Of a stretch of DNA of 64,000 nucleotides, positions 1 to 64,000 are shown one piece after another (the stretch's first letter is position 1; each line of letters begins with the position of its first letter). The stretch spans positions 1 to 64,000 of the forward strand of contig ADNK01002961.1 of the NCBI GenBank assembly GCA_000320545.1, in the 5' to 3' direction. Under the pieces are notes generated by a model that ran no database searches, had not been told where the DNA came from, and saw nothing but the letters and a program-made list of their open reading frames with translations. The DNA is from Bigelowiella natans CCMP2755 (Eukaryota > Protista > Cercozoa). The translations under genes and the position numbers were made by a program.

Positions 1-41
1 TTAAGGTTAAGGTTAAGGTTAAGGTTAAGGTTAAGGTTAAG
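1..41 (+). repeat. (TTAAGG)n telomere-like microsatellite, ~7 units, intronic
   Basis: ttaagg repeated from position 1, followed by (gta)n, (ca)n and (ga)n, upstream of the Sel1 exon acceptor at 189. Confidence 0.8.
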
Positions 42-92
42 TAGTAGTAGTAGTAGTGGTGGTGGGTCGTTGTGCATAGTACGCACACACAA

Positions 93-140
<48 letters not shown>

Positions 141-189
141 GACAGAGAGAGAGAGAGAGAAATATTCACTTCCAATTACCATTTCACAG

Positions 190-562
190 GCAGCTGAAGC
201 TGGCGATGCTGCCGGCCAAACATCTCTGGCTGAATGCTTCTTAAACGGCCTCGGCGTGAAGAAGAGCAAGAAGGTACTCCATCGACCAAATCTATCCTAA
301 ATGAGATGCATACCGGGAGCGCCGTATCACACATCAAGAAAGCGAATGCGCGGTGATTAGCATCCAAACGCCCTGTGTTTGTCCTCCTCCATTTGTGTTA
401 CTCACTAGACGGCGTTCAAGTGGTACAAGAAGGCGGCGAAGCAAGGCTTTGCACTGGCGCAAAGTGCGCTCGGGGATAGCTACGCGTACGTGCACCAAAA
501 CAAAAACAGTTTTTCTTCATTTTCGTGTGTGTGTGTGTGTGTGTGTTTGTGTGCGGGTACGT

Positions 563-601
<39 letters not shown>

Positions 602-963
602 CGTGTGAGCGTGTGAGTGTGCGTGTGTCAAAACGAGCAGCTATTTTTTTGGTTGTTTTTAATTTTTCCGACGTTGAATTTCCAGCGATGTTTCACTGAT
701 ACTGAGGGGTTTATTGCCGTTTGGTGGGGAGGAGAGGAAACTCGTTGATTTCCCCATTTTTCCCTTCATAAGAAAATCAACGCAGCATTGTATAAAAAGG
801 CGAATTTGAAGTGTTTAGATCTTTTTGCGTGCTTTGATGTGCAGGTATGGAGAAGGCGTCAAAGCGGATACCGTAAAGGTCTTGATTGAGCATACAGATT
901 GATGAAACTGGCGTAGAGACTCAATATATGAATACATTAAATATATGATATGTATATTAATAT

Positions 964-1005
<42 letters not shown>

Positions 1006-2507
1006 GCTTCGTGAGAGGGGCGGCGCATAAGCAATACTTTTTAAGAGAGGGGCGGAGAGAAAAGAGGGGCGCCATTCCGCTTATAGCCGTCTATTGCTTC
1101 CCCGAAAACATAGGCCTTGAAGTGGTACGAGAAAGCAGCTGAGCATGGCATCGTTGAGTCGGAAATCGCCCTTGCGGAGATTTACTACAACGGGGATGGA
1201 GGGGTCAAGCAGGATGCGAAAAAAGCCTTTGAATTCGCAAATCGGGTAAGTTTGCATCCTCTGATCGAAGAACCGACGCTAGGCGCCTCCGACTTTACTT
1301 TTTTTATGGGTGGCGGAGCTGCGTTGTTTTTGACTTGTCAACTCTGGTTAGTTTGTGGGTTGGGGGCATGTTTTTCTTCGCGTGTTTGGTGTGATATCCT
1401 CCTTTTGGACGCGAATTTAGGCCGCGGATAAGGGTCACCAGCTAGGGCAAAACCTGCTGGGAGATTGCTACTTTGAAGGTAACGCGTGCGGTGAGGCAAG
1501 GGCGCCTCGAATAGCTGATGATGATAGTTATTATGGAGGCGTATGGTAGCGTAATGGTGGCCAAGATGTGGGGACGAGAAATCTGAATCATTGGCCTGTG
1601 CTCAGGAATTGGAGTAAAGCAGGACATGAAAAAGGCGTTTTCCTTGTTCGTTCTTTCCGCGGAGCAAGGTGTGGGTTTGGTTTGCGTGTTTTCCCCTTCT
1701 GTAGCATAATCGGCCAGGCCCATGAATGCTGAATACGATGCGCGCGCGTGTGTGTGTGTGTCTGTGTGTGCGTGTGTGTTTGCTTTTACAGGTAACACGG
1801 GAGCGATGAATAATCTAGGCAGCTGCTACGATGAAGGTGACCTTTTTGCCTGTAGTAGGGGTTGAAAGAGAAGAGTTTCTCCAGTCGTACAGTGTTCTCA
1901 TGCTTGGCGTATGATTGTTGCGTTGTAAGGGTTGGGCGTGGCGCAAGATTCTACAAAGGCGTTCAAATGGTTCAAAAAGGCCGCCGAGAAAGGTCTCAGC
2001 ATGCCTCTTACACTCACGCTCATGGGAGAACATCGTCTTAACTGTGCATGACCTTCCCCACGACACAAAAGTGCACGTTTCAGTGGCTCGATGGCGATTT
2101 CATTGTTGTTTTCTCCGTTTACCAGGAAATGCGGAGGCGCAAAACAATCTGGGAAGCTGCTACTACGATGGCGTTGGCGTGAAGAAGAATCTTAAGGCAG
2201 CAGCTAAATGGTAAGTAGATTCAGCATTGTTGAAGTGATAACTTTCGCAGAGGACACAATTGATATCAACAGAAATGAGAGGGATTAACGAAGAACATCT
2301 TTTCTCTAAAAATCACAATTGTGTGCTGCATTGTGGGGCTTGAAATTGTGTTTTTATGACATTCATTCGGTTAGGTTCCGTAAGTCTGCATCTCAGGGAC
2401 ATGAGGACGCTTTGCATGGATTGGAGCTTTGCAAACAAGTCCAGAAACAGTCGTCGAAAAGGTCGATCGACTCTAAGAAACAGGACACCACCAGCGGAAA
2501 CACATAG
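190..2507 (+). CDS. Sel1-like repeat (SLR) protein, multi-exon, 5' end outside window
   Basis: GT-AG exons give AAEAGDAAGQTSLAECFLNGLGVKK / AFKWYKKAAKQGFALAQSALG / LKWYEKAAEHG..YNGDGGVKQDAKKAF / GNAEAQNNLGSCYYDGVGVKKNLKAAAKW / FRKSASQGH..; stop TAG at 2505-2507. Confidence 0.9.
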
Positions 2508-2700
2508 CTGTTGTCACACCACACGCGCGGCGAGAAAAATTGCGTGCGTGCATGTGATACTAACAAGTCATGGAATGAACAAATCAAATAATGCCCGCAA
2601 CCAGCATGTACCATGTTAGCATAGCACGTCCGCAGCGCAATGCACTAGTACATGCCAAAGCAGCAGACAGCACCAGACACATGCACAATGTGCGCGCTAT

Positions 2701-2958
2701 TGCTGTGTCCACAACAGATGATGTTGGGAGATGCACGTGTGTGCGTGTTGCAATCATTGCATGTGACTTCCAACCTCAAGCCATCATTGCTGTTGCACCT
2801 GTGCGCAACTTGTCGTCACACACACAATTGCACAATGCAACAAACAGAAAAATGATGTCCAAATGTGATCGACAAAAAATGCTCTTCACACAACAATTGA
2901 TGTGCCATTGATTTTGTTTGGAGAGCACTTGTCCGTCATGTGAAGCGGCGTTGATCCC
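2701..2958. other. TpA-free tract in a convergent intergenic gap
   Basis: No TA dinucleotide found by eye in 258 bp of AT-balanced DNA. CA/TG are abundant and CG is still present. Confidence 0.85.
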
Positions 2959-3232
2959 TAGAACATAATGGGTGTTCTAGTCTGGCAGTACTGCTCCTCA
3001 TCCACGTGTGCAGCATGTAGGTGTGTGATGTGTAAGTAATAATAATAATGATTATTATAACTGCCAATGGCAGTGTGTGTGCAAGGCACACCTCGCAAAG
3101 CGATGCGACTATGTTATGCGACAGCATCATGCGATTGTATCATTATGCTGCATCATATTGCATTGTTATACTTGTGTTTCCCAGGGGGTGTTTTTCAAGG
3201 GAGGGGGTTCTATATATTAAAGTATGTAAGTA

Positions 3233-3279
<47 letters not shown>

Positions 3280-3414
3280 GTTTGGTGTTTGAAAAGCCCC
3301 AGAAGCCCTCATTAATTGTAAAATGAAGGAGGTAAAAGAAAGCACTAATTTAAGTGGGATTGAAATTAAAATGAAGAGGAAAACGATATAAAGAATTGAA
3401 TATTATAACATTAA

Positions 3415-3909
3415 ATGGAAGAGTTAAAAAATGAATTATTAAAAATAAGAAAAAACATAAAAATAATACAACTTGATGTCGCTAAAATGAGAAATAGTTT
3501 GAAAGAGGAGCATATCAGTATGGAAAAAGGTTGTGCTTTGGAGGAATAAATTAAAAATGATAGAAGAAAGTTATATAAATTGTTAAAAGAAGAAATGAGA
3601 ATAGCGACCAAAATATATAGAATGAAGAACAAAGAAAAAATGAAACAATACAGCAAAAACTACAGAGAAGCAAATAAAGAAAAAATAAATCAACAAAAGA
3701 AAGAATACAGAGAAGCGAACAAAGAAAAAATAAAACAATACAACAAAAAATATAGAGAAGCAAACAAAGAAAAAATGTTAGAAGAAATGAAACAAAAGGT
3801 AGATTGTGAGTTCTGTAATTGTGCTGTGACCAAAAAGCATTTACGAAGACATCAAAGAACCAAGAAATGTTTGAAAACAAGACAACAACACACACCAACA
3901 ACAAAGTAG
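3415..3909 (+). pseudogene. Lys/Glu-rich repeat + zinc-finger protein interrupted by one in-frame TAA
   Basis: ATG 3415 MEELKNELL...CALEE, TAA 3547-3549, then the same frame continues IKNDRRKLY...YREANKEK x3...CEFCNCAVTKKHLRRHQRTKKC. Confidence 0.65.
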
Positions 3910-3944
3910 AACATGCAAACATGTGTTCCTACCTATGAAACAAA

Positions 3945-4089
3945 CGATATGCCGTGCTAATACATATGCGACTGCTATTACGAAGCGATATGCCGTGCTA
4001 ATACACTGCTATTATGAAGCGATATGTCGTGCTGATACATATGCGACTGCCATTACAAAGCAATATGCTAATACATATGCGACTGCTAC
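3945..4089 (+). repeat. ~41-bp imperfect tandem repeat, 3-4 units
   Basis: cgatatgccgtgctaatacatatgcgactgctattacgaag and variants. Confidence 0.85.
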
Positions 4090-4193
4090 AACATACATAC
4101 TTAACAATATAAGCTATTAGCAAAAGGATTCCACTTTTACAAAACATCCAACTATGATTTCTATTTAAAGAATTGTCTCATTATAAGATTAAT

Positions 4194-4391
4194 ATGAGTA
4201 ATATTAATCAAGTAAATAAGAGTAGCACAGCAGATAAAATCTATGACATTGACGGTAAACTTAGTGAAATCGTCCTCGTAATAGATGAACTAAAAGCCGA
4301 ACTGAATCCTGAATTCTATCGCAAACTAAGAGATAAACTGATGGAAGTCCACATTTGTCTAATGAGCGAAGTTGTAGATGGTTATAAATAA
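4194..4391 (+). CDS. small hypothetical helical protein within the AT-rich insert
   Basis: MSNINQVNK...KLSEIVLVIDELKAELNPEFYRKLRDKLMEVH; protein-like composition, no recognised motif. Confidence 0.35.
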   Translation: MSNINQVNKSSTADKIYDIDGKLSEIVLVIDELKAELNPEFYRKLRDKLMEVHICLMSEVVDGYK

Positions 4392-4435
4392 CTGTATTTT
4401 CTCCAGACTGGACCCGATGTGTGTGCGGAAGCAGT

Positions 4436-6514
4436 CTACATAGCGATGCGAAGATACTCCCCAGATTTGTGTTCTTTTTCATCACCAGCACTCCCACCAA
4501 CAGCAAACAGTTTGCCATCCCCAACGGCCACACCCAAACCTTTCCTCATAGTATTCATATCAGGGATTTTCTTCCACCCCGCATTCACATTCTTCAAATC
4601 CAGATACTCCCCAGATGCGAGAGAATCACCACCACCAAACCCACCAACAGCAAACAGTTTGCCATCCCCAACGGCCACACCCAAACAACTCCTCCAAGTA
4701 TTCATATCAGGGATTTTCGTCCACCCCGCATCCACATTCTTCAAATCCAGATACTCTCCAGATTTGTGATAATTACTACGATCAAACCCACCAACAGCAA
4801 ACAGTTTGCCATCCCCAACAGCTACACCCAAACCATTCCTCTCAGTATTCATATCAGGGAGTTTCTTCCACCCCGCATCCATTTTCTTCAAATCCAGATA
4901 CTCCCCAGATTTGAGAAGATTACGATATCCACCCTCTCCACCAACAGCAAACAGTTTGCTATCCCCAACGGCCACACCCAAACCATCCCTCTTTATATTC
5001 ATATCAGGCAGTTTCTTCCACCCCGCATCCATTTTCTTCAAATCCAGATACTCCCCAGATTTGAGAAGATTACTACCGTCTTTAAAATGATACCCACCAA
5101 CAGCAAACAGTTTGCCATCCCCAACGACCACACCCAAACCATACCTCATAGTATTCATATCAGGGAGTTTCTTCCACCCCGCATCCACATTCTTCAAATC
5201 CAGATACTCCCCAGATTTGAGAAAATTACTACCATCATACCCACCAACAGCAAACAGTTTGCCATCCCCAACGGCCACACCCAAATACTCCCTCTTAGTC
5301 ATCATATCAGGGAGTTTCCCTTGTCTCAACTTCGCATCAGCCTCCTTCTCCATCCCGCCGACACATTCATACATCTCATCAGAGAATGTTAAAAATTGAC
5401 TTGCAGATAATGTGCTGTTTTGGACTTTCGGAATGGCTTCTATCAAGATATCCTTTAGATGTTGGTAAACCGATTTCTCAGAAGAAACACTGTTCGACTT
5501 AAATATTTCATCAGCTTTTGTAATTCTGAACACTTGGTAGACTCTACGGATTCGATTGATGAATGCTTCTCGACCCTCAAACATAGATTTTCCTGACGAT
5601 ACTTTCTTGATGTCATTCTGTAGTTCTTTGATGTCGAAAAGAGGTTGAAGGTAGATTTTAGTATCCTTTCGTGCAGTCGTTGACACACATATACTTGCAG
5701 CAATGATCCTATTGTCTAAATCCATCTGTTTGTTGTTGAATATGTCAACCGCTTTAGACTTTGCTAATTGGAACAGATCTTTTCTTTCTTTTGGGTTTCC
5801 TTGGCGGATAGCCTCTTTGAAAAGCTGGATTGCTCCTTTAAGTATTCCTTCTTCTTTTGCTATTATGAAGGATTCAATTCGATCTAATTGGGCTGTCACA
5901 GCCTCACTCCACTCTTTCCACTCCGCATCTTTTTTGGCTCTCCATCTCACACACCACTTGAAAGGTATAAATACAACCGTGCCAAGTGCAACCGCCAAAT
6001 CATTGTCCAAAAAGTGACTAACGACTTCGATACCCCCTTTGCACAACGAATAAATCTTTTGCCCCCCATCTTTCATTTCCAACACTTCCCCCAATGTGAC
6101 TACTCAAGGGGTCGCAAGATTGCTCGGTGTCATCTTCCCACTGATAAGATTGTAAGAAGTCTTGGAATCACTTTGGGTCCCACTTTCGTTGTGCTGCATC
6201 TGTGTGCTATTATGCTTCAATTCACAGGATATGTCCATTTTAAAGCCATTGTTGATGTTTCCTACTTTTCTAGTCGAAGGATTGGAATGGCCAGCTTTCT
6301 CAGAAGAGGTTCTTGGCCTTTTACTCCGTCCGCAAAAACATCCAAACCCAACGACACACAAAGCAAAAACGAAAAAGAGCACAAATCCTGCCAACAGCAT
6401 GAATGAATTTTTCTCAAGAACATTTGCATACTCATCCACACTGCATTCTTTTCCTGTGGGAGCATCGCGACTGCAATCGCCCAGTCCGAGCAAGCTCCAG
6501 AAGCTGCTGTCCAT
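4436..6514 (-). CDS. Kelch-repeat protein (6 blades) with helical N-domain; an upstream TM-bearing ORF is in the same frame behind one TGA
   Basis: Six repeats of PDM.T.R..LGVAVGDGKLFAVGG...SGEYLDL....GW. ORFs 6104-6517 and 4436-6094 share a frame and are separated only by TGA at 6104-6106. Intronless. Confidence 0.85.
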
Positions 6515-7070
6515 CACAAATCACCCTTCTACTGAATTGGAATTTTGCCATTTCTAAGAGTTTCTTGGCATTTTCACTAAATATCCACAAAAAATCCCCT
6601 GTCAACTTGCCCTATTTTTTCGGTTACTAGTATGTGTTTCAACAGGTTCATCAGTCCACTTCTCTCTCGGTTTCGGTGTTTTTTTCCCTATTGCTTTTTT
6701 TTGCCATTTCGTTTTTCAGCAGGTTTCAGTTGGTTCTTGCTGAAAGTTTTGTCTGAAACACCTTCCAAAATGCATCTTACAGGTCGGTCAGAGCTGATCT
6801 TTTTAGATTCCCTCGTAGGAAAATCCCTGTTGATTATTTATCAACGACATCTATTTTAACGTAATGCAATCAGAAAAAGGACAGTTCATATCGTGAGACT
6901 GAACATGGCGTTACACGCATGTACAATACGACATTACTTCAGAATTCAGGTACTCGTATGATGCAGGCATGATGCATGTCAGGTATTAATGAGACCACTT
7001 CGCCTCACATCAATCGCTTTCCAGCCCGCTTCACAGCCCGAGAGTTAGTAGCGCCATAAGGTCACAGACC

Positions 7071-8808
7071 ATGCAACCCTGGTTTCTCCTGGTGCTTTGC
7101 ATCCCAAGCCTTGACTTCTCTGTACTTGGGACTGCAAAGAGAATAGGGGTCAAGATACCTCTTGACCACATTAACACCAATGTTTCTATTGCAGCCAGGT
7201 AAACTGTAAAAGTGTGGCTTCCATCGTTTTCACACTAAGAGACAACACAATGAGGCCAAAGCACATCACCTAATTTTCGACATTTTTGTGGTAGTTTTGA
7301 TGGAGATATTACAAGTGTGAGTCATTTCTCGGGAAGGTGGGAGAATACTACGCTGCTGTACGTTGTCCAGGTACTCCATTATATGAATTTATTTTGTCCA
7401 TTTGGAACCGGAGTACGTGTTGGAATGCATTGCTTATTTATGCTCTGATGCTCTCCCTTTCTCTCCGGACAGTCGCAAAGTTCGCAAAGTTCTGGACGGC
7501 CTAGAATTTTCAAATACAAAGTCGAAACCGGTGAAAAAGTGTTTGTTGCTGGGAGCCTAGCCCATACGGGTGGGAAAAAAATAGATGGAAATGCAGCTGA
7601 GGCAACCTTCGGGCAGATTAATAGCTTGGATTTTCACTGGCGATGGGCATTTTGGGCTGACAAGGTGCATGTATATGCCCACTCTAATTTAAATGACATT
7701 TAAGAAGATCAGAAACGGAGAAGATAGAACCAAACGATGATTGCTACTCTTTATTCGCAAAAAAATTGCTAATTTTATGCATCAACTTTCAGGATTACCA
7801 CTGTATTCGATCCATCGATTTCAGTACTTCAAATGTGACTACAATTGCCCCACTTGGGCATGATATAAATGGATACCGGGACGGTAGTCTCTCAATCGCC
7901 CGATTTCATATGGTATCAATTATTCAAACATTAGACTGCAATTTCGAGTTTTAGATTTCGAATATCTGTGGATTTACAATATATTCAAATCCTCCCCTTC
8001 CCCCCTCCCCCCTCCCTCAATCAATAAGTCTTATATGTGTGGTATTTCCAGCCCGAAGATACTGCAGCTTGTGTGCCGCCGTTCACCTATCAAGGCTGCA
8101 AGGAGGGACTCTACGTGGCAGACACTGTAGTGAGAAGACGTGTAAACTTCAGTTGAAGCATTACTTTATAGTAGTAGCTGTTATTGCAGCCACAGACTAA
8201 CACAGCCAGTTAATAGGCATATGGTGTGGTATGATGCGATATTTTGGATGATGTCACAACGATGCCTCACGACGTATAATAACAAAACTTTGTCAAGTTT
8301 CCCGTATTCCGTCTGTTGAGATCCAAAAGTATGCATGTTCATTTCCCGTTACTGATTTACACTCGCCTCCCCCCTCCCTTCCATCCCCTCGTGCATCTTT
8401 ATCATCACACAGATGAACAAACGGATTCGACATATATCGATCGTAAACGGAGGTACGAGTGATGGTAATATCGAGTTTGGAGAAGTCAATACGCTTGCAG
8501 GGCACACGGCGTCCTCTTCTGATCCCAAGGATGGTGTCGGCTCTATGGCATATCTTTCTCAACCAACAAGACTAGGTTTTCACAGCTGCAGCACCGTCAT
8601 TTCCTCTCTGTTTAATGGGGACATGCCTTTACCTTCGACGACCTGGCCCCGCTTTGTTTTTATTAATTCTAAGTACAAAGGGAGTTATGTTTTTCGCTTT
8701 TTTAATGTGTGGCGCAGTAGAGAACAAGTGGAGCCCTCTGCATGCATGTAGCCCTTCTTTCAACTATCGATAAAGTCAGGATACTCCAGAGCGATATAGC
8801 CTAAAAAA

Positions 8809-8843
<35 letters not shown>

Positions 8844-10970
8844 GCCATCTCCGTCGTCCGTAATTGTATATAGCTCTCGACAGAAGAACCCGCAGAGGCT
8901 TGCTATACATATCATGCAAGGTGGAATATTCAAGGGAAGAATAAGAAATTAGATAGAAAGTTTTAAGGGAAGCGAAGCCATGAAAAAGCGGGAATCAACA
9001 TGCTGTAGCTATGATGATCTTGGTGGCATTTTCATCATTCAATACACATCCTTGAAATTTGACGTATTTCTCTAGCATCGTATACGCAAGCTCGACCTGT
9101 ACAGCCAGGAGGTCACAACCCTCGTAGGGTTTGCTGGAAAGGCAGGAATGGTCGCTATATCTCCTATATCTTACTCCACACAGTCACTTTCCATACCATC
9201 TCGCCTTGCTCTCCTCGCTAAGGGCTTCGGGGAGAGAATGTTTCGATCTGAGCATACATATTTTTAATTCGTCGAGCGAATATCTATGAACCACCATAAT
9301 ATCCAGATGATGACGATCTGGTCTGTTGTTGCTGATGTGCGTTGCCTCCTCCCTTTGTCAGACGGATGGAAATATTGACGTGGCAAGACTCACGTATCCG
9401 ATAAGCATGACACTCTCTCGGGACGGAACCCAACTATACTTTTCAGAGGGCAGAGAGTCATCTCTTGGCGTTTCTTATGTACTTCTTTTCAAATTTGCGA
9501 CCCAATTTTTTTTAGTGTGTGTGTATGTGTGTGTGTGTGTGTGTGCGCGCGCAGTTTACTTCCACATAATATGAAGCATGTTTTTCCCGACAAACTTTCA
9601 GATGTATTGAGGTTAGACTTTGGGAAATACAGAAATACTTGTCTGTGGCATGACTAGTGCTATGCCGTGGGGGGAAATAAAAACCAAAATCCTCGTCATT
9701 ACGTCGTAGAAACTTAATAGAAATATCAACGAAAGCATTCTTATACGAAGTTCCAGCTCACCTTCATCTTGATCCGTCTACTGAGCCTTATTTGCCTAAT
9801 CCGATGTTATCTCAGCCCCGCGTGCGTGTAGTAGACATGGAGAAGAAAAGTTTACGTTCAATTGCTGGCAGCGACAATACAATCGTGATAGATGGGTGGG
9901 GATGGGACGCTGCATTTCAGGTTCGCTAATTTGCTTACAATGAGGGTTAGGGTTTTAAGGTTAAGGTTTGAGGTTAAGAGTAACTCTGTATGCAACGTGA
10001 AACTGCTGAGGTTCTGACCATGTTTTTCCCGTGATGATCTACGGTAGCTTACTTAATTATGTCTTGGTTTCTACTGTCAGACCCCAAGATCTTTAGTGCT
10101 TGATGAAGACGCCATCGCACCAACGGTAACGTTACGTACCTGATCGGATGACCCACCATACACGCCGCCTTCCACGTTTTTTGCTCATTAAAACACACAC
10201 GTAGCAAAGTAATGCTGAACTCAAGGGGTAGCTTGGGAAGGGCATTAGTACATATTTTGTATCCATCCCGGATGTACTCTCTTGAATAACGACCGCATTT
10301 TCTCAGCATGGCCATTTTATATTTTTTCTTGACGTGAAGCATGATCCTATGGCGAATTATGATCAAACCTTATGCTTCCCACACTTGCAGCTGTACGTGG
10401 GGGATAAGAGCAACTTGCGGAAAATCGAGTCAAACGGAGGAACTGTCAACGTAGAGGCTCGCTCCGCATAAAACTGCAAGAGAGGCGGGGAGGGTTGGGG
10501 TGGAGGAGGGCTTTGCTTGAATGATAAGTAAATATCTACTGTTGTGGTAACTGTTAGCTCTTACACATCGTTTTAGACATGGGGAGACGTACGTTACGAG
10601 GGAGGGCCGAATAACGAAACCGCGCGAGCATCCAGTGTCGTGCAGATCGAAGCTTCTACCGAAGCGATAGCTGCACTGACTAAAGGTAAGAGCTGATAGA
10701 GATGAAGTACAGATATTTTGTTTCTCTGCAACCTTCCGGAGCTTTGCTTGCTCCCATTCCTCTTCTCCACCTTTATCCCCATCCTTCCTCAAATTTGTTC
10801 TGTCAAGCAGCTTCATCTCATCAAAACGTTGTCTTTTCTGCACAGACGGGGAAGTAAAGGCCTGGGGCAACGTGCTATACGGAGGCCTCGAATTCCCCAA
10901 CGCATCCCACGCCCTCAAAGTTGTGTCGAGCTATGGTAGGTAGCGTAGTGGGTCTTTAATTTGCACCATC

Positions 10971-11011
<41 letters not shown>

Positions 11012-14000
11012 TAATCAAGCAGGGCTTACCTCCAACGAATTCCGTACTCAGATAAGACACGATCCTGAATAACTTTCGTAGGTGCATACGCGGCTCTGAA
11101 GAAAGACGGTAAGGTGGTAACTTGGGGGGATCCTGGATACGGGGGCGACTCTTCTACGGTAAAGCACTTGCTGACCGGGAGGATCATTGACATCAAATCG
11201 AGTAAGTACGGCTTCCTGATGTTGAAAGACGACTACACCGCAGTTTGCTTGGGCCCTACTCAAACTATATATAGCTGCAGCATGGATAAGCTGAATTACA
11301 CCGAGTTGAGGCAGGGCCGAGAGAAAGGATTTGCACCACCCAAAGTGGTCGCAGCAGATGGACGATATGGCGGATATGCGGCGCTGGACGGTGAGGGCCG
11401 AATTTACGCACTCGGGGGGGCGGGACAAGTATCGGCATTCAATCAACTCAACAGTGAAGAGCGAAATGCTAATTATAGCGACATCTTTGGCTCGGGGAGC
11501 TCCTTCTTTGCCATCCCAAGAGGAAAGGGACCCCCTACCACATGGAGCATCGGATTTAGCACCCCTCCCACCACAGGATTTACTGCAGCGAAGGAGAAGA
11601 TGCGTCACCTCGACATTCGTAGCGTTAAGTCAAATGGTGCTTATTCTTTTTATGAGGCCTTTCTCGCTCTTTCGGAAGATGGGATGGTCGTCACATGGGG
11701 CTATTCTTCTTATGGAGGAGACGCCAGTACTGTACAGGCGCTCATTGATGAAGTAAAAGTGAAGGATGTGTTCACTTTGAGAGTATCCCTTGACAGCGCG
11801 AAAAAGACGCCCATATTTTGGTGCCTTCTTGCTACTCATGCGCAACTATAGCTTGATCTATCTTGGAGGAGGAATTTACAGACCACCCCTAGATGTGCAG
11901 GGAAAAATCGTTCAAATTCGATTCCAACCTGTCGTGGCGGCCTCTGCGAAGTCTTTCTTTGCACTTACGATGGATGGGAACATCGAATGCATCGGTTATA
12001 AATATGAAGCCGTGAATTCTAAATGCCCCAGAAATCTAGGGCCTGTTGTACAGGTGGTGGCAACTCTTCAGGCCGCTGCTGCTTTGTTTGCCAACGGCTC
12101 AGTCATTACATGGGGAAGTTCTTCTTACGCAACAGTGACATCCGAGGTTGCCAATCTATTAAAATCTGATGTGTTGTCCTTGTACGCTACGAACAAAAAC
12201 TTCGCCGCATTAAGGTCAGATGGAAGAATGGTGCAATGGGGTTACGACCAGCTCCCGAACGTCATCGAAAAGATTGAGAAAGTATTTCCACTGTGGGGGG
12301 GAGATCATTTCGCAGCCTCCTGCACGAACGGCGACACCTACTTTGGTGTGAATGAACCTTCCTTCAAGGCACCAGTGGCACGCTTATTTCGAGACGAGAA
12401 GGGTTTCATTGCCGTAGACGTTAAGTCAAACGTGTACTTCTGGGGGAGGTTTTACGACGCTGGGACATTCACAGCATTGGCAGATGTTCGGAAGAAATTC
12501 GCTGAACTACCCGTGATTGATGCGCAGCAGTCACCATCAGGCAAAGGCTATGGCGCAATTTTCTCTGACGGAACTGTAGGATTCTGGGGCTACAACTTCC
12601 AAAAATACACATTAAAGTCGGATTTCAGTGAAGTGGGAATAAAGCAATTAGTTGCTGGAGGTTCGGATGTCGGTTCGGGTTTCAGCGATCACTTAATGGC
12701 GATTAACCGTCTTGGCCAGTTTGCTAGTCCACGCTTTTCGTGGTATATCTACGATAGGGAAGTCGAAGAAGTACAATGTACAGGATTTTATTATTCTGTC
12801 TTATGCGCAGCTAAGCTATTAAATGATACGCTCACTCTACGGTTGCACTCTACCTCTACCTCTACATATTATAATCAATATTTGGTAAAGCCCAACGAAA
12901 CATACCTGGCAACGACAAAAGTAAAAAGTCTCGCTCACACCAGAAATGCGTTCGCGGCTTTGATGGCTGACGGTACCTTGCATACTTGGGGTCGCACTAC
13001 CAGCGAAGCCAAAATGCCTGATGATGTAAAGAGTCGAATCGAGTGGCTTGTTTCGAAAGGCGTAAATATAAAAGGTGTTTATGCTACCGAAGCCAGCTTT
13101 GCAGCCCACATGTCAGACAAAACGCTCATCACCTGGGGTAGGACATACTTGCGGGACGCGAACAAAGCTGAACGATGGAAAGGAATTGGAACCCTGCGAA
13201 GTTCATCTCGATTCTTTTTCGCCACATCTGATAAGAATCTCAATGTCTTCGGCTCCTGTTATCACCGTTCGTTTAATTACAAGGGTGCAAACCCTATCAG
13301 CACCGTGATTGGAGTGGACACCGCACTGGCAAATGACGATTATGATGTTCTCTTGTTTCAGAATGGATGGTTGGCTTTCAAAGTATATGATAGGATTAGT
13401 AAAAACGATTGGATGTTTCGACCTAGATGGGGTATCCTGCGAGCTGTTTCTTCAAAAAAGGCGATAGCCACTATCACAACACCTTTTAAGGTTTGTTACA
13501 GAGTAGAGCAGTTTTCATGCGAAAACTTTGTATTTTTCATCAAATTCTCTTCCACCAACCTGGTATATGGAGAGAATAGCTAACATGCGTATGAATGGAT
13601 GAATGTATTTTTTTTGAAACTCTCGATTTCGAGGACGACATCGTTATTCTCGAACATCATATCTCGATATATTTCGATGCGAAGCCGTACGCGCTTTTAT
13701 TGTTTCGCTCTTGTTATGTTCATATACCAGCCTGTAACAAAGAGCCCTACAACGAAGATCCTGACGACCACGTCTCCAGCTACAAACTCCCCGTCGACGC
13801 TTGCCCCTTCGTTCAGCCCTTCCACTTGCAGCCCTTCCACAAATGCTCCAATGGTCATCGAAGCAAGGCTCTCGGATACGCTGCAGTACATAATACTCAC
13901 CTTCCACAGGCCAACGAACACGCCTACGGAGGACTGTGCGGTGCTCTTATCTTCTGCAACGCTGGGAAAGCTTGGTAGTATCTGTTTATAGTTATGCCTT

Positions 14001-14282
14001 TTACAAACAGCGATTAACTGTTCCATTCAAAGGCAATTTGTCTCTACGAACTTGATTTGAGAAATAGTGTTATTCATCTGTAATCACACCCCTCTTGAAA
14101 ACGCTATATGATAGTATTTGTTTGTTTCGATGTGAGAGAGGTGTGATGACGTCGTTGTTATTTTTGGCATTGCCTCGTCTTTAGGGTCAAGCCCGACTTG
14201 CATCTGGGCTACTCCGAGTGTCTTATGGGTGTATTTTAGTAGAGGTTTCACCATTCGCCTTGGTAATATTACGTTGGTGCTA

Positions 14283-14341
<59 letters not shown>

Positions 14342-17300
14342 AATGCAATAGCTCAGCCAAGTATGACTACCACGCCATGTAGATCTTACACAATATGACC
14401 CCATGTGTACGCTGTGCATTACAGGTGATATGGTAGTATTTCGTGAAGAAGTAGTAACGCTTGATAGAGGAGGAATGGCCAACTTCCAAAGTCAACAGCC
14501 GCTCTTACGTCCAAGAACATTGTCGCCTGACCCCGCACCAACGCTGATCGCTCCCCAGACCGTTGGTGCCTGTGACGAAATCGACATCGATGCATCTACC
14601 TCCACAGGGGCTTTCGGCTTGCCTCTGACCTTTGAATGGAGGTACTTTGGCCCTGCTTCCTCGTCGCTGCGGGCGTTTGTGCAGATGCAGGACAGGTCGA
14701 GATTTAGTTTGCTAGGCTCCAACCTCACCGTGGGTGCGCACACATTCAGTGTACGCTATACAAACTGGCTGAACGACAGCTACAGCGCCGAAACGGTCGT
14801 GGTGCGCACACCGATGGATGTGCCTATCGTGACAACGTTTTTCCCTGACTACGTCCAGATAAAAACCTCCCGGGATAACGTTCTCCGCACCGAAATCGAT
14901 GCCTCTTCATGTTCTGTCTCTAAGAGTTCGGCCGTGAATCGAGTCAGTTGGTCATTCTTGGGGCCAAATTCGACGTACCTCCATCCCTCTGTCGATCGAT
15001 ACCGCAAGCACATCACGCCGTTGACAACAGAGACCACACCGAGCCTACCAAACCCTAATTCGGTGTTTCTGAGCATCCCACGTCACACGCTTACGATGGG
15101 GTCTATCTATGCGTTGCAGCTCCGTGTCGAAACGTTCGTCGCAGATGTGAAGCAAATTGGCATAAACTACACATTCATTATGAAGGCTGTGGACGAGCGC
15201 GTTGTGGCGAAGATCGGAGATGGGAGCTTAGCGAGAACCGTCTACGTCCCAAATTTGATTGGCTCGGATGACGATTTTGACGAGGGTTTGAGGCTAGACG
15301 CATCAAAGTCTCATGACCCGGGCTCCCAATATCCTATATCACAATACCATTGGATTATCCAACGCACTGACGACTTCAGCAATGTCCTCCCTTCTACAGG
15401 GAACATCTCCATTATTAGCAACGAATCGATCGCTTATGTGAATCGAAGCACATTGGTGTACGGCAGGTATCGCGTAACTTTGACAGTCTCATGCCTCCCC
15501 GCCTCGGGCCGTTCGTCATCGGCCAGCGACAACAACGCAGTTGCAAATTATGGCAGCGGCAACAACACTAATTGGAGGACTTCAACAGCTATTCAATACA
15601 TACGAATTGTGTCGGTAATGGTACCGAAAGTAACCATAATCCGCAGCACAGTGCCTAAACGCCTTGCTGACGTAGAAAAAGTTACTCCTGGAATGAAGCT
15701 ATCGTTTAGCGCTAATGTTTCTCTCTCTTCAGACTCGCTATACACTTATGCGTGGAGCAGTAACGCCATGCTGAACGACCAGACTTTGTTGACCAAGGAC
15801 ACAAACTGCACGTTGTTAGTACTACGGCCGCACACTCTGACGAGTGGGAAGAGCTATCAATTTCGCTTGATGGTTAGGGATGTGACGAGTGGAACTTATG
15901 CAGAATCCGTTGCGAACGTAGTTGTAAATGCTCCTCCCACTCTTGGCACCTGTTCCGTATCACCAAGTCGCGGGGTGAGCATGCACACCAAGTTTCGTTT
16001 CGGCTGCTCCGAGTGGGCGGACGAAGACGTTCCTTTGCTATTTGAGTTTCGCGACGCGAGCCGATACCCATCCTTCCCTTTGAATAGATTCCAGCAGAAA
16101 TCATACTTTTCGACGCTGCTCTTCGCTCCCAATGAGGATTCGAGGCGGTTCATCGTAGTTGCTCTTGTACAGGACGCGTTAGGCGCTGCTGTGACCTACA
16201 ATGACTCTGCCCTTCACCCGTTAGTTAATGGTCAAGACGGGAGTGTTGGAAATACCCACAGCAATGTTACAGCCTTCCTGAGCGAGATGGAGGCGGCAAG
16301 GGCCATGGGAAACATGATCCGTTTCGGTTTGTACTTCCGCGCAACTCTGGCTTCGGTCGACAAAAGCTCGACGATAGATACGTCTGTGAGAGATAATCTA
16401 TTTAGTTTTGCAGCGGATATAGCTGATGATCCGTCATTGCCCGTAGCTGACGGCTCGAATTTCGCGTTAGAGTTGCTGAGCGAGATTACCGACTTTCCAC
16501 CGGAAAAGCCTGAGGTTCTATCCTCCAACCTCCGCAAGAACATACTTGGACTCCTAGATAGGATGGTTGTAGAAATGGGCAGAAAGGGGGACGGGAGGTC
16601 TTCGGCTCTTGCTCTTGTGGTGGTAACTGCTTCTCGAGTGGCCGACTCAGTAGGAGATATCCGAAAACTTTCCGCCCCGATATCAGCCGCCCGGCTTCCA
16701 AGCAATGTTTCTGACACAGAGCGCATCGCTGTGGCGGAGAAGGTCGAGCAAATGCTGGTGAACGCCACGCATGTCTTGTCTACTACGGTGAGCGTCGGTG
16801 AGCTTGCAGCTAAGCTGTATACACCAAAGGCAGTTCTGTTGGCGCAGAAGTTTGCAGCGGAGAATGCTGCCGGCGCAACTATTGTAGAGTCATTGGATGA
16901 TGAAGCAGGTGACGAGGGGCAGTTGCAATCTATTTCTCAAGAGCAAAAACTATCGATTTCACTGCCTGAGAGCTTCTCTCTCGATGACAATTCTGCCATC
17001 CTCGGGGCATCGGTCGTGTGGCTTAAATCGAGGCCTTATCCTTCCACAGGGTCCTTATCATCTTCGCCGGGAGAAGAAAGCCTGCGTTTGCATTCTCAGC
17101 TGACTATTGAGCTGCAGCAAAATGGCCAAGACTTGGAAGTCAACAATACACAAGATCCAATTGCTCTGAAAATACCATTAGGTGCTGCAGAGGGATTTGA
17201 CTACAGATCTTCTTTTAATCCCGTCGCAGGGGGGGGGTTTACTTGCGAGTATTGGTCTGTGAGCGCCAGGCGCTGGCAAACAGATGGAGTGTTCTTAGCT

Positions 17301-19568
17301 AATATGACGAATGAAACGCGGCCGTGGGAGGGTAGAGCTGAGTGCCATTCCCGTCATCTAACAACGTTCAGAGTAAGCATAAATACGTTCAGTGGAGATA
17401 CCTTGAGGAACCAGGAAGCGTACTCGCTCTCAAACCCCCTCACGCTCTTCCTTGTCTGTCTCATCGGCATTTTTACTGTGGGCATTCTATGTGCGTTCTA
17501 CTACGACCGCTGGTTGTACCTCAAAGGGAGCGCGAAGGCATCTCGCGATTATTGGCGCAAATACAATTGGATGACAGAAGTTCGTCTAGTCAACGATCGA
17601 TCTTGGAAGAGCTATAAAACTAGCTTGCAGTGGGCCTTTGAGAAGAAGCACACGTGGACGGCGGTTCTGCTACGCCACAGCGGGGACTACTTGACCTCCA
17701 CAAAGCGAACGATAATCCTTCTGGTTCTTCTGGTCAACTCGATGACCGTGCTCGCCCTTCTTCTCGAGCAGGAAGCAAAAGTGTTATTCCTCTCCTCTCG
17801 TTCGTCTCTCGCTATTGTCGCCATGATGATGTCCTTTCCTGTACCGATGCTGATGATATATATTCTGCACCGACCTGTGCCTCAAACGTTCATGGTGACT
17901 CATGACATTGCCTCAGCTTCGGCTGGTTGGTTATCCTGGGCATTTTTTGGCCTTCTTCTTCTCCTCGGAGACTTGCAGGTCAATATGGAGATGGGGGGAG
18001 ACGGGGAGATCGATGGCGGTGAGGATGAGGAGATTGAAATAGAGGATGATGAGGGTGATGCGGAGGCGGGGAGGAATGAAGAGCAAGATGACGACGATGA
18101 CGACGACGATAATGCAAATAAAGAAGTTGAAGATCAAGCCAATCGGCTTCGATTGATGGCTCTTCACGGGTCCCAGCTATCCTTAAATCCTGAGGGCGCG
18201 GTCATTGGAGCAGGAATTATTGCAACTCAAGGTGAAAGTATCATTAATAAAAAGAACCAAAGGGAGAAGAGAATGGATAAGAAGAACACTCATCAGGCAA
18301 GTCTGCAGTCATCCTTTCGTGGAATTGGCATGATCAAGCAGAAGTCTCTTCCAGGAATGGTCACGCACAACTCTTCTAGTTTGGGTAGTCCTAAGAAATC
18401 GGAGGAGAAGAGCATCCAACTAGAAAAGGAGCTAAGGATGGCTAATAGGCGGCATTCTCTTAAGCGGATGCGTCAGTTTGAACAATACCGATCTGCGAAC
18501 ATGTCTTCGCTGGCTATGGATAGCAACATCATCACAGTGCGTGCCTTACGAGATATTGGCGACAGCAACAGCAATGTCAGTGATCATAGGGAAGGTGAAA
18601 AGGACGGCCTCATTTGTTGGAGGAAAAACGTGTGCAAGGATGCGGACCCCAGTCTGGAAAATACGCACATCTGGATTCGAAACGATTGTGTCGCTGTTTT
18701 AATCGCATGCCTAGCGGTGCTTGGATGTAGTTTCATCCTCGTCAACCTCAGTTATGAGTTGAAAGAAAAGAATAAAGACTGGGTTGCTGATACGTTGTGG
18801 ATGTTCTTCGTCGATATTGTCTTTAGATCATTTTCCATAGTATTCCTAGAATTTCTTCTTCTTGGGCCTCTCTGCGGCGCGGCTTACTTCATTGCAAACG
18901 ACGAGAAAAATGTCAAAAATAGGAAGCGGATATACGAGAGATGGAACACTATCGTCAAATCGAAGTATTCACAGGAGAACGGTGCTCAGCGTGTAGTGTT
19001 GGCGTTCGCATCCGGTGACACGATCGGGTTTAAATTCCATAAGTGTCGCGTTGTCGATGTAGAGACTGACTCGCAATCACAAAAGCATGGCGTACATAAA
19101 GGATGGAGAATACTTCGAATAAGCGACCAACCGGTTCTAAACGATAGTGAGTTAAGAAAAATACTATTTCGTGCGCACCGTTTACATTCCATGTTCGATG
19201 TCGAATTCGTGCACTTTCCAACCACAAAGCTGCGAGTGCGTGAGGATAAAAGCAACAATAGGAACAGCAACAGCAACAGTAATGTTTCAGCGAGCTTGAA
19301 TCCATCTTCCGTTGTGGAGGACAGTGAGATGACCTGGCTCTCTGATGGCGAATTCAAAGCGCTGCAGCAGAGCGGATCAAAGTGGCAGAGTTTTGTGAAA
19401 GATGAGGTTAAATGGGCAGAGAGCAGGGCAAACTTAATGAAAGAAGCAAGAGGGCGTGCTTTACGAGATTTTCTTCATCTTACGAACAGCGAAGTTGACG
19501 ATTTCGGTGATGGTGATTCGGCGTCGGAGCTTAGCTCTGAGCCTGGGGAAATCAGCGTGTCTTGTTAA
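7071..19568 (+). CDS. Giant polycystin-1-like receptor: signal peptide, NHL repeats, RCC1/BLIP-II-like repeats, P/T/S stalk, REJ, GPS, multiple TMs, acidic loop, PDZ-like tail
   Basis: MQPWFLLVLC.. at 7071. NHL-like exons at 7.5-10.4 kb (HRIRKLDL, LYVGDKSNLRKI). AALKKDGKVVTWG..YGGDSS repeats at 10.6-13.5 kb. In-frame GT-AG joins from 13490 via 13730 and 14185 to 14425. REJ (NAPPTLGTCSVSP), GPS (CEYW..W..C.SRHLTTF), PDZ-like GFKF..VVDV..GV.KGWRI. Frame break near 11810. Confidence 0.8.
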
Positions 19569-19570
19569 TG

Positions 19571-20640
19571 GCATGGGTGCATGTGAACAATTGACATGTG
19601 ACATCTAGGAATGCATGCATGCAGCTTCGTGCTCCGCACATTCATTTGCGTTTTCATCTTTTGAAGTTTTTCCAAAGCCACGTAGAGCGTGCCGCTGCAG
19701 CTGTCGCATCGTGATTCTTCATGTTTTTGGTCGCTCACTGTGGATGGAAATGAGAGTGCACAATTCCACATGCTTTCTGCCGACCAGACATGGCTGCATG
19801 TGCATCACAGGAAATCTGAGTCATGTAGCGTGCGCACGATGAGAGCTAGCGAGCAATGCATTGCACGCGACACAATGCAATGTGTGACGCATGTGATGAA
19901 TCAAATCAAATTCATCAAATTGATCAATGCATTTCAATGGTACACGTGGCAAAGATGAGTTGCAAGCCTTGCTGCGTTCACGTGTTCTTTCAATTGTGCG
20001 TTTTCCACAAGCTAGCAAGGTCATGCGTGCTGGCAGCACGTTCAAAATCATTCGAATTCAAAGATGCGTTGTTGAAGATTTGCAACGTTTCAAGCGTCAT
20101 TGTTGTCAGGAGTGGCAGAAACGTCAGGCTGGCAGGGCCCAGAGTGGACACACCGTGCACCTGCACCTCAACCGAACGATTTTCGAGGGCATCGCATCTT
20201 CCTTTGACGTGTTCGTGTGCGAATGCAGGGTCGGGAGCACGCAGAGAACGACACAAACGTCGCAGGCTAGCAGGATGAATGTGCGCGGTGCCCTTTGTGA
20301 AAGTATTTCCTGTTGTGTGTCGAGATGTTGTTCACGGCGCCTTTCCGGGTGTCCGTCTCGAGGACATCAGAGTTTTTTTCGCACAGCGACCAGTGCGACA
20401 CGGCGTGCAGACACCAATTGGAGGGCACCCTCTTCCTGCGGGTTTTGCTGCTGCCCGCGACGTGACCTTCTCGCGCGTGCGTTTCACCTGTCTCACCCCA
20501 CTCCCTTGCGCTCCACACGTTGAGGCAAACCAGGTCTTTCTCAACGATGGGGGTTGTCGGTGCTACCTTTCGGTTGTTGCGTTTGGTCTCAGCAAGAGTT
20601 GAAATTGTTGAAAGCACTTCGGGTTCACAGCCCATTCTAC
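19571..20640. other. TpA-depleted tract
   Basis: About 10 TA in ~1070 bp by manual count, 4 of them in CTAG. CG remains common. Confidence 0.85.
19920..20635 (-). pseudogene. Decayed coding relic of unknown family
   Basis: ATG at 20635; fragmented ORFs 20267-20635 and 19990-20256 with His/Cys where Tyr would read naturally (FAHEHVKGRCDAL, VQVHGV). Confidence 0.4.
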
Positions 20641-20878
20641 GACAATTTCACCCAAAAAAATCCAGATTTGGCGCCTTTTCGAAACGTATACAGAAACATC
20701 ATGGTAAAAATACCCAAAAATATAGCGGAAAGCGGAAAGCCTTCCATGAGTTCGTGAGACAGGAGAAACTTTAACTTCTTACACACGAACATTTTTTTTA
20801 AGAAAATTTGGGCAATTTCTGGTTGTCGCAACGAAAAAACGCTCATGGTTTCACTCCGTTTTCGGAAGAGTCGAATCG

Positions 20879-21677
20879 ATGGCGACCGCCCCCCCCACTG
20901 CGGATGGTAGGAACTGCTCAGACGATGTAGCTTTCAATTGACACGAATTCGTGCCGATTTATCCTGTGCGCTTGTTTTGGTTGAATCAGAAGCTAAAGGG
21001 CGGTGTCGTGGTCCGGGTTCACCACAGCAGCATGATACTACTAGCGGAGATAGCGGGAAAAACAAAGGGGGGAAGGCCAAAAAGGCCATGCAGCACTTCG
21101 CTCAGGCACTTCAAAGTTCGAATGACAAGCCCTAACTCCCCTTTTTTTTCAAGATATAAATGCGTGTTTCTTCGGCCGCTGATTTGTTCAATGCTTGGGG
21201 TAGGAAAGGTAATGAGAAGGCGCATCAAAGCTCTGATTGCCAGCAAGAAGACGAATGGAGCAAAGGTAAGAGGAGCACTTGTTTGGACAAATCGTAATCA
21301 TAATAAGAAAAGAAGTTGAAACCACAGTGGCACTTCCTTCTGATAACGTCGCGCAACACGCAGAGTGGTAGCAAGGAACAAAGAGTTGATGGGGATGGCG
21401 ACGACGAGGAGGCATCTTCTCATTTATTTAGGTGGTAGTAAAAGAAGCAGCATAGCCGACTTTCCTCGCACGCACAATACATTAAACATTGGTGTATCAT
21501 GCCCGCTGATAGCTGCACAGCAAGGGGATGAAATAGGCTTGAAAAATGAAAACAGACGATTTCGCTGTCGTCAAATGTTCCAATTACAAGCCCAACTACA
21601 TAGCGGTTGACACGAGTATGCAACTTGCAGACAGTTCTTAGAATTTTCCCAAGTGCCTATCTCTGGTGTTCGATAAT

Positions 21678-21716
<39 letters not shown>

Positions 21717-22002
21717 CTGTACCCTGCTCGCAGGAGCCATCGTCGCTCGACCAACTCCGATTCAGCACACGAACCAACATCATACCACAACACGCTTAGA
21801 TCACCGTATGTGCCTACCTGTCGGGCGGCGGTTGAGGAGTTTCTGAAAATCGCTCATGTAATACAGATGCATATAACCAGAAGCGGTGATTTTGGATGTG
21901 GGAGTAGAGAGAACCGATAACAGCGGAAAGAAACAGCACTACTATACCACCCTAGCAGGAGATGAAGCATCGAAAGCCCATTCCGTGTTCTTTAAACTGT
22001 TC

Positions 22003-22043
<41 letters not shown>

Positions 22044-22335
22044 TACACGTGTGTGTATGTGTGTGTATGTGTGTGTGTGGTGTGTGATGCTGATAATGTA
22101 TATTTGAATAGGTCGGAGAAAATGACGTTGTATGCGACATAGGTACCGGAGAGAAACAACAGTTAAAATTTATTATTGAATATTACAAGGACGATGATTT
22201 CAAACCACGTTAGATTCATTATTGAACATTACAAAGACGATGATTTCTTTCCCCATCTCATTTTTATCCCCCCCCTCCTTCCCACCTCCTCTCCTCCGGC
22301 CTCCCTTCCATCTTCTTTCTCTCTCTCTCCCTCTC

Positions 22336-22373
<38 letters not shown>

Positions 22374-22544
22374 GCTCTCTCTCTCTCTTTCTCGTTCATC
22401 CTTTCTTGTGTGCGCGAAGGATGCGGGGATGGACGGGTGCTTGCAATGGCCGCGGAGTTAGGAGCAAAAGGCATCGGTTTTGAGGTGAGTACTGAGTCAG
22501 ATTGATAGATGCAAAACACATACACACACATATTACACACACAA

Positions 22545-22586
<42 letters not shown>

Positions 22587-22713
22587 ATATATGCAGATTG
22601 ATCAGGAGCTGCATGAACGTGCGACGAAGATGCTGGCGAAAGAGAAGAAAGCATTGCGGGTCAGTGTTAGCTTTTTCACTGACATTGTACGTCTACATAT
22701 TAACCAAAAAAGG

Positions 22714-22747
<34 letters not shown>

Positions 22748-22840
22748 CTGTGTGTGTATATGGATGGGTGGGTGTTTTACCGTACTAGGAACGAGTAGTG
22801 ATATATAATCAGCCTGCAGAAGGTAAATCCACACACACAT

Positions 22841-22872
<32 letters not shown>

Positions 22873-22956
22873 GAAGAAAAACACATCTTTTACCTACGTT
22901 ACACCATACAGATATTCTTGTTAAGTACGAATGGAAAATGCAAATGGGGAGAGAGG

Positions 22957-23002
<46 letters not shown>

Positions 23003-23197
23003 TGAAAAGTGAAAGAAAACGAAGTTCGTGTAGCTCTGCACATGAAAAAGTGGGAAACGACTGCTTTAATCATGGTTTTTCACTCATTCTGGTGATGTGT
23101 TAGGAGCTCGACTCATTGAGGCATTGCAGCAAACGACGGTGTTGTTTCTATTCCTCCTGCCAAGTAATGGTTTCTCACGCCAATATGCACGCGATTG

Positions 23198-23235
<38 letters not shown>

Positions 23236-23820
23236 TAATTATTTCGAGTACAATATCGACATGGATTTGTTTCTGATCTCCACAAACCAACCACAGAGGC
23301 CATCCGCAGCTTGGAGCCTATCATACTAGCGCACATGCAGCCGAAGACGCGTATAGTCACGTACACGTTTCGATTCGGAGACTCTCTCGTCCCCGTGAAA
23401 TCTATAAACTACAGGTATTTCCACGCCGCCAAGCGGCACCGATGGTGATGAGGGGGGAGATGTTCAAAGTTTTGGTTTTGTGAGTCTGAATCAAACGTCC
23501 TCAGTAGCCGCGCAACATCGGATGGGATGAGGGAGGGATTGTGGATTGTGAATTTTCCGTTGTTCTTCCAATATTTTGGGGCTGAAAAGCGCCAACGATA
23601 GCCTGTCCTGCAAGCCTCTGTCTCAGGGCATATGGCGCCTTTGATGAACAAATTTCATTGACTTCATCTTCCTACCCCTTCGTGCTTGTTAGCTTGGAAG
23701 AATTTTCTGTCTAAGACGGCGTTGCCGATTGTTTCAATGCTGCGGTGGTTTTGGTAAAACAGGAGTAGCGTTACGCCCTTGCGCATGTACGAGGTGCCGT
23801 CAAGGCAGAAACGCTCATAA
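20879..23820 (+). CDS. Class I SAM-dependent methyltransferase, FAM173 (ANTKMT/ATPSCKMT)-like; 5' exons uncertain
   Basis: Spliced exons give SPYVPT..VEEFLKIAH / VGENDVVCDIG / CGDGRVL..GAKGIGFE / IDQEL / LFLLP / RIVTYTF; stop at 23818-23820. Confidence 0.8.
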
Positions 23821-24149
23821 CAATGATGGTAAAAGTAGAAGCTGTAAAGGTAACAATGAGACGGATGTAATGAACTGATTAAATCTTTCCAATGGTCATC
23901 CTGATGTAGCTGTGCAAAGCTGCGGCTACAGCGCTAATGGTGACAATGGCAATGGCAAATGGAGCGAGGTGGGAGCGAGCGTCGATCATGCATGTGCAGC
24001 AACAGCAACTAGACCATAACGACAATGGCATGCAAAAATTCTAGAATTGATCACGTACGTAGGTGACTCAACTAGTCATCGCTGAGCGTCTTCCGAGTCA
24101 TCTGTTGCGCGCACAAGGCGATGTGCACAGAAAAATGATACAGCTTGCA

Positions 24150-24247
24150 ATGATAGACATGCAATACACAATGTGTATAATACGTATAGTGTATTACTAT
24201 GATAGACATGCAATACGCAATATGTATAACATACATAGTGTATTGCT
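24150..24247 (+). repeat. 49-bp tandem duplication, 7 mismatches
   Basis: atgatagacatgcaatacacaatgtgtataatacgtatagtgtattact versus atgatagacatgcaatacgcaatatgtataacatacatagtgtattgct. Confidence 0.9.
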
Positions 24248-24681
24248 GTGTCCATTATTGCACAACATTGGCATGGATGCATGCAATGTGTGCATGTACA
24301 TGACACTTCAGCACAACATCTCACACACACACATGAACATTGAATGAAAACCATTGAAGAAAAAGAGGAGAAAAAGTGCACGTGGCTGTTGGAATGACGA
24401 GATAGACATCTGACAATCATCGTGTTGGCATGCTGCATGGCCAACATGTAAGCTCAGCATGTGGTGCGACGTCCATCCGGCAATCTAGCAGCAATGCAAA
24501 ATAAAGCTGCTCCATGTCTACACGATGCTGCGTTGCCTGTCGCTATTTGATTTTTAGCAAAGTTGAATTCTATGATCCACATCTATACCATACAGCAACA
24601 TGTCGTTTGATGCACTGAACAAAATTATGCTGCATCTCTATCTGACCATTATATTCATTGATAATGACGTAGCTTAAATGT

Positions 24682-26070
24682 CTAGATGTTGTACTCAGTT
24701 TCAAGGTTGCCATAGATTATGTAGTTCCATGTTGGTCTATTTTCGTTCTGCAGCTCTACAAACAGTATGGAACACACCATTCCAGCGAAAAACGATAATG
24801 AATATATAACAGCCTGCTTGAAACGCAGCACAGATTTCATAAGCCGCTCCTGCGCAAATAGTTTCGGCTTTACGATTCTTTTGTTATATTCTGGTTTGTC
24901 GAAATCACCGATGCATTCGTATTTACAATCTTTGTCGAAAGGGCTCAGAAGAAGAATAGGAAGTAAAGGAGTTGTTCGGTAGTATGCTTGTCCCATTACC
25001 ACCCTTGATACCCTATCAGTGATAAACATCAGCACCGAGACAGCCATTATCGTAAACAAAATGTTCCACATGAGATCTCGCCCAGGGACCACGAAGAGGA
25101 AGATAAGAGTATTAAAAAAAATGCACAAACACATTAGAATCCAAAAGTACGGGCGATGTAGTACAGGGGCGGAAATTCTTCCCGTTCGAAAGTTTTGCTT
25201 CGTAAGGGTATCGAGACGCTCTAGTTTCGTATTGTGGTTGTAAAAGAGATCTTTTCGAAGTGTCTCGAAGTCCGAGTGCTCCTCGTTATCTATGCTCCAT
25301 CTGCAACCGCCGTGCGATCGATTAACCCGTTTATATGAACGATTCTCAGAGAGAACAACGAAGGGTCCAGAAATGTCGTTTTTTATGTTAGCATTCTCAA
25401 GTTCTTGTTTGATCTCCTGCTTGCGCTTCTTCAACTCCGTTTCTGTTAAGGTGTCAGCCTTTGAAACAATAACTTCGACGTTAGAGAAATTGTTCAGTTC
25501 TTTGATAAAAACCTTGTCACAGGGCCTAAAGCGTCCTGGATTGGTGAAGTATAAAACACAGTGTATTCTAGGATCCATAGTCATATCCTGGTAATACAGG
25601 TGTTGCAGCATTCGGTCCTTTATCACCTGGATGGGTTCTTGCATGGTTTTGTTAATATCAGTATGTTCACCGAAGCCTACTGTATCGAAGACACGAAAAA
25701 GAATCTCGACTTTTTTTTTGCCTTTTTCTTTTACTTCTATTCTCTGCCGCCACTCAATAACGTGCTCAGTCTTCACCTGTTCCTGTCGCTTAATGATCTT
25801 CCCATTTTGCTCGTTCGCGAGGCTTCGAAGAAGACTGTCTATGAAGGTTGATTTCCCAGAGCCACTAGGTCCAATCACCATGTAATTCACTACTCTTTTC
25901 TTGTCTTTTTGGAGTTCGTAGGGTACATCAGATGCGGTATCTTCCTTAGATTCAGTATCTTCCTTAGATTCGGTCTCTTCCTCAGCTCTCTTTCCGCTGC
26001 CTTGCATGCCAGACATCATCCCACCCGGAGGGAAGGGTTGTGACTCAGAAGGCGTGGTGTGAGAGCTCAT
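24682..26070 (-). CDS. Septin-family GTPase with C-terminal hydrophobic (TM) segments, intronless
   Basis: G1 GPSGSGKST, G3 DTVGFG, DPRIHCVLYF, G4 SKADT, NEEHSDFETLR; three hydrophobic helices in the C-terminal third. Confidence 0.9.
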   Translation of the reverse strand: MSSHTTPSESQPFPPGGMMSGMQGSGKRAEEETESKEDTESKEDTASDVPYELQKDKKRVVNYMVIGPSGSGKSTFIDSLLRSLANEQNGKIIKRQEQVKTEHVIEWRQRIEVKEKGKKKVEILFRVFDTVGFGEHTDINKTMQEPIQVIKDRMLQHLYYQDMTMDPRIHCVLYFTNPGRFRPCDKVFIKELNNFSNVEVIVSKADTLTETELKKRKQEIKQELENANIKNDISGPFVVLSENRSYKRVNRSHGGCRWSIDNEEHSDFETLRKDLFYNHNTKLERLDTLTKQNFRTGRISAPVLHRPYFWILMCLCIFFNTLIFLFVVPGRDLMWNILFTIMAVSVLMFITDRVSRVVMGQAYYRTTPLLPILLLSPFDKDCKYECIGDFDKPEYNKRIVKPKLFAQERLMKSVLRFKQAVIYSLSFFAGMVCSILFVELQNENRPTWNYIIYGNLETEYNI

Positions 26071-26460
26071 TTTGGAATTTGTGAGCTTTGTGCTGAAAAG
26101 TGTTTGGATGACGCCGGTAGTTTTAAGACATTACTACACGCGCATCAGCAAGTAGCGGCACGACGTTCCGTCCCTACGCCTTCAACAACATGAGATAAAT
26201 GACTCAAATCCCCTGTAGTTATTGCCAGATCGGCGTACGTTTTCGCTTGGTTAGATTGGACGAAACTTATTGGATGTTTCCGTCTCAGTTCCAATAATGT
26301 TCCAATGCGGCCAAGGCGTCGTAGGAGGGCACTCCGCCCTTACCCCCTTACGACTTGAATAGTCTGAAATAATTGAGATAAACCGCCTGCAATTATTGGG
26401 AGATCGGTGCGCTTTCTAGCGCGTAGAGTCTGAAAAACACGATGGACGCTTCAGAGAGTC

Positions 26461-27999
26461 ATGCATGACACCCATGCCGGTGTGCAGTGTGCAACAACTT
26501 TTCGCCGCTTTGCCGATGTGCAGTGTGCAACAACTTTTAGACGCTTTCCGTGCGATTGCTGTCATTTGGCTGCAGCATTCTCCATTAGTGCACAACAAAT
26601 ATTTCGCCTTCGACACAAAAGTCAACAGTCCATGCGCCCGGACGCCACCTCCCATCCGAACGGCAAAGGAAGCCCTACACGGAAAAGGAAGATGGCTGCT
26701 GAGAGGAAGCAGAAAGATGTTCAAGGTCCACCACAGCGAACACGAATTAGCGCAAAAAAATTAAAACGTCGACATCTGAGCAAACGCCGTGTGCATTCAG
26801 AGGGAAATAGAAATGTCGAAGGATCGGACAAGGATCCTGAAGAATCTCAAGTGATGCCTAACAAAACGGGGATAGGCAAAAGGAAAGAGGTGCTAAGAGA
26901 AGAGGAAATCGACCCCCTCGCGCAACAACAGGAGGAGGACACAAAAGAGGGAATTGAGTCCAGTTCACAACAACAACAGGAGGATGGCAATAGAGAGGAG
27001 GCGATAACCTACGAGGAAATCCAGTCCAGTGCAGAACAACATGAACAAAAGCAAAATAGAAATGTGCCATGCGATAAAATGAAAAAAAACGGGACTTCAC
27101 CTGAAGAGAAAATCATAATTTTAAAGATTAATCCAAAACGTGCTAATTGGATTATTATTGTTGTTGGCCTTCTTGCGGTCATTTACCTAGTTTTTTCTTG
27201 GACATACAGTGGTCAACATAACGGAAATCCACACAAAATCAAAATCAATCACGAAAAGATAATCGATGATTTAAATTTAAAGATAGGAAGGCTAGAAAAT
27301 CATATTCGAGAATTGGACCGAAACAATAAAGAGTTGGTAAAGGAAAAGCAGAAGTTAAATTTAAAGATAGAAAGGTTAGAAAATAATATTCGAGAATTGG
27401 ACCGAAACAATAAAGAGTTGGTAAATGAAAATGACGAACTAAAGTCCAAAATCAGTGGGAAGAATTTCGCAAACAATCATGAAGGCGGGAAAGTACTGGC
27501 TGCAAGCCCAACAAGGAAAAATCCAATTAAACGTGGAGGCTACATAGGATTCATTGTTAATATGGTAATTCCTTCTACCGAAAATCAAGGCCCCGAGTTA
27601 GCATTAAGTGAAAGCTTACATCCAGGGCAAAACTGGGCAATGCAGGGTAATCAAGGACACCTACTCATTGAACTCAGCACCACAATAAAACCAAAGCGCA
27701 TCACCGTCGAACATGCTAAACATAAGGATCCATCGCTCTATGCATCCGCCCCAAAGAACTTCGAAATATATGCCGCAAATGATCGCGCCTCCATCCAGTT
27801 ACAAGAGGGGGCAATTCGTTATGGCGAAATATTTGGGAGAGAGACGAACTTCAATCCAGCTGAAGGTGAAAGAAGTTTTGAAAACACTACACATAAAAGT
27901 GTGAAATACGTTCTATTGAAAATTAATGAAAACCGTGGAAACCCAAACTTCACCTCCATATATGGAGTCAGAGTCTACGGGAAACCCATCGAAGATTAG
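26461..27999 (+). CDS. SUN-domain (Sad1/UNC-84) nuclear envelope protein, intronless; start may be 26692
   Basis: Basic N-terminus, single TM (WIIIVVGLLAVIYLVF), coiled coil, then NFANNHEGGKV..PGQNWAMQG..ITVEH..SAPKNFEIY..NRGNPNFTSIYGVRVYG. Confidence 0.92.
   Translation: MHDTHAGVQCATTFRRFADVQCATTFRRFPCDCCHLAAAFSISAQQIFRLRHKSQQSMRPDATSHPNGKGSPTRKRKMAAERKQKDVQGPPQRTRISAKKLKRRHLSKRRVHSEGNRNVEGSDKDPEESQVMPNKTGIGKRKEVLREEEIDPLAQQQEEDTKEGIESSSQQQQEDGNREEAITYEEIQSSAEQHEQKQNRNVPCDKMKKNGTSPEEKIIILKINPKRANWIIIVVGLLAVIYLVFSWTYSGQHNGNPHKIKINHEKIIDDLNLKIGRLENHIRELDRNNKELVKEKQKLNLKIERLENNIRELDRNNKELVNENDELKSKISGKNFANNHEGGKVLAASPTRKNPIKRGGYIGFIVNMVIPSTENQGPELALSESLHPGQNWAMQGNQGHLLIELSTTIKPKRITVEHAKHKDPSLYASAPKNFEIYAANDRASIQLQEGAIRYGEIFGRETNFNPAEGERSFENTTHKSVKYVLLKINENRGNPNFTSIYGVRVYGKPIED
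27271..27425 (+). repeat. 84-bp in-frame tandem duplication in the SUN coiled coil
   Basis: LNLKIGRLENHIRELDRNNKELV and LNLKIERLENNIRELDRNNKELV, 28 aa apart. Confidence 0.85.
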
Positions 28000-28995
28000 T
28001 GTTGATTTAAAAAGGGTTTATTCCAGACGGAGTGAGTTTGGTTTGAATGGTCAAATTGTGATTTCGCTAATGTCGCTGCACACATCACTTTGATCTAGTG
28101 ATGCTTTTTGCCGAGTTACCAATTTGTAAAAATGCATATGTGATGCATGCGTTTTGACTGCTAATGCATGCTAGCATGGCTGCCCCATTCCGGGTAATTC
28201 ACCGGGCATTTTTCGCAGCAGATAGAAGCAGACAGCATGTAAGCATGGCATTGCATGTTTGCACCATTTTAGCATGCCTCATAGCAACAAATCGCAAAGT
28301 GAGTGTGGAGTGCTGTCATTTTTGGATGTTTGCAATGCGGACAATTGCTTGTTCTCACCGTAAACGGAATGACCTTGTTGTTTTTCTAGCAGACTACTAT
28401 CACTGAGGATCAAAGATGTGCGATGGCATCCTTTTTTTCCTGAACGACGTGCCGACTACACACTCATGCTAGCACGCATGTGTGGACAGTTCCAGAGTTG
28501 GTCGCATGAGAATTTGCAGTGATGTGAATAAGCTAGGAAGGGAAGATTGATTTGTCATTCCAGGCAATCTAACAATGCATCATTGACATCCCATTTGCCG
28601 TTGTTCATTTGAAACCTTCGCACACTGCTGGCATGCTACAGCCTCATGCGCTAGAATGTCATCAGCTCTTGCTAGCCTGTCGCGCAATCTAACAATCTCA
28701 ACGGTGACAAGATTCATGCGCTACAATGTACACATACGCATGGCGATCTGCAAGGCTTTCTTTGACTTTTGGTAATTTATTAAATAATCAAAATAATGTG
28801 TAATAACATTCTAGCAATCGCAAAATCGCAAATGAGAATTAAACGCAATTCTCTATAGGTGGCAATCGGCAGTTCTATGCCGGTCGGTAAAACGACAAAA
28901 AAACGGATTAACTTTTAATTAATGACAACAGTACAGAGAGCTGGCTGTTGTTCGGACTAATAGCTTGGCAGGTAGGTACTCGATGATCCAAAGAA

Positions 28996-29395
28996 TCAAT
29001 CAGAACTATTTCCATCTTTTGCTGTAAGCTGGTCTTTCAAACTCGAGTATGTGCTTTCCTGCTTGTTTTTCGAGGCCGTTGAGGCTGAACTGCTGTCCCC
29101 ATCACCGAGCTTCCTTTCCTTTGCATCCGTTGTCGCCACAGAAACGCTTTGATCGCTTGGCCGGATTGTGTCTGTCATGGTCTTCTCTCGAATGGACATG
29201 AGAGCCGCGTATGTGTTTACCTGGTCGAGGCTCCATATCGCGCATGATATAGGGAATACAATCTTGAACCTGCGTGGAGGCAGAAAGACGGGTAGTTAGG
29301 AGAAAGGGAAGGCAACTTGCTATCGTGGAGATTTGCTCGAAGTAGTGTCATTCTTGCTTTCTGAATGTGTGATGTATGTTGTAGATATTATTACA

Positions 29396-29432
<37 letters not shown>

Positions 29433-29439
29433 ATGCATA

Positions 29440-29474
<35 letters not shown>

Positions 29475-29712
29475 ATTATATATAAAATCTATACACAACT
29501 ATGTATGCGTATGTGTGTGTTTGTGTGTATGTGTGTTGTTTATTACAAACACTTATTTCTGTGCTCAATACGCATAACGCTCAATTCTCGATGTCGTTTA
29601 CCAGGTATTCATACGATTGAAGTTATATCCGTAGACAGTTAAAGACACAGCCATGCGGATCATATTCGCAATCATATACCTGGTACACCCACCCATACAT
29701 CGACATATGCAC

Positions 29713-29743
<31 letters not shown>

Positions 29744-29948
29744 AACACGCACACACAAACACGCACACACAAACACACACATTAAACGGGTGTACAAATT
29801 GCAGAGAGTTGGTAAAGCGAGAGAGAAAGAGAGACTTACAAGTAAGCTGCTATGAGGAGGAGTAGTGATTTAAGATTTGGATCTTCTCCGAAGTAGTAAT
29901 ATACAAGGATGAAACCAATAGGAAACGTCCCCAGGCAGGTGACCTGTG

Positions 29949-30007
<59 letters not shown>

Positions 30008-30597
30008 CATATGCACGTAATTACACCCATTTATTCATCTATTTATTTAACTATACATTCAGGTCAGGAGCATATGCGTGAGTGTGTGTGTGTGAGGGGG
30101 GGGGGGAGGGGGGGTTCTGCTCCTTGTGTGCCCCGACCCACCACCTCCAAAGCCCCCACTCCCTTTCCAGAAAGAATTTTTTTGCTGTGTTGAAACGTCA
30201 CCGTGACGAAGGGAGGCAGCACTTGATAGTCGTACACGTTCAGGCCTCCATAGGCCGCGGGAATGAGTAGCGAGCAATAGGTTAGATGATGAAGGTGCTG
30301 CACGATGGTGTTGCGCACTTCCCTCGTATTCCCCGAGAGGCGGATTGGGTATAGAATCATATCGTAGACGAAGAAGGCGAATAGCAGCATGTATGAGATC
30401 TAGCGGCGGGTGGGGGGAAGAGGAGGGAAGGGGGAAGAAGGGCAAGGCGGGGCAATTGTAAGACTGAGTTGTACCGCAATAGGAATGGGTTTTATACTCA
30501 CGAACACCACACACACACACACGCGCACACGGAGAGTGAGAGAGAGAGAGAGAGGGAGAGAGAGAAAGAGGGAGAGAGAATTACATATATTTGAAAA

Positions 30598-30642
<45 letters not shown>

Positions 30643-30708
30643 TATATGCAATTATATGGGAGAAAAAGAGCGAGGCCCATTCATCAATCAATCATCACCA
30701 GTATACGA

Positions 30709-30756
<48 letters not shown>

Positions 30757-32706
30757 TATATGCAATTATATGGGAGAAAAAGAGCGAGGCCCATTCATCA
30801 ATCAATCATCACCAGTATACGACCTCCACGATTAGGAAGGTGGGGAAAAAAGAAAAGAAAAGGTCGCTCTACTGTATATCTTCTAAGATCACCTCTGAAT
30901 GCTCGAGCATGCGGATGTGATCTTCGCTGAGATCCTTATACATCATCTCCCTGACTACCGAAATCGCCGCCGGGAAGACAAATGGAATTGCGATCTACAA
31001 AAGCATCATCATCAGCAGCAGCACCAACGATTGCTCCTCCAACCACCGAATTCCAAAGCTAGCAAGAAAAGAATCTCAAAGGGAAAAGGCAAAGCGCGGA
31101 CTAGTATGATTGCTCGAGAGAGAGAGTCGGCCCTCTGCGTGCGTGGAGCATACACGCACAACAACTCGCCATTGGCGGCATTGCTCGCTCGCGTGTGGTT
31201 ATTTCGTCTCGTTGTTCTTCTTCGCAGTACCAAATAAACAAGCCCCTTGAGGATGTTTGTGTAGCCCTTGTCTTGTTTGTGAGACGCCAGCTTATTCATG
31301 AACGTGGCAAAGATCGCGCTTGATGAACTGTTTCAGGAGTAATAGTAGTCGCGGTAGTAGTAGTAGTAGTAGGAGAAGGAGGAGGAGGAGGAGGAGGAGG
31401 AGGAAGAGGGGGGAGATGAGTTGATGTACGCGAAAAATAACAGTACAACAAGATGCTGGATACGCAACAGTGATGACGTCTACAACACAATTCGGAAGCG
31501 CCATAAAAAAACAACTGCGCTTCCAAAAACATCTAGTGCTCATTTATCATCACTACAACACAACCCTAACCCTCCATGCCACCCGCCCACCCCCTCCCGC
31601 TCCGCTACCGTTGTTCCAAAATGGATGTTCTTTCGAGCAATGATCGCGCCAGGGGCAGGGCCAGCAACGTACAAAACAGCGTCACCCAGGCCGCTCTCGT
31701 GATCGTTAGAGTCTTATCAATGCTACTCGACTCTTCCGCCGCCAAAGGGGAAGAGGAGGAGGAGAGAGAGAGGTAGGAAAGAACATGCTGAATCTTGGGT
31801 CCTGCCTTTTCCCAGGCCAGGCTAAATACGTCGCTGCTCTTTGCTGAAAGATGGAAAAGCAGGGAGACGGGGGGAGGGGGGGGGGGGTGGATATTGGGGA
31901 ATTTTAAGAATTTTAAGCGTATGGGCAGGAAGGAAGGGAGGTGCGACAAAATGATAGCATGCAGACTTTTGCTGCATACGTATTTATATTTTCATGTTTG
32001 AGCTAGAAGAACCGTCATTGCGTTGCTTCGTAAGCGATGTTGGTGTGGGACTGCTAGAGTGTTTGCTTGGATTCGCGACGATACCTGAACCCTCTCCCTC
32101 GGCTGCTCCAGCTGGCTTTGCAACACCCGCATTTGACTTCGAGTTTAAAACAACCCCATTTTTCACTACTTCAGTGACGCTGGCGCCTTTGCCTGTTTTT
32201 GTGCTGGTGTTGGGATGTACATGTGATAAGATGATGCTCTCCCATCCATCTTCTTCGTCGCTTTCGTATTCGGCGTCGTCGTCACCATCTTCCGGTGCCT
32301 CTAAGGGCTTAGCATTGTCAGTGTTGGTGGTGGTGGTGGTGGCGCTGCTGCTGCTGCTGCTGCTGCTGCTATTTCTGCTACTGTCGCCGCTTTCGGATAA
32401 TATAGACGAGTTGCCACCAATGCTGTTGGTAAGTAACCCCTTATTTCCAGTCTCGATGGGTTTTGAATTATTCGCTCCTACCAAAGACGTTACCACTGAT
32501 TTCAGATCGCCGGACTCTGTTGGTGGCTCATCTACTGCTGATGATGGTGAGGATGGTGAGGAGGACGAGGGGTACTCCGATGTGGAGGGCGCTATCGAAA
32601 GCGGATCGGACAATTGCAAATCGACGGTCTCCGATGAGTAATGCTGCAGCGCGGATGCGTTTGGGAACGCATTCAAAAGGAAGAGCAGAAGCACTTGCGC
32701 AACCAT
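28996..32706 (-). CDS. Multi-pass membrane protein, TLC (TRAM/LAG1/CLN8)-like, with signal peptide and Ser/Thr-rich ectodomain
   Basis: MVAQVLLLFLL.. plus an S/T/E-rich first exon; later exons LLFAFFVYDMILY..QHLHHLTYCSL, FPIGFILVYYYF, FKIVFPISCAIWSL; last exon stop at 28996. The family call is by motif resemblance only. Confidence 0.55.
30603..30824 (+). repeat. ~110-bp intronic tandem duplication, each copy headed by (TA)n
   Basis: aatatatacacatatatgcaatt...ccagtatacgacc occurs twice identically. Confidence 0.85.
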
Positions 32707-34037
32707 TGTTGAATGTTTGGTTCTAGATCTTGCGGGTTGGGCAGAGAGTGTTTGTCTGATCTTGGAGTTCAGGCCTTCTTCTCTGATGCTGTAAGTCTGC
32801 AACCTGGCTAACAAACCATCGTCCCCGTTCTTCGTAAATAAGTGAAAATACGCTTCCTGGATTCGATCCTATTGCAGTTTTATTTCTGCCCGAAGCAAAA
32901 TGCGTCTGGGTAAGTCCCTGTGAGGTAGTTCAGATACATGGGTGTGAGCATTGCCTAGAATCATTAGATCTTAAACAAATCATCATTTGCCGTGAAGAAT
33001 ATCGCCCCTCAATCCCTCCCCATTGTTCTATCCTTCGGAATCATACAACCTTGTCTTCACGCCAGGGGCTACTTCGATTTCTTTCTTCCCTGCAGAGAGT
33101 CAGCGGGGGTGGGGAAGAGTACAGAATTTGTAAGAGTTTCAGTTTTATTCAACGAGAAAAATGTGCTCGCAAATAGCTGTTTTCATAGTATTTTGTGATA
33201 AAATTATTGTCGTTATTTTAAATTACTATCTAGTTTATGTCTATCCGAAACAGATTAGGGCTGTCTTAATTTGACGTTTAGACTGGGATCGTGCGAAGAT
33301 ACTCACCGAGTCTGCGCTCCATTTAGATGTTTCTAGGGCAAAATTCTGCCTGGCTTAAGTTCCCATGATTTTACTCCGTTTTGGATACTCTTGGAATGTC
33401 GTTATATGTAAATTGCACTGCGTTTTGGGGAATTTTAGCTCGACAACACGATCTCCAGCGCTCGAAAGAGGTTGTGAACGGAGGATCAGTCGTAAAGGAA
33501 TTGCCTTCGGTCTTTATTGTAGTCTATTTCCTTCTCGGCAGTTTGCGATGAGAATGTGCAGAGAAAACCGCATTTCTGTCGATGGAAAAGCGAATTTCTA
33601 AGATTCTTGAAAGCTCGCAACGGTCTGTTGTTTTTTCCGGATAAGACAACGACATGGAAGGGTTTTACTATTAAAACGGCCTAATAAAACTGAAACACGC
33701 ATTTTGTTCGAAAATTAATTTCGCGCATGGCGACAATATTTTTCCAGACAACATATCATGCGACACATTTCCTGAACTCTCTCTCGTTATTTATTACGAA
33801 AGGCCTAAATCATCATCCTCTCAGGTTTCTTCAGTTCTTTTTTTAGATCATTTTTTTAGGTAGTTTTCCGCTGATTAGCAAGTCTTACTGCGGAACAGCT
33901 AGCAACACCACTTCTCAAGCTCCCCCCTCCCAAGCCTACGATCGGAGGAGAAGAGGCAAAACTTTTGTAGAGGTGAAGAAGGCCAGGGCTCACATCGCCA
34001 ACGTTACTGACCTCCCTGAGAAGGGCTCGAAGGAAAA

Positions 34038-34950
34038 ATGCAAGATCATGAACCTACCTGCCCGAGATGCAAAACCAACGCCTACGTCCGCTTGAAGGAC
34101 CGCGCCGGAGAGTAAGAATGGCCTCCTCGCTGCTGCTAACCCAGCATAAAGACGAAATTGAGAAAATACATTCCGTACAGGTACACCTGCAAGAAATGCG
34201 CAACTGTTGTACAAAGAGGCATTATCAGCGAGGATGCTGAATGGAGGTGATGAGCCAAGCGAGTTTCGTATTAGATAGCGCCCCGACCCATAATGCGGTG
34301 TTTCGCGGTACTTTTTTTTTGGTTCGTCGCACAAAATTAAGGGAATTCAAAGATTCTGACCGACGGGGTGGTGACCCCAATCGAGTTGGTCAAAAGGAAG
34401 ACGAGGGGGCCATATTATCCACCAGGGTTGGAAGAACAGACATCGGTACGGAAGTCTATCGTCTACACATTTCGTACGACAAATGATGACGACAACGATA
34501 ACGATGGCCCCCGCGACTAAAATTCCCAGGCATGAATCTATCAACACGGGGAGTTTACAGCGCCGAAGAGAGGAAAGCAGAACGGCTGCTGAGAGCTAAC
34601 GTTGAGATCCGGGATCTTGCCAGGAAATTACACCTAAAGCAGCGCCACGCACAATTTGTAAGAACCATGTCCCTCTATGCGTGAGATGCGTTAGGTAAAT
34701 CATCTTCTACTTATTTGCCATAGGTCATTGAAATGTACAAGAGGGTTTTTGACGTGAGGGAAGCTACTGGTACGATGAATGCAGTGGCTGCCGCCGTGCT
34801 GCCGGCATTTTGTGTTTCTTCTCATTGGCGTTCGTTTGCTTATGCACCGTAGATGTGAAGGAGGGTAACGAAGTCAAGATGAGGAAAGACTTCATTGGAC
34901 CCAGTGTGGAGGTACATGACCTATCTCTCCAGCTCTCTTTTTCTCTCTCC

Positions 34951-34989
<39 letters not shown>

Positions 34990-35921
34990 GAACAATAGTG
35001 AAATCATAAAACAACATCTTTCTCCCAGGCACTTATAGGCGCTTGCTTCTACTGGGCTGCTAAGAAGACCCAAGTGGCGCGATCGATAAAGGACATATCA
35101 GCAAAGTTGACAAATATCACGCACCGGGAACTCAAAACTGCAATCAAACGAATTCTCAAGCACAAACACTAGTGAGATGACAAAACTCCATCCTTGCTTC
35201 TTCCATTCCACCTGCTGATCTTCCGCGCCTCGCCATTGCAGCGTTTTAGGCCCGATGAAGGTGGCGTTTAAAGTTACCCAGCCGAGCCAAGTATCTCTAT
35301 GTTCTTCGTTACTTTAACCAAAATTCCCATCATGATTCGTATTATTGAATGAATTCATTAGATCGTGAAGCGGAAAGCTCACCAGCTCAAACTGAGCGAC
35401 AACATAGGGCACGAGGCGGCAAAGATCGCTGAGGCGGTCGGATCCACCATCACCGTTTCACCTCACATACACTGCAATCTGACGTGAAAACATGCTGTAC
35501 AGGTGATGCTCACGGGCTGCATGGAGGGGAAACCACCAGATACGATTGCCGGTTTGAACGCACCTCGGAACGAGAGCATTTTGCGTTTAACATACGGAGT
35601 GTGTGTGTGTGTGTGTGCTAAGCAGAATTAATGGTAGCGAATTTTTGTGTGCAAATGTCTTGTAGGTGCGTGCTTGCTGATTGCCCTGGAAGGGCATGAA
35701 GGCGTGAAAATCAACAGCGAGCTTCTGCAAGCAGCCTTCGACGCGAAAAGGAAAACGCTGGAGGGCAGAGCGCGGGAGATCAAGGCATCTGGTTAGCGCG
35801 AAACAAGTTTGATGGCAAATCGCCCATATCACTGACGATGACTTGTTTTTGGTTCTGAACAGGCATCTCAGACTACAGGGCAGCGTTGAAGATATTAGCA
35901 TCCAAACCGAAGAAGAAGTAG
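34038..35921 (+). CDS. Transcription factor TFIIB family protein
   Basis: Zn ribbon TCPRCKT..GEYTCKKCATVV..ISEDAEWR; DPNRVG; cyclin-fold exons ALIGACFYWAAKK..RSIKDI and MEGKPPDTIAGACLLIA; stop at 35919-35921. Confidence 0.88.
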
Positions 35922-36985
35922 TGCGTGTCGGCATTCATCCCCTCTTCAATTTGCACGGCAACAGCATTAGTCACACTACAGCGCATTGTGCGCACGGCGC
36001 GCGGCCATAGCAGCGCGTGCAATAGATGCTTTGCATTACATGCTACAGTGTGCGACGGATGTAGTGAAATAATTACCTTTTTTTTAAATTGTAAATCTAC
36101 CAAATACTACAGTGTGTGCCCCAACAAGGTTCTCCTCGATGCACTTGCGCAGCTGCATTAGCAAGTGTCCCCAAAGTCTAGAAAGTGTGCAGCATGACGA
36201 AGCCGGGTATAACAGAACACAGACGTGTTCAATTGATCTCTGTAGTTCATGTGCATGTTGTACGTTTGTGTTGGTCATGCACGTGCGCTACTATAAGCAG
36301 CCCACATGCACATTGTATTGCTGCGATCGCGTGGGAGACGCACGTTTAGCTACATAAGACCTGTGCGCATGCACGCAAGTGCATTTAATTTTCCGCCGCG
36401 CATGAAAATGCGTCGTCAGCATTCACATGTCATTAACACAAGCTGCAACAGGCAGTAGCACTGTTATTGTGGCGACTGGCTGCATGCTAGCATGGAGTGA
36501 GCAAGGTGCAGCAGCTCACAGCAGCAATGCGAACACTAAAATTTGTGCAGTCCTCTAGCTAAGTCGAAACTGAACGTGTATGTGCTGAATTGAAACAAAG
36601 CTCACATTTGTAGCAGACGCATAGTACGTACTGCATGATGCATGCATGGTGGTGCACACGTAGTCACCACGCCAGCCACAAGATTGCTCAACTCACATGC
36701 TGCATGCCTGCTAAATTAACACTACGTACAGTGTCATTGATGTGAACAGCAGCAGCATATAGGCATGTTATTATTGCCATCACGGCATCATTGCTGTGTA
36801 CACGCACACATGTGCTAGCATGTCTAGATGTGTTACATTAGTGCCAACTGTGTGCTAGGACGTTCATATGACCACGGAGGACTGCGCGTGGGGAGGCAGC
36901 GTGCTCAATCACCATCAAAATGTTCCGATCTGATGCGCTTATACGCAACCTCTCCGACACTGGTTTGTGTGTGCTGCTGTCTGAC

Positions 36986-37398
36986 TCAACACCACGGAGA
37001 CAGCACATCCCCAACCACTGGGTCATGCGAGTACTTGAATCTGGAACTCTGGACAACTCGGATCTGGCGAGCCCCCCCCCCCCGGGAAATCGATGGCGGT
37101 GGCGCGGTACTGATCGAGCCGTGCCGAGAGTCGCTGGACAACGTCCTGGTGAGCTGCCGAGCACTCGTCTTTCTCGATGGGGTCGTCCACGACGTTGAAG
37201 AGCTGAACAGTTTGGTTTTCGCTGCTCCGTCCTCCTGGCAGCTTCGATGTGGCATTCGAATACATGTATGGATACCCTCCAAACCCTTGAATGAGCTTCC
37301 AGTCTCCTTGGCGAATGGCATCGTCGTAGGGTTTCCAAGCCTGGTAATGCGCGAGGACATTGAAGCAATGAGCACAGCGCGGTCAAATACAGCCATAA

Positions 37399-37436
<38 letters not shown>

Positions 37437-37470
37437 CACACTTGTATATTAAAAAAATAGATACATATTA

Positions 37471-37512
<42 letters not shown>

Positions 37513-37526
37513 AATTATATGCATGT

Positions 37527-37566
<40 letters not shown>

Positions 37567-39071
37567 AGAACACATGTGTGTATATGTTCTTAGAACACAT
37601 CACTCGCTGAGGACACCGACAACGCACGCATAGAAATCAAACTCAATGCACCTCCGGATAATCGTCATGCCTGCCGTATACAAGCTCGCCCCGGGGTAGG
37701 GGAGCGGTTTCTTGCCCCGGGGTCTTGTAGAAATATGGCCAATGAGAAACCCCATCTAGGTCAAGATCTAACGCCTTGGCGACTTCAGTGGAATTTGTAG
37801 CTTCGATCAGCGTAGGCACCCAGTCGGCAGCGTGCATCAGGTTTGAGTAAGTCGCGCTCGGGGCCGGAGGTTTGCGCTTCGAGCTCCAAAACACAGCCGT
37901 ACCGCGAGTACCCCCCTCCCAGATCGAGTGCTTTCCTCCCTTGAGCGGGTAGTTGGACGCCCCGATGGCATCCCCAGTGAATATGGGGCCTTTGCGGGGG
38001 AAAAGGGGTGAGTTTGAGAGTTAGGAGGTTTGAATAATGTCGTGTTTTAGAGCCAAGCCTACCCCCATTATCCGTGGTAAAGATCACCAGAAGATCATCG
38101 GAGAGGCCGCGACTCTTCAGTGCCGCGGTGACGTTTCCAAGACCCTCGTCCATGCACGAAAGCATGCCGGCGAAGGTCCTCCGCTTCATATCTGGAATGG
38201 TGGCGTTGTACCTGAGCGAGATATTTTCAAAACTTAACTCCTTTCTTCAAAGAAAAATGTGTGGGGAAGGTGGGGAGGGGGGGGGGGGGGGGGGGGATAG
38301 GACTAGGGGAGCGGGGGCTTGATTTTTTAATGATGAAAAACTTATTTTTTTTGGAATTTAAACGCACCTGTCACGGTAGGACGCCGGGACCTGTGCGGGA
38401 GAATGAACTGCCTGGTAGGCAAGATAGAGAAAGAGAGGGCGAGAGGCGTTATGGTTCTCGATAACCTTTACCGCTTGCTCACTGAATACTTTCGTAGAGT
38501 ATCGTCCTTGGGCCTCAACCGCAACACGCGAGCAGCCATTCCCGCAGTTAGGCCCAGCGTCGTGATGCATATCATAGCCGCCGGCGCTCGTATGCTCGAA
38601 GTAGTCCTCCCCGCCGCTGTAAAACCCGTAGAAGGAGTCGAAGCCACGAAACGTCGGCGTGTGCTTCCATTTGTAGAAACCGAGGTGCCACTTCCCGACG
38701 GCGTGCGTCGCGTAGCCGCTTTGCTTGAGGACTTCGGGCAGCAAGGTCTCGTTCAGAGGCAGAGCGGAGGCTTTTTTCACTTGGATCCAGTCATTGACGG
38801 TGTTGTGTAGCGGATACCTGCCCGTCAGGAAGGCCGCGCGGGAGGGGCTGCAAACGGACTGGACATAGTACTGCGTGAGCTCCAAGCCCCCCTCTCGCAG
38901 CGCATCAACGTTCGGGGTAAGAATTTCGTGCGACCTGAACCCGACATCGTGCCACCCCAGGTCGTCCACAACCACCCAAAGCACGTTGGGCTGAGTAGGG
39001 ATGGAGGCCGGGCTCGCAGCGGGCAAAGCGCTGGCTAGGAGGAGCGAAAGGAGGGCGTTCATGTTGGCCAT
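36986..39071 (-). CDS. Secreted arylsulfatase (ARSB/I/J-like formylglycine sulfatase)
   Basis: Signal peptide, PNVLWVVVDDLGW, CSPSRAAFLTGRYP, GKWHLG, TTDNGG, MHAADWVPTL, QLFNV.DDP.E. Confidence 0.95.
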
Positions 39072-39725
39072 CCCCGCTCGAATCTACTGTTTTACTGTGC
39101 TTAGGAGTGTACCCACCAACAGACACCGATGTTGTATGTCGCCTTGTCAATCGGTGTTTGTCTCGGTGTTTTCGGCGGTTTCTACTCGTATTATATTATT
39201 GGCATAGTACATGTAGATCAACGTTACATGTCCATTTCCATTGATTTCCTGATTTCCTGGATTTCCTGGATTTCCTTCATGTCGGACGAACGCCAAGCAG
39301 TCTTCGGCCTGGCTGGCGGCGGAGCAATTTTGAGCGAGCTAGACCCTAGGGCCATGTCGCAGAAGAGAAACGGCAAGCGATTCTGATATCCCACGCTATT
39401 TTCAAAAGACCCGGCACAAAATCCGATGTCTCTCGCTGGAAAGGAACGGCGAATTCCGGGAATTCGACTTTGGATTTTATGAAGTTATGCCAAGTCGACT
39501 TTGGTCCAAATCGTCAGTAAAATGGGGTGAATTAGCATGTCGCACGTGGAAAATTCCCATTGTTTCTTTCCACATTTTTTGGCCCTTTCCATCGTAGATC
39601 TCTACACGCCTTCATCTCATCCTGCAAACAACATTTCAACAAGGAAAAGCTGCCGCTGAGATCGTTCCAGGGCGCTGAAGGCACTGCTTCTTAGCTTCGT
39701 TTATTGTGCGGTCTTAGTGCCCTGG

Positions 39726-42331
39726 ATGGAGGAAGATCTGAAGGCGTTCTGGAAATCAGCTGAGATCAGCAATACATGGCAAAATGGAGGTTCGGTTAGA
39801 AGTAAGTTCTCAATTGGCTCTAGTTTGCATCCCCAACAGGTTTTCGTAACAGTGTTGTCCTTTGTTACTTTTACACTTATTACCCACCTTGATTCCGGCA
39901 TGATAGTGTTCTCGTTTTATACACTATAGGAAACTAGGCCTAGGCAAGGCCGTGAATGGGAAGCTATACCAGTCCGATTTTTCAATAACCCAACCCAAAA
40001 ACACGCCTTTCTTTGTCTATACCTACAAAGCGATAATTCCAAGTTAAGGTTTAGCTCCGAAAATGCGAGGGAAAAAACTTTATTTCGCGCAGCGAAGTGT
40101 TCCAAAAAATCCACTAGGAAAACAGTTTTGGAAACTACCATCGAAATGTTCTGCAATGAAAATAGTGCAATCAAGGCTATAGTTACTGTGTCATCTAGAG
40201 AAAATTCTAAGGGTAGTGAAAATACGATCCAAGTGCAAGCTTCCGAGGGAAAATCAGACACGTTGCATTCAGACCAAAGATCAACTGGAAGAGCCCGTTT
40301 CGCCGCTGTATACCTCCACGGATGGATTAATGTTAAAGTGAAGATATCATCGAGCAGTTCCTTCGATTTCAAAAATTACAGAATCGCTGATGTGAGAATA
40401 GAAGATCAAGATGGCTGCTCCTATGGAAAGGTGTAAATTTAGAAACATTGCATGTTGTCGCAGGATACCTTTCAATGCTTATCTCATGATTACATTATTT
40501 GGTTTGTGGCGATTATTTAAGTTCGCTCTCAGTTGCATAATATATGATATAAGACCCTCAACCTAAATCTTTAGTTTGCTTGTATTAATTTTCAAATGCA
40601 CAGGATTCTGTCCCAATCGACAGCAGAAAGCGTGAAAGAGAGGTCCAAGCAAACGATAGACCAAAGGGAAATATTGTAATAACATTTGAAGCCTCAATTC
40701 CAGAGGATCAGCATCATCTCTTAGTCAAGCGCTGCTCCCAAGGAGGAAATCCTGAAGATCGTATAAAGTTCAAAATAAGCACCGACTTTACAAACACGCT
40801 GCGAAACGATGGACACATAGTCGATGTTGTTGAGGTAAGTTCTTTGGGAGAAGGATCAGCCAGTAGCCATAGTGAAGATACTATTGTCTCGAATGTGGTT
40901 GAAAAGATATGGATAGTCTGTTTTAGATTCGATAAGGCTTACCATGATGAGAATGGGTTGTCTTCTGCAGACGTCAAAAAATGTACAGATGCTTGCATTA
41001 TAGCACATCAAAAACTTTTTAATTCGCAACCTAAGAATGTCGCAACGAAAAGCGGAAGTATCATTGTAAGTTTTAAGATTACAAACGATCAAGTGCTTTC
41101 TTTTATTCAAAAACGGCTGGCCTTTCGAGATTTCTTCATCAAAAGTAGCCGCATTAAGAATGGCGACGGTACAACTTATTCGTAATATCTTCATTTGACT
41201 AGAGTAAAAACTATCTTTATACACAGGTGAAGCATACGACAAGGGCATGGTGCCTACAATGAGCATCTGGAATCAAAGCACTGCACGTCTGCAAACAAAA
41301 GGGGGCTTTCCAAAAAGGGTTCAGATTCAGCTTGCTTGTCCAGATCAAAAGACAGCGAGGAGTATCATCAGAGACATCAAGGAGAAGGAAGGAGTGTGGA
41401 GTAGATTTTCTATCAATGTAACTTTTTAACTTATCAATGTAACTTATGAGCTAATTTTTTCATGAAATTCTGGAGGGTTGTTACAGATGATATCATGTGC
41501 TTTTGTTTCCTGACTTTTGCATAGGCCATTTTCATTGACGGGGAAAGGCTCATCATCTACAACCCAATGGAAGTGGAGGAGGAAGAAAAAGTATGCTAGG
41601 GATAATTATGTTAGATGAAAAGAGATCACGTGAATACATATATGTACATGTATTTAAATAAAAATGTATTGACTAAAACAAGCAATAATATACATATCGT
41701 GTTTGCGTTTGGTTGTATACAATGGGGAAGGAGAGGGCCGAAAGAGAGGAAACTGTCATGGAAAAGAAGGAGGAGGATTGCAAGGCAAATGTAAATCATT
41801 TTCCCTTTTCAAAATAAATACCTTTCCCTTTGTAAACAGAGGCCCGTTTCGAACACGAGCCAATACTACATCAAATACCTACTTAACCTCGCTTTATTTG
41901 GAAATCATAATTACATCGTCTGAAACTTTATGGTAGGGGGGGGGGGGAATGGGGTTAATATTGTTTGATATTTGTGACAACACTTTGGTTTTGCAGCTTC
42001 TACATATTGCGGCTAAATTCGGAAAGGTCGGTGAAATACGTTCTCTGATTGAAAACAATGCTGACGTCGAGGCCAGAGAATATAGAGGGTGGACACCGCT
42101 GCACCATGCTGCTAAAGAGGGTCGAGTAAATGCCGTTAGGTTTCTCGTTGAAGAGGCCAAAGCCAGTATCGGGGCTCAATGTAAATCGGGAAGAACACCT
42201 TACGATGTCGCAACCGACAAAACCATCATGAAGTATCTGGTAAAACATTATAATACGATTGGTTCGGTACAGATTCGGAGCTTTGACATGAATACATTTA
42301 TGTATTTTATATATTTATATTATATATTTAT

Positions 42332-42396
<65 letters not shown>

Positions 42397-43015
42397 TGAG
42401 GGGGACAAAATATAATGCGCGTCTACACATATAATTGGAATTAATGGACAGATATTTATATATTTACTAATAGTATTTCTGGCCATGGCGGCTATATAGA
42501 TGTCACAGCCGTCTCCGCAGACTAGTGATGGGAAAAACGCCTTGAGCGTTGCCAGGCACTCCTGCAATTCTGAGCGTGTGGAATCTCTAGAATCAAGCAA
42601 AATTCCAAAAGATAATGTGTCAGGATCTGGGTCATTTTGGAAGAGATATGGGCTCGGTGCGATTTGGGTGACAGCAGCACCAATTGTATATACAACAACA
42701 GTGGTGGCGGCAGGGGTAACTACAGCGGCAGGGGTTACTACAGGGGCGACGATAGCCGCTCCAGCTGCTGCATTGGGGGCTAGCGCATATTGTGTAGTTA
42801 AGGGAGTCAAAGAGATATGGAAAGCGTACGTAGCGCCGAGGGAGAAGCAGTCCCTTGAAAATGAAAAGCTCACAGCTCAAGATGAGAAACAAAAAAGCAA
42901 AGGTGATCATTATGGCGTAGCTGCGAATCTAGGGAATACGGCACGCAAAAATTCTGAGAGCAGGATGAACTCCTCGCTTTGTCATGCAATGCCTGGTTGT
43001 CCAAATGCTGAATGA
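39726..43015 (+). CDS. Ankyrin-repeat protein with unknown N-terminal region and hydrophobic Ala/Gly-rich C-terminus; exon model partial
   Basis: LHIAAKFG..LIENNADVEAREYRGWTPLHHAAKEG..GRTPYDVA at 41997-42260; plus-strand coding exons at 39.9-41.6 kb and 42500-43015. Confidence 0.65.
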
Positions 43016-43993
43016 ACTTTGGAATGGGTCAGCATTGGAGCGAATTTCAACGCACAATGTGTCAGGACCTGGCTAGCTGGGTCGTTTTCGAAGAGACATG
43101 GAGTCAATGCCTCGATCGCGGAGCGCCGAAGAAGAATCAGTCTCTTGAAAATTGAAGCTCGGAGTTCAAGACGAGAAACTAAAATGAATATGAACCGCTG
43201 CATGCACAGTTGTCATAGCAGACGTGCAGAATGCAACATTGCATGGCGCCGTCGTGTCTATTGCGTTTCGTCGTTTCAATGGCTGTGGACAAAGTGCACA
43301 CCCTCGCGTCATTTGTCAGTATCAGTTGTAGTATGATGAAATGACAAATGCGTGCAGCTGAGTTCACATTAAACAGCAATCGCCGTGCTAGCAACGTGTC
43401 CAATCAGCTGCTGTTCCTTTGCGCATGCGCATACGAGTTTGCGCATTTTCTGTTATTGTTCAAGCAGCATGCATTGAAAACATGTTGCAAACAAGTGAGA
43501 AGTGATTTTTGCATTTTCTGTGTTCACATGGTAACTACAACATGCACGTAACGTCTAGTCAAACAGAATCAGGCGCACAATTGCATGGCCACGTTCTCCT
43601 TGTCTTTTCCCCTCATTGGTCTGATTGCATTTCTCACAAGCACATGCATGTGAACATGAACCAATGAATAGCTGAGCGATCAATGCCAAATTCCATGTGA
43701 TGCACATGTCATTCGTAACGCTTTCATGGAAGGCCAGATCAAAATGTTCTTGAGAGCACAACATGATAAAAAGGCCTCTTTCTGCGGCGAAATGATTGCT
43801 ATTCCAGCGGCCTACAGCGCCGCACATTTGCATGACCACAAATCATGTGACGGAATGCTGTCAGCAGTGAGTGGCGCTCAATGCAACTTGACGATCATTC
43901 TAGCATTGTTTTACAGGTTTTGTTACTTTCAAGGTGTTTGTAGTAGACCCTTTCAGTGCTCTCTTCAAACGACCATGCTGTCCCTGCTAGGAG

Positions 43994-44742
43994 CTACGGA
44001 GCCTCTGTGATCCATGTCCGATCCCAACACAACCCCATTCTCCTCCATCTAGAACCATCAAAGAGGAAGATTATTTGCTTGTGGATGTAATGTTCGGAGA
44101 TTTGTGTGCAGAGTTTTATTGCAGTCCAACATAAGGGGGGGGGGGGAGGTACACCTGCACGGCTGCAGCAATGCGCCTCTGGCTGAAGATGTACACATCC
44201 GCATCCTTTCTTTTTTGCTTGTTCCTTCGTCGAATACAAGCCAGAAGCTGATGATTGCCAAGGTGTGCGTGTGTTAACGATGCGTCCAATGATCGATCGT
44301 TAGAATTAGAGGAATGAAATGCTTACAATGCAACAACAGCAGCAGAGCAGAAGGAGGACACCAGCACAAACTAAGATGAGAAGTAGCACCTGAATGAACA
44401 CGGATCATGAGCTCATATCATCATATCAAGCACATCGGGCAGATTGTAAATTGCGTTTTTCAGACGCGAAAAGTGGGAAATGAGATCCACTCCAGGTCGA
44501 CCACTCCATAGACTCTCTCAAATAATAAAATATTGAATGGCACATAAAGATTATTGTCACCGTGAGCCCCCCTCCTCCACCGCCATTTGAATCTGCGTCC
44601 AAGAGCGTGGTATTAGTGCTGTTTGCTGTCGTCGGGCTCAGCGTGGGCGCCTAAGTGTTTGGTTGTATGTATGCGTAAATTCGGACCGAAATAACGGTGG
44701 AGTTCTAGATATGTACAGAGACAGAATCATATAATATATATT

Positions 44743-44781
<39 letters not shown>

Positions 44782-44859
44782 CTATATATCAAATGTATAC
44801 TAACATATATAATATTGATTCTCAAAGCTACGTCCAGAATATATAATTTTATATAAAAT

Positions 44860-44899
<40 letters not shown>

Positions 44900-46040
44900 T
44901 ATTTATTCACACTATACATATTATTTATAGACGTTTGATTCTCAAAGCTGCGCTTTGCTTCAAAAAGAGGACTTACCGCAATTGTAGGCGAACTTGATAA
45001 GAATGCAGCGGATGGTGCTTGGGTGTGATTGTATGTCATAGACGTCGGCGCCTGTGAGAATATTGGCGAAGTGGAAGGATACAGTGTGGGATTCACTGTT
45101 GGGACGCGTGATGGAGAGGATGATGGATCGATCGATGGCGCCATTGTTGGGCCGAATGATGGCGACGCTGTAGGTACCATCGAGGGATTAATTGTCGGAC
45201 TAATTGATGGAGAGGATGAAGGACTTAAAGATGGTGCCGTTGTTGGCCCGAATGATGGCGACGCTGTGGGAGTCATTGAAGGGTTAGATGTTGGATTAAT
45301 TGACGGAGAGGATGAGGGACTTATAGATGGCGCCGTTGTTGGCCCGAATGATGGCGACGCTGTGGGAGTCATTGAAGGGTTAGATGTTGGATTAATTGAC
45401 GGAGAGGATGAGGGACTTATAGATGGCGCCGTTGTTGGCCCGAATGATGGCGACGCTGTAGGAATCATCGAGGGATTTGTTGTCGGACTAATTGATGGAG
45501 AAGATGAAGAATAGACAGCGACTGTTGGACTGGAAGATGGTGAGGCTGTAGGAAATACCGAAGGGTTACTTGTTGGGTTAAGAGACGGCGAGGATGAGGG
45601 ACTTATAGATGGCGCCGTTGTTGGCCCGAATGATGGCGACGCTGTGGGAGTCATTGAAGGGTTACTTGTTGGGTTAAGAGATGGAGAGGATGAAGGACTT
45701 ATAGATGGCGCCATTGTTGGGCCGAATGATGGCGACGCTGTAGGAATCATCGAGGGATTAATTGTCGGACTAATTGATGGAGAAGATGAAGGACTTAAAG
45801 ATGGTGCCATTGTTGGCGATGCTGATGGGTTCGCCGTAGCACAAGGATCTGTCCCAAACCTCGGAAGCTGCGAAGATATGAGGGCGCTAGAAGTGGAGAA
45901 GTCGTTGTAACTTTGAACACTACCAACGCACCAGCCACTGAGATCCTATATTCGTGTACACGATGAAATCATAAACGCTTATTTTTGGCAAGACAAAGAC
46001 AATGCGAGCGTGAAACTAAATAGAGAGAGAAATAGAGAGA

Positions 46041-46083
<43 letters not shown>

Positions 46084-46825
46084 TAGGATAAAAACTATTA
46101 TATTCTTCTACAGCGAGAGGGCCAAGTGCTCTCCTAGCTTGCAGGGACCCTTTCCCCTCTGCAAACACAGTGGGACTCTAGGTTTGCAGTACCTGACTAA
46201 ATACGGATGCTCCGTTGAACGTGTGCGCCATGCTCGAGACCGACTGAACGTTCCAACTAGTAACACTTTGATTGAACGCCGAAGCTTGGTAAAACATGCT
46301 TTCCATCGTCGTGACTGCACTCACATCCCAGCTACCAATGGCCCCATTAAATGCGGAGGCCTGGTAGAACATCTTGTCCATCATTGCGACCTTGCTAGTG
46401 TTCCAAGTGGCGACGTTGCCATTGAACGAAGCTGCGTTATCGAACATCTGCGTCATGGTTGTGACTTTGGAGGTGTCCCAGCCGCTGAGGTCTCGGTTGA
46501 ACGAGCTGGCACCGCGAAACGTTTGGTACATGTTGGTAACACTAGATACATCCCATCCCGAAATGTCTTCGTTGAAGGAGCTCCTCCCGTTGAACAGGCC
46601 ATTCAATGAAGTGACATCACCGGTGTACCAATTGACAATGGGGCCGTACTGCGCCTCGGCGCCGACTTTGTACCCGAACCAGTAGCTCACTGCTGCAGTT
46701 ATGGTGCCATCGGTTATGGGGTCGCAGTCCACATTGCCCGTGTTCGTGGTTGTGCATGCAGCACTAGACAGGAGGCAAAGGCTTGTTGTGAGAGCCTGTA
46801 GCACTGGACGACTCTGCCGGGGCAT
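43994..46825 (-). CDS. BspA-like/DUF285 surface protein with P/S/T stalk and C-terminal TM; 3' end approximate
   Basis: Signal peptide; [23 protein letters not shown] repeats; PTASPS stalk; TM exon [19 protein letters not shown]. Confidence 0.85.
45095..45815 (-). repeat. 96-bp coding tandem repeat (PT/PS stalk)
   Basis: Unit [32 protein letters not shown], ~7 copies. Confidence 0.9.
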
Positions 46826-47539
46826 CGAGAGGCCCCCTTTCAATTGTAGAGCACCGTGGTTACCGGACGTTTACGCAAAACCGATTGCCTTGTCGCAGGA
46901 TCAGGACCTGCGCGAATCCTCCGCGTTTTGCTCGTGCGCATTTCCCTCCGCGCGTGCCTTTCTGGCTCTGGCTTCTCACGAGGCAAAATTTAGCATATTT
47001 TACGTAATTATGTCCTCGAGGCCTTGAGCATGGACGAGCCTGGACAGTGCGTTTCGTTTCTGTTTCTTGAATCTTAAAAAGACGACAAGGCTCCGAGCGC
47101 TTTTTTTTTTCCTTATTTTGTCGAGTTACCCAATACAGATGGAGATTTTGAACAGCGACAACGATTACGACAGCATTTTGCACTTCGTAGTTGCTCCGAC
47201 ACGATCTGCATTCCAAGAAGTCGTGACGACAAAGAAAGTCGGGTTGTCGTACCTAATTTTTGCGGCTTTATCTTTTCCAGAAAAACTGCGCTTGACCGAA
47301 GCGCGTGGGGTTCGAAGTGTTCGGAGAATGTGTTCTGCATAATTTGGCGGTGATTCTAGACTGCGACAATGAATGTAGTTTGTCGTAGTATAAAAACATG
47401 ATATTTTTCTTCCTTCCTCTGGTAGTCATCATCATAACCCATCCGCCCCTCCTCCGTTCGCACCATTCGTACTACCTCGAGAAGAGCAAACTAGTCTTAG
47501 ATTCGAGAGGCATTCTCCTGTTTCCGTAAAAGTAATCAT

Positions 47540-48546
47540 TGGATCGTCAATCTCCTTCGTCAGGAGGTCGTTTCAGGTCTCTCCTCCCAAGGAATCCCCA
47601 TTTGCTTTTCCATGATCATATCCATTCTCAGCGTGTGAAGAACCGCACTCGGCAGTATAAGCGACGCCTTAGTCTTCGAGCAAAGAGGCGATTTTCTGCT
47701 CAGCGGTATGTTCCATCGGACCAGTGGTACCGCAAACCGAACACTCGGCATGACAGCTACAAGTGAGTCAGCTGCCCTTCCCCAAGTTCCAGCGATCACC
47801 ATCGCTTGTCGCGGTTTCGATGCGCAGCGGGGAAAAAACTTCCTTGAAACGGCATGCATGCTCACTTGTTTCCATCGTTGGTGTGTGCTTTCGGTTGAAA
47901 GGTTTCCTGCAGATGTAATCGAGGCTTTGCGCCAAGAGCAGCAATGTGATCGAAAAATGCTACAGAGAGGGGAAGACAACAGAAATTTATCGAAGACTGT
48001 CTTAAAGCCGCCTTCAAGTAGCGTCAATAACGAGTGTCGTTTGAAGCGAATCTCCCGCCGACACCGAGCAAGACGCCCTGATAGACCAACAAAGCGCGGC
48101 TCTCTTCTACCTCTTTCACTCCAGGTAGCTCATACGCATTCAAACAGATCACATGTGTGTGTGTGTGTGTGTGCGTGTGTGGTTGTGTGTCTTTGTGTGC
48201 GCTGTGGTATGATGGAAGAGATACACAGTTGACAAGGCCAAAAAAACGTATGAATGGCATTACATCGACAAAGATAACACACGCGCACAAACGCACTACA
48301 TGTACAATACTTAAGAGGAGACCTTAGCGAGTTTGCGAATTAACTTACACTTTGAATACAGACTCTCAGTGTAGTAGGAGATGGAAAGGAAACTAGACCG
48401 CCCCCCCCTCCTGCAGCTCCGTGGACACCCAGTAATCCAAGCTCGACGTTGATCTCAAGTAGATTTTCATCATATCGAGCACATCTTCTTTAGAAAGAAC
48501 ATGCCTTTGACTAGATCCATACAACACACACACACACACACACACA

Positions 48547-48587
<41 letters not shown>

Positions 48588-49114
48588 CACAGAACAATAT
48601 ATAGCCGATATAGAGTCTCTCATAGACTAGAAGCCTTTCGAGCTGTGCCCCCACATCTCTTTTCACTAACCGTGTGTCGCACTGCCGCTGCCTGTTGGCA
48701 CGCGTGTTGATAGCATATAGTCGGCACGATACTAAACACGGGGCCGATTATCGGAGAAGAAACAGCGGCAGAGGCTTTCCCAGAAACCATACTTATGGCA
48801 CCAACGAACTCAACGGTTTCGATCAGAACGCACAGGGGGCCGAAGGTCCTCGTGGAGATGACAACGTTTTCTCGAAAACCCCGCAAGCCAGCGACTCCGC
48901 ATCCGTGATGTCGCAGGTAAAGAATTTGTGGATTGGTGCAAGTGCGGAACCCATGAGTTACAGCGACAGCCCCCCCCCTCCTCGAAAGACAAACACTCAG
49001 ATTCGACCAATGATGTTGTGCACGCGAAGGCACACGAATGAACATACGCACGCATTTGCATTGTCCCATCAACAAACAGAGATATCTTGTATGTATTTAT
49101 TAATATTAAATATG

Positions 49115-49153
<39 letters not shown>

Positions 49154-49656
49154 TTGTACAGATTCGAATACACAGTTGATGTCGTTGTTATGACACTGAA
49201 ACGACCCCCTCCTCGATCCTCGCGCAACAACAGGCTCATGCCCAAGCCCATTCGCATCTCAGCATTCCACAGCTGCGCCAACGAAGAGAGGCTGCCTCTG
49301 GCTTTTTCTCAGACACAACCGTGGGCAGAGTGCAATCCGAAGTCTCCCAACCAGCGGAAACGCGTTGGGACAATGATGACGAGGCTCAAATTAACAGGAG
49401 CGAGGCACTGCTGCGCAGTAGGAGACCCTCTAGCATCACTCCAAGCTCGCCGCGCTCATTATCTCCCGACACTCACATCTTTTCAAGGTCGAAGAATGAC
49501 TTGATTTCACCACTCCCGCACCGCCGCAGCAGCGTCCCACAGGATGATGCACTCCGCGAAGAGAGAGCTGGGAGGCGTCTGAGTCGGCCCATCGGAAAGA
49601 TTCTACCTTTGAACATTAGACGACGAAGATGGAGGCACTGCTTTCATTGCGCATAG
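47540..49656 (+). CDS. Hypothetical low-complexity Arg/Ser-rich protein, multi-exon
   Basis: Plus-strand donors and acceptors flank open segments (48712-48917, 49312-49656). No domain recognised; frame not fully resolved. Confidence 0.4.
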
Positions 49657-49793
49657 ACGTGATGCGAAGACGGTACTCGCATGTACATCTTGGCAGCTAC
49701 CGGTGCGCATGCCTTGGTGGAATGCCGCGTCTAGCTCTTGAGCGCTGGCGCTGTGACTCCTTCTAGCCTTCTCTTGATGCACTGTAAGGGTAG

Positions 49794-50445
49794 CATTGCA
49801 AATCATGAGCTTTTCAAACAACGAACAGGTGTGCATGTCATGATGTGGTGCAAGCCAGCATGCATCTCCACAATTGCGCTGCATCGAGACACCATGCGCA
49901 TGCAAACAAGAAGCATGCCCATTGCACAGCTGCACAGTGACAACGACAACATCCATGAGCTAGTGATTGTTTGGTGATGTCTAGATGTTCTTGCCATGCG
50001 AGCTAACTAGCAAGCGGTACGATGCTCTAGCTAGCTAGTGCTTGCAAATGCACAAAAATCTAGACATGCGAAGAAATTGCACGACATGTGTGCTGAGAGT
50101 GTGACGCAATGATCTGCAAGTCCGATTTCAGCAGCAGCAACTCCATCGCAGCGTCAAATTGTGATGATCGAATGAGTGTGTGATGCCACATTTCACAACA
50201 TCACAACATTTGAGAATTCCACGTGACTGGATCACACATGAATTCTTTGACAATCTGCAATTTCCACATGCATGGCCAAGTTGCAGTTGGTTTTCTCAGG
50301 CACAAACCAGCAAAGTGATGGGCTTCCGTCGGAACAAGTGACCACATTTGATGCAGATTTGAAGCGGTCACATTCAGATTTACTGAAACGAATTTTGAGA
50401 CAAAAAAACACATCATGCTCGCAACCAATCATCATGTCAACGTGA
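49794..50445. other. TpA-depleted tract
   Basis: About 10 TA in 650 bp, 7 of them in CTAG; none between 50063 and 50380. Confidence 0.88.
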
Positions 50446-51777
50446 TTAGACTCCGGTAGAACCTGCAGTGGATCCTTCGTTGAACTGAGCAGAAGATGTG
50501 TCGTGCAAAGGGGAGGGGCCTGAGCGAGCCTTGTCAACCACACTTGGCTTCAAGCAGAACTTGTAGACACATGCGAACACAATAGCGCAGAAAACAATGG
50601 CGACTGCAATCGAGATTCCGGCCATAGCTCCTGCACTCATTTGGTCGTCATCATCATCCCCGCCGCTGCTTGCAGGAAGGAATGGCGCGTTCTTCTCCGC
50701 GTCGCAATTCACAACATAAGTCCTATTGAATTCGATGTTGCAGCCCCCGAGGCAGATGTCCTCAAAAACATGGAATCCAGTTTCAATCACCTCCGGAATG
50801 TCAGCGTCGCAGCAAGAATCGTGGTGCGCGACAACAGCGTTCCAAGCCGCCTCACAGGCCGCTGATTGGCAGTTGTCAAGGCTGCAACCGTTGGAGGCTT
50901 CGTTGAGAAAGTTCCATTGGTCCAACACCGCTGCCTGGTTCTCGCAGTCAACTACGCCGCAAGACACGAGCCCGGGGGTTTGGTACGGAGCAATGTAACA
51001 GTGCTGGCAGAAGGGCTCAAAGTCATGAATGCCTTCCTCAATGTTCTGAGGAATGGCATTCGCGTTGCAGCCGGAGTGGTATGATTCGACAATGAAGTAC
51101 GCGTCCTGGCAAACGGGGTTGTCGTAACAGTTGCAGCCCACATTGCACTCATTCTCCACCAAGAGGTTGAAGTTGGTAACAACGCGGTCCATGTCCCTGC
51201 AGTTGACCAGGCCCGCTACGGTGCACTCGCAATCCGGATTAGACTCTGGGATCTCGTCGCAAGTGTTATCGTGCCCATGACCGTGACCCTCTTCCCCATC
51301 CTCTGTAAGAGTAGCGAAAAACTCAATATCTCCATTGTCCGCGTCGATCAGGAAGTGAGCGTCGCGCTCAAATTCTGTCGGAACATGCGCCGTGTAAAGC
51401 CCATAAGGCCCTGCAGTGATAATCGTGAAGGGGTAAAGGCTGTCGAGTGCGCTTTGGTCGAAGACAAGAGTGACCCCAGTGTCCAACGGAAACATTTGGC
51501 CTGCAGTAACCATTTGAGTAGGTGCTTGGATTAGACTCTCCGCGTTGGAGGAGGCAGCCGTGAGAGCAGCTGCAGAGGTGTTTGTCAACGAAATCAGTGC
51601 AATGGCCATTTCGGGATCGGCGTAGGCTGCTTCCAAGAGAGGGCAACCCACCTTTTGGAATCGGAGAGAGTAGCTTCCCACCGGAAGCTCAACGGAGCCC
51701 GCCCATTCGAACTCCGCTGAGGCTAGGGGGGGGGCCAAGGCGGCGGCCAGCAGGAAAGAGAAAAAGCGACTGTGCAT
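50446..51777 (-). CDS. Type I membrane protein with His/Cys-rich ectodomain, putative metal-binding; intronless
   Basis: Signal peptide MHSRFFSFLL; FEWAG..YADP..AHVPTEFE..HFL domain; GHGHGHD linker; two Cys-rich repeats (C..A...V..(Y/H)H..C....IP..IE.G.H.FE..C); one C-terminal TM. Confidence 0.75.
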   Translation of the reverse strand: MHSRFFSFLLAAALAPPLASAEFEWAGSVELPVGSYSLRFQKVGCPLLEAAYADPEMAIALISLTNTSAAALTAASSNAESLIQAPTQMVTAGQMFPLDTGVTLVFDQSALDSLYPFTIITAGPYGLYTAHVPTEFERDAHFLIDADNGDIEFFATLTEDGEEGHGHGHDNTCDEIPESNPDCECTVAGLVNCRDMDRVVTNFNLLVENECNVGCNCYDNPVCQDAYFIVESYHSGCNANAIPQNIEEGIHDFEPFCQHCYIAPYQTPGLVSCGVVDCENQAAVLDQWNFLNEASNGCSLDNCQSAACEAAWNAVVAHHDSCCDADIPEVIETGFHVFEDICLGGCNIEFNRTYVVNCDAEKNAPFLPASSGGDDDDDQMSAGAMAGISIAVAIVFCAIVFACVYKFCLKPSVVDKARSGPSPLHDTSSAQFNEGSTAGSTGV

Positions 51778-52321
51778 ATTCGAGGTAGAGGCCTTTCGAG
51801 TTGTGACAGCTCGGGCAAGATTTGATGGGAAGCGACCTCGCATTCTGCGAATCCGAAACCGGCGCCCAGCCTGGCTGCGGCGAAATTTGCTGCACGGGTG
51901 CGAATAGCCCGTTGTGGGAGATGGGTATCCCCCGATTTCCGGAGAGAATTCGAAAAATTTTCATGTCGCGCATAAAAAATAGCATTAAAATTGGAAATTT
52001 CTTCTTGTAATTGGAGTACTCTTATTTCCCTCCTCTCTGTGCTGCAGCGAGCGCGGCGTACTCGTGCCTTGCCTACGCGCAACGCAGGGCGTTTTTCGCT
52101 CTGGAGGGACGGAGGGGGGCCCGTCGGAGCGCTCGTTAGGGACTGGCGGAGATTGCTCGTTTCACAAAATGCCACAGAGTGCGACTGCGAAAGGAAGTGG
52201 TTCTGGAAAGTGAGGGGGATTTGCCCGAGCCGAGCTCCAAAAACGCTGCGTTTTCGAAAGCGCCTGAAATCGTCGAGAATGCCAATGAGCCATCGTCATC
52301 GAACTGGGAGGGCGCGTACTC

Positions 52322-53431
52322 ATGGCACGTAAAGCCTCGGAGAGCAGATGCGTGTGGCATTCTGGTGTTCTCACTGCAGTCATTGTAGCTGTTCTCGCCA
52401 TCACTGGGGGAGCCGTAGGGGAATCTTTAGCCAACGTGCCCGTTCCTCGAAAAGGAAAGCTAATCTCAATGCGAAAATATGCTATTGATGTTGACCGATT
52501 ACTCCTCTCGCGTGATCACTGGCCAGATGTTGATGAAAATGTGCACGTAGCAGCCTCGAAACTCGCAGCCACTTTCATCTCCTCCAAACTCGACGCAACC
52601 TTGGCGGCGTTCCTCGAGGCGTCAGCTGCTGCAACTGCTAGTAGGTGGGGGCAGGTCGTAGCATACGCCAAGCAGCATGCATTCTGGTCGTTGCAGCGAT
52701 ACCTCGGATGGAGTTGGACTGACGCATCTGCTTTCATGGAAATGGCGAAGCTTCATGTTGCGTCAGAGGAGCAATTGCGACGATTATTACTTGGACATGA
52801 GATCGCAGCCGGAAGTGTCGAAGCAAATCCCGTAAGGTTGCTAGACATTGGTGCTGGCGCAGGGTTAGTCACAGATTCCCTCGCAGCTTCGTTAAATATA
52901 ACCGATAGGACAAATGTCGTATGTGTTGAAAACTCAGGCGCTTTGAGGACAATTCTTAAAAAAAGAGGCTATAAAGTGGTTGCCCCTGACGAGTTTTATG
53001 GCGGCAGATTATCGTCGGAAAAGTTCGCTGCAGTTGCGCTTTTGAATCTCCTCGATCGTTGCGATGAGCCTGTTGCGCTCCTGAACAAAGCTCTAGGCAT
53101 GCTGGCACCAGGAGGGCTATTGTTCATAGCAACGGTGCTGCCATTCAATGCGATCGTTCATGAGGGGCAGTTAGGTTCGAAGTGGGGGAAGTCATCCTGG
53201 CGTCTGCCTCGCTCGCCGATTACTTTCAGAAGTATACTTATTAGATCGAAAAAAAGCGCATTTGAAATCAAATTAGCGATCTTCTTGGAGGCCATTCACC
53301 GGCACCACCCACATCTGGATTTAATGAGCTGGACTAGACTTCCATATGTATCGTCAGGGGATACCGTGAGAACACATTTTGCCCTTGACTCCGCGCTAAT
53401 GGTATTTCGCCAGCCGTACTCTGACTGGTGA
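52322..53431 (+). CDS. METTL9: DREV/METTL9-family protein-histidine N-methyltransferase with N-terminal hydrophobic segment
   Basis: MHV-like LHVASEEQL, RLLDIGAGAGLVT, LNLLDRCDEP, WTRLPYVSSGD....FALDSALMVF match the DREV family pattern. Confidence 0.85.
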   Translation: MARKASESRCVWHSGVLTAVIVAVLAITGGAVGESLANVPVPRKGKLISMRKYAIDVDRLLLSRDHWPDVDENVHVAASKLAATFISSKLDATLAAFLEASAAATASRWGQVVAYAKQHAFWSLQRYLGWSWTDASAFMEMAKLHVASEEQLRRLLLGHEIAAGSVEANPVRLLDIGAGAGLVTDSLAASLNITDRTNVVCVENSGALRTILKKRGYKVVAPDEFYGGRLSSEKFAAVALLNLLDRCDEPVALLNKALGMLAPGGLLFIATVLPFNAIVHEGQLGSKWGKSSWRLPRSPITFRSILIRSKKSAFEIKLAIFLEAIHRHHPHLDLMSWTRLPYVSSGDTVRTHFALDSALMVFRQPYSDW

Positions 53432-53660
53432 ATCTAAGAGACATTTTGATATTTCTTTTGTAAGCTTGCTGCGCCTGTCAGAAACTGCAGCAGCTGAAAC
53501 GATTAAATCTTTGACGCTCGTGCTGCATGCTCTAAAAACATGCGAAACTTTTATAACGGCAACTCCATCGATCTACTTAACGATTCATCACATAGATACG
53601 AACACAATGTTTTCGTCATTAGATCAATGGTTACAACACCATGCAATATCACAATGAGAG

Positions 53661-53995
53661 ACTAGCTAGCTAGCACACTTTCACGCAGCTCTAGAGCTTT
53701 GCTTGTAGAATGTAGGCTAGCTAGCTAGCTTTTATTGTGATGTAATGTCAATCTAGCAATGTCTGCTAGTCTAGTAGTCTAGCTAGAATTACAACAACAC
53801 TAGAAACACAGCGAAGTGCCAACAGCCACTAATTAGCTAGATGAAGCCGTGAAATGCACACCTAGCAAGTAAGTTCTAGAGCTTGCTAGACATCTGTTAT
53901 GCCTAGATGCAGAGCTAGTGAGCTAGTGGAGATGCTAGTGGTTTTCAGGTTTGTGCGCGCCAACATACGACTAAATGAATGTTCTCAATTCTAGA
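53661..53995. other. CTAG-dense intergenic tract
   Basis: About 22 CTAG in ~335 bp by manual count; roughly 1-2 expected by chance. Confidence 0.9.
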
Positions 53996-54386
53996 CTGCA
54001 ATTTTGCCCTACACCATTGATCGTGATGAATCGCTCAGCATTTGCATGCATGTAGCAACACATCAATGACGTGATAGCTAGGTTAGCTTTTGCAACAAAT
54101 GAGGCACAGCTTAGGCTTGCTATCGGGAGATAAAAAAAAAAACAAATTAAAAATCAACTAATTCAAATTGGTCTCGCATCCTCTTTGGAAGAGAGACATG
54201 TCAACATTGACATAGAGAGTTTTCTGTTCATTGTTCTTCTCATTTTAGTTGTGAGTTAACCCAAAACTCAGAATGGATACTAGATGTTGTCTTCGCTCTG
54301 ACGAAAAAAAAACAAGGTTTCAATTTTGAAATAATGTGCCATGACAATGTGTATCCAGCACGTCTAGATGTGAAGTACAAGCACGG

Positions 54387-57127
54387 TTAACAACTGTGTA
54401 CCAAAGCTTCATCCACAGTTGATCTACAACCATAACACATTCGAATGTGTCCTACTCTTGGGCGGCCTATTTGTAAATAGGTAACTTATGTGGACTCATA
54501 GGAAAGAACTTTTATGATATATCTGCATTAAGTAAATCGATTTTGTAACTCCTATATTTCATTCCACACCACTGATTGGCATGAGATCCGATCCGACTTT
54601 TAATGTGCAGTTGTTACAAAATATTCCTATATACATTTGTACTAATAGCAGAAATTACAACATAGAAGTTGATCAATTTGATACTTACGTCCACATATTC
54701 GACAGTGATGCCTCCGAAAGAATAGTGAGAACGTTCTTAGACAAATCTTAGGTATTCATCAAAGTTATTTTTAAAATATAATACCAGTGATCTAGATTAC
54801 ATGGCACTCAAGAACGTGATCATTCTTTTCCCAGTGCATCCTAGTCTGTGCAAGCTTTGTAAATAGCTTCCTCAGGTCTTCTAGCTGAAATTAAGTTCAT
54901 TGTAATTGATAACGATTATAGAACGGAAAATATATATTTGTCTAACCTGCAGTGACTTTTGCATTGGCGTGACTCTAATATCCAACTCGTTGCGATGCCC
55001 GATTTCTATTCTATTGATCAATCTTTTCTCACTGGACTTTTTCCTAAGAGCAAACAGCCAAAAACATATATAATAATGTGTACAGATAATTATGTTTTAC
55101 TTATTATCAAACCGTTCATCATCAAGGCTCCTAAGTTGCAGTTTGCTTGATTTGAGATTTGTAGGTGCAGAGACCACACTATGAATTTTTATATAGTTTT
55201 TTGCTTAAAATTAATTATATATTTATTCATTATGAACTATCATACTAAACCTGGTTGAATCCTGTCCTACTTTGCATACTTTTTGTTCTGATTCATTCAG
55301 AGTCGATCTCGGCATTGTCTTATTTTCCATATCGGGTGAGGCGGAAGTTCTTAACTATTTAATGTAGACTAATTAATACCTTGAAAAGACAACTTTAGCC
55401 ATATATAATTACATCGACGTTCAAAAGATTATGGATAATGAAGTTTTGTTTCTTTCATAGCGTATATTCTTTCTTTGCAAATACATATATGAATTTTGCA
55501 TACCGCCAGGTGTTGAAGATCCCTAACCTAAACATGAGAGTAAAATAAATGATTGTAAACAAGATATTAAAATAGTAGCTTAGAAAATCATAACCGTCAT
55601 TCTACTTCTTCGCGACATGCTCAATTCGCTGCAAGATAATTTCAAAGATCAGATTTTCCCTAAGATTTAAATATTAACTTACTGGGGAATAGGTTGGCTC
55701 TCCCGTGATCTTGACGGCGACTCTGGTCTTATACTATTATTTCTGCCCCCATTAGGTTAGGGAATGGATATTCTATACAGGCTTCGTTTAAACTAGGTTA
55801 CCTTTCATGACGAATGTAGTAATCCAGTGGAAGAATAACAGATTCGCTTACACTTTCTCTAACAGGCACCGTTCTGAATAGTTACACTTAAATGTAATAT
55901 GCAACTCTTATTAACTTATTGATGAAGTTATGTTTGTAGACTCTTAAAAATATGAAAAATGATATTGGGTTGATACTTATCGATGTGTTCAGGAATCACT
56001 GTCGGAATTTTTGCATGGGGAAGCTGTTTATGGCACAGATGACTTAGCTCTTTCTTAAATGAAATTCAAGTTTAAATGTATACCTGAGCATCGGATGACA
56101 CTCGCGCTGGTTCAACTGAAAACTTGCTATGCTCATAGTCTATAGTAACCAAAACATTAGCTTTCACATAAGGAAAATTATGGTTCATATGTGGCGCTCC
56201 ACCGTTTTCATAAGCATAATTTTCAGCATCATCGCTTTCACTACTCCTTGCCAATGAAACAGACTGTAACGGTAATACTGCATTAACCGAAAGAAATTTG
56301 AGTTTATGATGTATAATACCGTCTCCATTGTTTGAGCAGAAAAAAATCCATGCTTTTTCACCCTAATCACAACGCTGTTATGCATATGTTTTAACTGTAC
56401 AAAATCCTTACTTGAAGAGATCTTTAATATTTTTGCTTTTATGCTGATGATGCTTTGACTTGCTAGAACTACTAAATCTATTAAAGCTCGCCAGCATCTC
56501 AGCTCTTAGTGGAACCTCCCCACGTATCTTTTGTAATTCCTCCCTTTAATTAAAGTATTCAAAAGCAATTAAAACCCACATGGATAATACTGATAATCTA
56601 ATAATACTTATTTTACCAGAGGCGCGTAGCTTCATTAATAGCATTTTGAGCTATTCTTTTCATTTCCTTTCGTCATTGGTCCAGCATATTATAAAACTTC
56701 ATACAACAAGTTATAAGAGAGTTCTGAGTACCAGATAATCCGACTTTGCAACAAGCTCGGCATTAAGGGATCCCGATGCACTGCATGATCTTAACATCTT
56801 ACGATTTTTCCCTCGCATGCTTTAGAACATATAATTTAGCATCGGTAAAATCAAACTCATATGCCTCAGATAATCATTTTACCTGCACCGATGACAATAC
56901 ACATGACCACATGTTTTACAACATGTTCCTTCTCTGCCGTTTGTGATTGCCGTGTAGCAGGAAGAACAACGGTCAGGCGTACTCATTAATAGAGGCGGTA
57001 TTACTTTGGAAACTGTTAGAATACAATGGTGCATACCTCATGCGCATATCAAAACCTACAAGCAAATCTCTTCGTTACCATTCCGTTTTTCCTCTCTTGC
57101 CCCGTAGCGTAGACCGTTGGACTCCAT
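54387..57127 (-). CDS. FYVE zinc-finger protein (canonical C-terminal FYVE, degenerate N-terminal FYVE-like finger), many short introns
   Basis: Spliced C-terminus MHWEKNDHVLECH/ICLRTFSLFFRRHHCRICG/RIFCNNC../..RMCYGC, stop at 54387-54389; N-terminus CSSC..CCKTCGHVYCHRC. Middle exons not fully resolved. Confidence 0.8.
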
Positions 57128-57410
57128 ACGCGTGTTTTGTTCATCCAATTGTAGGTCGATTATGATGCGCGACACACAAAAAGCATACCAAATCAACTTG
57201 CTTTCGCTCCCGAAATCGACGCGAAAAAATAAAAAAGGGGAGGGCGACAAGGAATGCTGGGAAAAAACACGACGAACGTTTTGCTGTTGGAGTTCATCGG
57301 AATCGTGCCTCGAGAGTAAAGTAAAATCAGTGCGCAAACAGTTTCGCGACAGCGACAGAATGCACGTTTTGGGGATTAATCGCCTCCGTTCTTACATTCT
57401 CAATACAACA

Positions 57411-59128
57411 ATGGCGCTTATGCAGGTTTTTTTGTTTGTTGCATGGTGGAATGTCCTGTGGAGTATAGACAGGAATAGCTTAGGCATTGTGCTTTCGTAC
57501 TGTTTGTTGTAAGCGGATGCTGGGTTTCTGGATTAGATAATGTTTTTCCTTGAATAAAATGAGACCGTTAATGTCTATCTATAAGGCCAGGGCTGACTTC
57601 GCGTTCAAAGATGATGATGTAAAATTACCCTAATTCTTTATTGGAACAATATATTTAGATTAACTCTAAATTGTTAGGATCAAGATGGCATTCTCGAAAT
57701 GCAGATTGGAGACATCATCACAGTAATTTTACATTTTTTTGATTTTCTACTTTTCGACTTAACCCGCTTTCTACATATGTGCAGATTATCGAAGAGGGCG
57801 ATGAAGGAGGTTCATGATTTCTAACCCTTCAACTCCTTCGTGACAAGCAATAATGTGCGCTGTTCTGATAGGATGGTGGAGAGGAAAGTTAAATGGAGTA
57901 GAAGGTAAGCTTTCGTACAACTATACAATGCAATCTCAGTTATGTGTTATGTGTATATTAGGATTTTTCCCCATCACCTACTGCACCATTCTAAGGGGTA
58001 TTTAAAATAACAGTAGCATTAACCAAATTTGTGTTGGCATACTATGTTCTCAATATCCAAATAATCAAAAACTATATATCAGATGAGGAAGTGGTATCAC
58101 GCGAACGAGTTGAGGTACTGAATCGATTGGGCAGTTTAAAGTCAGTCACTTTAATCATTTCACATACTCATTGGTTATCGCCAGAGTACTTCTATAGCTG
58201 CTGTATCGATCGTATCTCCAAGAGATGCATCCGGATTGGGCTCTTTTGGTGAAAGCTCAAGAGGTATTTATTTTGTCGACTCTTTGTAGGTTGAACTCCA
58301 AACATAAACAAAAGATCCTACCATCCCAGACATTAAAAGTTCTCTGCTCGCCAAAGAAAGGTAGTTATGCATTTATATTATCAACTATATCTGAAAAACG
58401 TTTTCATTTTATAACCACAGGAAGGATGGGCCACCTCCTTTGCCTGCTTTCCATAAACATAAAATCTCGGTCGGTGAATAAATAAAAGGGATTCCATATT
58501 AAGTTGTGCCGTGAACAAAATATTATTCCGGCATCGTTGAGATATACTTACATTCAAGTCTTTTAATTACATATTCAATTTGCATTCATAAGGTCTTGAC
58601 TGATATGAGCTCGTTGATATCCCGCTCAAGAGCTAACTCAAGAAACTTGGAGATCAAAAAGTGATCATCTTGCAAATATATCAGTTCACATGTGATAGAT
58701 CACGCTTTTCCATATGATTTGTTATGATTCTCAGCAAGCCTGCAGTTTACAGTACAAGGAGGTAATCATTAACTTTTACTTCAATGAAAATGACCATTAG
58801 TCTATAAGAATTGATGATCATACTCCAGCGCATCCAATAGCCAAACACGCATGTATGGAGGAGGTCCGAAGACCAAAAAGTAACATCGTATTAATGAGTT
58901 GCAATAGAAACTACAAATGTTTAAGAGATACTTCACTAGGATGGGAATCTTAGGCCTCGATACAAGAGTCAAAGTTCCGACTCAATTCAACGTTTGGGGT
59001 TTGAAATATAAAATCACTGAATAAAACCTAAATTTCTGAATAAAGTGTAAGCCATGCTTTAAGGGTTACGTTTATCACATTAGCAAAAAATATGGCGATT
59101 ATCAGTTCACTATATTGCATTATTCTCG

Positions 59129-59167
<39 letters not shown>

Positions 59168-62100
59168 TATAACTGTACAATATCGTTAATAAGTACATGT
59201 TAATCTTATAGATTTTGTGCGCTAATATGGGGAGGTGTCGAAGAAAGGTTTGCCTGTTGGTTTTGCAATTAAGCACACCTGAAAACTCGTATTTCAATTG
59301 CAGATTTGGCCTTACTTATGGCATTGTGGGATCGTACACAATCATGCTTGGTTCTGCAATCAAATTATGATAATGATTTATGAGTCTTTCATTAGTTTGA
59401 TGCGATTTTTCTGGCAGGAGTATATATTTATCTTTTCGAGAAGGTACTGTTTACGACACGCAGCCCAAGGTAGCATCCACATAATTTCAGTTGAACAAGC
59501 GTAAAATATATTCTTCAGTGCTATACCTTACCGAGGGCTAATGTATTTTATCGTTGGATTTCCACTATTCATCGCTTATCCAACAATAATAGCTGGGGTA
59601 ATCTTTGAAACCATTTTTGTCTCAAAAAATATAATCGTTACACGTCTTAGGTTTGTGTATACATTACTGGATTTGTTCAATGTGTATCTGCATTCTATGA
59701 AGAATCGGTGCAAACTTAACATACACGGTAATTTTGTGTGAAGATAGTGAATAAATGCGTATGCTAGGTAAAGCCAAAGAAACGGAAGACAATGGCTAAA
59801 GCTGCTCCAGTAAAACCTACTGGCGACGCAACAGATTCTAAATCCCGTAAATATACAAATCTAACGGTTGTATTCGCTTATTTTGACTTTTTGTTTTTTG
59901 GCGGTAAGCTGTTACAGCTAGTAAGATGAAAATACTTGCCAGTAATGGAGGAGTGGATCTTGTGGAACAAGATAGTAGCACTTGGTGTGAGGTTCTATTC
60001 ACAAATTATGTTCTATATGTATTGAATTTAAAAGTTAAATTAACTTAAAGAGCTTGAAAGCATGGTTAATTTACTTGCAAAATACGAACAAACTTGGAAC
60101 TAAGGTTATTACGCTTTCATGCTGCATAAGAATGTTATCGAGTACGTGACTGGAAATACCACCATTTACTTCTTAGTTGTTTATTCTTACCTACATCATC
60201 GGGAATATCATAATCTTCATCTTTGCTGTAAGATAATTTAGATGCTTTTGGATTGTTCTGAGTGGTCGTTTTAATTTCGTCAGTTACAACTTTGGTTCAT
60301 GATCAATGACGAACTTGACGTAACAGAATCAAATAGAACCAAATCCTTTGTAAACAATACCTACATGTAATGTATGAAAAATAAACTAACACCAGGAAGA
60401 AGATAGGATTAGTGGGGCTGGACCTTTTGCAAAGGGGTACCTTTTTTGACGGTTCCAACCTACATTCGTTAAAATCTTGAATGGTAGGTTTGGATGGACA
60501 CTAGACTTCAACTGCGCGATGATTCTTGTAATCCGTTGAGAAATATAAATATATAAATGCGATGTTAGCTTGGAAATGATGGAACTTGTTTTTAACTTTA
60601 AGGTTCCAGTGTGCCGGAATCTCTTGTCCATTATTTACGATTTTTCCAACTCAGGGGTTGTCTGATTCAATAATACATATCACAAATGTGCTAAGCAATA
60701 TTTTCCAATAATTGTAGTATTGCCTCGGAAAATGCTTGGCTCCTATCGTAAACTTAAAACCTGCCAATGTTTTGAGCCTGTGGAAGTTCAATGTTATACT
60801 TCAGGTGACATTCATTCCTGTGGATAAAAACATTGCTTTCCATAAATTCATCGCTTATATTATGGCAGGGTAACTCATTAAGTTTATAAGTTCTATGCTG
60901 TTTAAGAATTGATATTGATTTATATTTTATTACCATGAATAGGTGTGCCGCTGGACATATGTTTTTCCATTTTGTAAGATCTGATGGTAAAATTTCGTTA
61001 AATGAAGCTAAGAGTTTCTTAAATTCAGATAAACTACATTTTGAGACCGGACCAGACAATAAGTCTTTTCGGGGTTGCATTTACAATTTCATATCTCATT
61101 AGGAATTTAAACATTATCTGACTTTACTTAAGATTGTACCATGGTATACCGGAGGACTTATTGTTGTGTGCATCTTTGTCATATTTTCTGGAGGGCAAAG
61201 TATGTGAATTGGCCAAAATTATTTTGGTTAAAAGGAATAAGATTTTAAATATGCTTAGGAAAGGTTCGGAGGAAACAGTTCGAAATATTTTGGTAAAATT
61301 GGTAAAGTTCTATTCGATCTCCCCTTAAATACAATAATACAGGTACACACACATATTTGTATTTCCTCTTTTCTTCATTCTACTTCTGATTCATGGAAAA
61401 GGAGGTATTCCAAATACATCTGCATCGAGGCAATTGCTGTGTAATTTGATGCATTATTTAAACTAGGATGGAATCCGAATTTCTGGAAGTGGTACGGTAT
61501 TCCAGTGAAACTCAGTTTACTTTGATTTACTTTGATGATAATATATAAGGTTCATAGTACCTGCTGTAATGTATGCAGCTGAGCGTATTGTAACTATTCG
61601 AAGAACACGGAAACCGGTTGTTCCTCCTTAATCAAGTTTTGTTGACAACTTGTTTTAATTTTTAGTCTAAGATTTATTTATCTAAAATATAGGTTACGTT
61701 ACTGTCAGTGACATCAATGAAGCCAAATGTATTTTCGTTGGAGATTGAAAAGGTGTATCTCTGGTTTAATACGTGTATTTCACTTATTCTAGTTTTATAT
61801 TTTAAGTCTGGTCCGTTCGAAATGAAAACAAATGGCCGGGAACCTTACTTTGAAGGTATCAGAGTTGTTAGTTGCGGCAATGAAATTATATTATTTTGGT
61901 CATTGCGAAGGTCAATACTGTTTTATCAATTGCCCGCATTTGTCCCAGTTCCAGTGGCATCCCTTCACGTAATCCTATTTCATGTGTGCACTGATTTGAT
62001 TCTGATGCAGATTGCTTTTCTTTTAGCATTTCATCTGCTCCCTCCGACAAAACTATTACATTCCATATTCGTAAATCGATTCCAGGGTAAAATTAACCAT

Positions 62101-63738
62101 GAGAATAATAAGTGAAATGATTATTTTACGTAATTAATTTTGCAGATCATGGACTGATGAGCTTCATGAGTATGTTGCAAACGGGATTGAATACTGACTT
62201 AACATTTAAAACAAGTAAATATATTTCACAGCTATCTTCTATCTCTTGGAAACTCTAAGAGCGGAAGAGTAACATTCTCAAGGAATAATGGAGCACAAAG
62301 GGTAATAATATTTCGGTTAGGTTTAGTCATTATCATGTGTTATCTTCTATTGGTTATGAAGGTTTCTGGCAAAATCATTGGTCCAGACGGATTGCCCCTG
62401 CTTAAAATTGATGGCCCGCATTCAGCCCCGACCCAGCACATATCGAAATATAAGAATGTCATGGTGATTGGAGCAGGTATTTTTTCTTTTTATCGGTTAA
62501 TGAATAGCATATATACTTAATTCGTTTATAGGTATAGGAGTCACTCCGGTTGCTTCCGCTTCCAAAAGTGTGGTGTGTAAGTTTGGACAACATTTTATTC
62601 TTGCGTCATTTAATTCAGAGTCTTAATCAGGTTTTCCATAAGTGGCGTACTGCAGTGGGAGAAGTATTCCCAAATAATGGTCGCTTCATTTTCAGTAATA
62701 TGCTTTCGCTACTTAAAGTTTTTTTTTAAATTATTCGTTAGGCTATTTCTACTGGGTTGTGAGCCACAGAGATGTGGATTCGTTCAGATGGTAGTATTCA
62801 TCTGAATGAAAAATGCCAGTTACTGAAATTCTTAAATGTGTATAGGTTAATTCGTTTGATAAAAGATTGTCAAGATGAAGTAGATTTCAATTATCAATGT
62901 GGTCTTCAAAAATACATGAATCAAATTAACGATAGGTCAGCCATCAGAGATCAAAGGCGGCTTCAGTTTATGTAAGCATTTTATTAAGAAAAGGTTTTTT
63001 GCTCATCGCCATTTGTTCTAATATCTTAGCAACACAAGTTCGAATTCCATATATTCGTAACCTCGGCAAAAAATCCAAAGCCAGTCAAGTTGCACATTGC
63101 CAAAGAGGATGTATGGATATATTCATATAAACTCTTAGGCAACAAATTAAGTATAATCTGCCTATAGGAATTATCTTTCTGGGGGGCTAGAACAGAGGAA
63201 GGGGGTATTGCAAAGGCTAAAGGACCCTTTGATGAGTCGACACTATATTCTGCTCTTAAGTGTCCTATTTTTGGAGAGGTGTCCAGATTCTTAGTATATA
63301 AAATTTCTGATTGACATGTAGACCGATGTAGGTGAAACAACTTGGTAATGTTTACGTCCACAATGGTCGGCCGAATTGGAGGGCTGAATTTGCTCGTGTA
63401 AAGGTATCATTTGAACTTATGTTCACTTTTAAGCTTCTTTAATATCCTTATATCGCTTCAGGCATACCATCCTGAAAGCACAGTTGGCGTGGCATTCTGC
63501 GGAAACGAGCACATTGCGAAAGATTTGAAGCGGTAGTGCTATCTATCAATTTTATTGAAATCAAATTATAAAGAGCGTTTAGTTGTTTTGAACTGTTCCA
63601 AAAGTATGTCAAACACCATGGCATCATTAGTTATAAAATATCCAGAAATAATTATCTTCCTTTCTTTGCAGACAATCGGCCGCTTTTAGTAATGTGGAAC
63701 AGAACAGCTTGTTTAGACTCCACCTTGAAAACTTCTAA
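57411..63738 (+). CDS. NADPH oxidase with fused N-terminal SH3 and p22phox-like domains; dozens of ~50-70 nt introns
   Basis: SH3 ARADFAF..LEMQIGDIITII..GGWWRGKLNGVEGFFPITYC; heme motifs FHKFIAYIMAGCAAGH and FEIFWYTH..LIHG; FAD motif QWHPFTISSAP; NADPH motifs DGPH, GAGIGVTP, YFYWV, GRPNW, FCG and terminal ENF*. Confidence 0.92.
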
Positions 63739-64000
63739 GTCACATATCAGATGATGCAGTTTCATTCCTACGTTTATTATGTTGTGATCATCATAAATTA
63801 GTTCGCATTATCAAGTTTTTCAACCAATTACAATTTGCGCATTGGTGTCACCTCTTTCACCTTTCATTTCGGTCAGTACAACATGCAAGCTGTCATCATG
63901 ATGTGTCACAACATCGACGTGTCAGCGTAATGCACAGAATGATTCGAATCATCACAACATGCCAAATCAAATGATTGGAACCCCTGTGTGTCAAACTCAT

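Follow-up and report, generated by a model that had tools for sequence, protein, structure and literature searches.

Nine zones lying between gene 3' ends in a stretch of Bigelowiella natans CCMP2755 DNA (64,000 nt of contig ADNK01002961.1, hereafter called the window) are very probably footprints of the TpA->CpA/TpG hypermutation described in this species by mutation accumulation (Mettrop et al., bioRxiv 10.64898/2026.01.13.699255). In those experiments mutation affected TpA alone, turning it into TpG or CpA at a rate about 1000 times that of the background; windows poor in TA and rich in CA+TG form clusters in the genome. Mettrop et al. describe the process in viral inserts, in TE-like coding sequences and in 124 clusters that are each 3 kb or longer, and interpret it as a defence against foreign DNA. 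The window extends this picture to ordinary host spacers, single-copy and untranscribed, which appear to be targeted besides viral DNA. A targeting rule based on position or a silent state seems to us somewhat better than an even bet, and the joint reading, in which the published mutator follows such a rule, stands just below it at a probability of about 0.52. The process is already known, and its targets and details are new. An earlier sequence-only reading of the window, which had proposed an undescribed mutator, is partly supported overall, its claim of novelty being superseded by the experimental demonstration.

The footprints share with the published process the species, the TpA target, the CpA/TpG products and the organization in kb-scale domains. 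Composition also agrees, since TA makes up 5.97% of the dinucleotides of the window against 6.0% in the preprint, and an NCLDV insert with a capsid gene on C3187 has a TA content of 3.37% and a Rho of 0.46, against 3.3% and 0.45; TA depletion extends over the entire integrated giant virus on C3187. The strong zones of the window fall within the genome-wide thresholds of Mettrop et al. (Rho_TpA <=0.43, Rho_CA+TG >=1.52). Unlike the published targets, those described here are host intergenic spacers of 0.3-1.5 kb, several of them single-copy and untranscribed. The text of the preprint contains no mention of 3' UTRs, convergent gaps or CTAG, and a flanking-base rule applies here. Moreover, mutation was seen de novo in the lines of Mettrop et al., whereas at the present loci it is known from the sequence footprint; no new variants were seen at these loci in one DNA run from 2025.

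Composition of the nine zones

With microsatellites masked, the observed/expected ratio (o/e) of CA+TG is 1.39-2.12 across all nine zones (Table 1) and 1.0-1.25 in six coding sequences. It is 0.83-1.25 in the four head-to-head gaps (the control in Table 1 and 26071-26460, 39072-39900 and 6518-7000) and 1.06 in the tandem control gap. These gaps and the introns that were checked lack the signature, in line with what the sequence-only reading had stated on TA in head-to-head gaps and introns. A scan in 300-bp windows with a CA+TG o/e cut-off of >=1.5 and no prior choice of zones recovered the same nine, which are those of the sequence-only reading, together with a few single-window blips and two zones past 64 kb on the contig.

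TA is mildly depleted over the whole window (o/e 0.77). It is absent from 2701-2958 and 50063-50380 and occurs 10 times in 19571-20640 (binomial p 6e-8, 1e-9 and 1e-12, respectively, against the window's P(A given T)), which reproduces the earlier counts, and the string quoted from 19901-19930 is present. Loss is strong at 2.5-2.96, 19.57-20.64, 43.0-44.5, 49.5-50.45 and 63.8-64.15 kb, and weak at 23.9-24.6 and 35.95-36.8 kb, where the TA o/e of 0.76-0.86 is near background, so that erosion in these two zones is read from the CA+TG excess alone. Zone 8 is rich in CTAG (24 occurrences, including (GCTA)n runs) and has a non-CTAG TA o/e of 0.50; at 53.6-54.4 kb the TA o/e of 0.80 becomes 0.45 when CTAG is left out. 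The statement that TA drops in every convergent gap is therefore borne out mainly in the form of a CA+TG excess. CG persists in the zones (o/e 0.5-1.0), as previously noted, and none of the 20 (TA)12-17 runs counted lies inside any zone.

Support for the orientation of both flanking genes comes from Pfam in gap 1, from the septin gene and splice sites read by eye in gap 3, from DUF285 and a chain of ankyrin ORFs in gap 6, and from RNA in gaps 7 and 8; in gaps 2, 4, 5 and 9 one flank is supported. No gene flank in the nine gaps contradicts the orientations first proposed. Copy searches showed gaps 5, 7 and 8 to be single-copy from end to end, and gaps 1, 4 and 6 in the parts searched, and the ORFs within the tracts have no TE or viral Pfam matches.

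Table 1. Zones, associated elements and control gaps of the window.
Feature	Position (nt)	Strand	Evidence and context
Zone 1, single-copy TA-erased spacer	2510..2960		Composition, copy search; 3' of Sel1-repeat gene (+, Pfam); adjoins left end (~3004) of the multi-copy element
Multi-copy AT-rich element	3004..6800		>=30 copies, 80-97% identity; ORFs: Lys-rich (+) and 'Kelch' (-, 4436-6094, Kelch Pfam)
Zone 2, TA-erased tract	19569..20640		Begins at stop codon of REJ-domain gene (14403-19568, +)
Relic gene fragment within zone 2	20133..20575	-	tblastn E 3e-25; similar to residues 733-872 of 1320-aa ORF C3187:167380-171339, in integrated giant-virus region
Zone 3, partial	23851..24681		CA+TG o/e 1.78, TA o/e 0.76; between + gene ending ~23.85 kb and septin gene (-); ~87-bp high-copy repeat 23856-23942 (>1400 candidate copies); 49-bp tandem duplication 24145-24242
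Zone 4, partial, single-copy	28000..28850		TA o/e 0.53, CA+TG o/e 1.67; downstream of SUN-domain gene (+)
Zone 5, partial, single-copy	35950..37025		CA+TG o/e 1.73-1.78, TA o/e ~0.8; downstream of sulfatase gene (-)
Zone 6	43013..44500		TA o/e 0.42, CA+TG o/e 1.53; between ankyrin-repeat gene (+, ORFs 39.9-43.0 kb) and DUF285/PT-repeat gene (-); single-copy save one 95-bp match
Zone 7, full stop-to-stop gap of two expressed convergent genes	49505..50445		Composition, RNA
Zone 7 core, spacer between two poly(A) sites	49822..50364		RNA depth, composition
Zone 8, gap from METTL9-like gene (+) to - gene, single-copy	53432..54296		Composition, RNA; CT..AC introns alongside at 54297-54402 and 54465-54569 (RNA)
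Zone 9	63601..64000, on to ~64250 on contig		TA o/e 0.23, CA+TG o/e 1.9; downstream of NADPH-oxidase-like gene
Control, tandem (+ +) gap 5' of REJ gene	13584..14402		TA o/e 1.04, CA+TG o/e 1.06
Control, head-to-head gap	51844..52321		CA+TG o/e 0.83, no signature

Polarity and flanking bases

Zone 2 lies in a 6.7-kb segmental duplication (about 13830-20580 of the window) shared with C2763, and comparison of the two paralogues supports a regional pattern left by mutation, with A:T->G:C transitions at TpA that are symmetric between the strands, the direction that the sequence-only reading had proposed. Between the copies, TA sites changed at 17 of 19 positions in the 3' tract, against 19 of 218 in coding sequence and 0 of 53 in the 5' gap (Fisher 1e-14), all 53 sites of the tandem gap 13584-14402 being identical. 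At six sites the copies differ in outcome, one having CA where the other has TG; none of these sites is in the 5.2-kb coding sequence. The 330 nt beside the REJ stop codon were erased after the duplication (12 of 14 TA sites), and the deep tract of zone 2, including the viral-like fragment, before it. There are two other copies of zone 2 in the genome; the paralogous tract on C2763, 2.45 kb long, follows the REJ 3' end and stops about 250 bp short of an EF-hand gene on the same strand. Judging from this arrangement, position in a convergent gap is not a general rule, and confinement to tail-to-tail gaps, true within the window, does not extend to this tract or to the virus on C3187.

The bases around TA influence its fate, by a rule that acts on one strand at a time. 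Survival, expressed as the ratio of 22.3 kb of tracts to 244.6 kb outside, is 1.38 for CTAG, 0.22 for CTAA, 0.20 for CTAC, 0.17 for GTAC, 0.13 for GTAA, 0.09 for both TTAA and ATAG, 0.08 for ATAA, 0.05 for ATAC and 0.03 for ATAT. The effects are roughly additive per strand, and the TAs remaining in the cores are in CTAG, CTA or TAG (CTAG accounts for 4 of the 10 in zone 2). The efficiency of mutation depends on the next base in the order TAT > TAA ~ TAC >> TAG, so that a TA is spared only when it is read as TAG on both strands, which is the case in CTAG. Neither product predominates anywhere along the gaps, the CA/TG counts by gap quarter being 187/192, 234/214, 207/216 and 193/171.

Transcription and targeting

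Both genes flanking zone 7 are covered in three RNA data sets; a poly(A) tail maps at 49821, and RNA contigs from the - gene terminate at 50365. RNA depth in the core between these sites is 0 in X15 and X17 and about 0.2 in X22, and its non-CTAG TA o/e is 0.05, seven of its nine TAs being CTAG. In gap 7, stranded 3'-tag reads gave no sign of antisense transcripts or of read-through, and the link to convergent transcription as such that had been suggested is not supported. It is also very unlikely that no special mutator exists and that a selected 3' UTR or terminator composition (avoidance of UpA or of spurious poly(A) signals, or motifs such as UGCAUG) produced the zones, an alternative that the sequence-only reading had entertained in the form of UpA selection. 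UpA depletion is widespread in mRNAs, the zones are located at the 3' ends of genes, and TGTAA is kept 38 nt before the mapped poly(A) site. However, that general depletion, although it concerns the same dinucleotide, is mild and genome-wide, whereas here untranscribed DNA contains blocks of 250-550 bp that are free of TA and correspondingly enriched in CA+TG. Selection in 3' UTRs fails because TA loss is most complete in DNA missing from RNA and the tandem gap 13584-14402, expected to hold a 3' UTR, keeps its TAs. Moreover, ancestral TAs were lost independently in the two paralogues after duplication (CA versus TG), unlike what long-standing selection would produce, a silent viral insert bears the same signature, and the mutation was observed de novo (Mettrop et al.). 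The possibility that all tracts belong to a single repeat family with an inherently low TA content, to which the two further copies of zone 2 might point, was rejected by copy-number searches, in which the remaining tracts are single-copy and mutually unrelated; like chance, with probabilities of 1e-7 to 1e-12, it is practically negligible.

An explanation that deserves weight, although we lean against it, is that foreign or mobile DNA is the sole target of the same mutator, as Mettrop et al. propose, and that erosion spills over into a few hundred bases of flanking sequence. Convergent gaps would then stand out only because insertions survive there, since elsewhere they would break promoters, and single-copy tracts would be old insertions without surviving relatives. 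Three zones indeed touch foreign or repeated DNA: zone 2 carries the fragment of an NCLDV-region gene, and the order in which its two parts were erased looks like outward spreading; zone 1 adjoins the multi-copy element; and zone 3 includes the 87-bp repeat. Yet none of the nine 3'-3' zones in the window lacks the signature, and no fewer than three of the gaps (5, 7 and 8) are single-copy from stop to stop without coding relics; TA loss by itself would leave findable copies that are 85-90% identical. Furthermore, unique DNA is erased right beside the AT-rich element (TA o/e ~1 at 3.0-4.4 kb) and the 87-bp repeat, both of which retain their TAs, and C3187 has intact RT/RNase H ORFs that have escaped erosion.

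The sequence shows the A of 5'-TA-3' on either strand changed to G within kb-scale domains, which in this window are promoter-less stretches between convergent gene ends whose core is an untranscribed spacer bounded by two poly(A) sites. Erosion passes through the 3' UTRs and dies out a few hundred bases into the coding sequence (in zone 7 it reaches about 500 nt inside that of the - gene), with selection plausibly retaining needed TAs there and at TGTAA, the likely poly(A) signal. In the preferred, positional reading, targeting would depend on position or on chromatin being silent, and foreign origin as such would not decide; insertion of viral or repeat DNA may nucleate this state, which would be able to spread and would be excluded by promoters and active gene bodies. 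Over 257 kb, an anchor-ORF count found the signature in 6 of 9 convergent, 3 of 12 divergent and 5 of 14 same-strand gaps, a count that is confounded by the viral region and has sparse anchors.

Chemistry and comparison with other systems

The natural context of TadA/ADAT2 is U33-A34 of tRNA. The process described here is like TadA, ADAT2/3 and ADAR in that A is converted to a base read as G (I in these enzymes) and a 5' U or T neighbour is preferred. However, these are RNA enzymes, with DNA activity restricted to special cases cited in the preprint and to engineered editors, and ADAR prefers a 3' G, which here protects TA. Following Mettrop et al., who name an ADAT2 homologue and propose TadA/ADAT2-like adenine deamination, adenine would be converted to hypoxanthine on DNA. 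The genome contains one ADAT1-like (A_deamin) and five or six CDA/TadA-like loci, among which no distinctive DNA adenine deaminase was found. The inspected deaminase ORFs have no fusion to chromatin domains, for which the sequence-only reading had suggested a search, and the 349-aa N-terminal ORF of the A_deamin gene has no dsRNA-binding domain.

A different chemistry, in which the T of TpA is modified (TET/JBP-like oxidation to 5-hydroxymethyl- or 5-formyl-uracil mispairing with G) or TpA undergoes error-prone repair, is improbable; it concerns the chemistry alone and is compatible with either targeting rule. TpA is self-complementary, so T->C is indistinguishable from A->G on the opposite strand and the products are strand-symmetric. 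5-Formyluracil causes T->C changes, dinoflagellate 5-hmU favours TpA, and the outcome of the deaminase search fits this chemistry as well. The context rule can equally be written as 'not C before T', so that sequence cannot decide, but the tRNA context and the ADAT2 homologue argue for deamination.

In fungal RIP, C becomes T, for the most part at CpA, so that TpA is created and GC lowered; the process requires duplicated DNA and is pre-meiotic. RIP and the present process are both regional, dinucleotide-specific transition hypermutations that leave kb-scale compositional islands; here, however, the direction is opposite, single-copy DNA is targeted and adjoining multi-copy elements are untouched.

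TA loss and CA+TG excess between convergent genes

The window, which has a GC content of 44% and an overall TA observed/expected ratio (o/e) of 0.77, contains nine TA-poor, CA+TG-rich stretches between convergent genes (zones 1-9; gaps are numbered as their zones). Recounting reproduced the TA counts of the sequence-only reading, namely none in 2701-2958, 10 in 19571-20640 and none in 50063-50380, with binomial p-values of 6e-8, 1e-12 and 1e-9, respectively, under a null set by the P(A|T) of the window itself and scaled to local A content. Once (CA)n, (TG)n and (TA)n runs are masked, CA+TG o/e amounts to 1.39-2.12 in all nine zones listed by that reading, and to 0.83-1.25 in the four head-to-head gaps, 1.06 in the tandem gap and 1.0-1.25 in six coding sequences used as controls. 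A gene-blind scan (300-bp windows, CA+TG o/e ≥1.5) returns the nine zones plus a few isolated single-window blips, and the same scan of the contig past 64 kb identifies two additional zones. In the strong zones TA o/e falls to 0-0.3 while CG o/e stays at 0.6-1.0, in agreement with the earlier proposal that CG is kept where TA is lost. That TA drops in every tail-to-tail gap is true only in part: the CA+TG excess is present in 9/9 zones, but TA loss is partial at 23.9-24.6 and 35.95-36.8 kb (TA o/e 0.76-0.86). At 53.6-54.4 kb TA depletion is visible only with CTAG excluded.

Coordinates of the features. Strong tracts were called with a two-state TA-density model; copy number was searched in the whole assembly (interval searched in brackets).
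Feature	Position (strand)	Strong tract	Copy number
Zone 1	2510-2960	2700-2955	single-copy (2510-2960)
Zone 2	19569-20640	19283-20679	
Zone 3	23851-24681		
Zone 4	28000-28850		single-copy (28000-28850)
Zone 5	35950-37025		single-copy (35900-37030)
Zone 6	43013-44500		single-copy except one 95-bp match (42900-44600)
Zone 7	49505-50445	49704-50948	single-copy (49650-50460)
Zone 8	53432-54296		single-copy (53432-54300)
Zone 9	63601-64000	63834-64146	
Multi-copy element beside zone 1	~3004-6800		≥30 copies (identity 80-97%), many of them on small contigs
AT-rich Lys-rich ORF with Cys/His motif, in element	~3550-3906 (+)		
~40-bp tandem repeat, in element	3920-4100		
Tandem gap	13584-14402		
REJ-domain gene	14403-19568 (+)		
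Segmental duplication	~13830-20580; C2763:19133-12246		
Viral-like fragment in zone 2	20133-20575 (-)		
CT-rich/(CT)n tract	22260-22390		
~87-bp repeat in zone 3	23856-23942		>1400 candidate copies in genome; 40 scored, 90-96% identical
49-bp tandem duplication	24145-24242		
(TA)n runs (examples)	968-1001; 14285-14314; 22008-22039; 37481-37504; 49119-49148		
(GCTA)n/CTAG-rich DNA	50027-50038; 53660-53960		
Intron, left gene of zone 7	48913-49231 (+)		
TGTAA	49783-49787		
Core of zone 7	49822-50364		
AGTAAA	50378-50384		
Right gene of zone 7	50446-51843 (-)		
Integrated NCLDV region	C3187:100001-172000		
NCLDV major capsid gene	C3187:123904-125217		
RT/RNase H ORFs	C3187:177111-181097; L019:2173-4377		

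None of the 20 (TA)12-17 runs of the window lies inside a zone, and such runs persist 1-3 kb away. Each of these microsatellites has 12-17 units, a strikingly narrow range of lengths; they are found in introns and 5′ gaps, often immediately beside (CA)n or (TG)n runs.

Of the 18 zone flanks, 14 have support for being the 3′ end of a gene, and no 5′ end was verified at any of them. Codon-usage and third-order Markov classifiers of the coding strand, for which long ORFs served as the training set, performed too poorly, above all in AT-rich genes, and gene orientation was therefore based on Pfam matches, RNA joints and ORF chains. The signature is absent from the four head-to-head gaps and from the tandem gap, and the proposed confinement to tail-to-tail gaps therefore stands within the window. 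It fails elsewhere, since the paralogous tract on C2763, another contig of the same assembly, ends ~250 bp short of an EF-hand gene that shares its strand with the REJ-domain gene, and since the NCLDV region of contig C3187 is TA-depleted along its whole length. In an anchor-ORF test over 257 kb, which is confounded by this NCLDV region, gaps carrying the signature numbered 6/9 among the convergent, 3/12 among the divergent and 5/14 among the same-strand ones. Immediately before the first exon of the + gene at 22.4-23.85 kb lies a long CT-rich/(CT)n tract, which may be a promoter element.

A segmental duplication, the flanking-base rule and strand symmetry

The 1721-aa REJ-domain gene and its flanks form a 6.7-kb segmental duplication shared with C2763. 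All its segments are of one age and thus provide a built-in control. Sites were compared if either copy has TA or if one has CA where the other has TG; changes are found at 0/53 sites in the 5′ gap, 19/218 in the coding sequence, which is ~97% identical between copies, and 17/19 in the 3′ tract (Fisher 1e-14). Polarised through these copies, TA to CA/TG substitutions are thus concentrated in the 3′ tract, as the sequence-only reading had anticipated. The changed fraction is 5-12% in coding bins, rises to 4/18 over the final 500 coding nucleotides and reaches 12/14 in the 330 nt past the stop, which places a sharp step at the REJ stop codon. The 3′ tract contains eleven TA|CA or TA|TG differences and six sites split as CA|TG, a split of which the paralogue comparison found none over the 5.2 kb of REJ coding sequence. 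Each split is the signature of a single ancestral TA resolved twice independently. Together with the one-sided changes, the splits indicate that TA-specific transitions continued after the duplication in both copies and on the 3′ side only, whereas the deep tract, which lacks comparable TA sites, was erased earlier than the duplication. In the C2763 copy the TA-erased tract extends over 2.45 kb and continues into DNA unrelated to the window. In two genes, the REJ gene and the right gene of zone 7, TA o/e also declines over the final 300-600 nt, and codon-phase counts in these eroded coding ends are too few to prove selective filtering. Half of the eight differences within the 49-bp tandem duplication of zone 3 are TA|CA or TA|TG, which is consistent with such a mutator, if only weakly.

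The flanking bases of surviving TAs were compared between strong tracts (22.3 kb, four contigs) and 244.6 kb outside them, with CTAG left out of tract calling so that its count is unbiased. The survival ratio in tracts vs outside is 1.38 for CTAG, 0.22 for CTAA, 0.20 for CTAC, 0.17 for GTAC, 0.13 for GTAA, 0.09 for both TTAA and ATAG, 0.08 for ATAA, 0.05 for ATAC and 0.03 for ATAT. Log survival is approximately additive if the loss of A on each strand is set by its 3′ neighbour (T ~2, A and C ~1.2-1.3, G ~0). This per-strand rule accounts for the sparing of CTAG alone, which reads TAG on both strands, for the TAs that survive in cores, which are found in CTAG, CTA or TAG, and for the persistence and expansion in zones of (GCTA)n but not of (TA)n. 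All four (GCTA)n-type runs of the window are inside zones, likely because this is the sole TA-containing microsatellite resistant to the mutator, and 24 CTAG occur in the 865 bp at 53.4-54.3 kb. Low-complexity DNA rich in (GCTA)n and CTAG was observed in eroded zones only. Strand symmetry is the second property of the process. The CA/TG counts by gap quarter are 187/192, 234/214, 207/216 and 193/171, and no transcription-coupled bias, with TG on one side of the gap and CA on the other, appears across the quarters. As CA equals TG in each of them, nothing points to a mechanism that is coupled to a single transcribed strand. The TAH-vs-TAG rule and the absent strand bias are concrete constraints on the enzyme.

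Transcription across zone 7

Two RNA assemblies and raw stranded 3′-tag reads were examined over 48700-54600. The + gene on the left of zone 7 has its intron (GT..AG) spliced out in the two RNA assemblies and a poly(A) tail at ~49821, 38 nt past a retained TGTAA, and RNA of the - gene on the right stops at ~50365. In the core between these ends RNA depth is zero in both assemblies and ~0.2 in the raw 3′-tag reads, while the flanking genes are covered. This core is the most fully erased part of the zone (non-CTAG TA o/e 0.05, with CTAG representing 7/9 TAs). The stranded reads contain no antisense signal over the 3′ ends of the two genes. For the gap at 53.4-54.3 kb, two CT..AC joints place the right neighbour of METTL9 on the - strand, which confirms that this gap is convergent. 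RNA of the - gene ends ~15 nt past an AGTAAA; this motif and TGTAA, which border the TA-free core, are among the few non-CTAG TAs retained there and may both represent UGUAA-type poly(A) signals.

The sequence-only reading had offered selection against UpA in 3′ UTRs as an alternative origin of the TA loss. The core is untranscribed, with both neighbouring genes covered, and selection on mRNA can therefore not account for it; moreover, the tandem gap upstream of the REJ gene, which should contain a 3′ UTR, retains its TAs. We thus reject this explanation. One 2025 DNA run, examined as contigs, contains no new variants relative to the reference over 48700-54600, a region in which few TAs are left to mutate.

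The published mutator and its targeting

A literature search on the erosion of TpA between convergent genes yielded a single preprint (Mettrop et al., 2026; bioRxiv 10.64898/2026.01.13.699255). Mutation accumulation in B. natans revealed that an integrated NCLDV and a virophage insert mutate ~1000-fold faster than the remaining genome, with nearly all changes at TpA to TpG or CpA; 1-kb windows poor in TA and rich in CA+TG were reported to form 124 clusters across the genome, TA-poor coding sequences are enriched in transposon domains, an ADAT2 homologue is the candidate enzyme, and the process is read as an immune-like defence against integrated viruses (Mettrop et al., 2026). The process proposed as undescribed is thus already known, and the zones are very probably its footprints. 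Both are TA-specific (17/19 TA sites in the duplicated 3′ tract), both yield CpA/TpG products (CA|TG splits, CA ~ TG, CA+TG o/e 1.4-2.1 here) and both form regional, sharply bounded domains, as exemplified by the step at the REJ stop codon. TA represents 5.97% of dinucleotides in the window vs 6.0% in the preprint for the genome outside the NCLDV. The 72 kb viral-like sequence of C3187 (TA 3.37%, Rho_TpA 0.46, vs 3.3% and 0.45 in the preprint) has tightly packed long ORFs with tens of bases between them and a major capsid gene (Pfam Capsid_NCLDV, E 8e-45), and is an integrated NCLDV region, probably the hypermutable insert of the preprint. Fungal RIP, which acts on duplicated DNA and creates TpA by C to T change at CpA, is rejected, since here TA is lost, CA/TG and GC are gained and single-copy DNA is affected. 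CTAG, 3′ UTRs and convergent gene gaps are not mentioned in the preprint text (Mettrop et al., 2026). Also absent from the preprint are the targeting of short host spacers present in a single copy, the lack of transcription in the core that separates the poly(A) sites, the TAH/CTAG rule, the strand symmetry, the stop-codon step and the presence of unerased multi-copy elements beside erased unique DNA.

With regard to a foreign (viral or transposon) origin of the targets, as in the preprint, the evidence from the zones is mixed. Zones 1, 2 and 3 contact foreign or repeated DNA. Zone 2 contains a disrupted fragment with homology to residues 733-872 of a 1320-aa ORF in the C3187 NCLDV region. Zone 1 adjoins the left end of a multi-copy element that is TA-rich and unerased despite this neighbourhood. 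Zone 3 starts, directly after the gene end, with the ~87-bp repeat, which looks like a MITE or SINE and has its TAs intact. Gaps 5, 7 and 8 are single-copy throughout and without TE or viral domain; ORFs within tracts have no Pfam match to such domains in the window or on the other contigs scanned. The element beside zone 1 may be provirophage- or transpoviron-like or another mobile element; it also encodes a 552-aa Kelch-repeat ORF (-), which was considered as a host gene and rejected because it is part of this element.

Two readings of the targeting have to be weighed. We favour, with a probability of about 0.55, a mutator that follows a silent, promoter-less state, because all nine zones are marked, at least three are single-copy throughout and the repeats beside erased DNA are untouched. 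In a compact genome, this state would be shared by viral inserts and by the spacers that separate convergent poly(A) sites. Less probable, although supported by the viral fragment inside zone 2 and by the order of erosion in that zone (the core first, then the flank beside REJ), is a mutator that follows foreign DNA and spreads, with foreign debris gathering in convergent gaps. Both could be merged if foreign DNA nucleated a silent state that spread until an active gene was reached. Developing the favoured silent-state reading, we tentatively propose that the mutator targets a chromatin or positional state common to silent viral inserts and all promoter-less untranscribed convergent spacers, rather than foreignness, and that it reads TAH on double-stranded DNA without strand bias. 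If so, B. natans would systematically 'edit' the DNA of its own termination zones, what was published as 'antiviral genome editing' would be recast as a general silent-DNA mutator, and a sequence rule would be available for finding the enzyme. In the window, the footprint lies on short single-copy untranscribed host spacers and in all tail-to-tail gaps, while TA is retained in the multi-copy elements next to them. Were this genome-wide, targeting would be set by chromatin state or position and not by foreignness, it could be studied via chromatin marks, small RNAs and termination zones, and gene 3′ ends would evolve under strong local GC-ward mutation pressure.

As to the chemistry, a TadA/ADAT2-like enzyme may deaminate adenine; a thymine-directed route at TpA is a possible alternative. 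A search of the genome identified a single ADAT1-like gene together with five or six loci of the CDA/TadA-like type, and the fusion of such deaminases to chromatin domains envisaged by the sequence-only reading did not appear in the ORFs inspected. Intact long RT/RNase H ORFs of an LTR-type retrotransposon, with normal TA content, are present on C3187 and in L019, a stretch taken from the genome, where they adjoin TA-erased tracts of 1.3 and 6.2 kb.

What the first reader, a model, noticed from the sequence alone, without database searches (positions are those of the whole stretch)
57411..63738. Single-chain NADPH oxidase: SH3 + PPPLP + p22phox-like + gp91phox-like
Seen, by manual GT-AG splicing in one frame: SH3, a linker with DGPPPLPAF, then exons at 58940-59707 giving QFNVWAKNMAIISSLYCIILGFCALIWGGVEERFGLTYGIVGSYTIMLGVYIYLFEK..IPYRGLMYFIVGFPLFIAYPTIIAGVCVYITGFVQCVSAFYEE, then a full Nox core; no EF-hands were seen. 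Established: human p22phox reads WAMWANEQALASG..GAYSIVAGVFVCLLEY..YVRAVLHLLLSVP..ATILG..LAAVRGE and is colinear with this segment. NOX2 needs separate p22phox and SH3-bearing p47/p67phox subunits, with p47phox SH3 binding a p22phox Pro-rich motif. Inference: both flavocytochrome b558 chains and an SH3-PxxP switch are fused in one self-contained oxidase. I do not know this architecture from characterised Nox families.
Basis: partly seen in the sequence, partly recalled or inferred. Interest (0 to 1): 0.85.

Follow-up and report, generated by a model that had tools for sequence, protein, structure and literature searches.

The report
SH3-p22phox-like-NOX single-chain oxidase
A 53-exon gene of the alga Bigelowiella natans encodes in one protein an SH3 domain, a four-helix membrane domain truly related to human p22phox, and a NOX2-like NADPH oxidase, so the two subunits of animal cytochrome b558 form one chain here, as in a large protist oxidase family for which I found no published description.

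Summary
Window 57559-63738 (+) can be read as one open frame of 53 GT-AG exons (937 codons, no internal stop). It encodes SH3, a linker with PPPLP, a four-helix membrane block, a polybasic linker and a NOX2-like core. A profile of 39 homologous blocks, built without the window gene, hits human p22phox at E=3e-11 (next hit 0.65). Its AlphaFold model has the p22phox chains as best PDB matches (Z 13.9/13.6, next 10.7). The buried Glu53 and Arg90 of p22phox correspond to the family's invariant Glu and near-invariant Arg.

The fusion itself is shown on relatives. A paralog in this genome has TM2-4 plus the whole NOX core in one uninterrupted exon, and a spliced 2.6-kb transcript matches that paralog. 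A complete transcript from another species runs straight through the junction. No reads or transcript of the window gene could be obtained.

A complex prediction places block TM1/TM4 against NOX TM3-TM5, as in NOX2-p22phox (0.62, best control 0.00).

The proposed SH3-PxxP switch is not supported, because the motif is not conserved. "Self-contained" is untested.

The architecture occurs in at least 73 fetched protist NOX proteins forming one clade (Rhizaria, stramenopiles). I found no paper describing it. The scan has not reported it on other DNA.

The parts
57559..57997 (+). SH3 domain, five exons (57559-57618, 57678-57722, 57785-57809, 57872-57904, 57962-57997). An alternative start is the ATG at 57571.
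   Evidence: Frame-consistent GT-AG exons. P0054, built from these exons, scores SH3_9 8e-10, SH3_1 4.7e-08 and SH3_2 1e-07, all above the Pfam cut-offs. The ligand-binding positions (ALYDF-like, GWW, FPxxY) are conserved across 35 family SH3 domains.
58083..58879 (+). Low-complexity linker, seven small exons. Exon 58421-58469 encodes KDGPPPLPAFHKHKIS.
   Evidence: Manual GT-AG model, partly confirmed by the ortholog-guided alignment. This is the least certain part of the model because the linker is not conserved. PxxP is not conserved in the family.
58940..59707 (+). p22phox-like four-helix membrane domain, seven exons (58940-58998, 59084-59129, 59212-59247, 59304-59350, 59418-59469, 59519-59597, 59651-59707).
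   Evidence: Searched exon by exon, the stop-free pieces match the family profile A2 (built without this gene) collinearly, at profile positions 3-16, 5-35, 30-40, 43-61, 55-74, 75-108 and 102-122. The scores are 2.9, 19.2, 2.1, 6.8, 8.4, 29.5 and 14.3 bits; four of the seven pieces are individually weak (E 0.026 to 2.4), so the case rests on their collinear order and the three stronger pieces. Both ortholog-guided alignments give identical exon borders. A2 hits human p22phox at E=3e-11.
59708..59767 (+). Junction intron (60 nt, GT-AG, phase 0 on both sides) between the p22-like block and the rest.
   Evidence: If this intron were retained, the frame would stop at 59717-59719 after SVQT. An in-frame ATG at 59792 lies only about 70 nt further on. 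That Met is a Lys in the ortholog transcript P0034, whose sequence runs through the junction.
59768..60104 (+). Polybasic linker (KPKKRK...) and a conserved helix preceding NOX TM1, three exons (59768-59846, 59918-59991, 60051-60104).
   Evidence: Ortholog-guided spliced alignment with P0034 and P0046. The conserved LxxW...N..K.G motif is seen in the family tails.
60177..61616 (+). NOX six-TM haem domain, 14 exons. It carries the four haem-ligand His (AFHKF, HMFFHF, WYTHIF, LIHGKGG).
   Evidence: Ferric_reduct scores 1.1e-11 in P0054. These His columns are invariant in alignment A3.
61693..62301 (+). FAD-binding domain exons, including HPFT in exon 61911-61968.
   Evidence: FAD_binding_8 scores 1.1e-15 in ortholog P0034. 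The Augustus model P0054 skips the HPFT exon.
62362..63738 (+). NADPH-binding domain exons, including GIGVTP in exon 62532-62572, CGNEH, and the C-terminal HLENF followed by the stop codon.
   Evidence: NAD_binding_6 scores 1.3e-18 in P0054. Exon borders.

Best explanation
Window 57559-63738 (+) is one intact gene of Bigelowiella natans with about 53 exons. Its product of about 937 residues is a single-chain flavocytochrome of the cytochrome b558 type.

Domain order, N to C: a canonical SH3 domain; a disordered linker; a four-helix membrane domain homologous to p22phox; a polybasic cytosolic linker; and a NOX2-like core with six TM helices, two haems, and FAD and NADPH domains.

Likely mechanism (inferred). 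TM1 and TM4 of the p22-like domain pack in cis against TM3-TM5 of the NOX haem domain. This gives the stabilising scaffold that p22phox supplies in trans to NOX1-4. The core passes electrons from NADPH through FAD and two haems to O2 outside the membrane. The cytosolic SH3 domain docks a proline-rich partner or regulator. This reverses the polarity of the animal system, where the membrane subunit carries the Pro-rich motif and p47phox carries the SH3 domains.

Shown here: the open frame and its domains; p22phox homology of the block; the fusion in a paralog mRNA and in an ortholog mRNA.
Inferred: packing in cis, superoxide production, the role of SH3, and transcription of the window copy as one mRNA.
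For: (1) One open frame across 53 GT-AG exons, with a phase-0/phase-0 junction intron.

(2) Paralog L003/L009 on contig C1058 has TM2-TM4 of the block plus Ferric_reduct, FAD_binding_8 and NAD_binding_6 in one stop-free 695-codon exon. SH3 and TM1 lie together in the exon before it. The 2644-nt transcript contig L012 matches that locus at 99.7-100% in three blocks, with two introns removed. It encodes the 833-aa protein P0001, which is SH3 + block + NOX.

(3) P0034, a complete MMETSP transcript ORF of 998 aa from another species, is collinear with every window exon and continuous through the junction.

(4) Profile A2 (39 blocks, window gene excluded) against 177,635 PDB sequences finds human p22phox at E=3e-11 (46.8 bits), covering chain residues 4-141. 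The next hit is at E=0.65. PF05038 is the most frequent Pfam family among members, jointly with COPI_assoc (13 of 39 each), and has the lower best E-value, 7.7e-5.

(5) The AlphaFold2 model of the block has pLDDT 90 and four helices. In Foldseek the three best of 350,542 PDB chains are p22phox (TM-score 0.63-0.68, E 1.4e-3; next 0.16). In VIA-align, p22phox scores Z 13.9 and 13.6 (rmsd 2.0-2.5 A), and the next chain scores 10.7.

(6) The family's invariant Glu and near-invariant Arg align with p22phox E53 and R90. A conserved Tyr aligns with H94, and a polar residue (Asn in the family consensus, Gln in the window) aligns with Y121. These are the caged polar network and chronic granulomatous disease (CGD) mutation hotspots described in PMC9711523.

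(7) Complex prediction with the block against the NOX TM domain gives ipSAE 0.62 and a best control of 0.00. That mark was reached by 51 of 78 solved complexes and by 2 of 108 mismatched pairs. The runs agree in at least 87% of contacts, and the partner pLDDT is at least 70. The contacts are block residues 10-41 (TM1) and 97-107 (TM4) with NOX residues 127-139 (TM3) and 157-181 (TM4, loop D, start of TM5). These are the same helices as in NOX2-p22phox (PMC9568551, PMC9711523).

(8) The NOX core of P0034 is closest to human NOX2 (2.2e-56), ahead of NOX5 (2.8e-38) and DUOX1.
Against: Read-through of the junction intron would give a stop at 59717-59719, followed by an in-frame ATG at 59792. A two-product reading is therefore formally possible.

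Individual family members stay below the Pfam gathering score for PF05038 (16.8 bits for P0034, cut-off 25). A language-model look-up put 'Flower/Cg6151-P' clusters (0.85) slightly above p22phox clusters (0.82), all under its 0.9 trust level.

The complex prediction may reflect memory of the solved NOX2-p22phox complex. Enzyme activity and product (superoxide versus metal reduction) are untested.

The p22phox C-terminal Pro-rich tail, the long ICL1 loop and the NOX TXXT motif are all absent.
Confidence: 0.85

Rival explanations
1. There are two genes. An SH3-p22phox-like membrane protein ends at the stop at 59717-59719, and a separate NOX starts at the ATG at 59792. The two subunits would then be neighbours rather than fused in this window.
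For: Retention of the 60-nt junction intron gives an in-frame stop, and an in-frame ATG with a reasonable context follows. There are no reads for this gene.
Against: Only about 70 nt would separate the stop from the start. The intron is canonical GT-AG, of typical length, and phase 0 on both sides. The Met is a Lys in the ortholog transcript, which is continuous here. The paralog has the block and NOX in one exon and one spliced mRNA. All 73 block-bearing relatives placed in the tree are fused.
Confidence: 0.05
2. The four-helix block is a generic N-terminal membrane extension, like the extra helices of fungal and plant ferric reductases. It only resembles p22phox by composition and by the common four-helix fold.
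For: Four-helix bundles are common. Unrelated bundles reach Z about 10. The per-sequence Pfam scores are sub-threshold. The Atlas feature search favoured another small 4-TM family.
Against: The profile E-value is 3e-11, more than ten orders of magnitude better than the next PDB sequence. p22phox is the top structural hit in two independent aligners, with 19-21% identity against 3-6% for the other bundles. The family's invariant residues coincide with the p22phox E53/R90 network. The predicted interface uses the same helices as the real complex.
Confidence: 0.06
3. The protein is a metalloreductase (FRE-type) rather than a ROS-producing NADPH oxidase.
For: Activity was not measured. The family belongs to the ferric-reductase-domain superfamily. 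The window ortholog group has an atypical TM5 His spacing of 14 residues instead of 13.
Against: The best solved relative is NOX2, by a wide margin over the other families. TM3/TM5 His spacing is NOX-like in 32 of 35 members. The protein ends in the NOX-typical ...ENF, and it carries a p22phox-type partner domain, which is otherwise known only with NOX1-4 and NoxA.
Confidence: 0.12
4. The N-terminal SH3 binds the PPPLP motif of its own linker and so auto-inhibits or activates the oxidase, making it independent of cytosolic subunits.
For: SH3 and a PxxP motif lie about 55 residues apart in the same chain. The SH3 ligand-binding residues are conserved. No p67phox/NoxR-like TPR+PB1 gene was seen among five PB1 loci.
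Against: PxxP is absent from the linker in 14 of 35 SH3-bearing members, including the B. natans paralogs P0001 and P0005. Only 8 of 35 have a class I/II consensus, and there is no positional conservation. Many family members have the block but no SH3. The search for cytosolic partners was shallow.
Confidence: 0.12

Closest known systems
Human cytochrome b558: the NOX2 (gp91phox) - p22phox heterodimer (PDB 8GZ3, 7U8G, 8KEI)
   Same: The NOX core is closest to NOX2. The four-helix partner is homologous to p22phox in sequence profile and in fold. The equivalents of the E53/R90 buried polar pair are conserved. The predicted contact uses partner TM1/TM4 and NOX TM3-TM5.
   Different: It is one polypeptide instead of two. 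The p22-like domain lies N-terminal to NOX and is joined to it by a polybasic linker. It lacks the C-terminal proline-rich tail that docks p47phox, and its TM2-TM3 loop is short. An SH3 domain sits on the membrane protein itself. The TXXT motif of NOX TM4 is replaced by SGGQ or similar.
Fungal NoxA/NoxB with NoxD (Pro41), and Dictyostelium NoxA-C with a p22phox-like protein
   Same: These are calcium-independent NOX enzymes paired with a small p22phox-type four-TM partner outside animals (cited in PMC9421330 and PMC2121648).
   Different: In those systems the partner is a separate gene product. In the tree, fungal NOX proteins fall outside the fused clade. No NoxR/p67-like gene was found here, though the check was shallow.
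DUOX1 with its extra M0 helix
   Same: An additional N-terminal helix of the same chain packs at the site where p22phox binds NOX2 (stated in PMC9568551). This is a precedent for occupying that surface in cis.
   Different: DUOX has a single helix, a peroxidase-like ectodomain and EF-hands. It has no four-helix p22phox homolog.
Naegleria gruberi NOX homologs with an SH3 domain (architecture M17 in PMC3591440)
   Same: A protist NOX that carries an SH3 domain in the same chain.
   Different: There the SH3 lies inside the C-terminal NADPH-binding domain, and no p22phox-like domain is reported.

Membership tests
p22phox / Cytochrom_B558a (PF05038) | Significant sequence-profile similarity over the whole membrane region | tested here: met
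   The family profile A2 against human p22phox gives E=3e-11 (46.8 bits), covering profile positions 8-131 and chain residues 4-141. The next PDB sequence is at E=0.65. The window's own seven exons match A2 collinearly.
p22phox / Cytochrom_B558a (PF05038) | A single sequence passes the Pfam gathering score (25 bits) | tested here: not met
   P0034 scores 16.8 bits (E 0.0053). The best of 39 members reaches E 7.7e-5, and 13 of 39 hit at all. The window exon pieces alone gave no hit, and the own-genome scan with PF05038 found only low-complexity DNA. This is therefore a divergent relative, not a member by Pfam's rule.
p22phox / Cytochrom_B558a (PF05038) | Four-helix transmembrane bundle of the p22phox fold | tested here: met
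   The AlphaFold2 model has pLDDT 90, with helices at 12-40, 45-69, 80-94 and 99-117. p22phox chains are the top matches in Foldseek and in VIA-align, at Z 13.9 and 13.6 against 10.7 for the next chain.
p22phox / Cytochrom_B558a (PF05038) | Caged polar network (N11, E53, R90, H94, Y121), a CGD hotspot | tested here: met
   The E53 equivalent is invariant and the R90 equivalent is at least 90% conserved. H94 aligns with a conserved Tyr. Y121 aligns with Asn in the family consensus, Gln in the window and His in P0034. The network is as described in PMC9711523. The N11 equivalent is shifted by one residue.
p22phox / Cytochrom_B558a (PF05038) | Binds NOX TM3-TM5 through its own TM1 and TM4 | tested here: met
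   This rests on prediction only. ipSAE is 0.62 and the best control is 0.00 (mark reached by 51 of 78 solved complexes and 2 of 108 mismatched pairs). Interface residues map to block TM1 and TM4 and to NOX TM3, TM4, loop D and TM5. The result may be helped by memory of the solved complex.
p22phox / Cytochrom_B558a (PF05038) | C-terminal proline-rich region that docks the tandem SH3 domains of p47phox/NOXO1 | tested here: not met
   After TM4 the chain continues with E-E-x-x-P, a Lys/Arg-rich stretch, and then NOX TM1. There is no PRR at that position.
p22phox / Cytochrom_B558a (PF05038) | Separate small subunit of about 190 residues | tested here: not met
   It is fused in frame to NOX in the window model, in the paralog mRNA and in 73 relatives. 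No stand-alone copy was seen in the genome.
NOX family NADPH oxidase (NOX2-like) | Ferric_reduct, FAD_binding_8 and NAD_binding_6 domains in order | tested here: met
   P0054 scores Ferric_reduct 1.1e-11 and NAD_binding_6 1.3e-18, while its FAD domain is weak because the HPFT exon was skipped. Ortholog P0034 passes all three cut-offs. HPFT and GIGVTP are present in window exons.
NOX family NADPH oxidase (NOX2-like) | Four haem-ligand His in TM3 and TM5 | tested here: met
   All four His columns are invariant in the 35 sequences of A3. The TM3 pair is 14 apart. The TM5 pair is 13 apart in 32 members and 14 apart in the window's ortholog group.
NOX family NADPH oxidase (NOX2-like) | Produces superoxide or H2O2 from NADPH and O2 | not testable with these tools
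   Needs expression and an enzyme assay.
SH3 domain | Passes the Pfam SH3 models and keeps the ligand-binding residues | tested here: met
   P0054 scores 38.9 bits for SH3_9 (cut-off 30), 33.0 for SH3_1 (22.9) and 31.9 for SH3_2 (21.8). The ALYDF-like, GWW and FPxNY positions are conserved in the family.

The most novel reading that the evidence does not exclude
The fused state is ancestral. On this reading p22phox began as the N-terminal membrane domain of an early eukaryotic NOX, and the free-standing p22phox/NoxD of animals, fungi and amoebae arose by gene fission. That would answer the open question of where p22phox came from. The alternative is a single fusion in an ancestor of the Rhizaria and stramenopile lineages. 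My tree shows one clade of fused enzymes but cannot root the event.
Probability: 0.25. Interest if true: 0.8.

Novelty: new variant of a known kind. Interest (0 to 1): 0.68.

Why it matters
p22phox is the obligatory partner of NOX1-4 and a chronic granulomatous disease gene. Recent surveys state that it is restricted to opisthokonts (PMC9421330) and that its origin is unknown (PMC3591440).

A recognisable p22phox homolog now appears in Rhizaria and stramenopiles, always covalently joined to a NOX2-like core. This moves the NOX-p22phox partnership far outside Amorphea. It also makes the fission-versus-fusion question testable by phylogeny.

The family offers natural single-chain versions of cytochrome b558. 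These are useful for expression, structure work and dissecting what p22phox contributes, because stoichiometry and assembly are built in.

The N-terminal SH3 suggests an inverted docking logic for cytosolic regulators, which could be followed up in algae where extracellular superoxide production is ecologically relevant.

Tried and rejected
- **Pfam on single window exon pieces.** This gave nothing useful because the exons are too short.
- **PF05038 scan of the genome.** It hit only low-complexity DNA on C1578 and C3082. The A2 scan's weak hits on C3301 and C1043 were also low-complexity.
- **Searching with P0054.** This found no transcript-derived protein of the window gene.
- **Searching the large protein collection with profile A2 for free-standing p22-like proteins.** It returned only one N-terminal fragment from Amorphochlora. 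That search depends on word matches, so the blank says little.
- **ESM Atlas feature search.** It gave only sub-threshold leads: Flower/Cg6151-P at 0.85 and p22phox at 0.82.
- **Cluster look-up.** It gave no organism names for the unnamed relatives.
- **Search for a p67phox/NoxR-like gene through PB1.** The five best loci are NBR1/p62-like, bZIP or PB1-only, with no TPR+PB1. The check was shallow and is inconclusive.
- **A mistaken guess of mine.** I thought the longer block of the Ochromonas-type subgroup mimicked the long ICL1 of p22phox. The insert is actually a Cys-rich stretch in the TM1-TM2 outer loop.
- **My first manual exons after 59768.** The versions running to 59903 and 59943-59991 were wrong and were replaced by the ortholog-guided ones.
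- **The joined spliced product.** It was not sent to any search, family, fold or complex tool. I concatenated the exons only inside a local script, to count stops, length and motif positions. All searches used exon pieces by reference or database proteins.

Full report
**Source and limits**

The window is contig C776 of a 91.4-Mb assembly. This is confirmed here: the protein jgi/Bigna1/144420 (P0054) matches window exons at 100% identity.

I therefore have no RNA reads for this gene.

The joined product was never sent to a search, fold or complex tool. It was concatenated only inside a local script, to count stops and length.

**The observation**

I first built a manual GT-AG model. I then refined it with a spliced protein-to-genome dynamic programme guided by two orthologs (P0034, P0046). 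The two guides gave the same exon borders from 58998 onward except at 59846-59951 and 61404-61752.

The final model has these properties:
- 53 exons between 57559 and 63738
- 2814 coding bases, giving 937 codons
- no internal stop
- only GT-AG introns, 49-139 nt long (median 59.5)

P0054 is made only of window residues, although it skips several true exons. It passes the Pfam cut-offs for three SH3 models, Ferric_reduct and NAD_binding_6, and has no EF-hand.

**Is it one chain?**

The junction intron (59708-59767) is 60 nt long, canonical, and phase 0 on both sides. If it were retained, the frame would stop at 59717-59719, and an in-frame ATG follows at 59792. A two-gene reading therefore had to be tested.

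The decisive evidence comes from relatives.
- A PF08030 scan of the genome found NOX paralogs. One of them, on C1058, is a stop-free 695-codon exon.
- That exon begins with a sequence collinear with TM2-TM4 of the window block and then continues into Ferric_reduct, FAD_binding_8 and NAD_binding_6.
- The exon upstream of it carries SH3 and TM1 together.
- The transcript contig L012 (2644 nt, JGI/MMETSP) aligns to this locus at 99.7-100% in three blocks, with two introns removed. It encodes the complete 833-aa protein P0001, which is SH3 + block + NOX. The fusion is thus proven at mRNA level in the same genome.
- P0034 is a complete 998-aa transcript ORF from another species; only short DNA matches link it to the window. 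It is collinear with the window gene and runs straight through the junction. It carries Lys where the window has the in-frame Met.

No transcript-derived protein of the window copy itself is in the collection.

**Is the block p22phox-like?**

I aligned 39 blocks from relatives, leaving out the window gene (A2).
- Sequence profile: against all PDB sequences, the A2 profile finds only human p22phox with significance. The hit is E=3e-11 (46.8 bits), covers chain residues 4-141, and the next sequence is at E=0.65.
- Pfam: PF05038 is the most frequent family among members, level with COPI_assoc at 13 of 39 each. Its best E-value, 7.7e-5, is the lower of the two, and each single sequence stays below the gathering score. 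That explains why the domain is unannotated.
- Window exons: searched one by one, the seven window exons match A2 collinearly at profile positions 3 to 122. The individual scores run up to 29.5 bits, but four of the seven pieces are weak on their own (2.1 to 8.4 bits).
- Structure: AlphaFold2 folds the block into four helices at pLDDT 90. Foldseek ranks three p22phox chains first among 350,542 chains. An exhaustive VIA-align search gives p22phox Z 13.9 and 13.6, against 10.7 for the best unrelated bundle.
- Key residues: the family's invariant Glu and near-invariant Arg align with p22phox E53 and R90. A conserved Tyr aligns with H94, and a polar residue aligns with Y121. This is the buried polar network that is a CGD mutation hotspot (PMC9711523).

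**How it probably works**

The NOX core keeps four invariant haem His, HPFT, GIGVTP and the terminal ENF. Among solved chains it is closest to NOX2 (2.2e-56, against 2.8e-38 for NOX5).

I folded the block and the NOX TM domain as two chains. They scored ipSAE 0.62, with a best control of 0.00. That mark was reached by 51 of 78 solved complexes and 2 of 108 mismatched pairs. The runs agree in at least 87% of contacts, and the partner pLDDT is at least 70.

The contacting residues map to block TM1 and TM4, and to NOX TM3, TM4, loop D and the start of TM5. These are the helices that form the human NOX2-p22phox interface. Because that complex is solved, the prediction shows likeness rather than proof.

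I infer that the block acts as an in-cis p22phox that stabilises the haem domain.

The SH3 domain keeps its ligand-binding residues. The PPPLP motif, however, is not a conserved feature. Only 21 of 35 linkers have any PxxP, 8 have a class I/II motif, and the B. natans paralogs P0001 and P0005 have none. The p22phox C-terminal Pro-rich tail is absent.

**Spread and novelty**

Of 121 fetched NOX proteins, 77 carry the block. At least 35 of those have SH3 in front of it.

In a tree built from the NOX core alone, all 73 block-bearing rows form one clade (SH-aLRT 99). Fungal NOX, plant RBOH and a rotifer enzyme fall outside it. Only the Plasmodiophora model lies inside the clade without a block.

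Named members are B. natans (four genes: the window, two on C1058, one on C2351), Amorphochlora, Mucochytrium and Ochromonas. The sample is biased because it was seeded with a fused query.

The searched literature has no description of a natural p22phox-NOX fusion. One survey says p22phox is restricted to opisthokonts (PMC9421330). Another says its origin is unknown (PMC3591440).

I class this as a new variant of a known kind. It is a well-supported architecture whose function is inferred.

Noticed in passing
window 57559-63738, compared with L009 (G000:C1058:19022-21909, minus strand): Intron density differs sharply between paralogs. The window gene has 52 introns in 6.2 kb, with exons of 24-115 nt. 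The C1058 paralog has only two introns and a 2.1-kb exon.
   Followed up: partly
G000:C1058, about 19.0-21.9 kb (minus) and from about 25.4 kb (plus); loci L009, L010, L015, L020: Two fused NOX paralogs (P0001 and, probably, P0005) lie head to head about 3.5 kb apart. This looks like an inverted tandem duplication.
   Followed up: no
window exon 61343-61404 (WYTHIF...LIHGKGG): The TM5 haem-ligand His pair is 14 residues apart, with a Pro in between, in the window gene and its three orthologs. It is 13 apart, as in NOX2, in the other 32 of 35 family members.
   Followed up: partly
P0073-P0087 (Ochromonas-type subgroup), for example P0077 residues about 143-185: There is a Cys-rich insert of about 41 residues in the outer TM1-TM2 loop of the p22-like block.
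   Followed up: partly
P0045 (Plasmodiophora brassicae, 579 aa): It sits inside the fused clade but has no block or SH3. This is either a truncated gene model or a secondary loss.
   Followed up: no
window 59131-59160: A (TA)n microsatellite lies inside the intron between block exons 59084-59129 and 59212-59247.
   Followed up: no
window, from about 54000 to 64000: GC content falls from 0.45-0.52 to 0.34-0.37 over the last 10 kb, coinciding with the intron-dense gene.
   Followed up: no
window 14403-19568 (+): An uninterrupted 1721-codon ORF. It was not examined.
   Followed up: no
L023-L027 (G000 contigs C253, C1217, C474, C607, C2458): The PB1-domain genes of this genome that I looked at are NBR1/p62-like (ZZ, N_BRCA1_IG), bZIP-linked or PB1-only. 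None has TPR+PB1 like p67phox/NoxR.
   Followed up: partly
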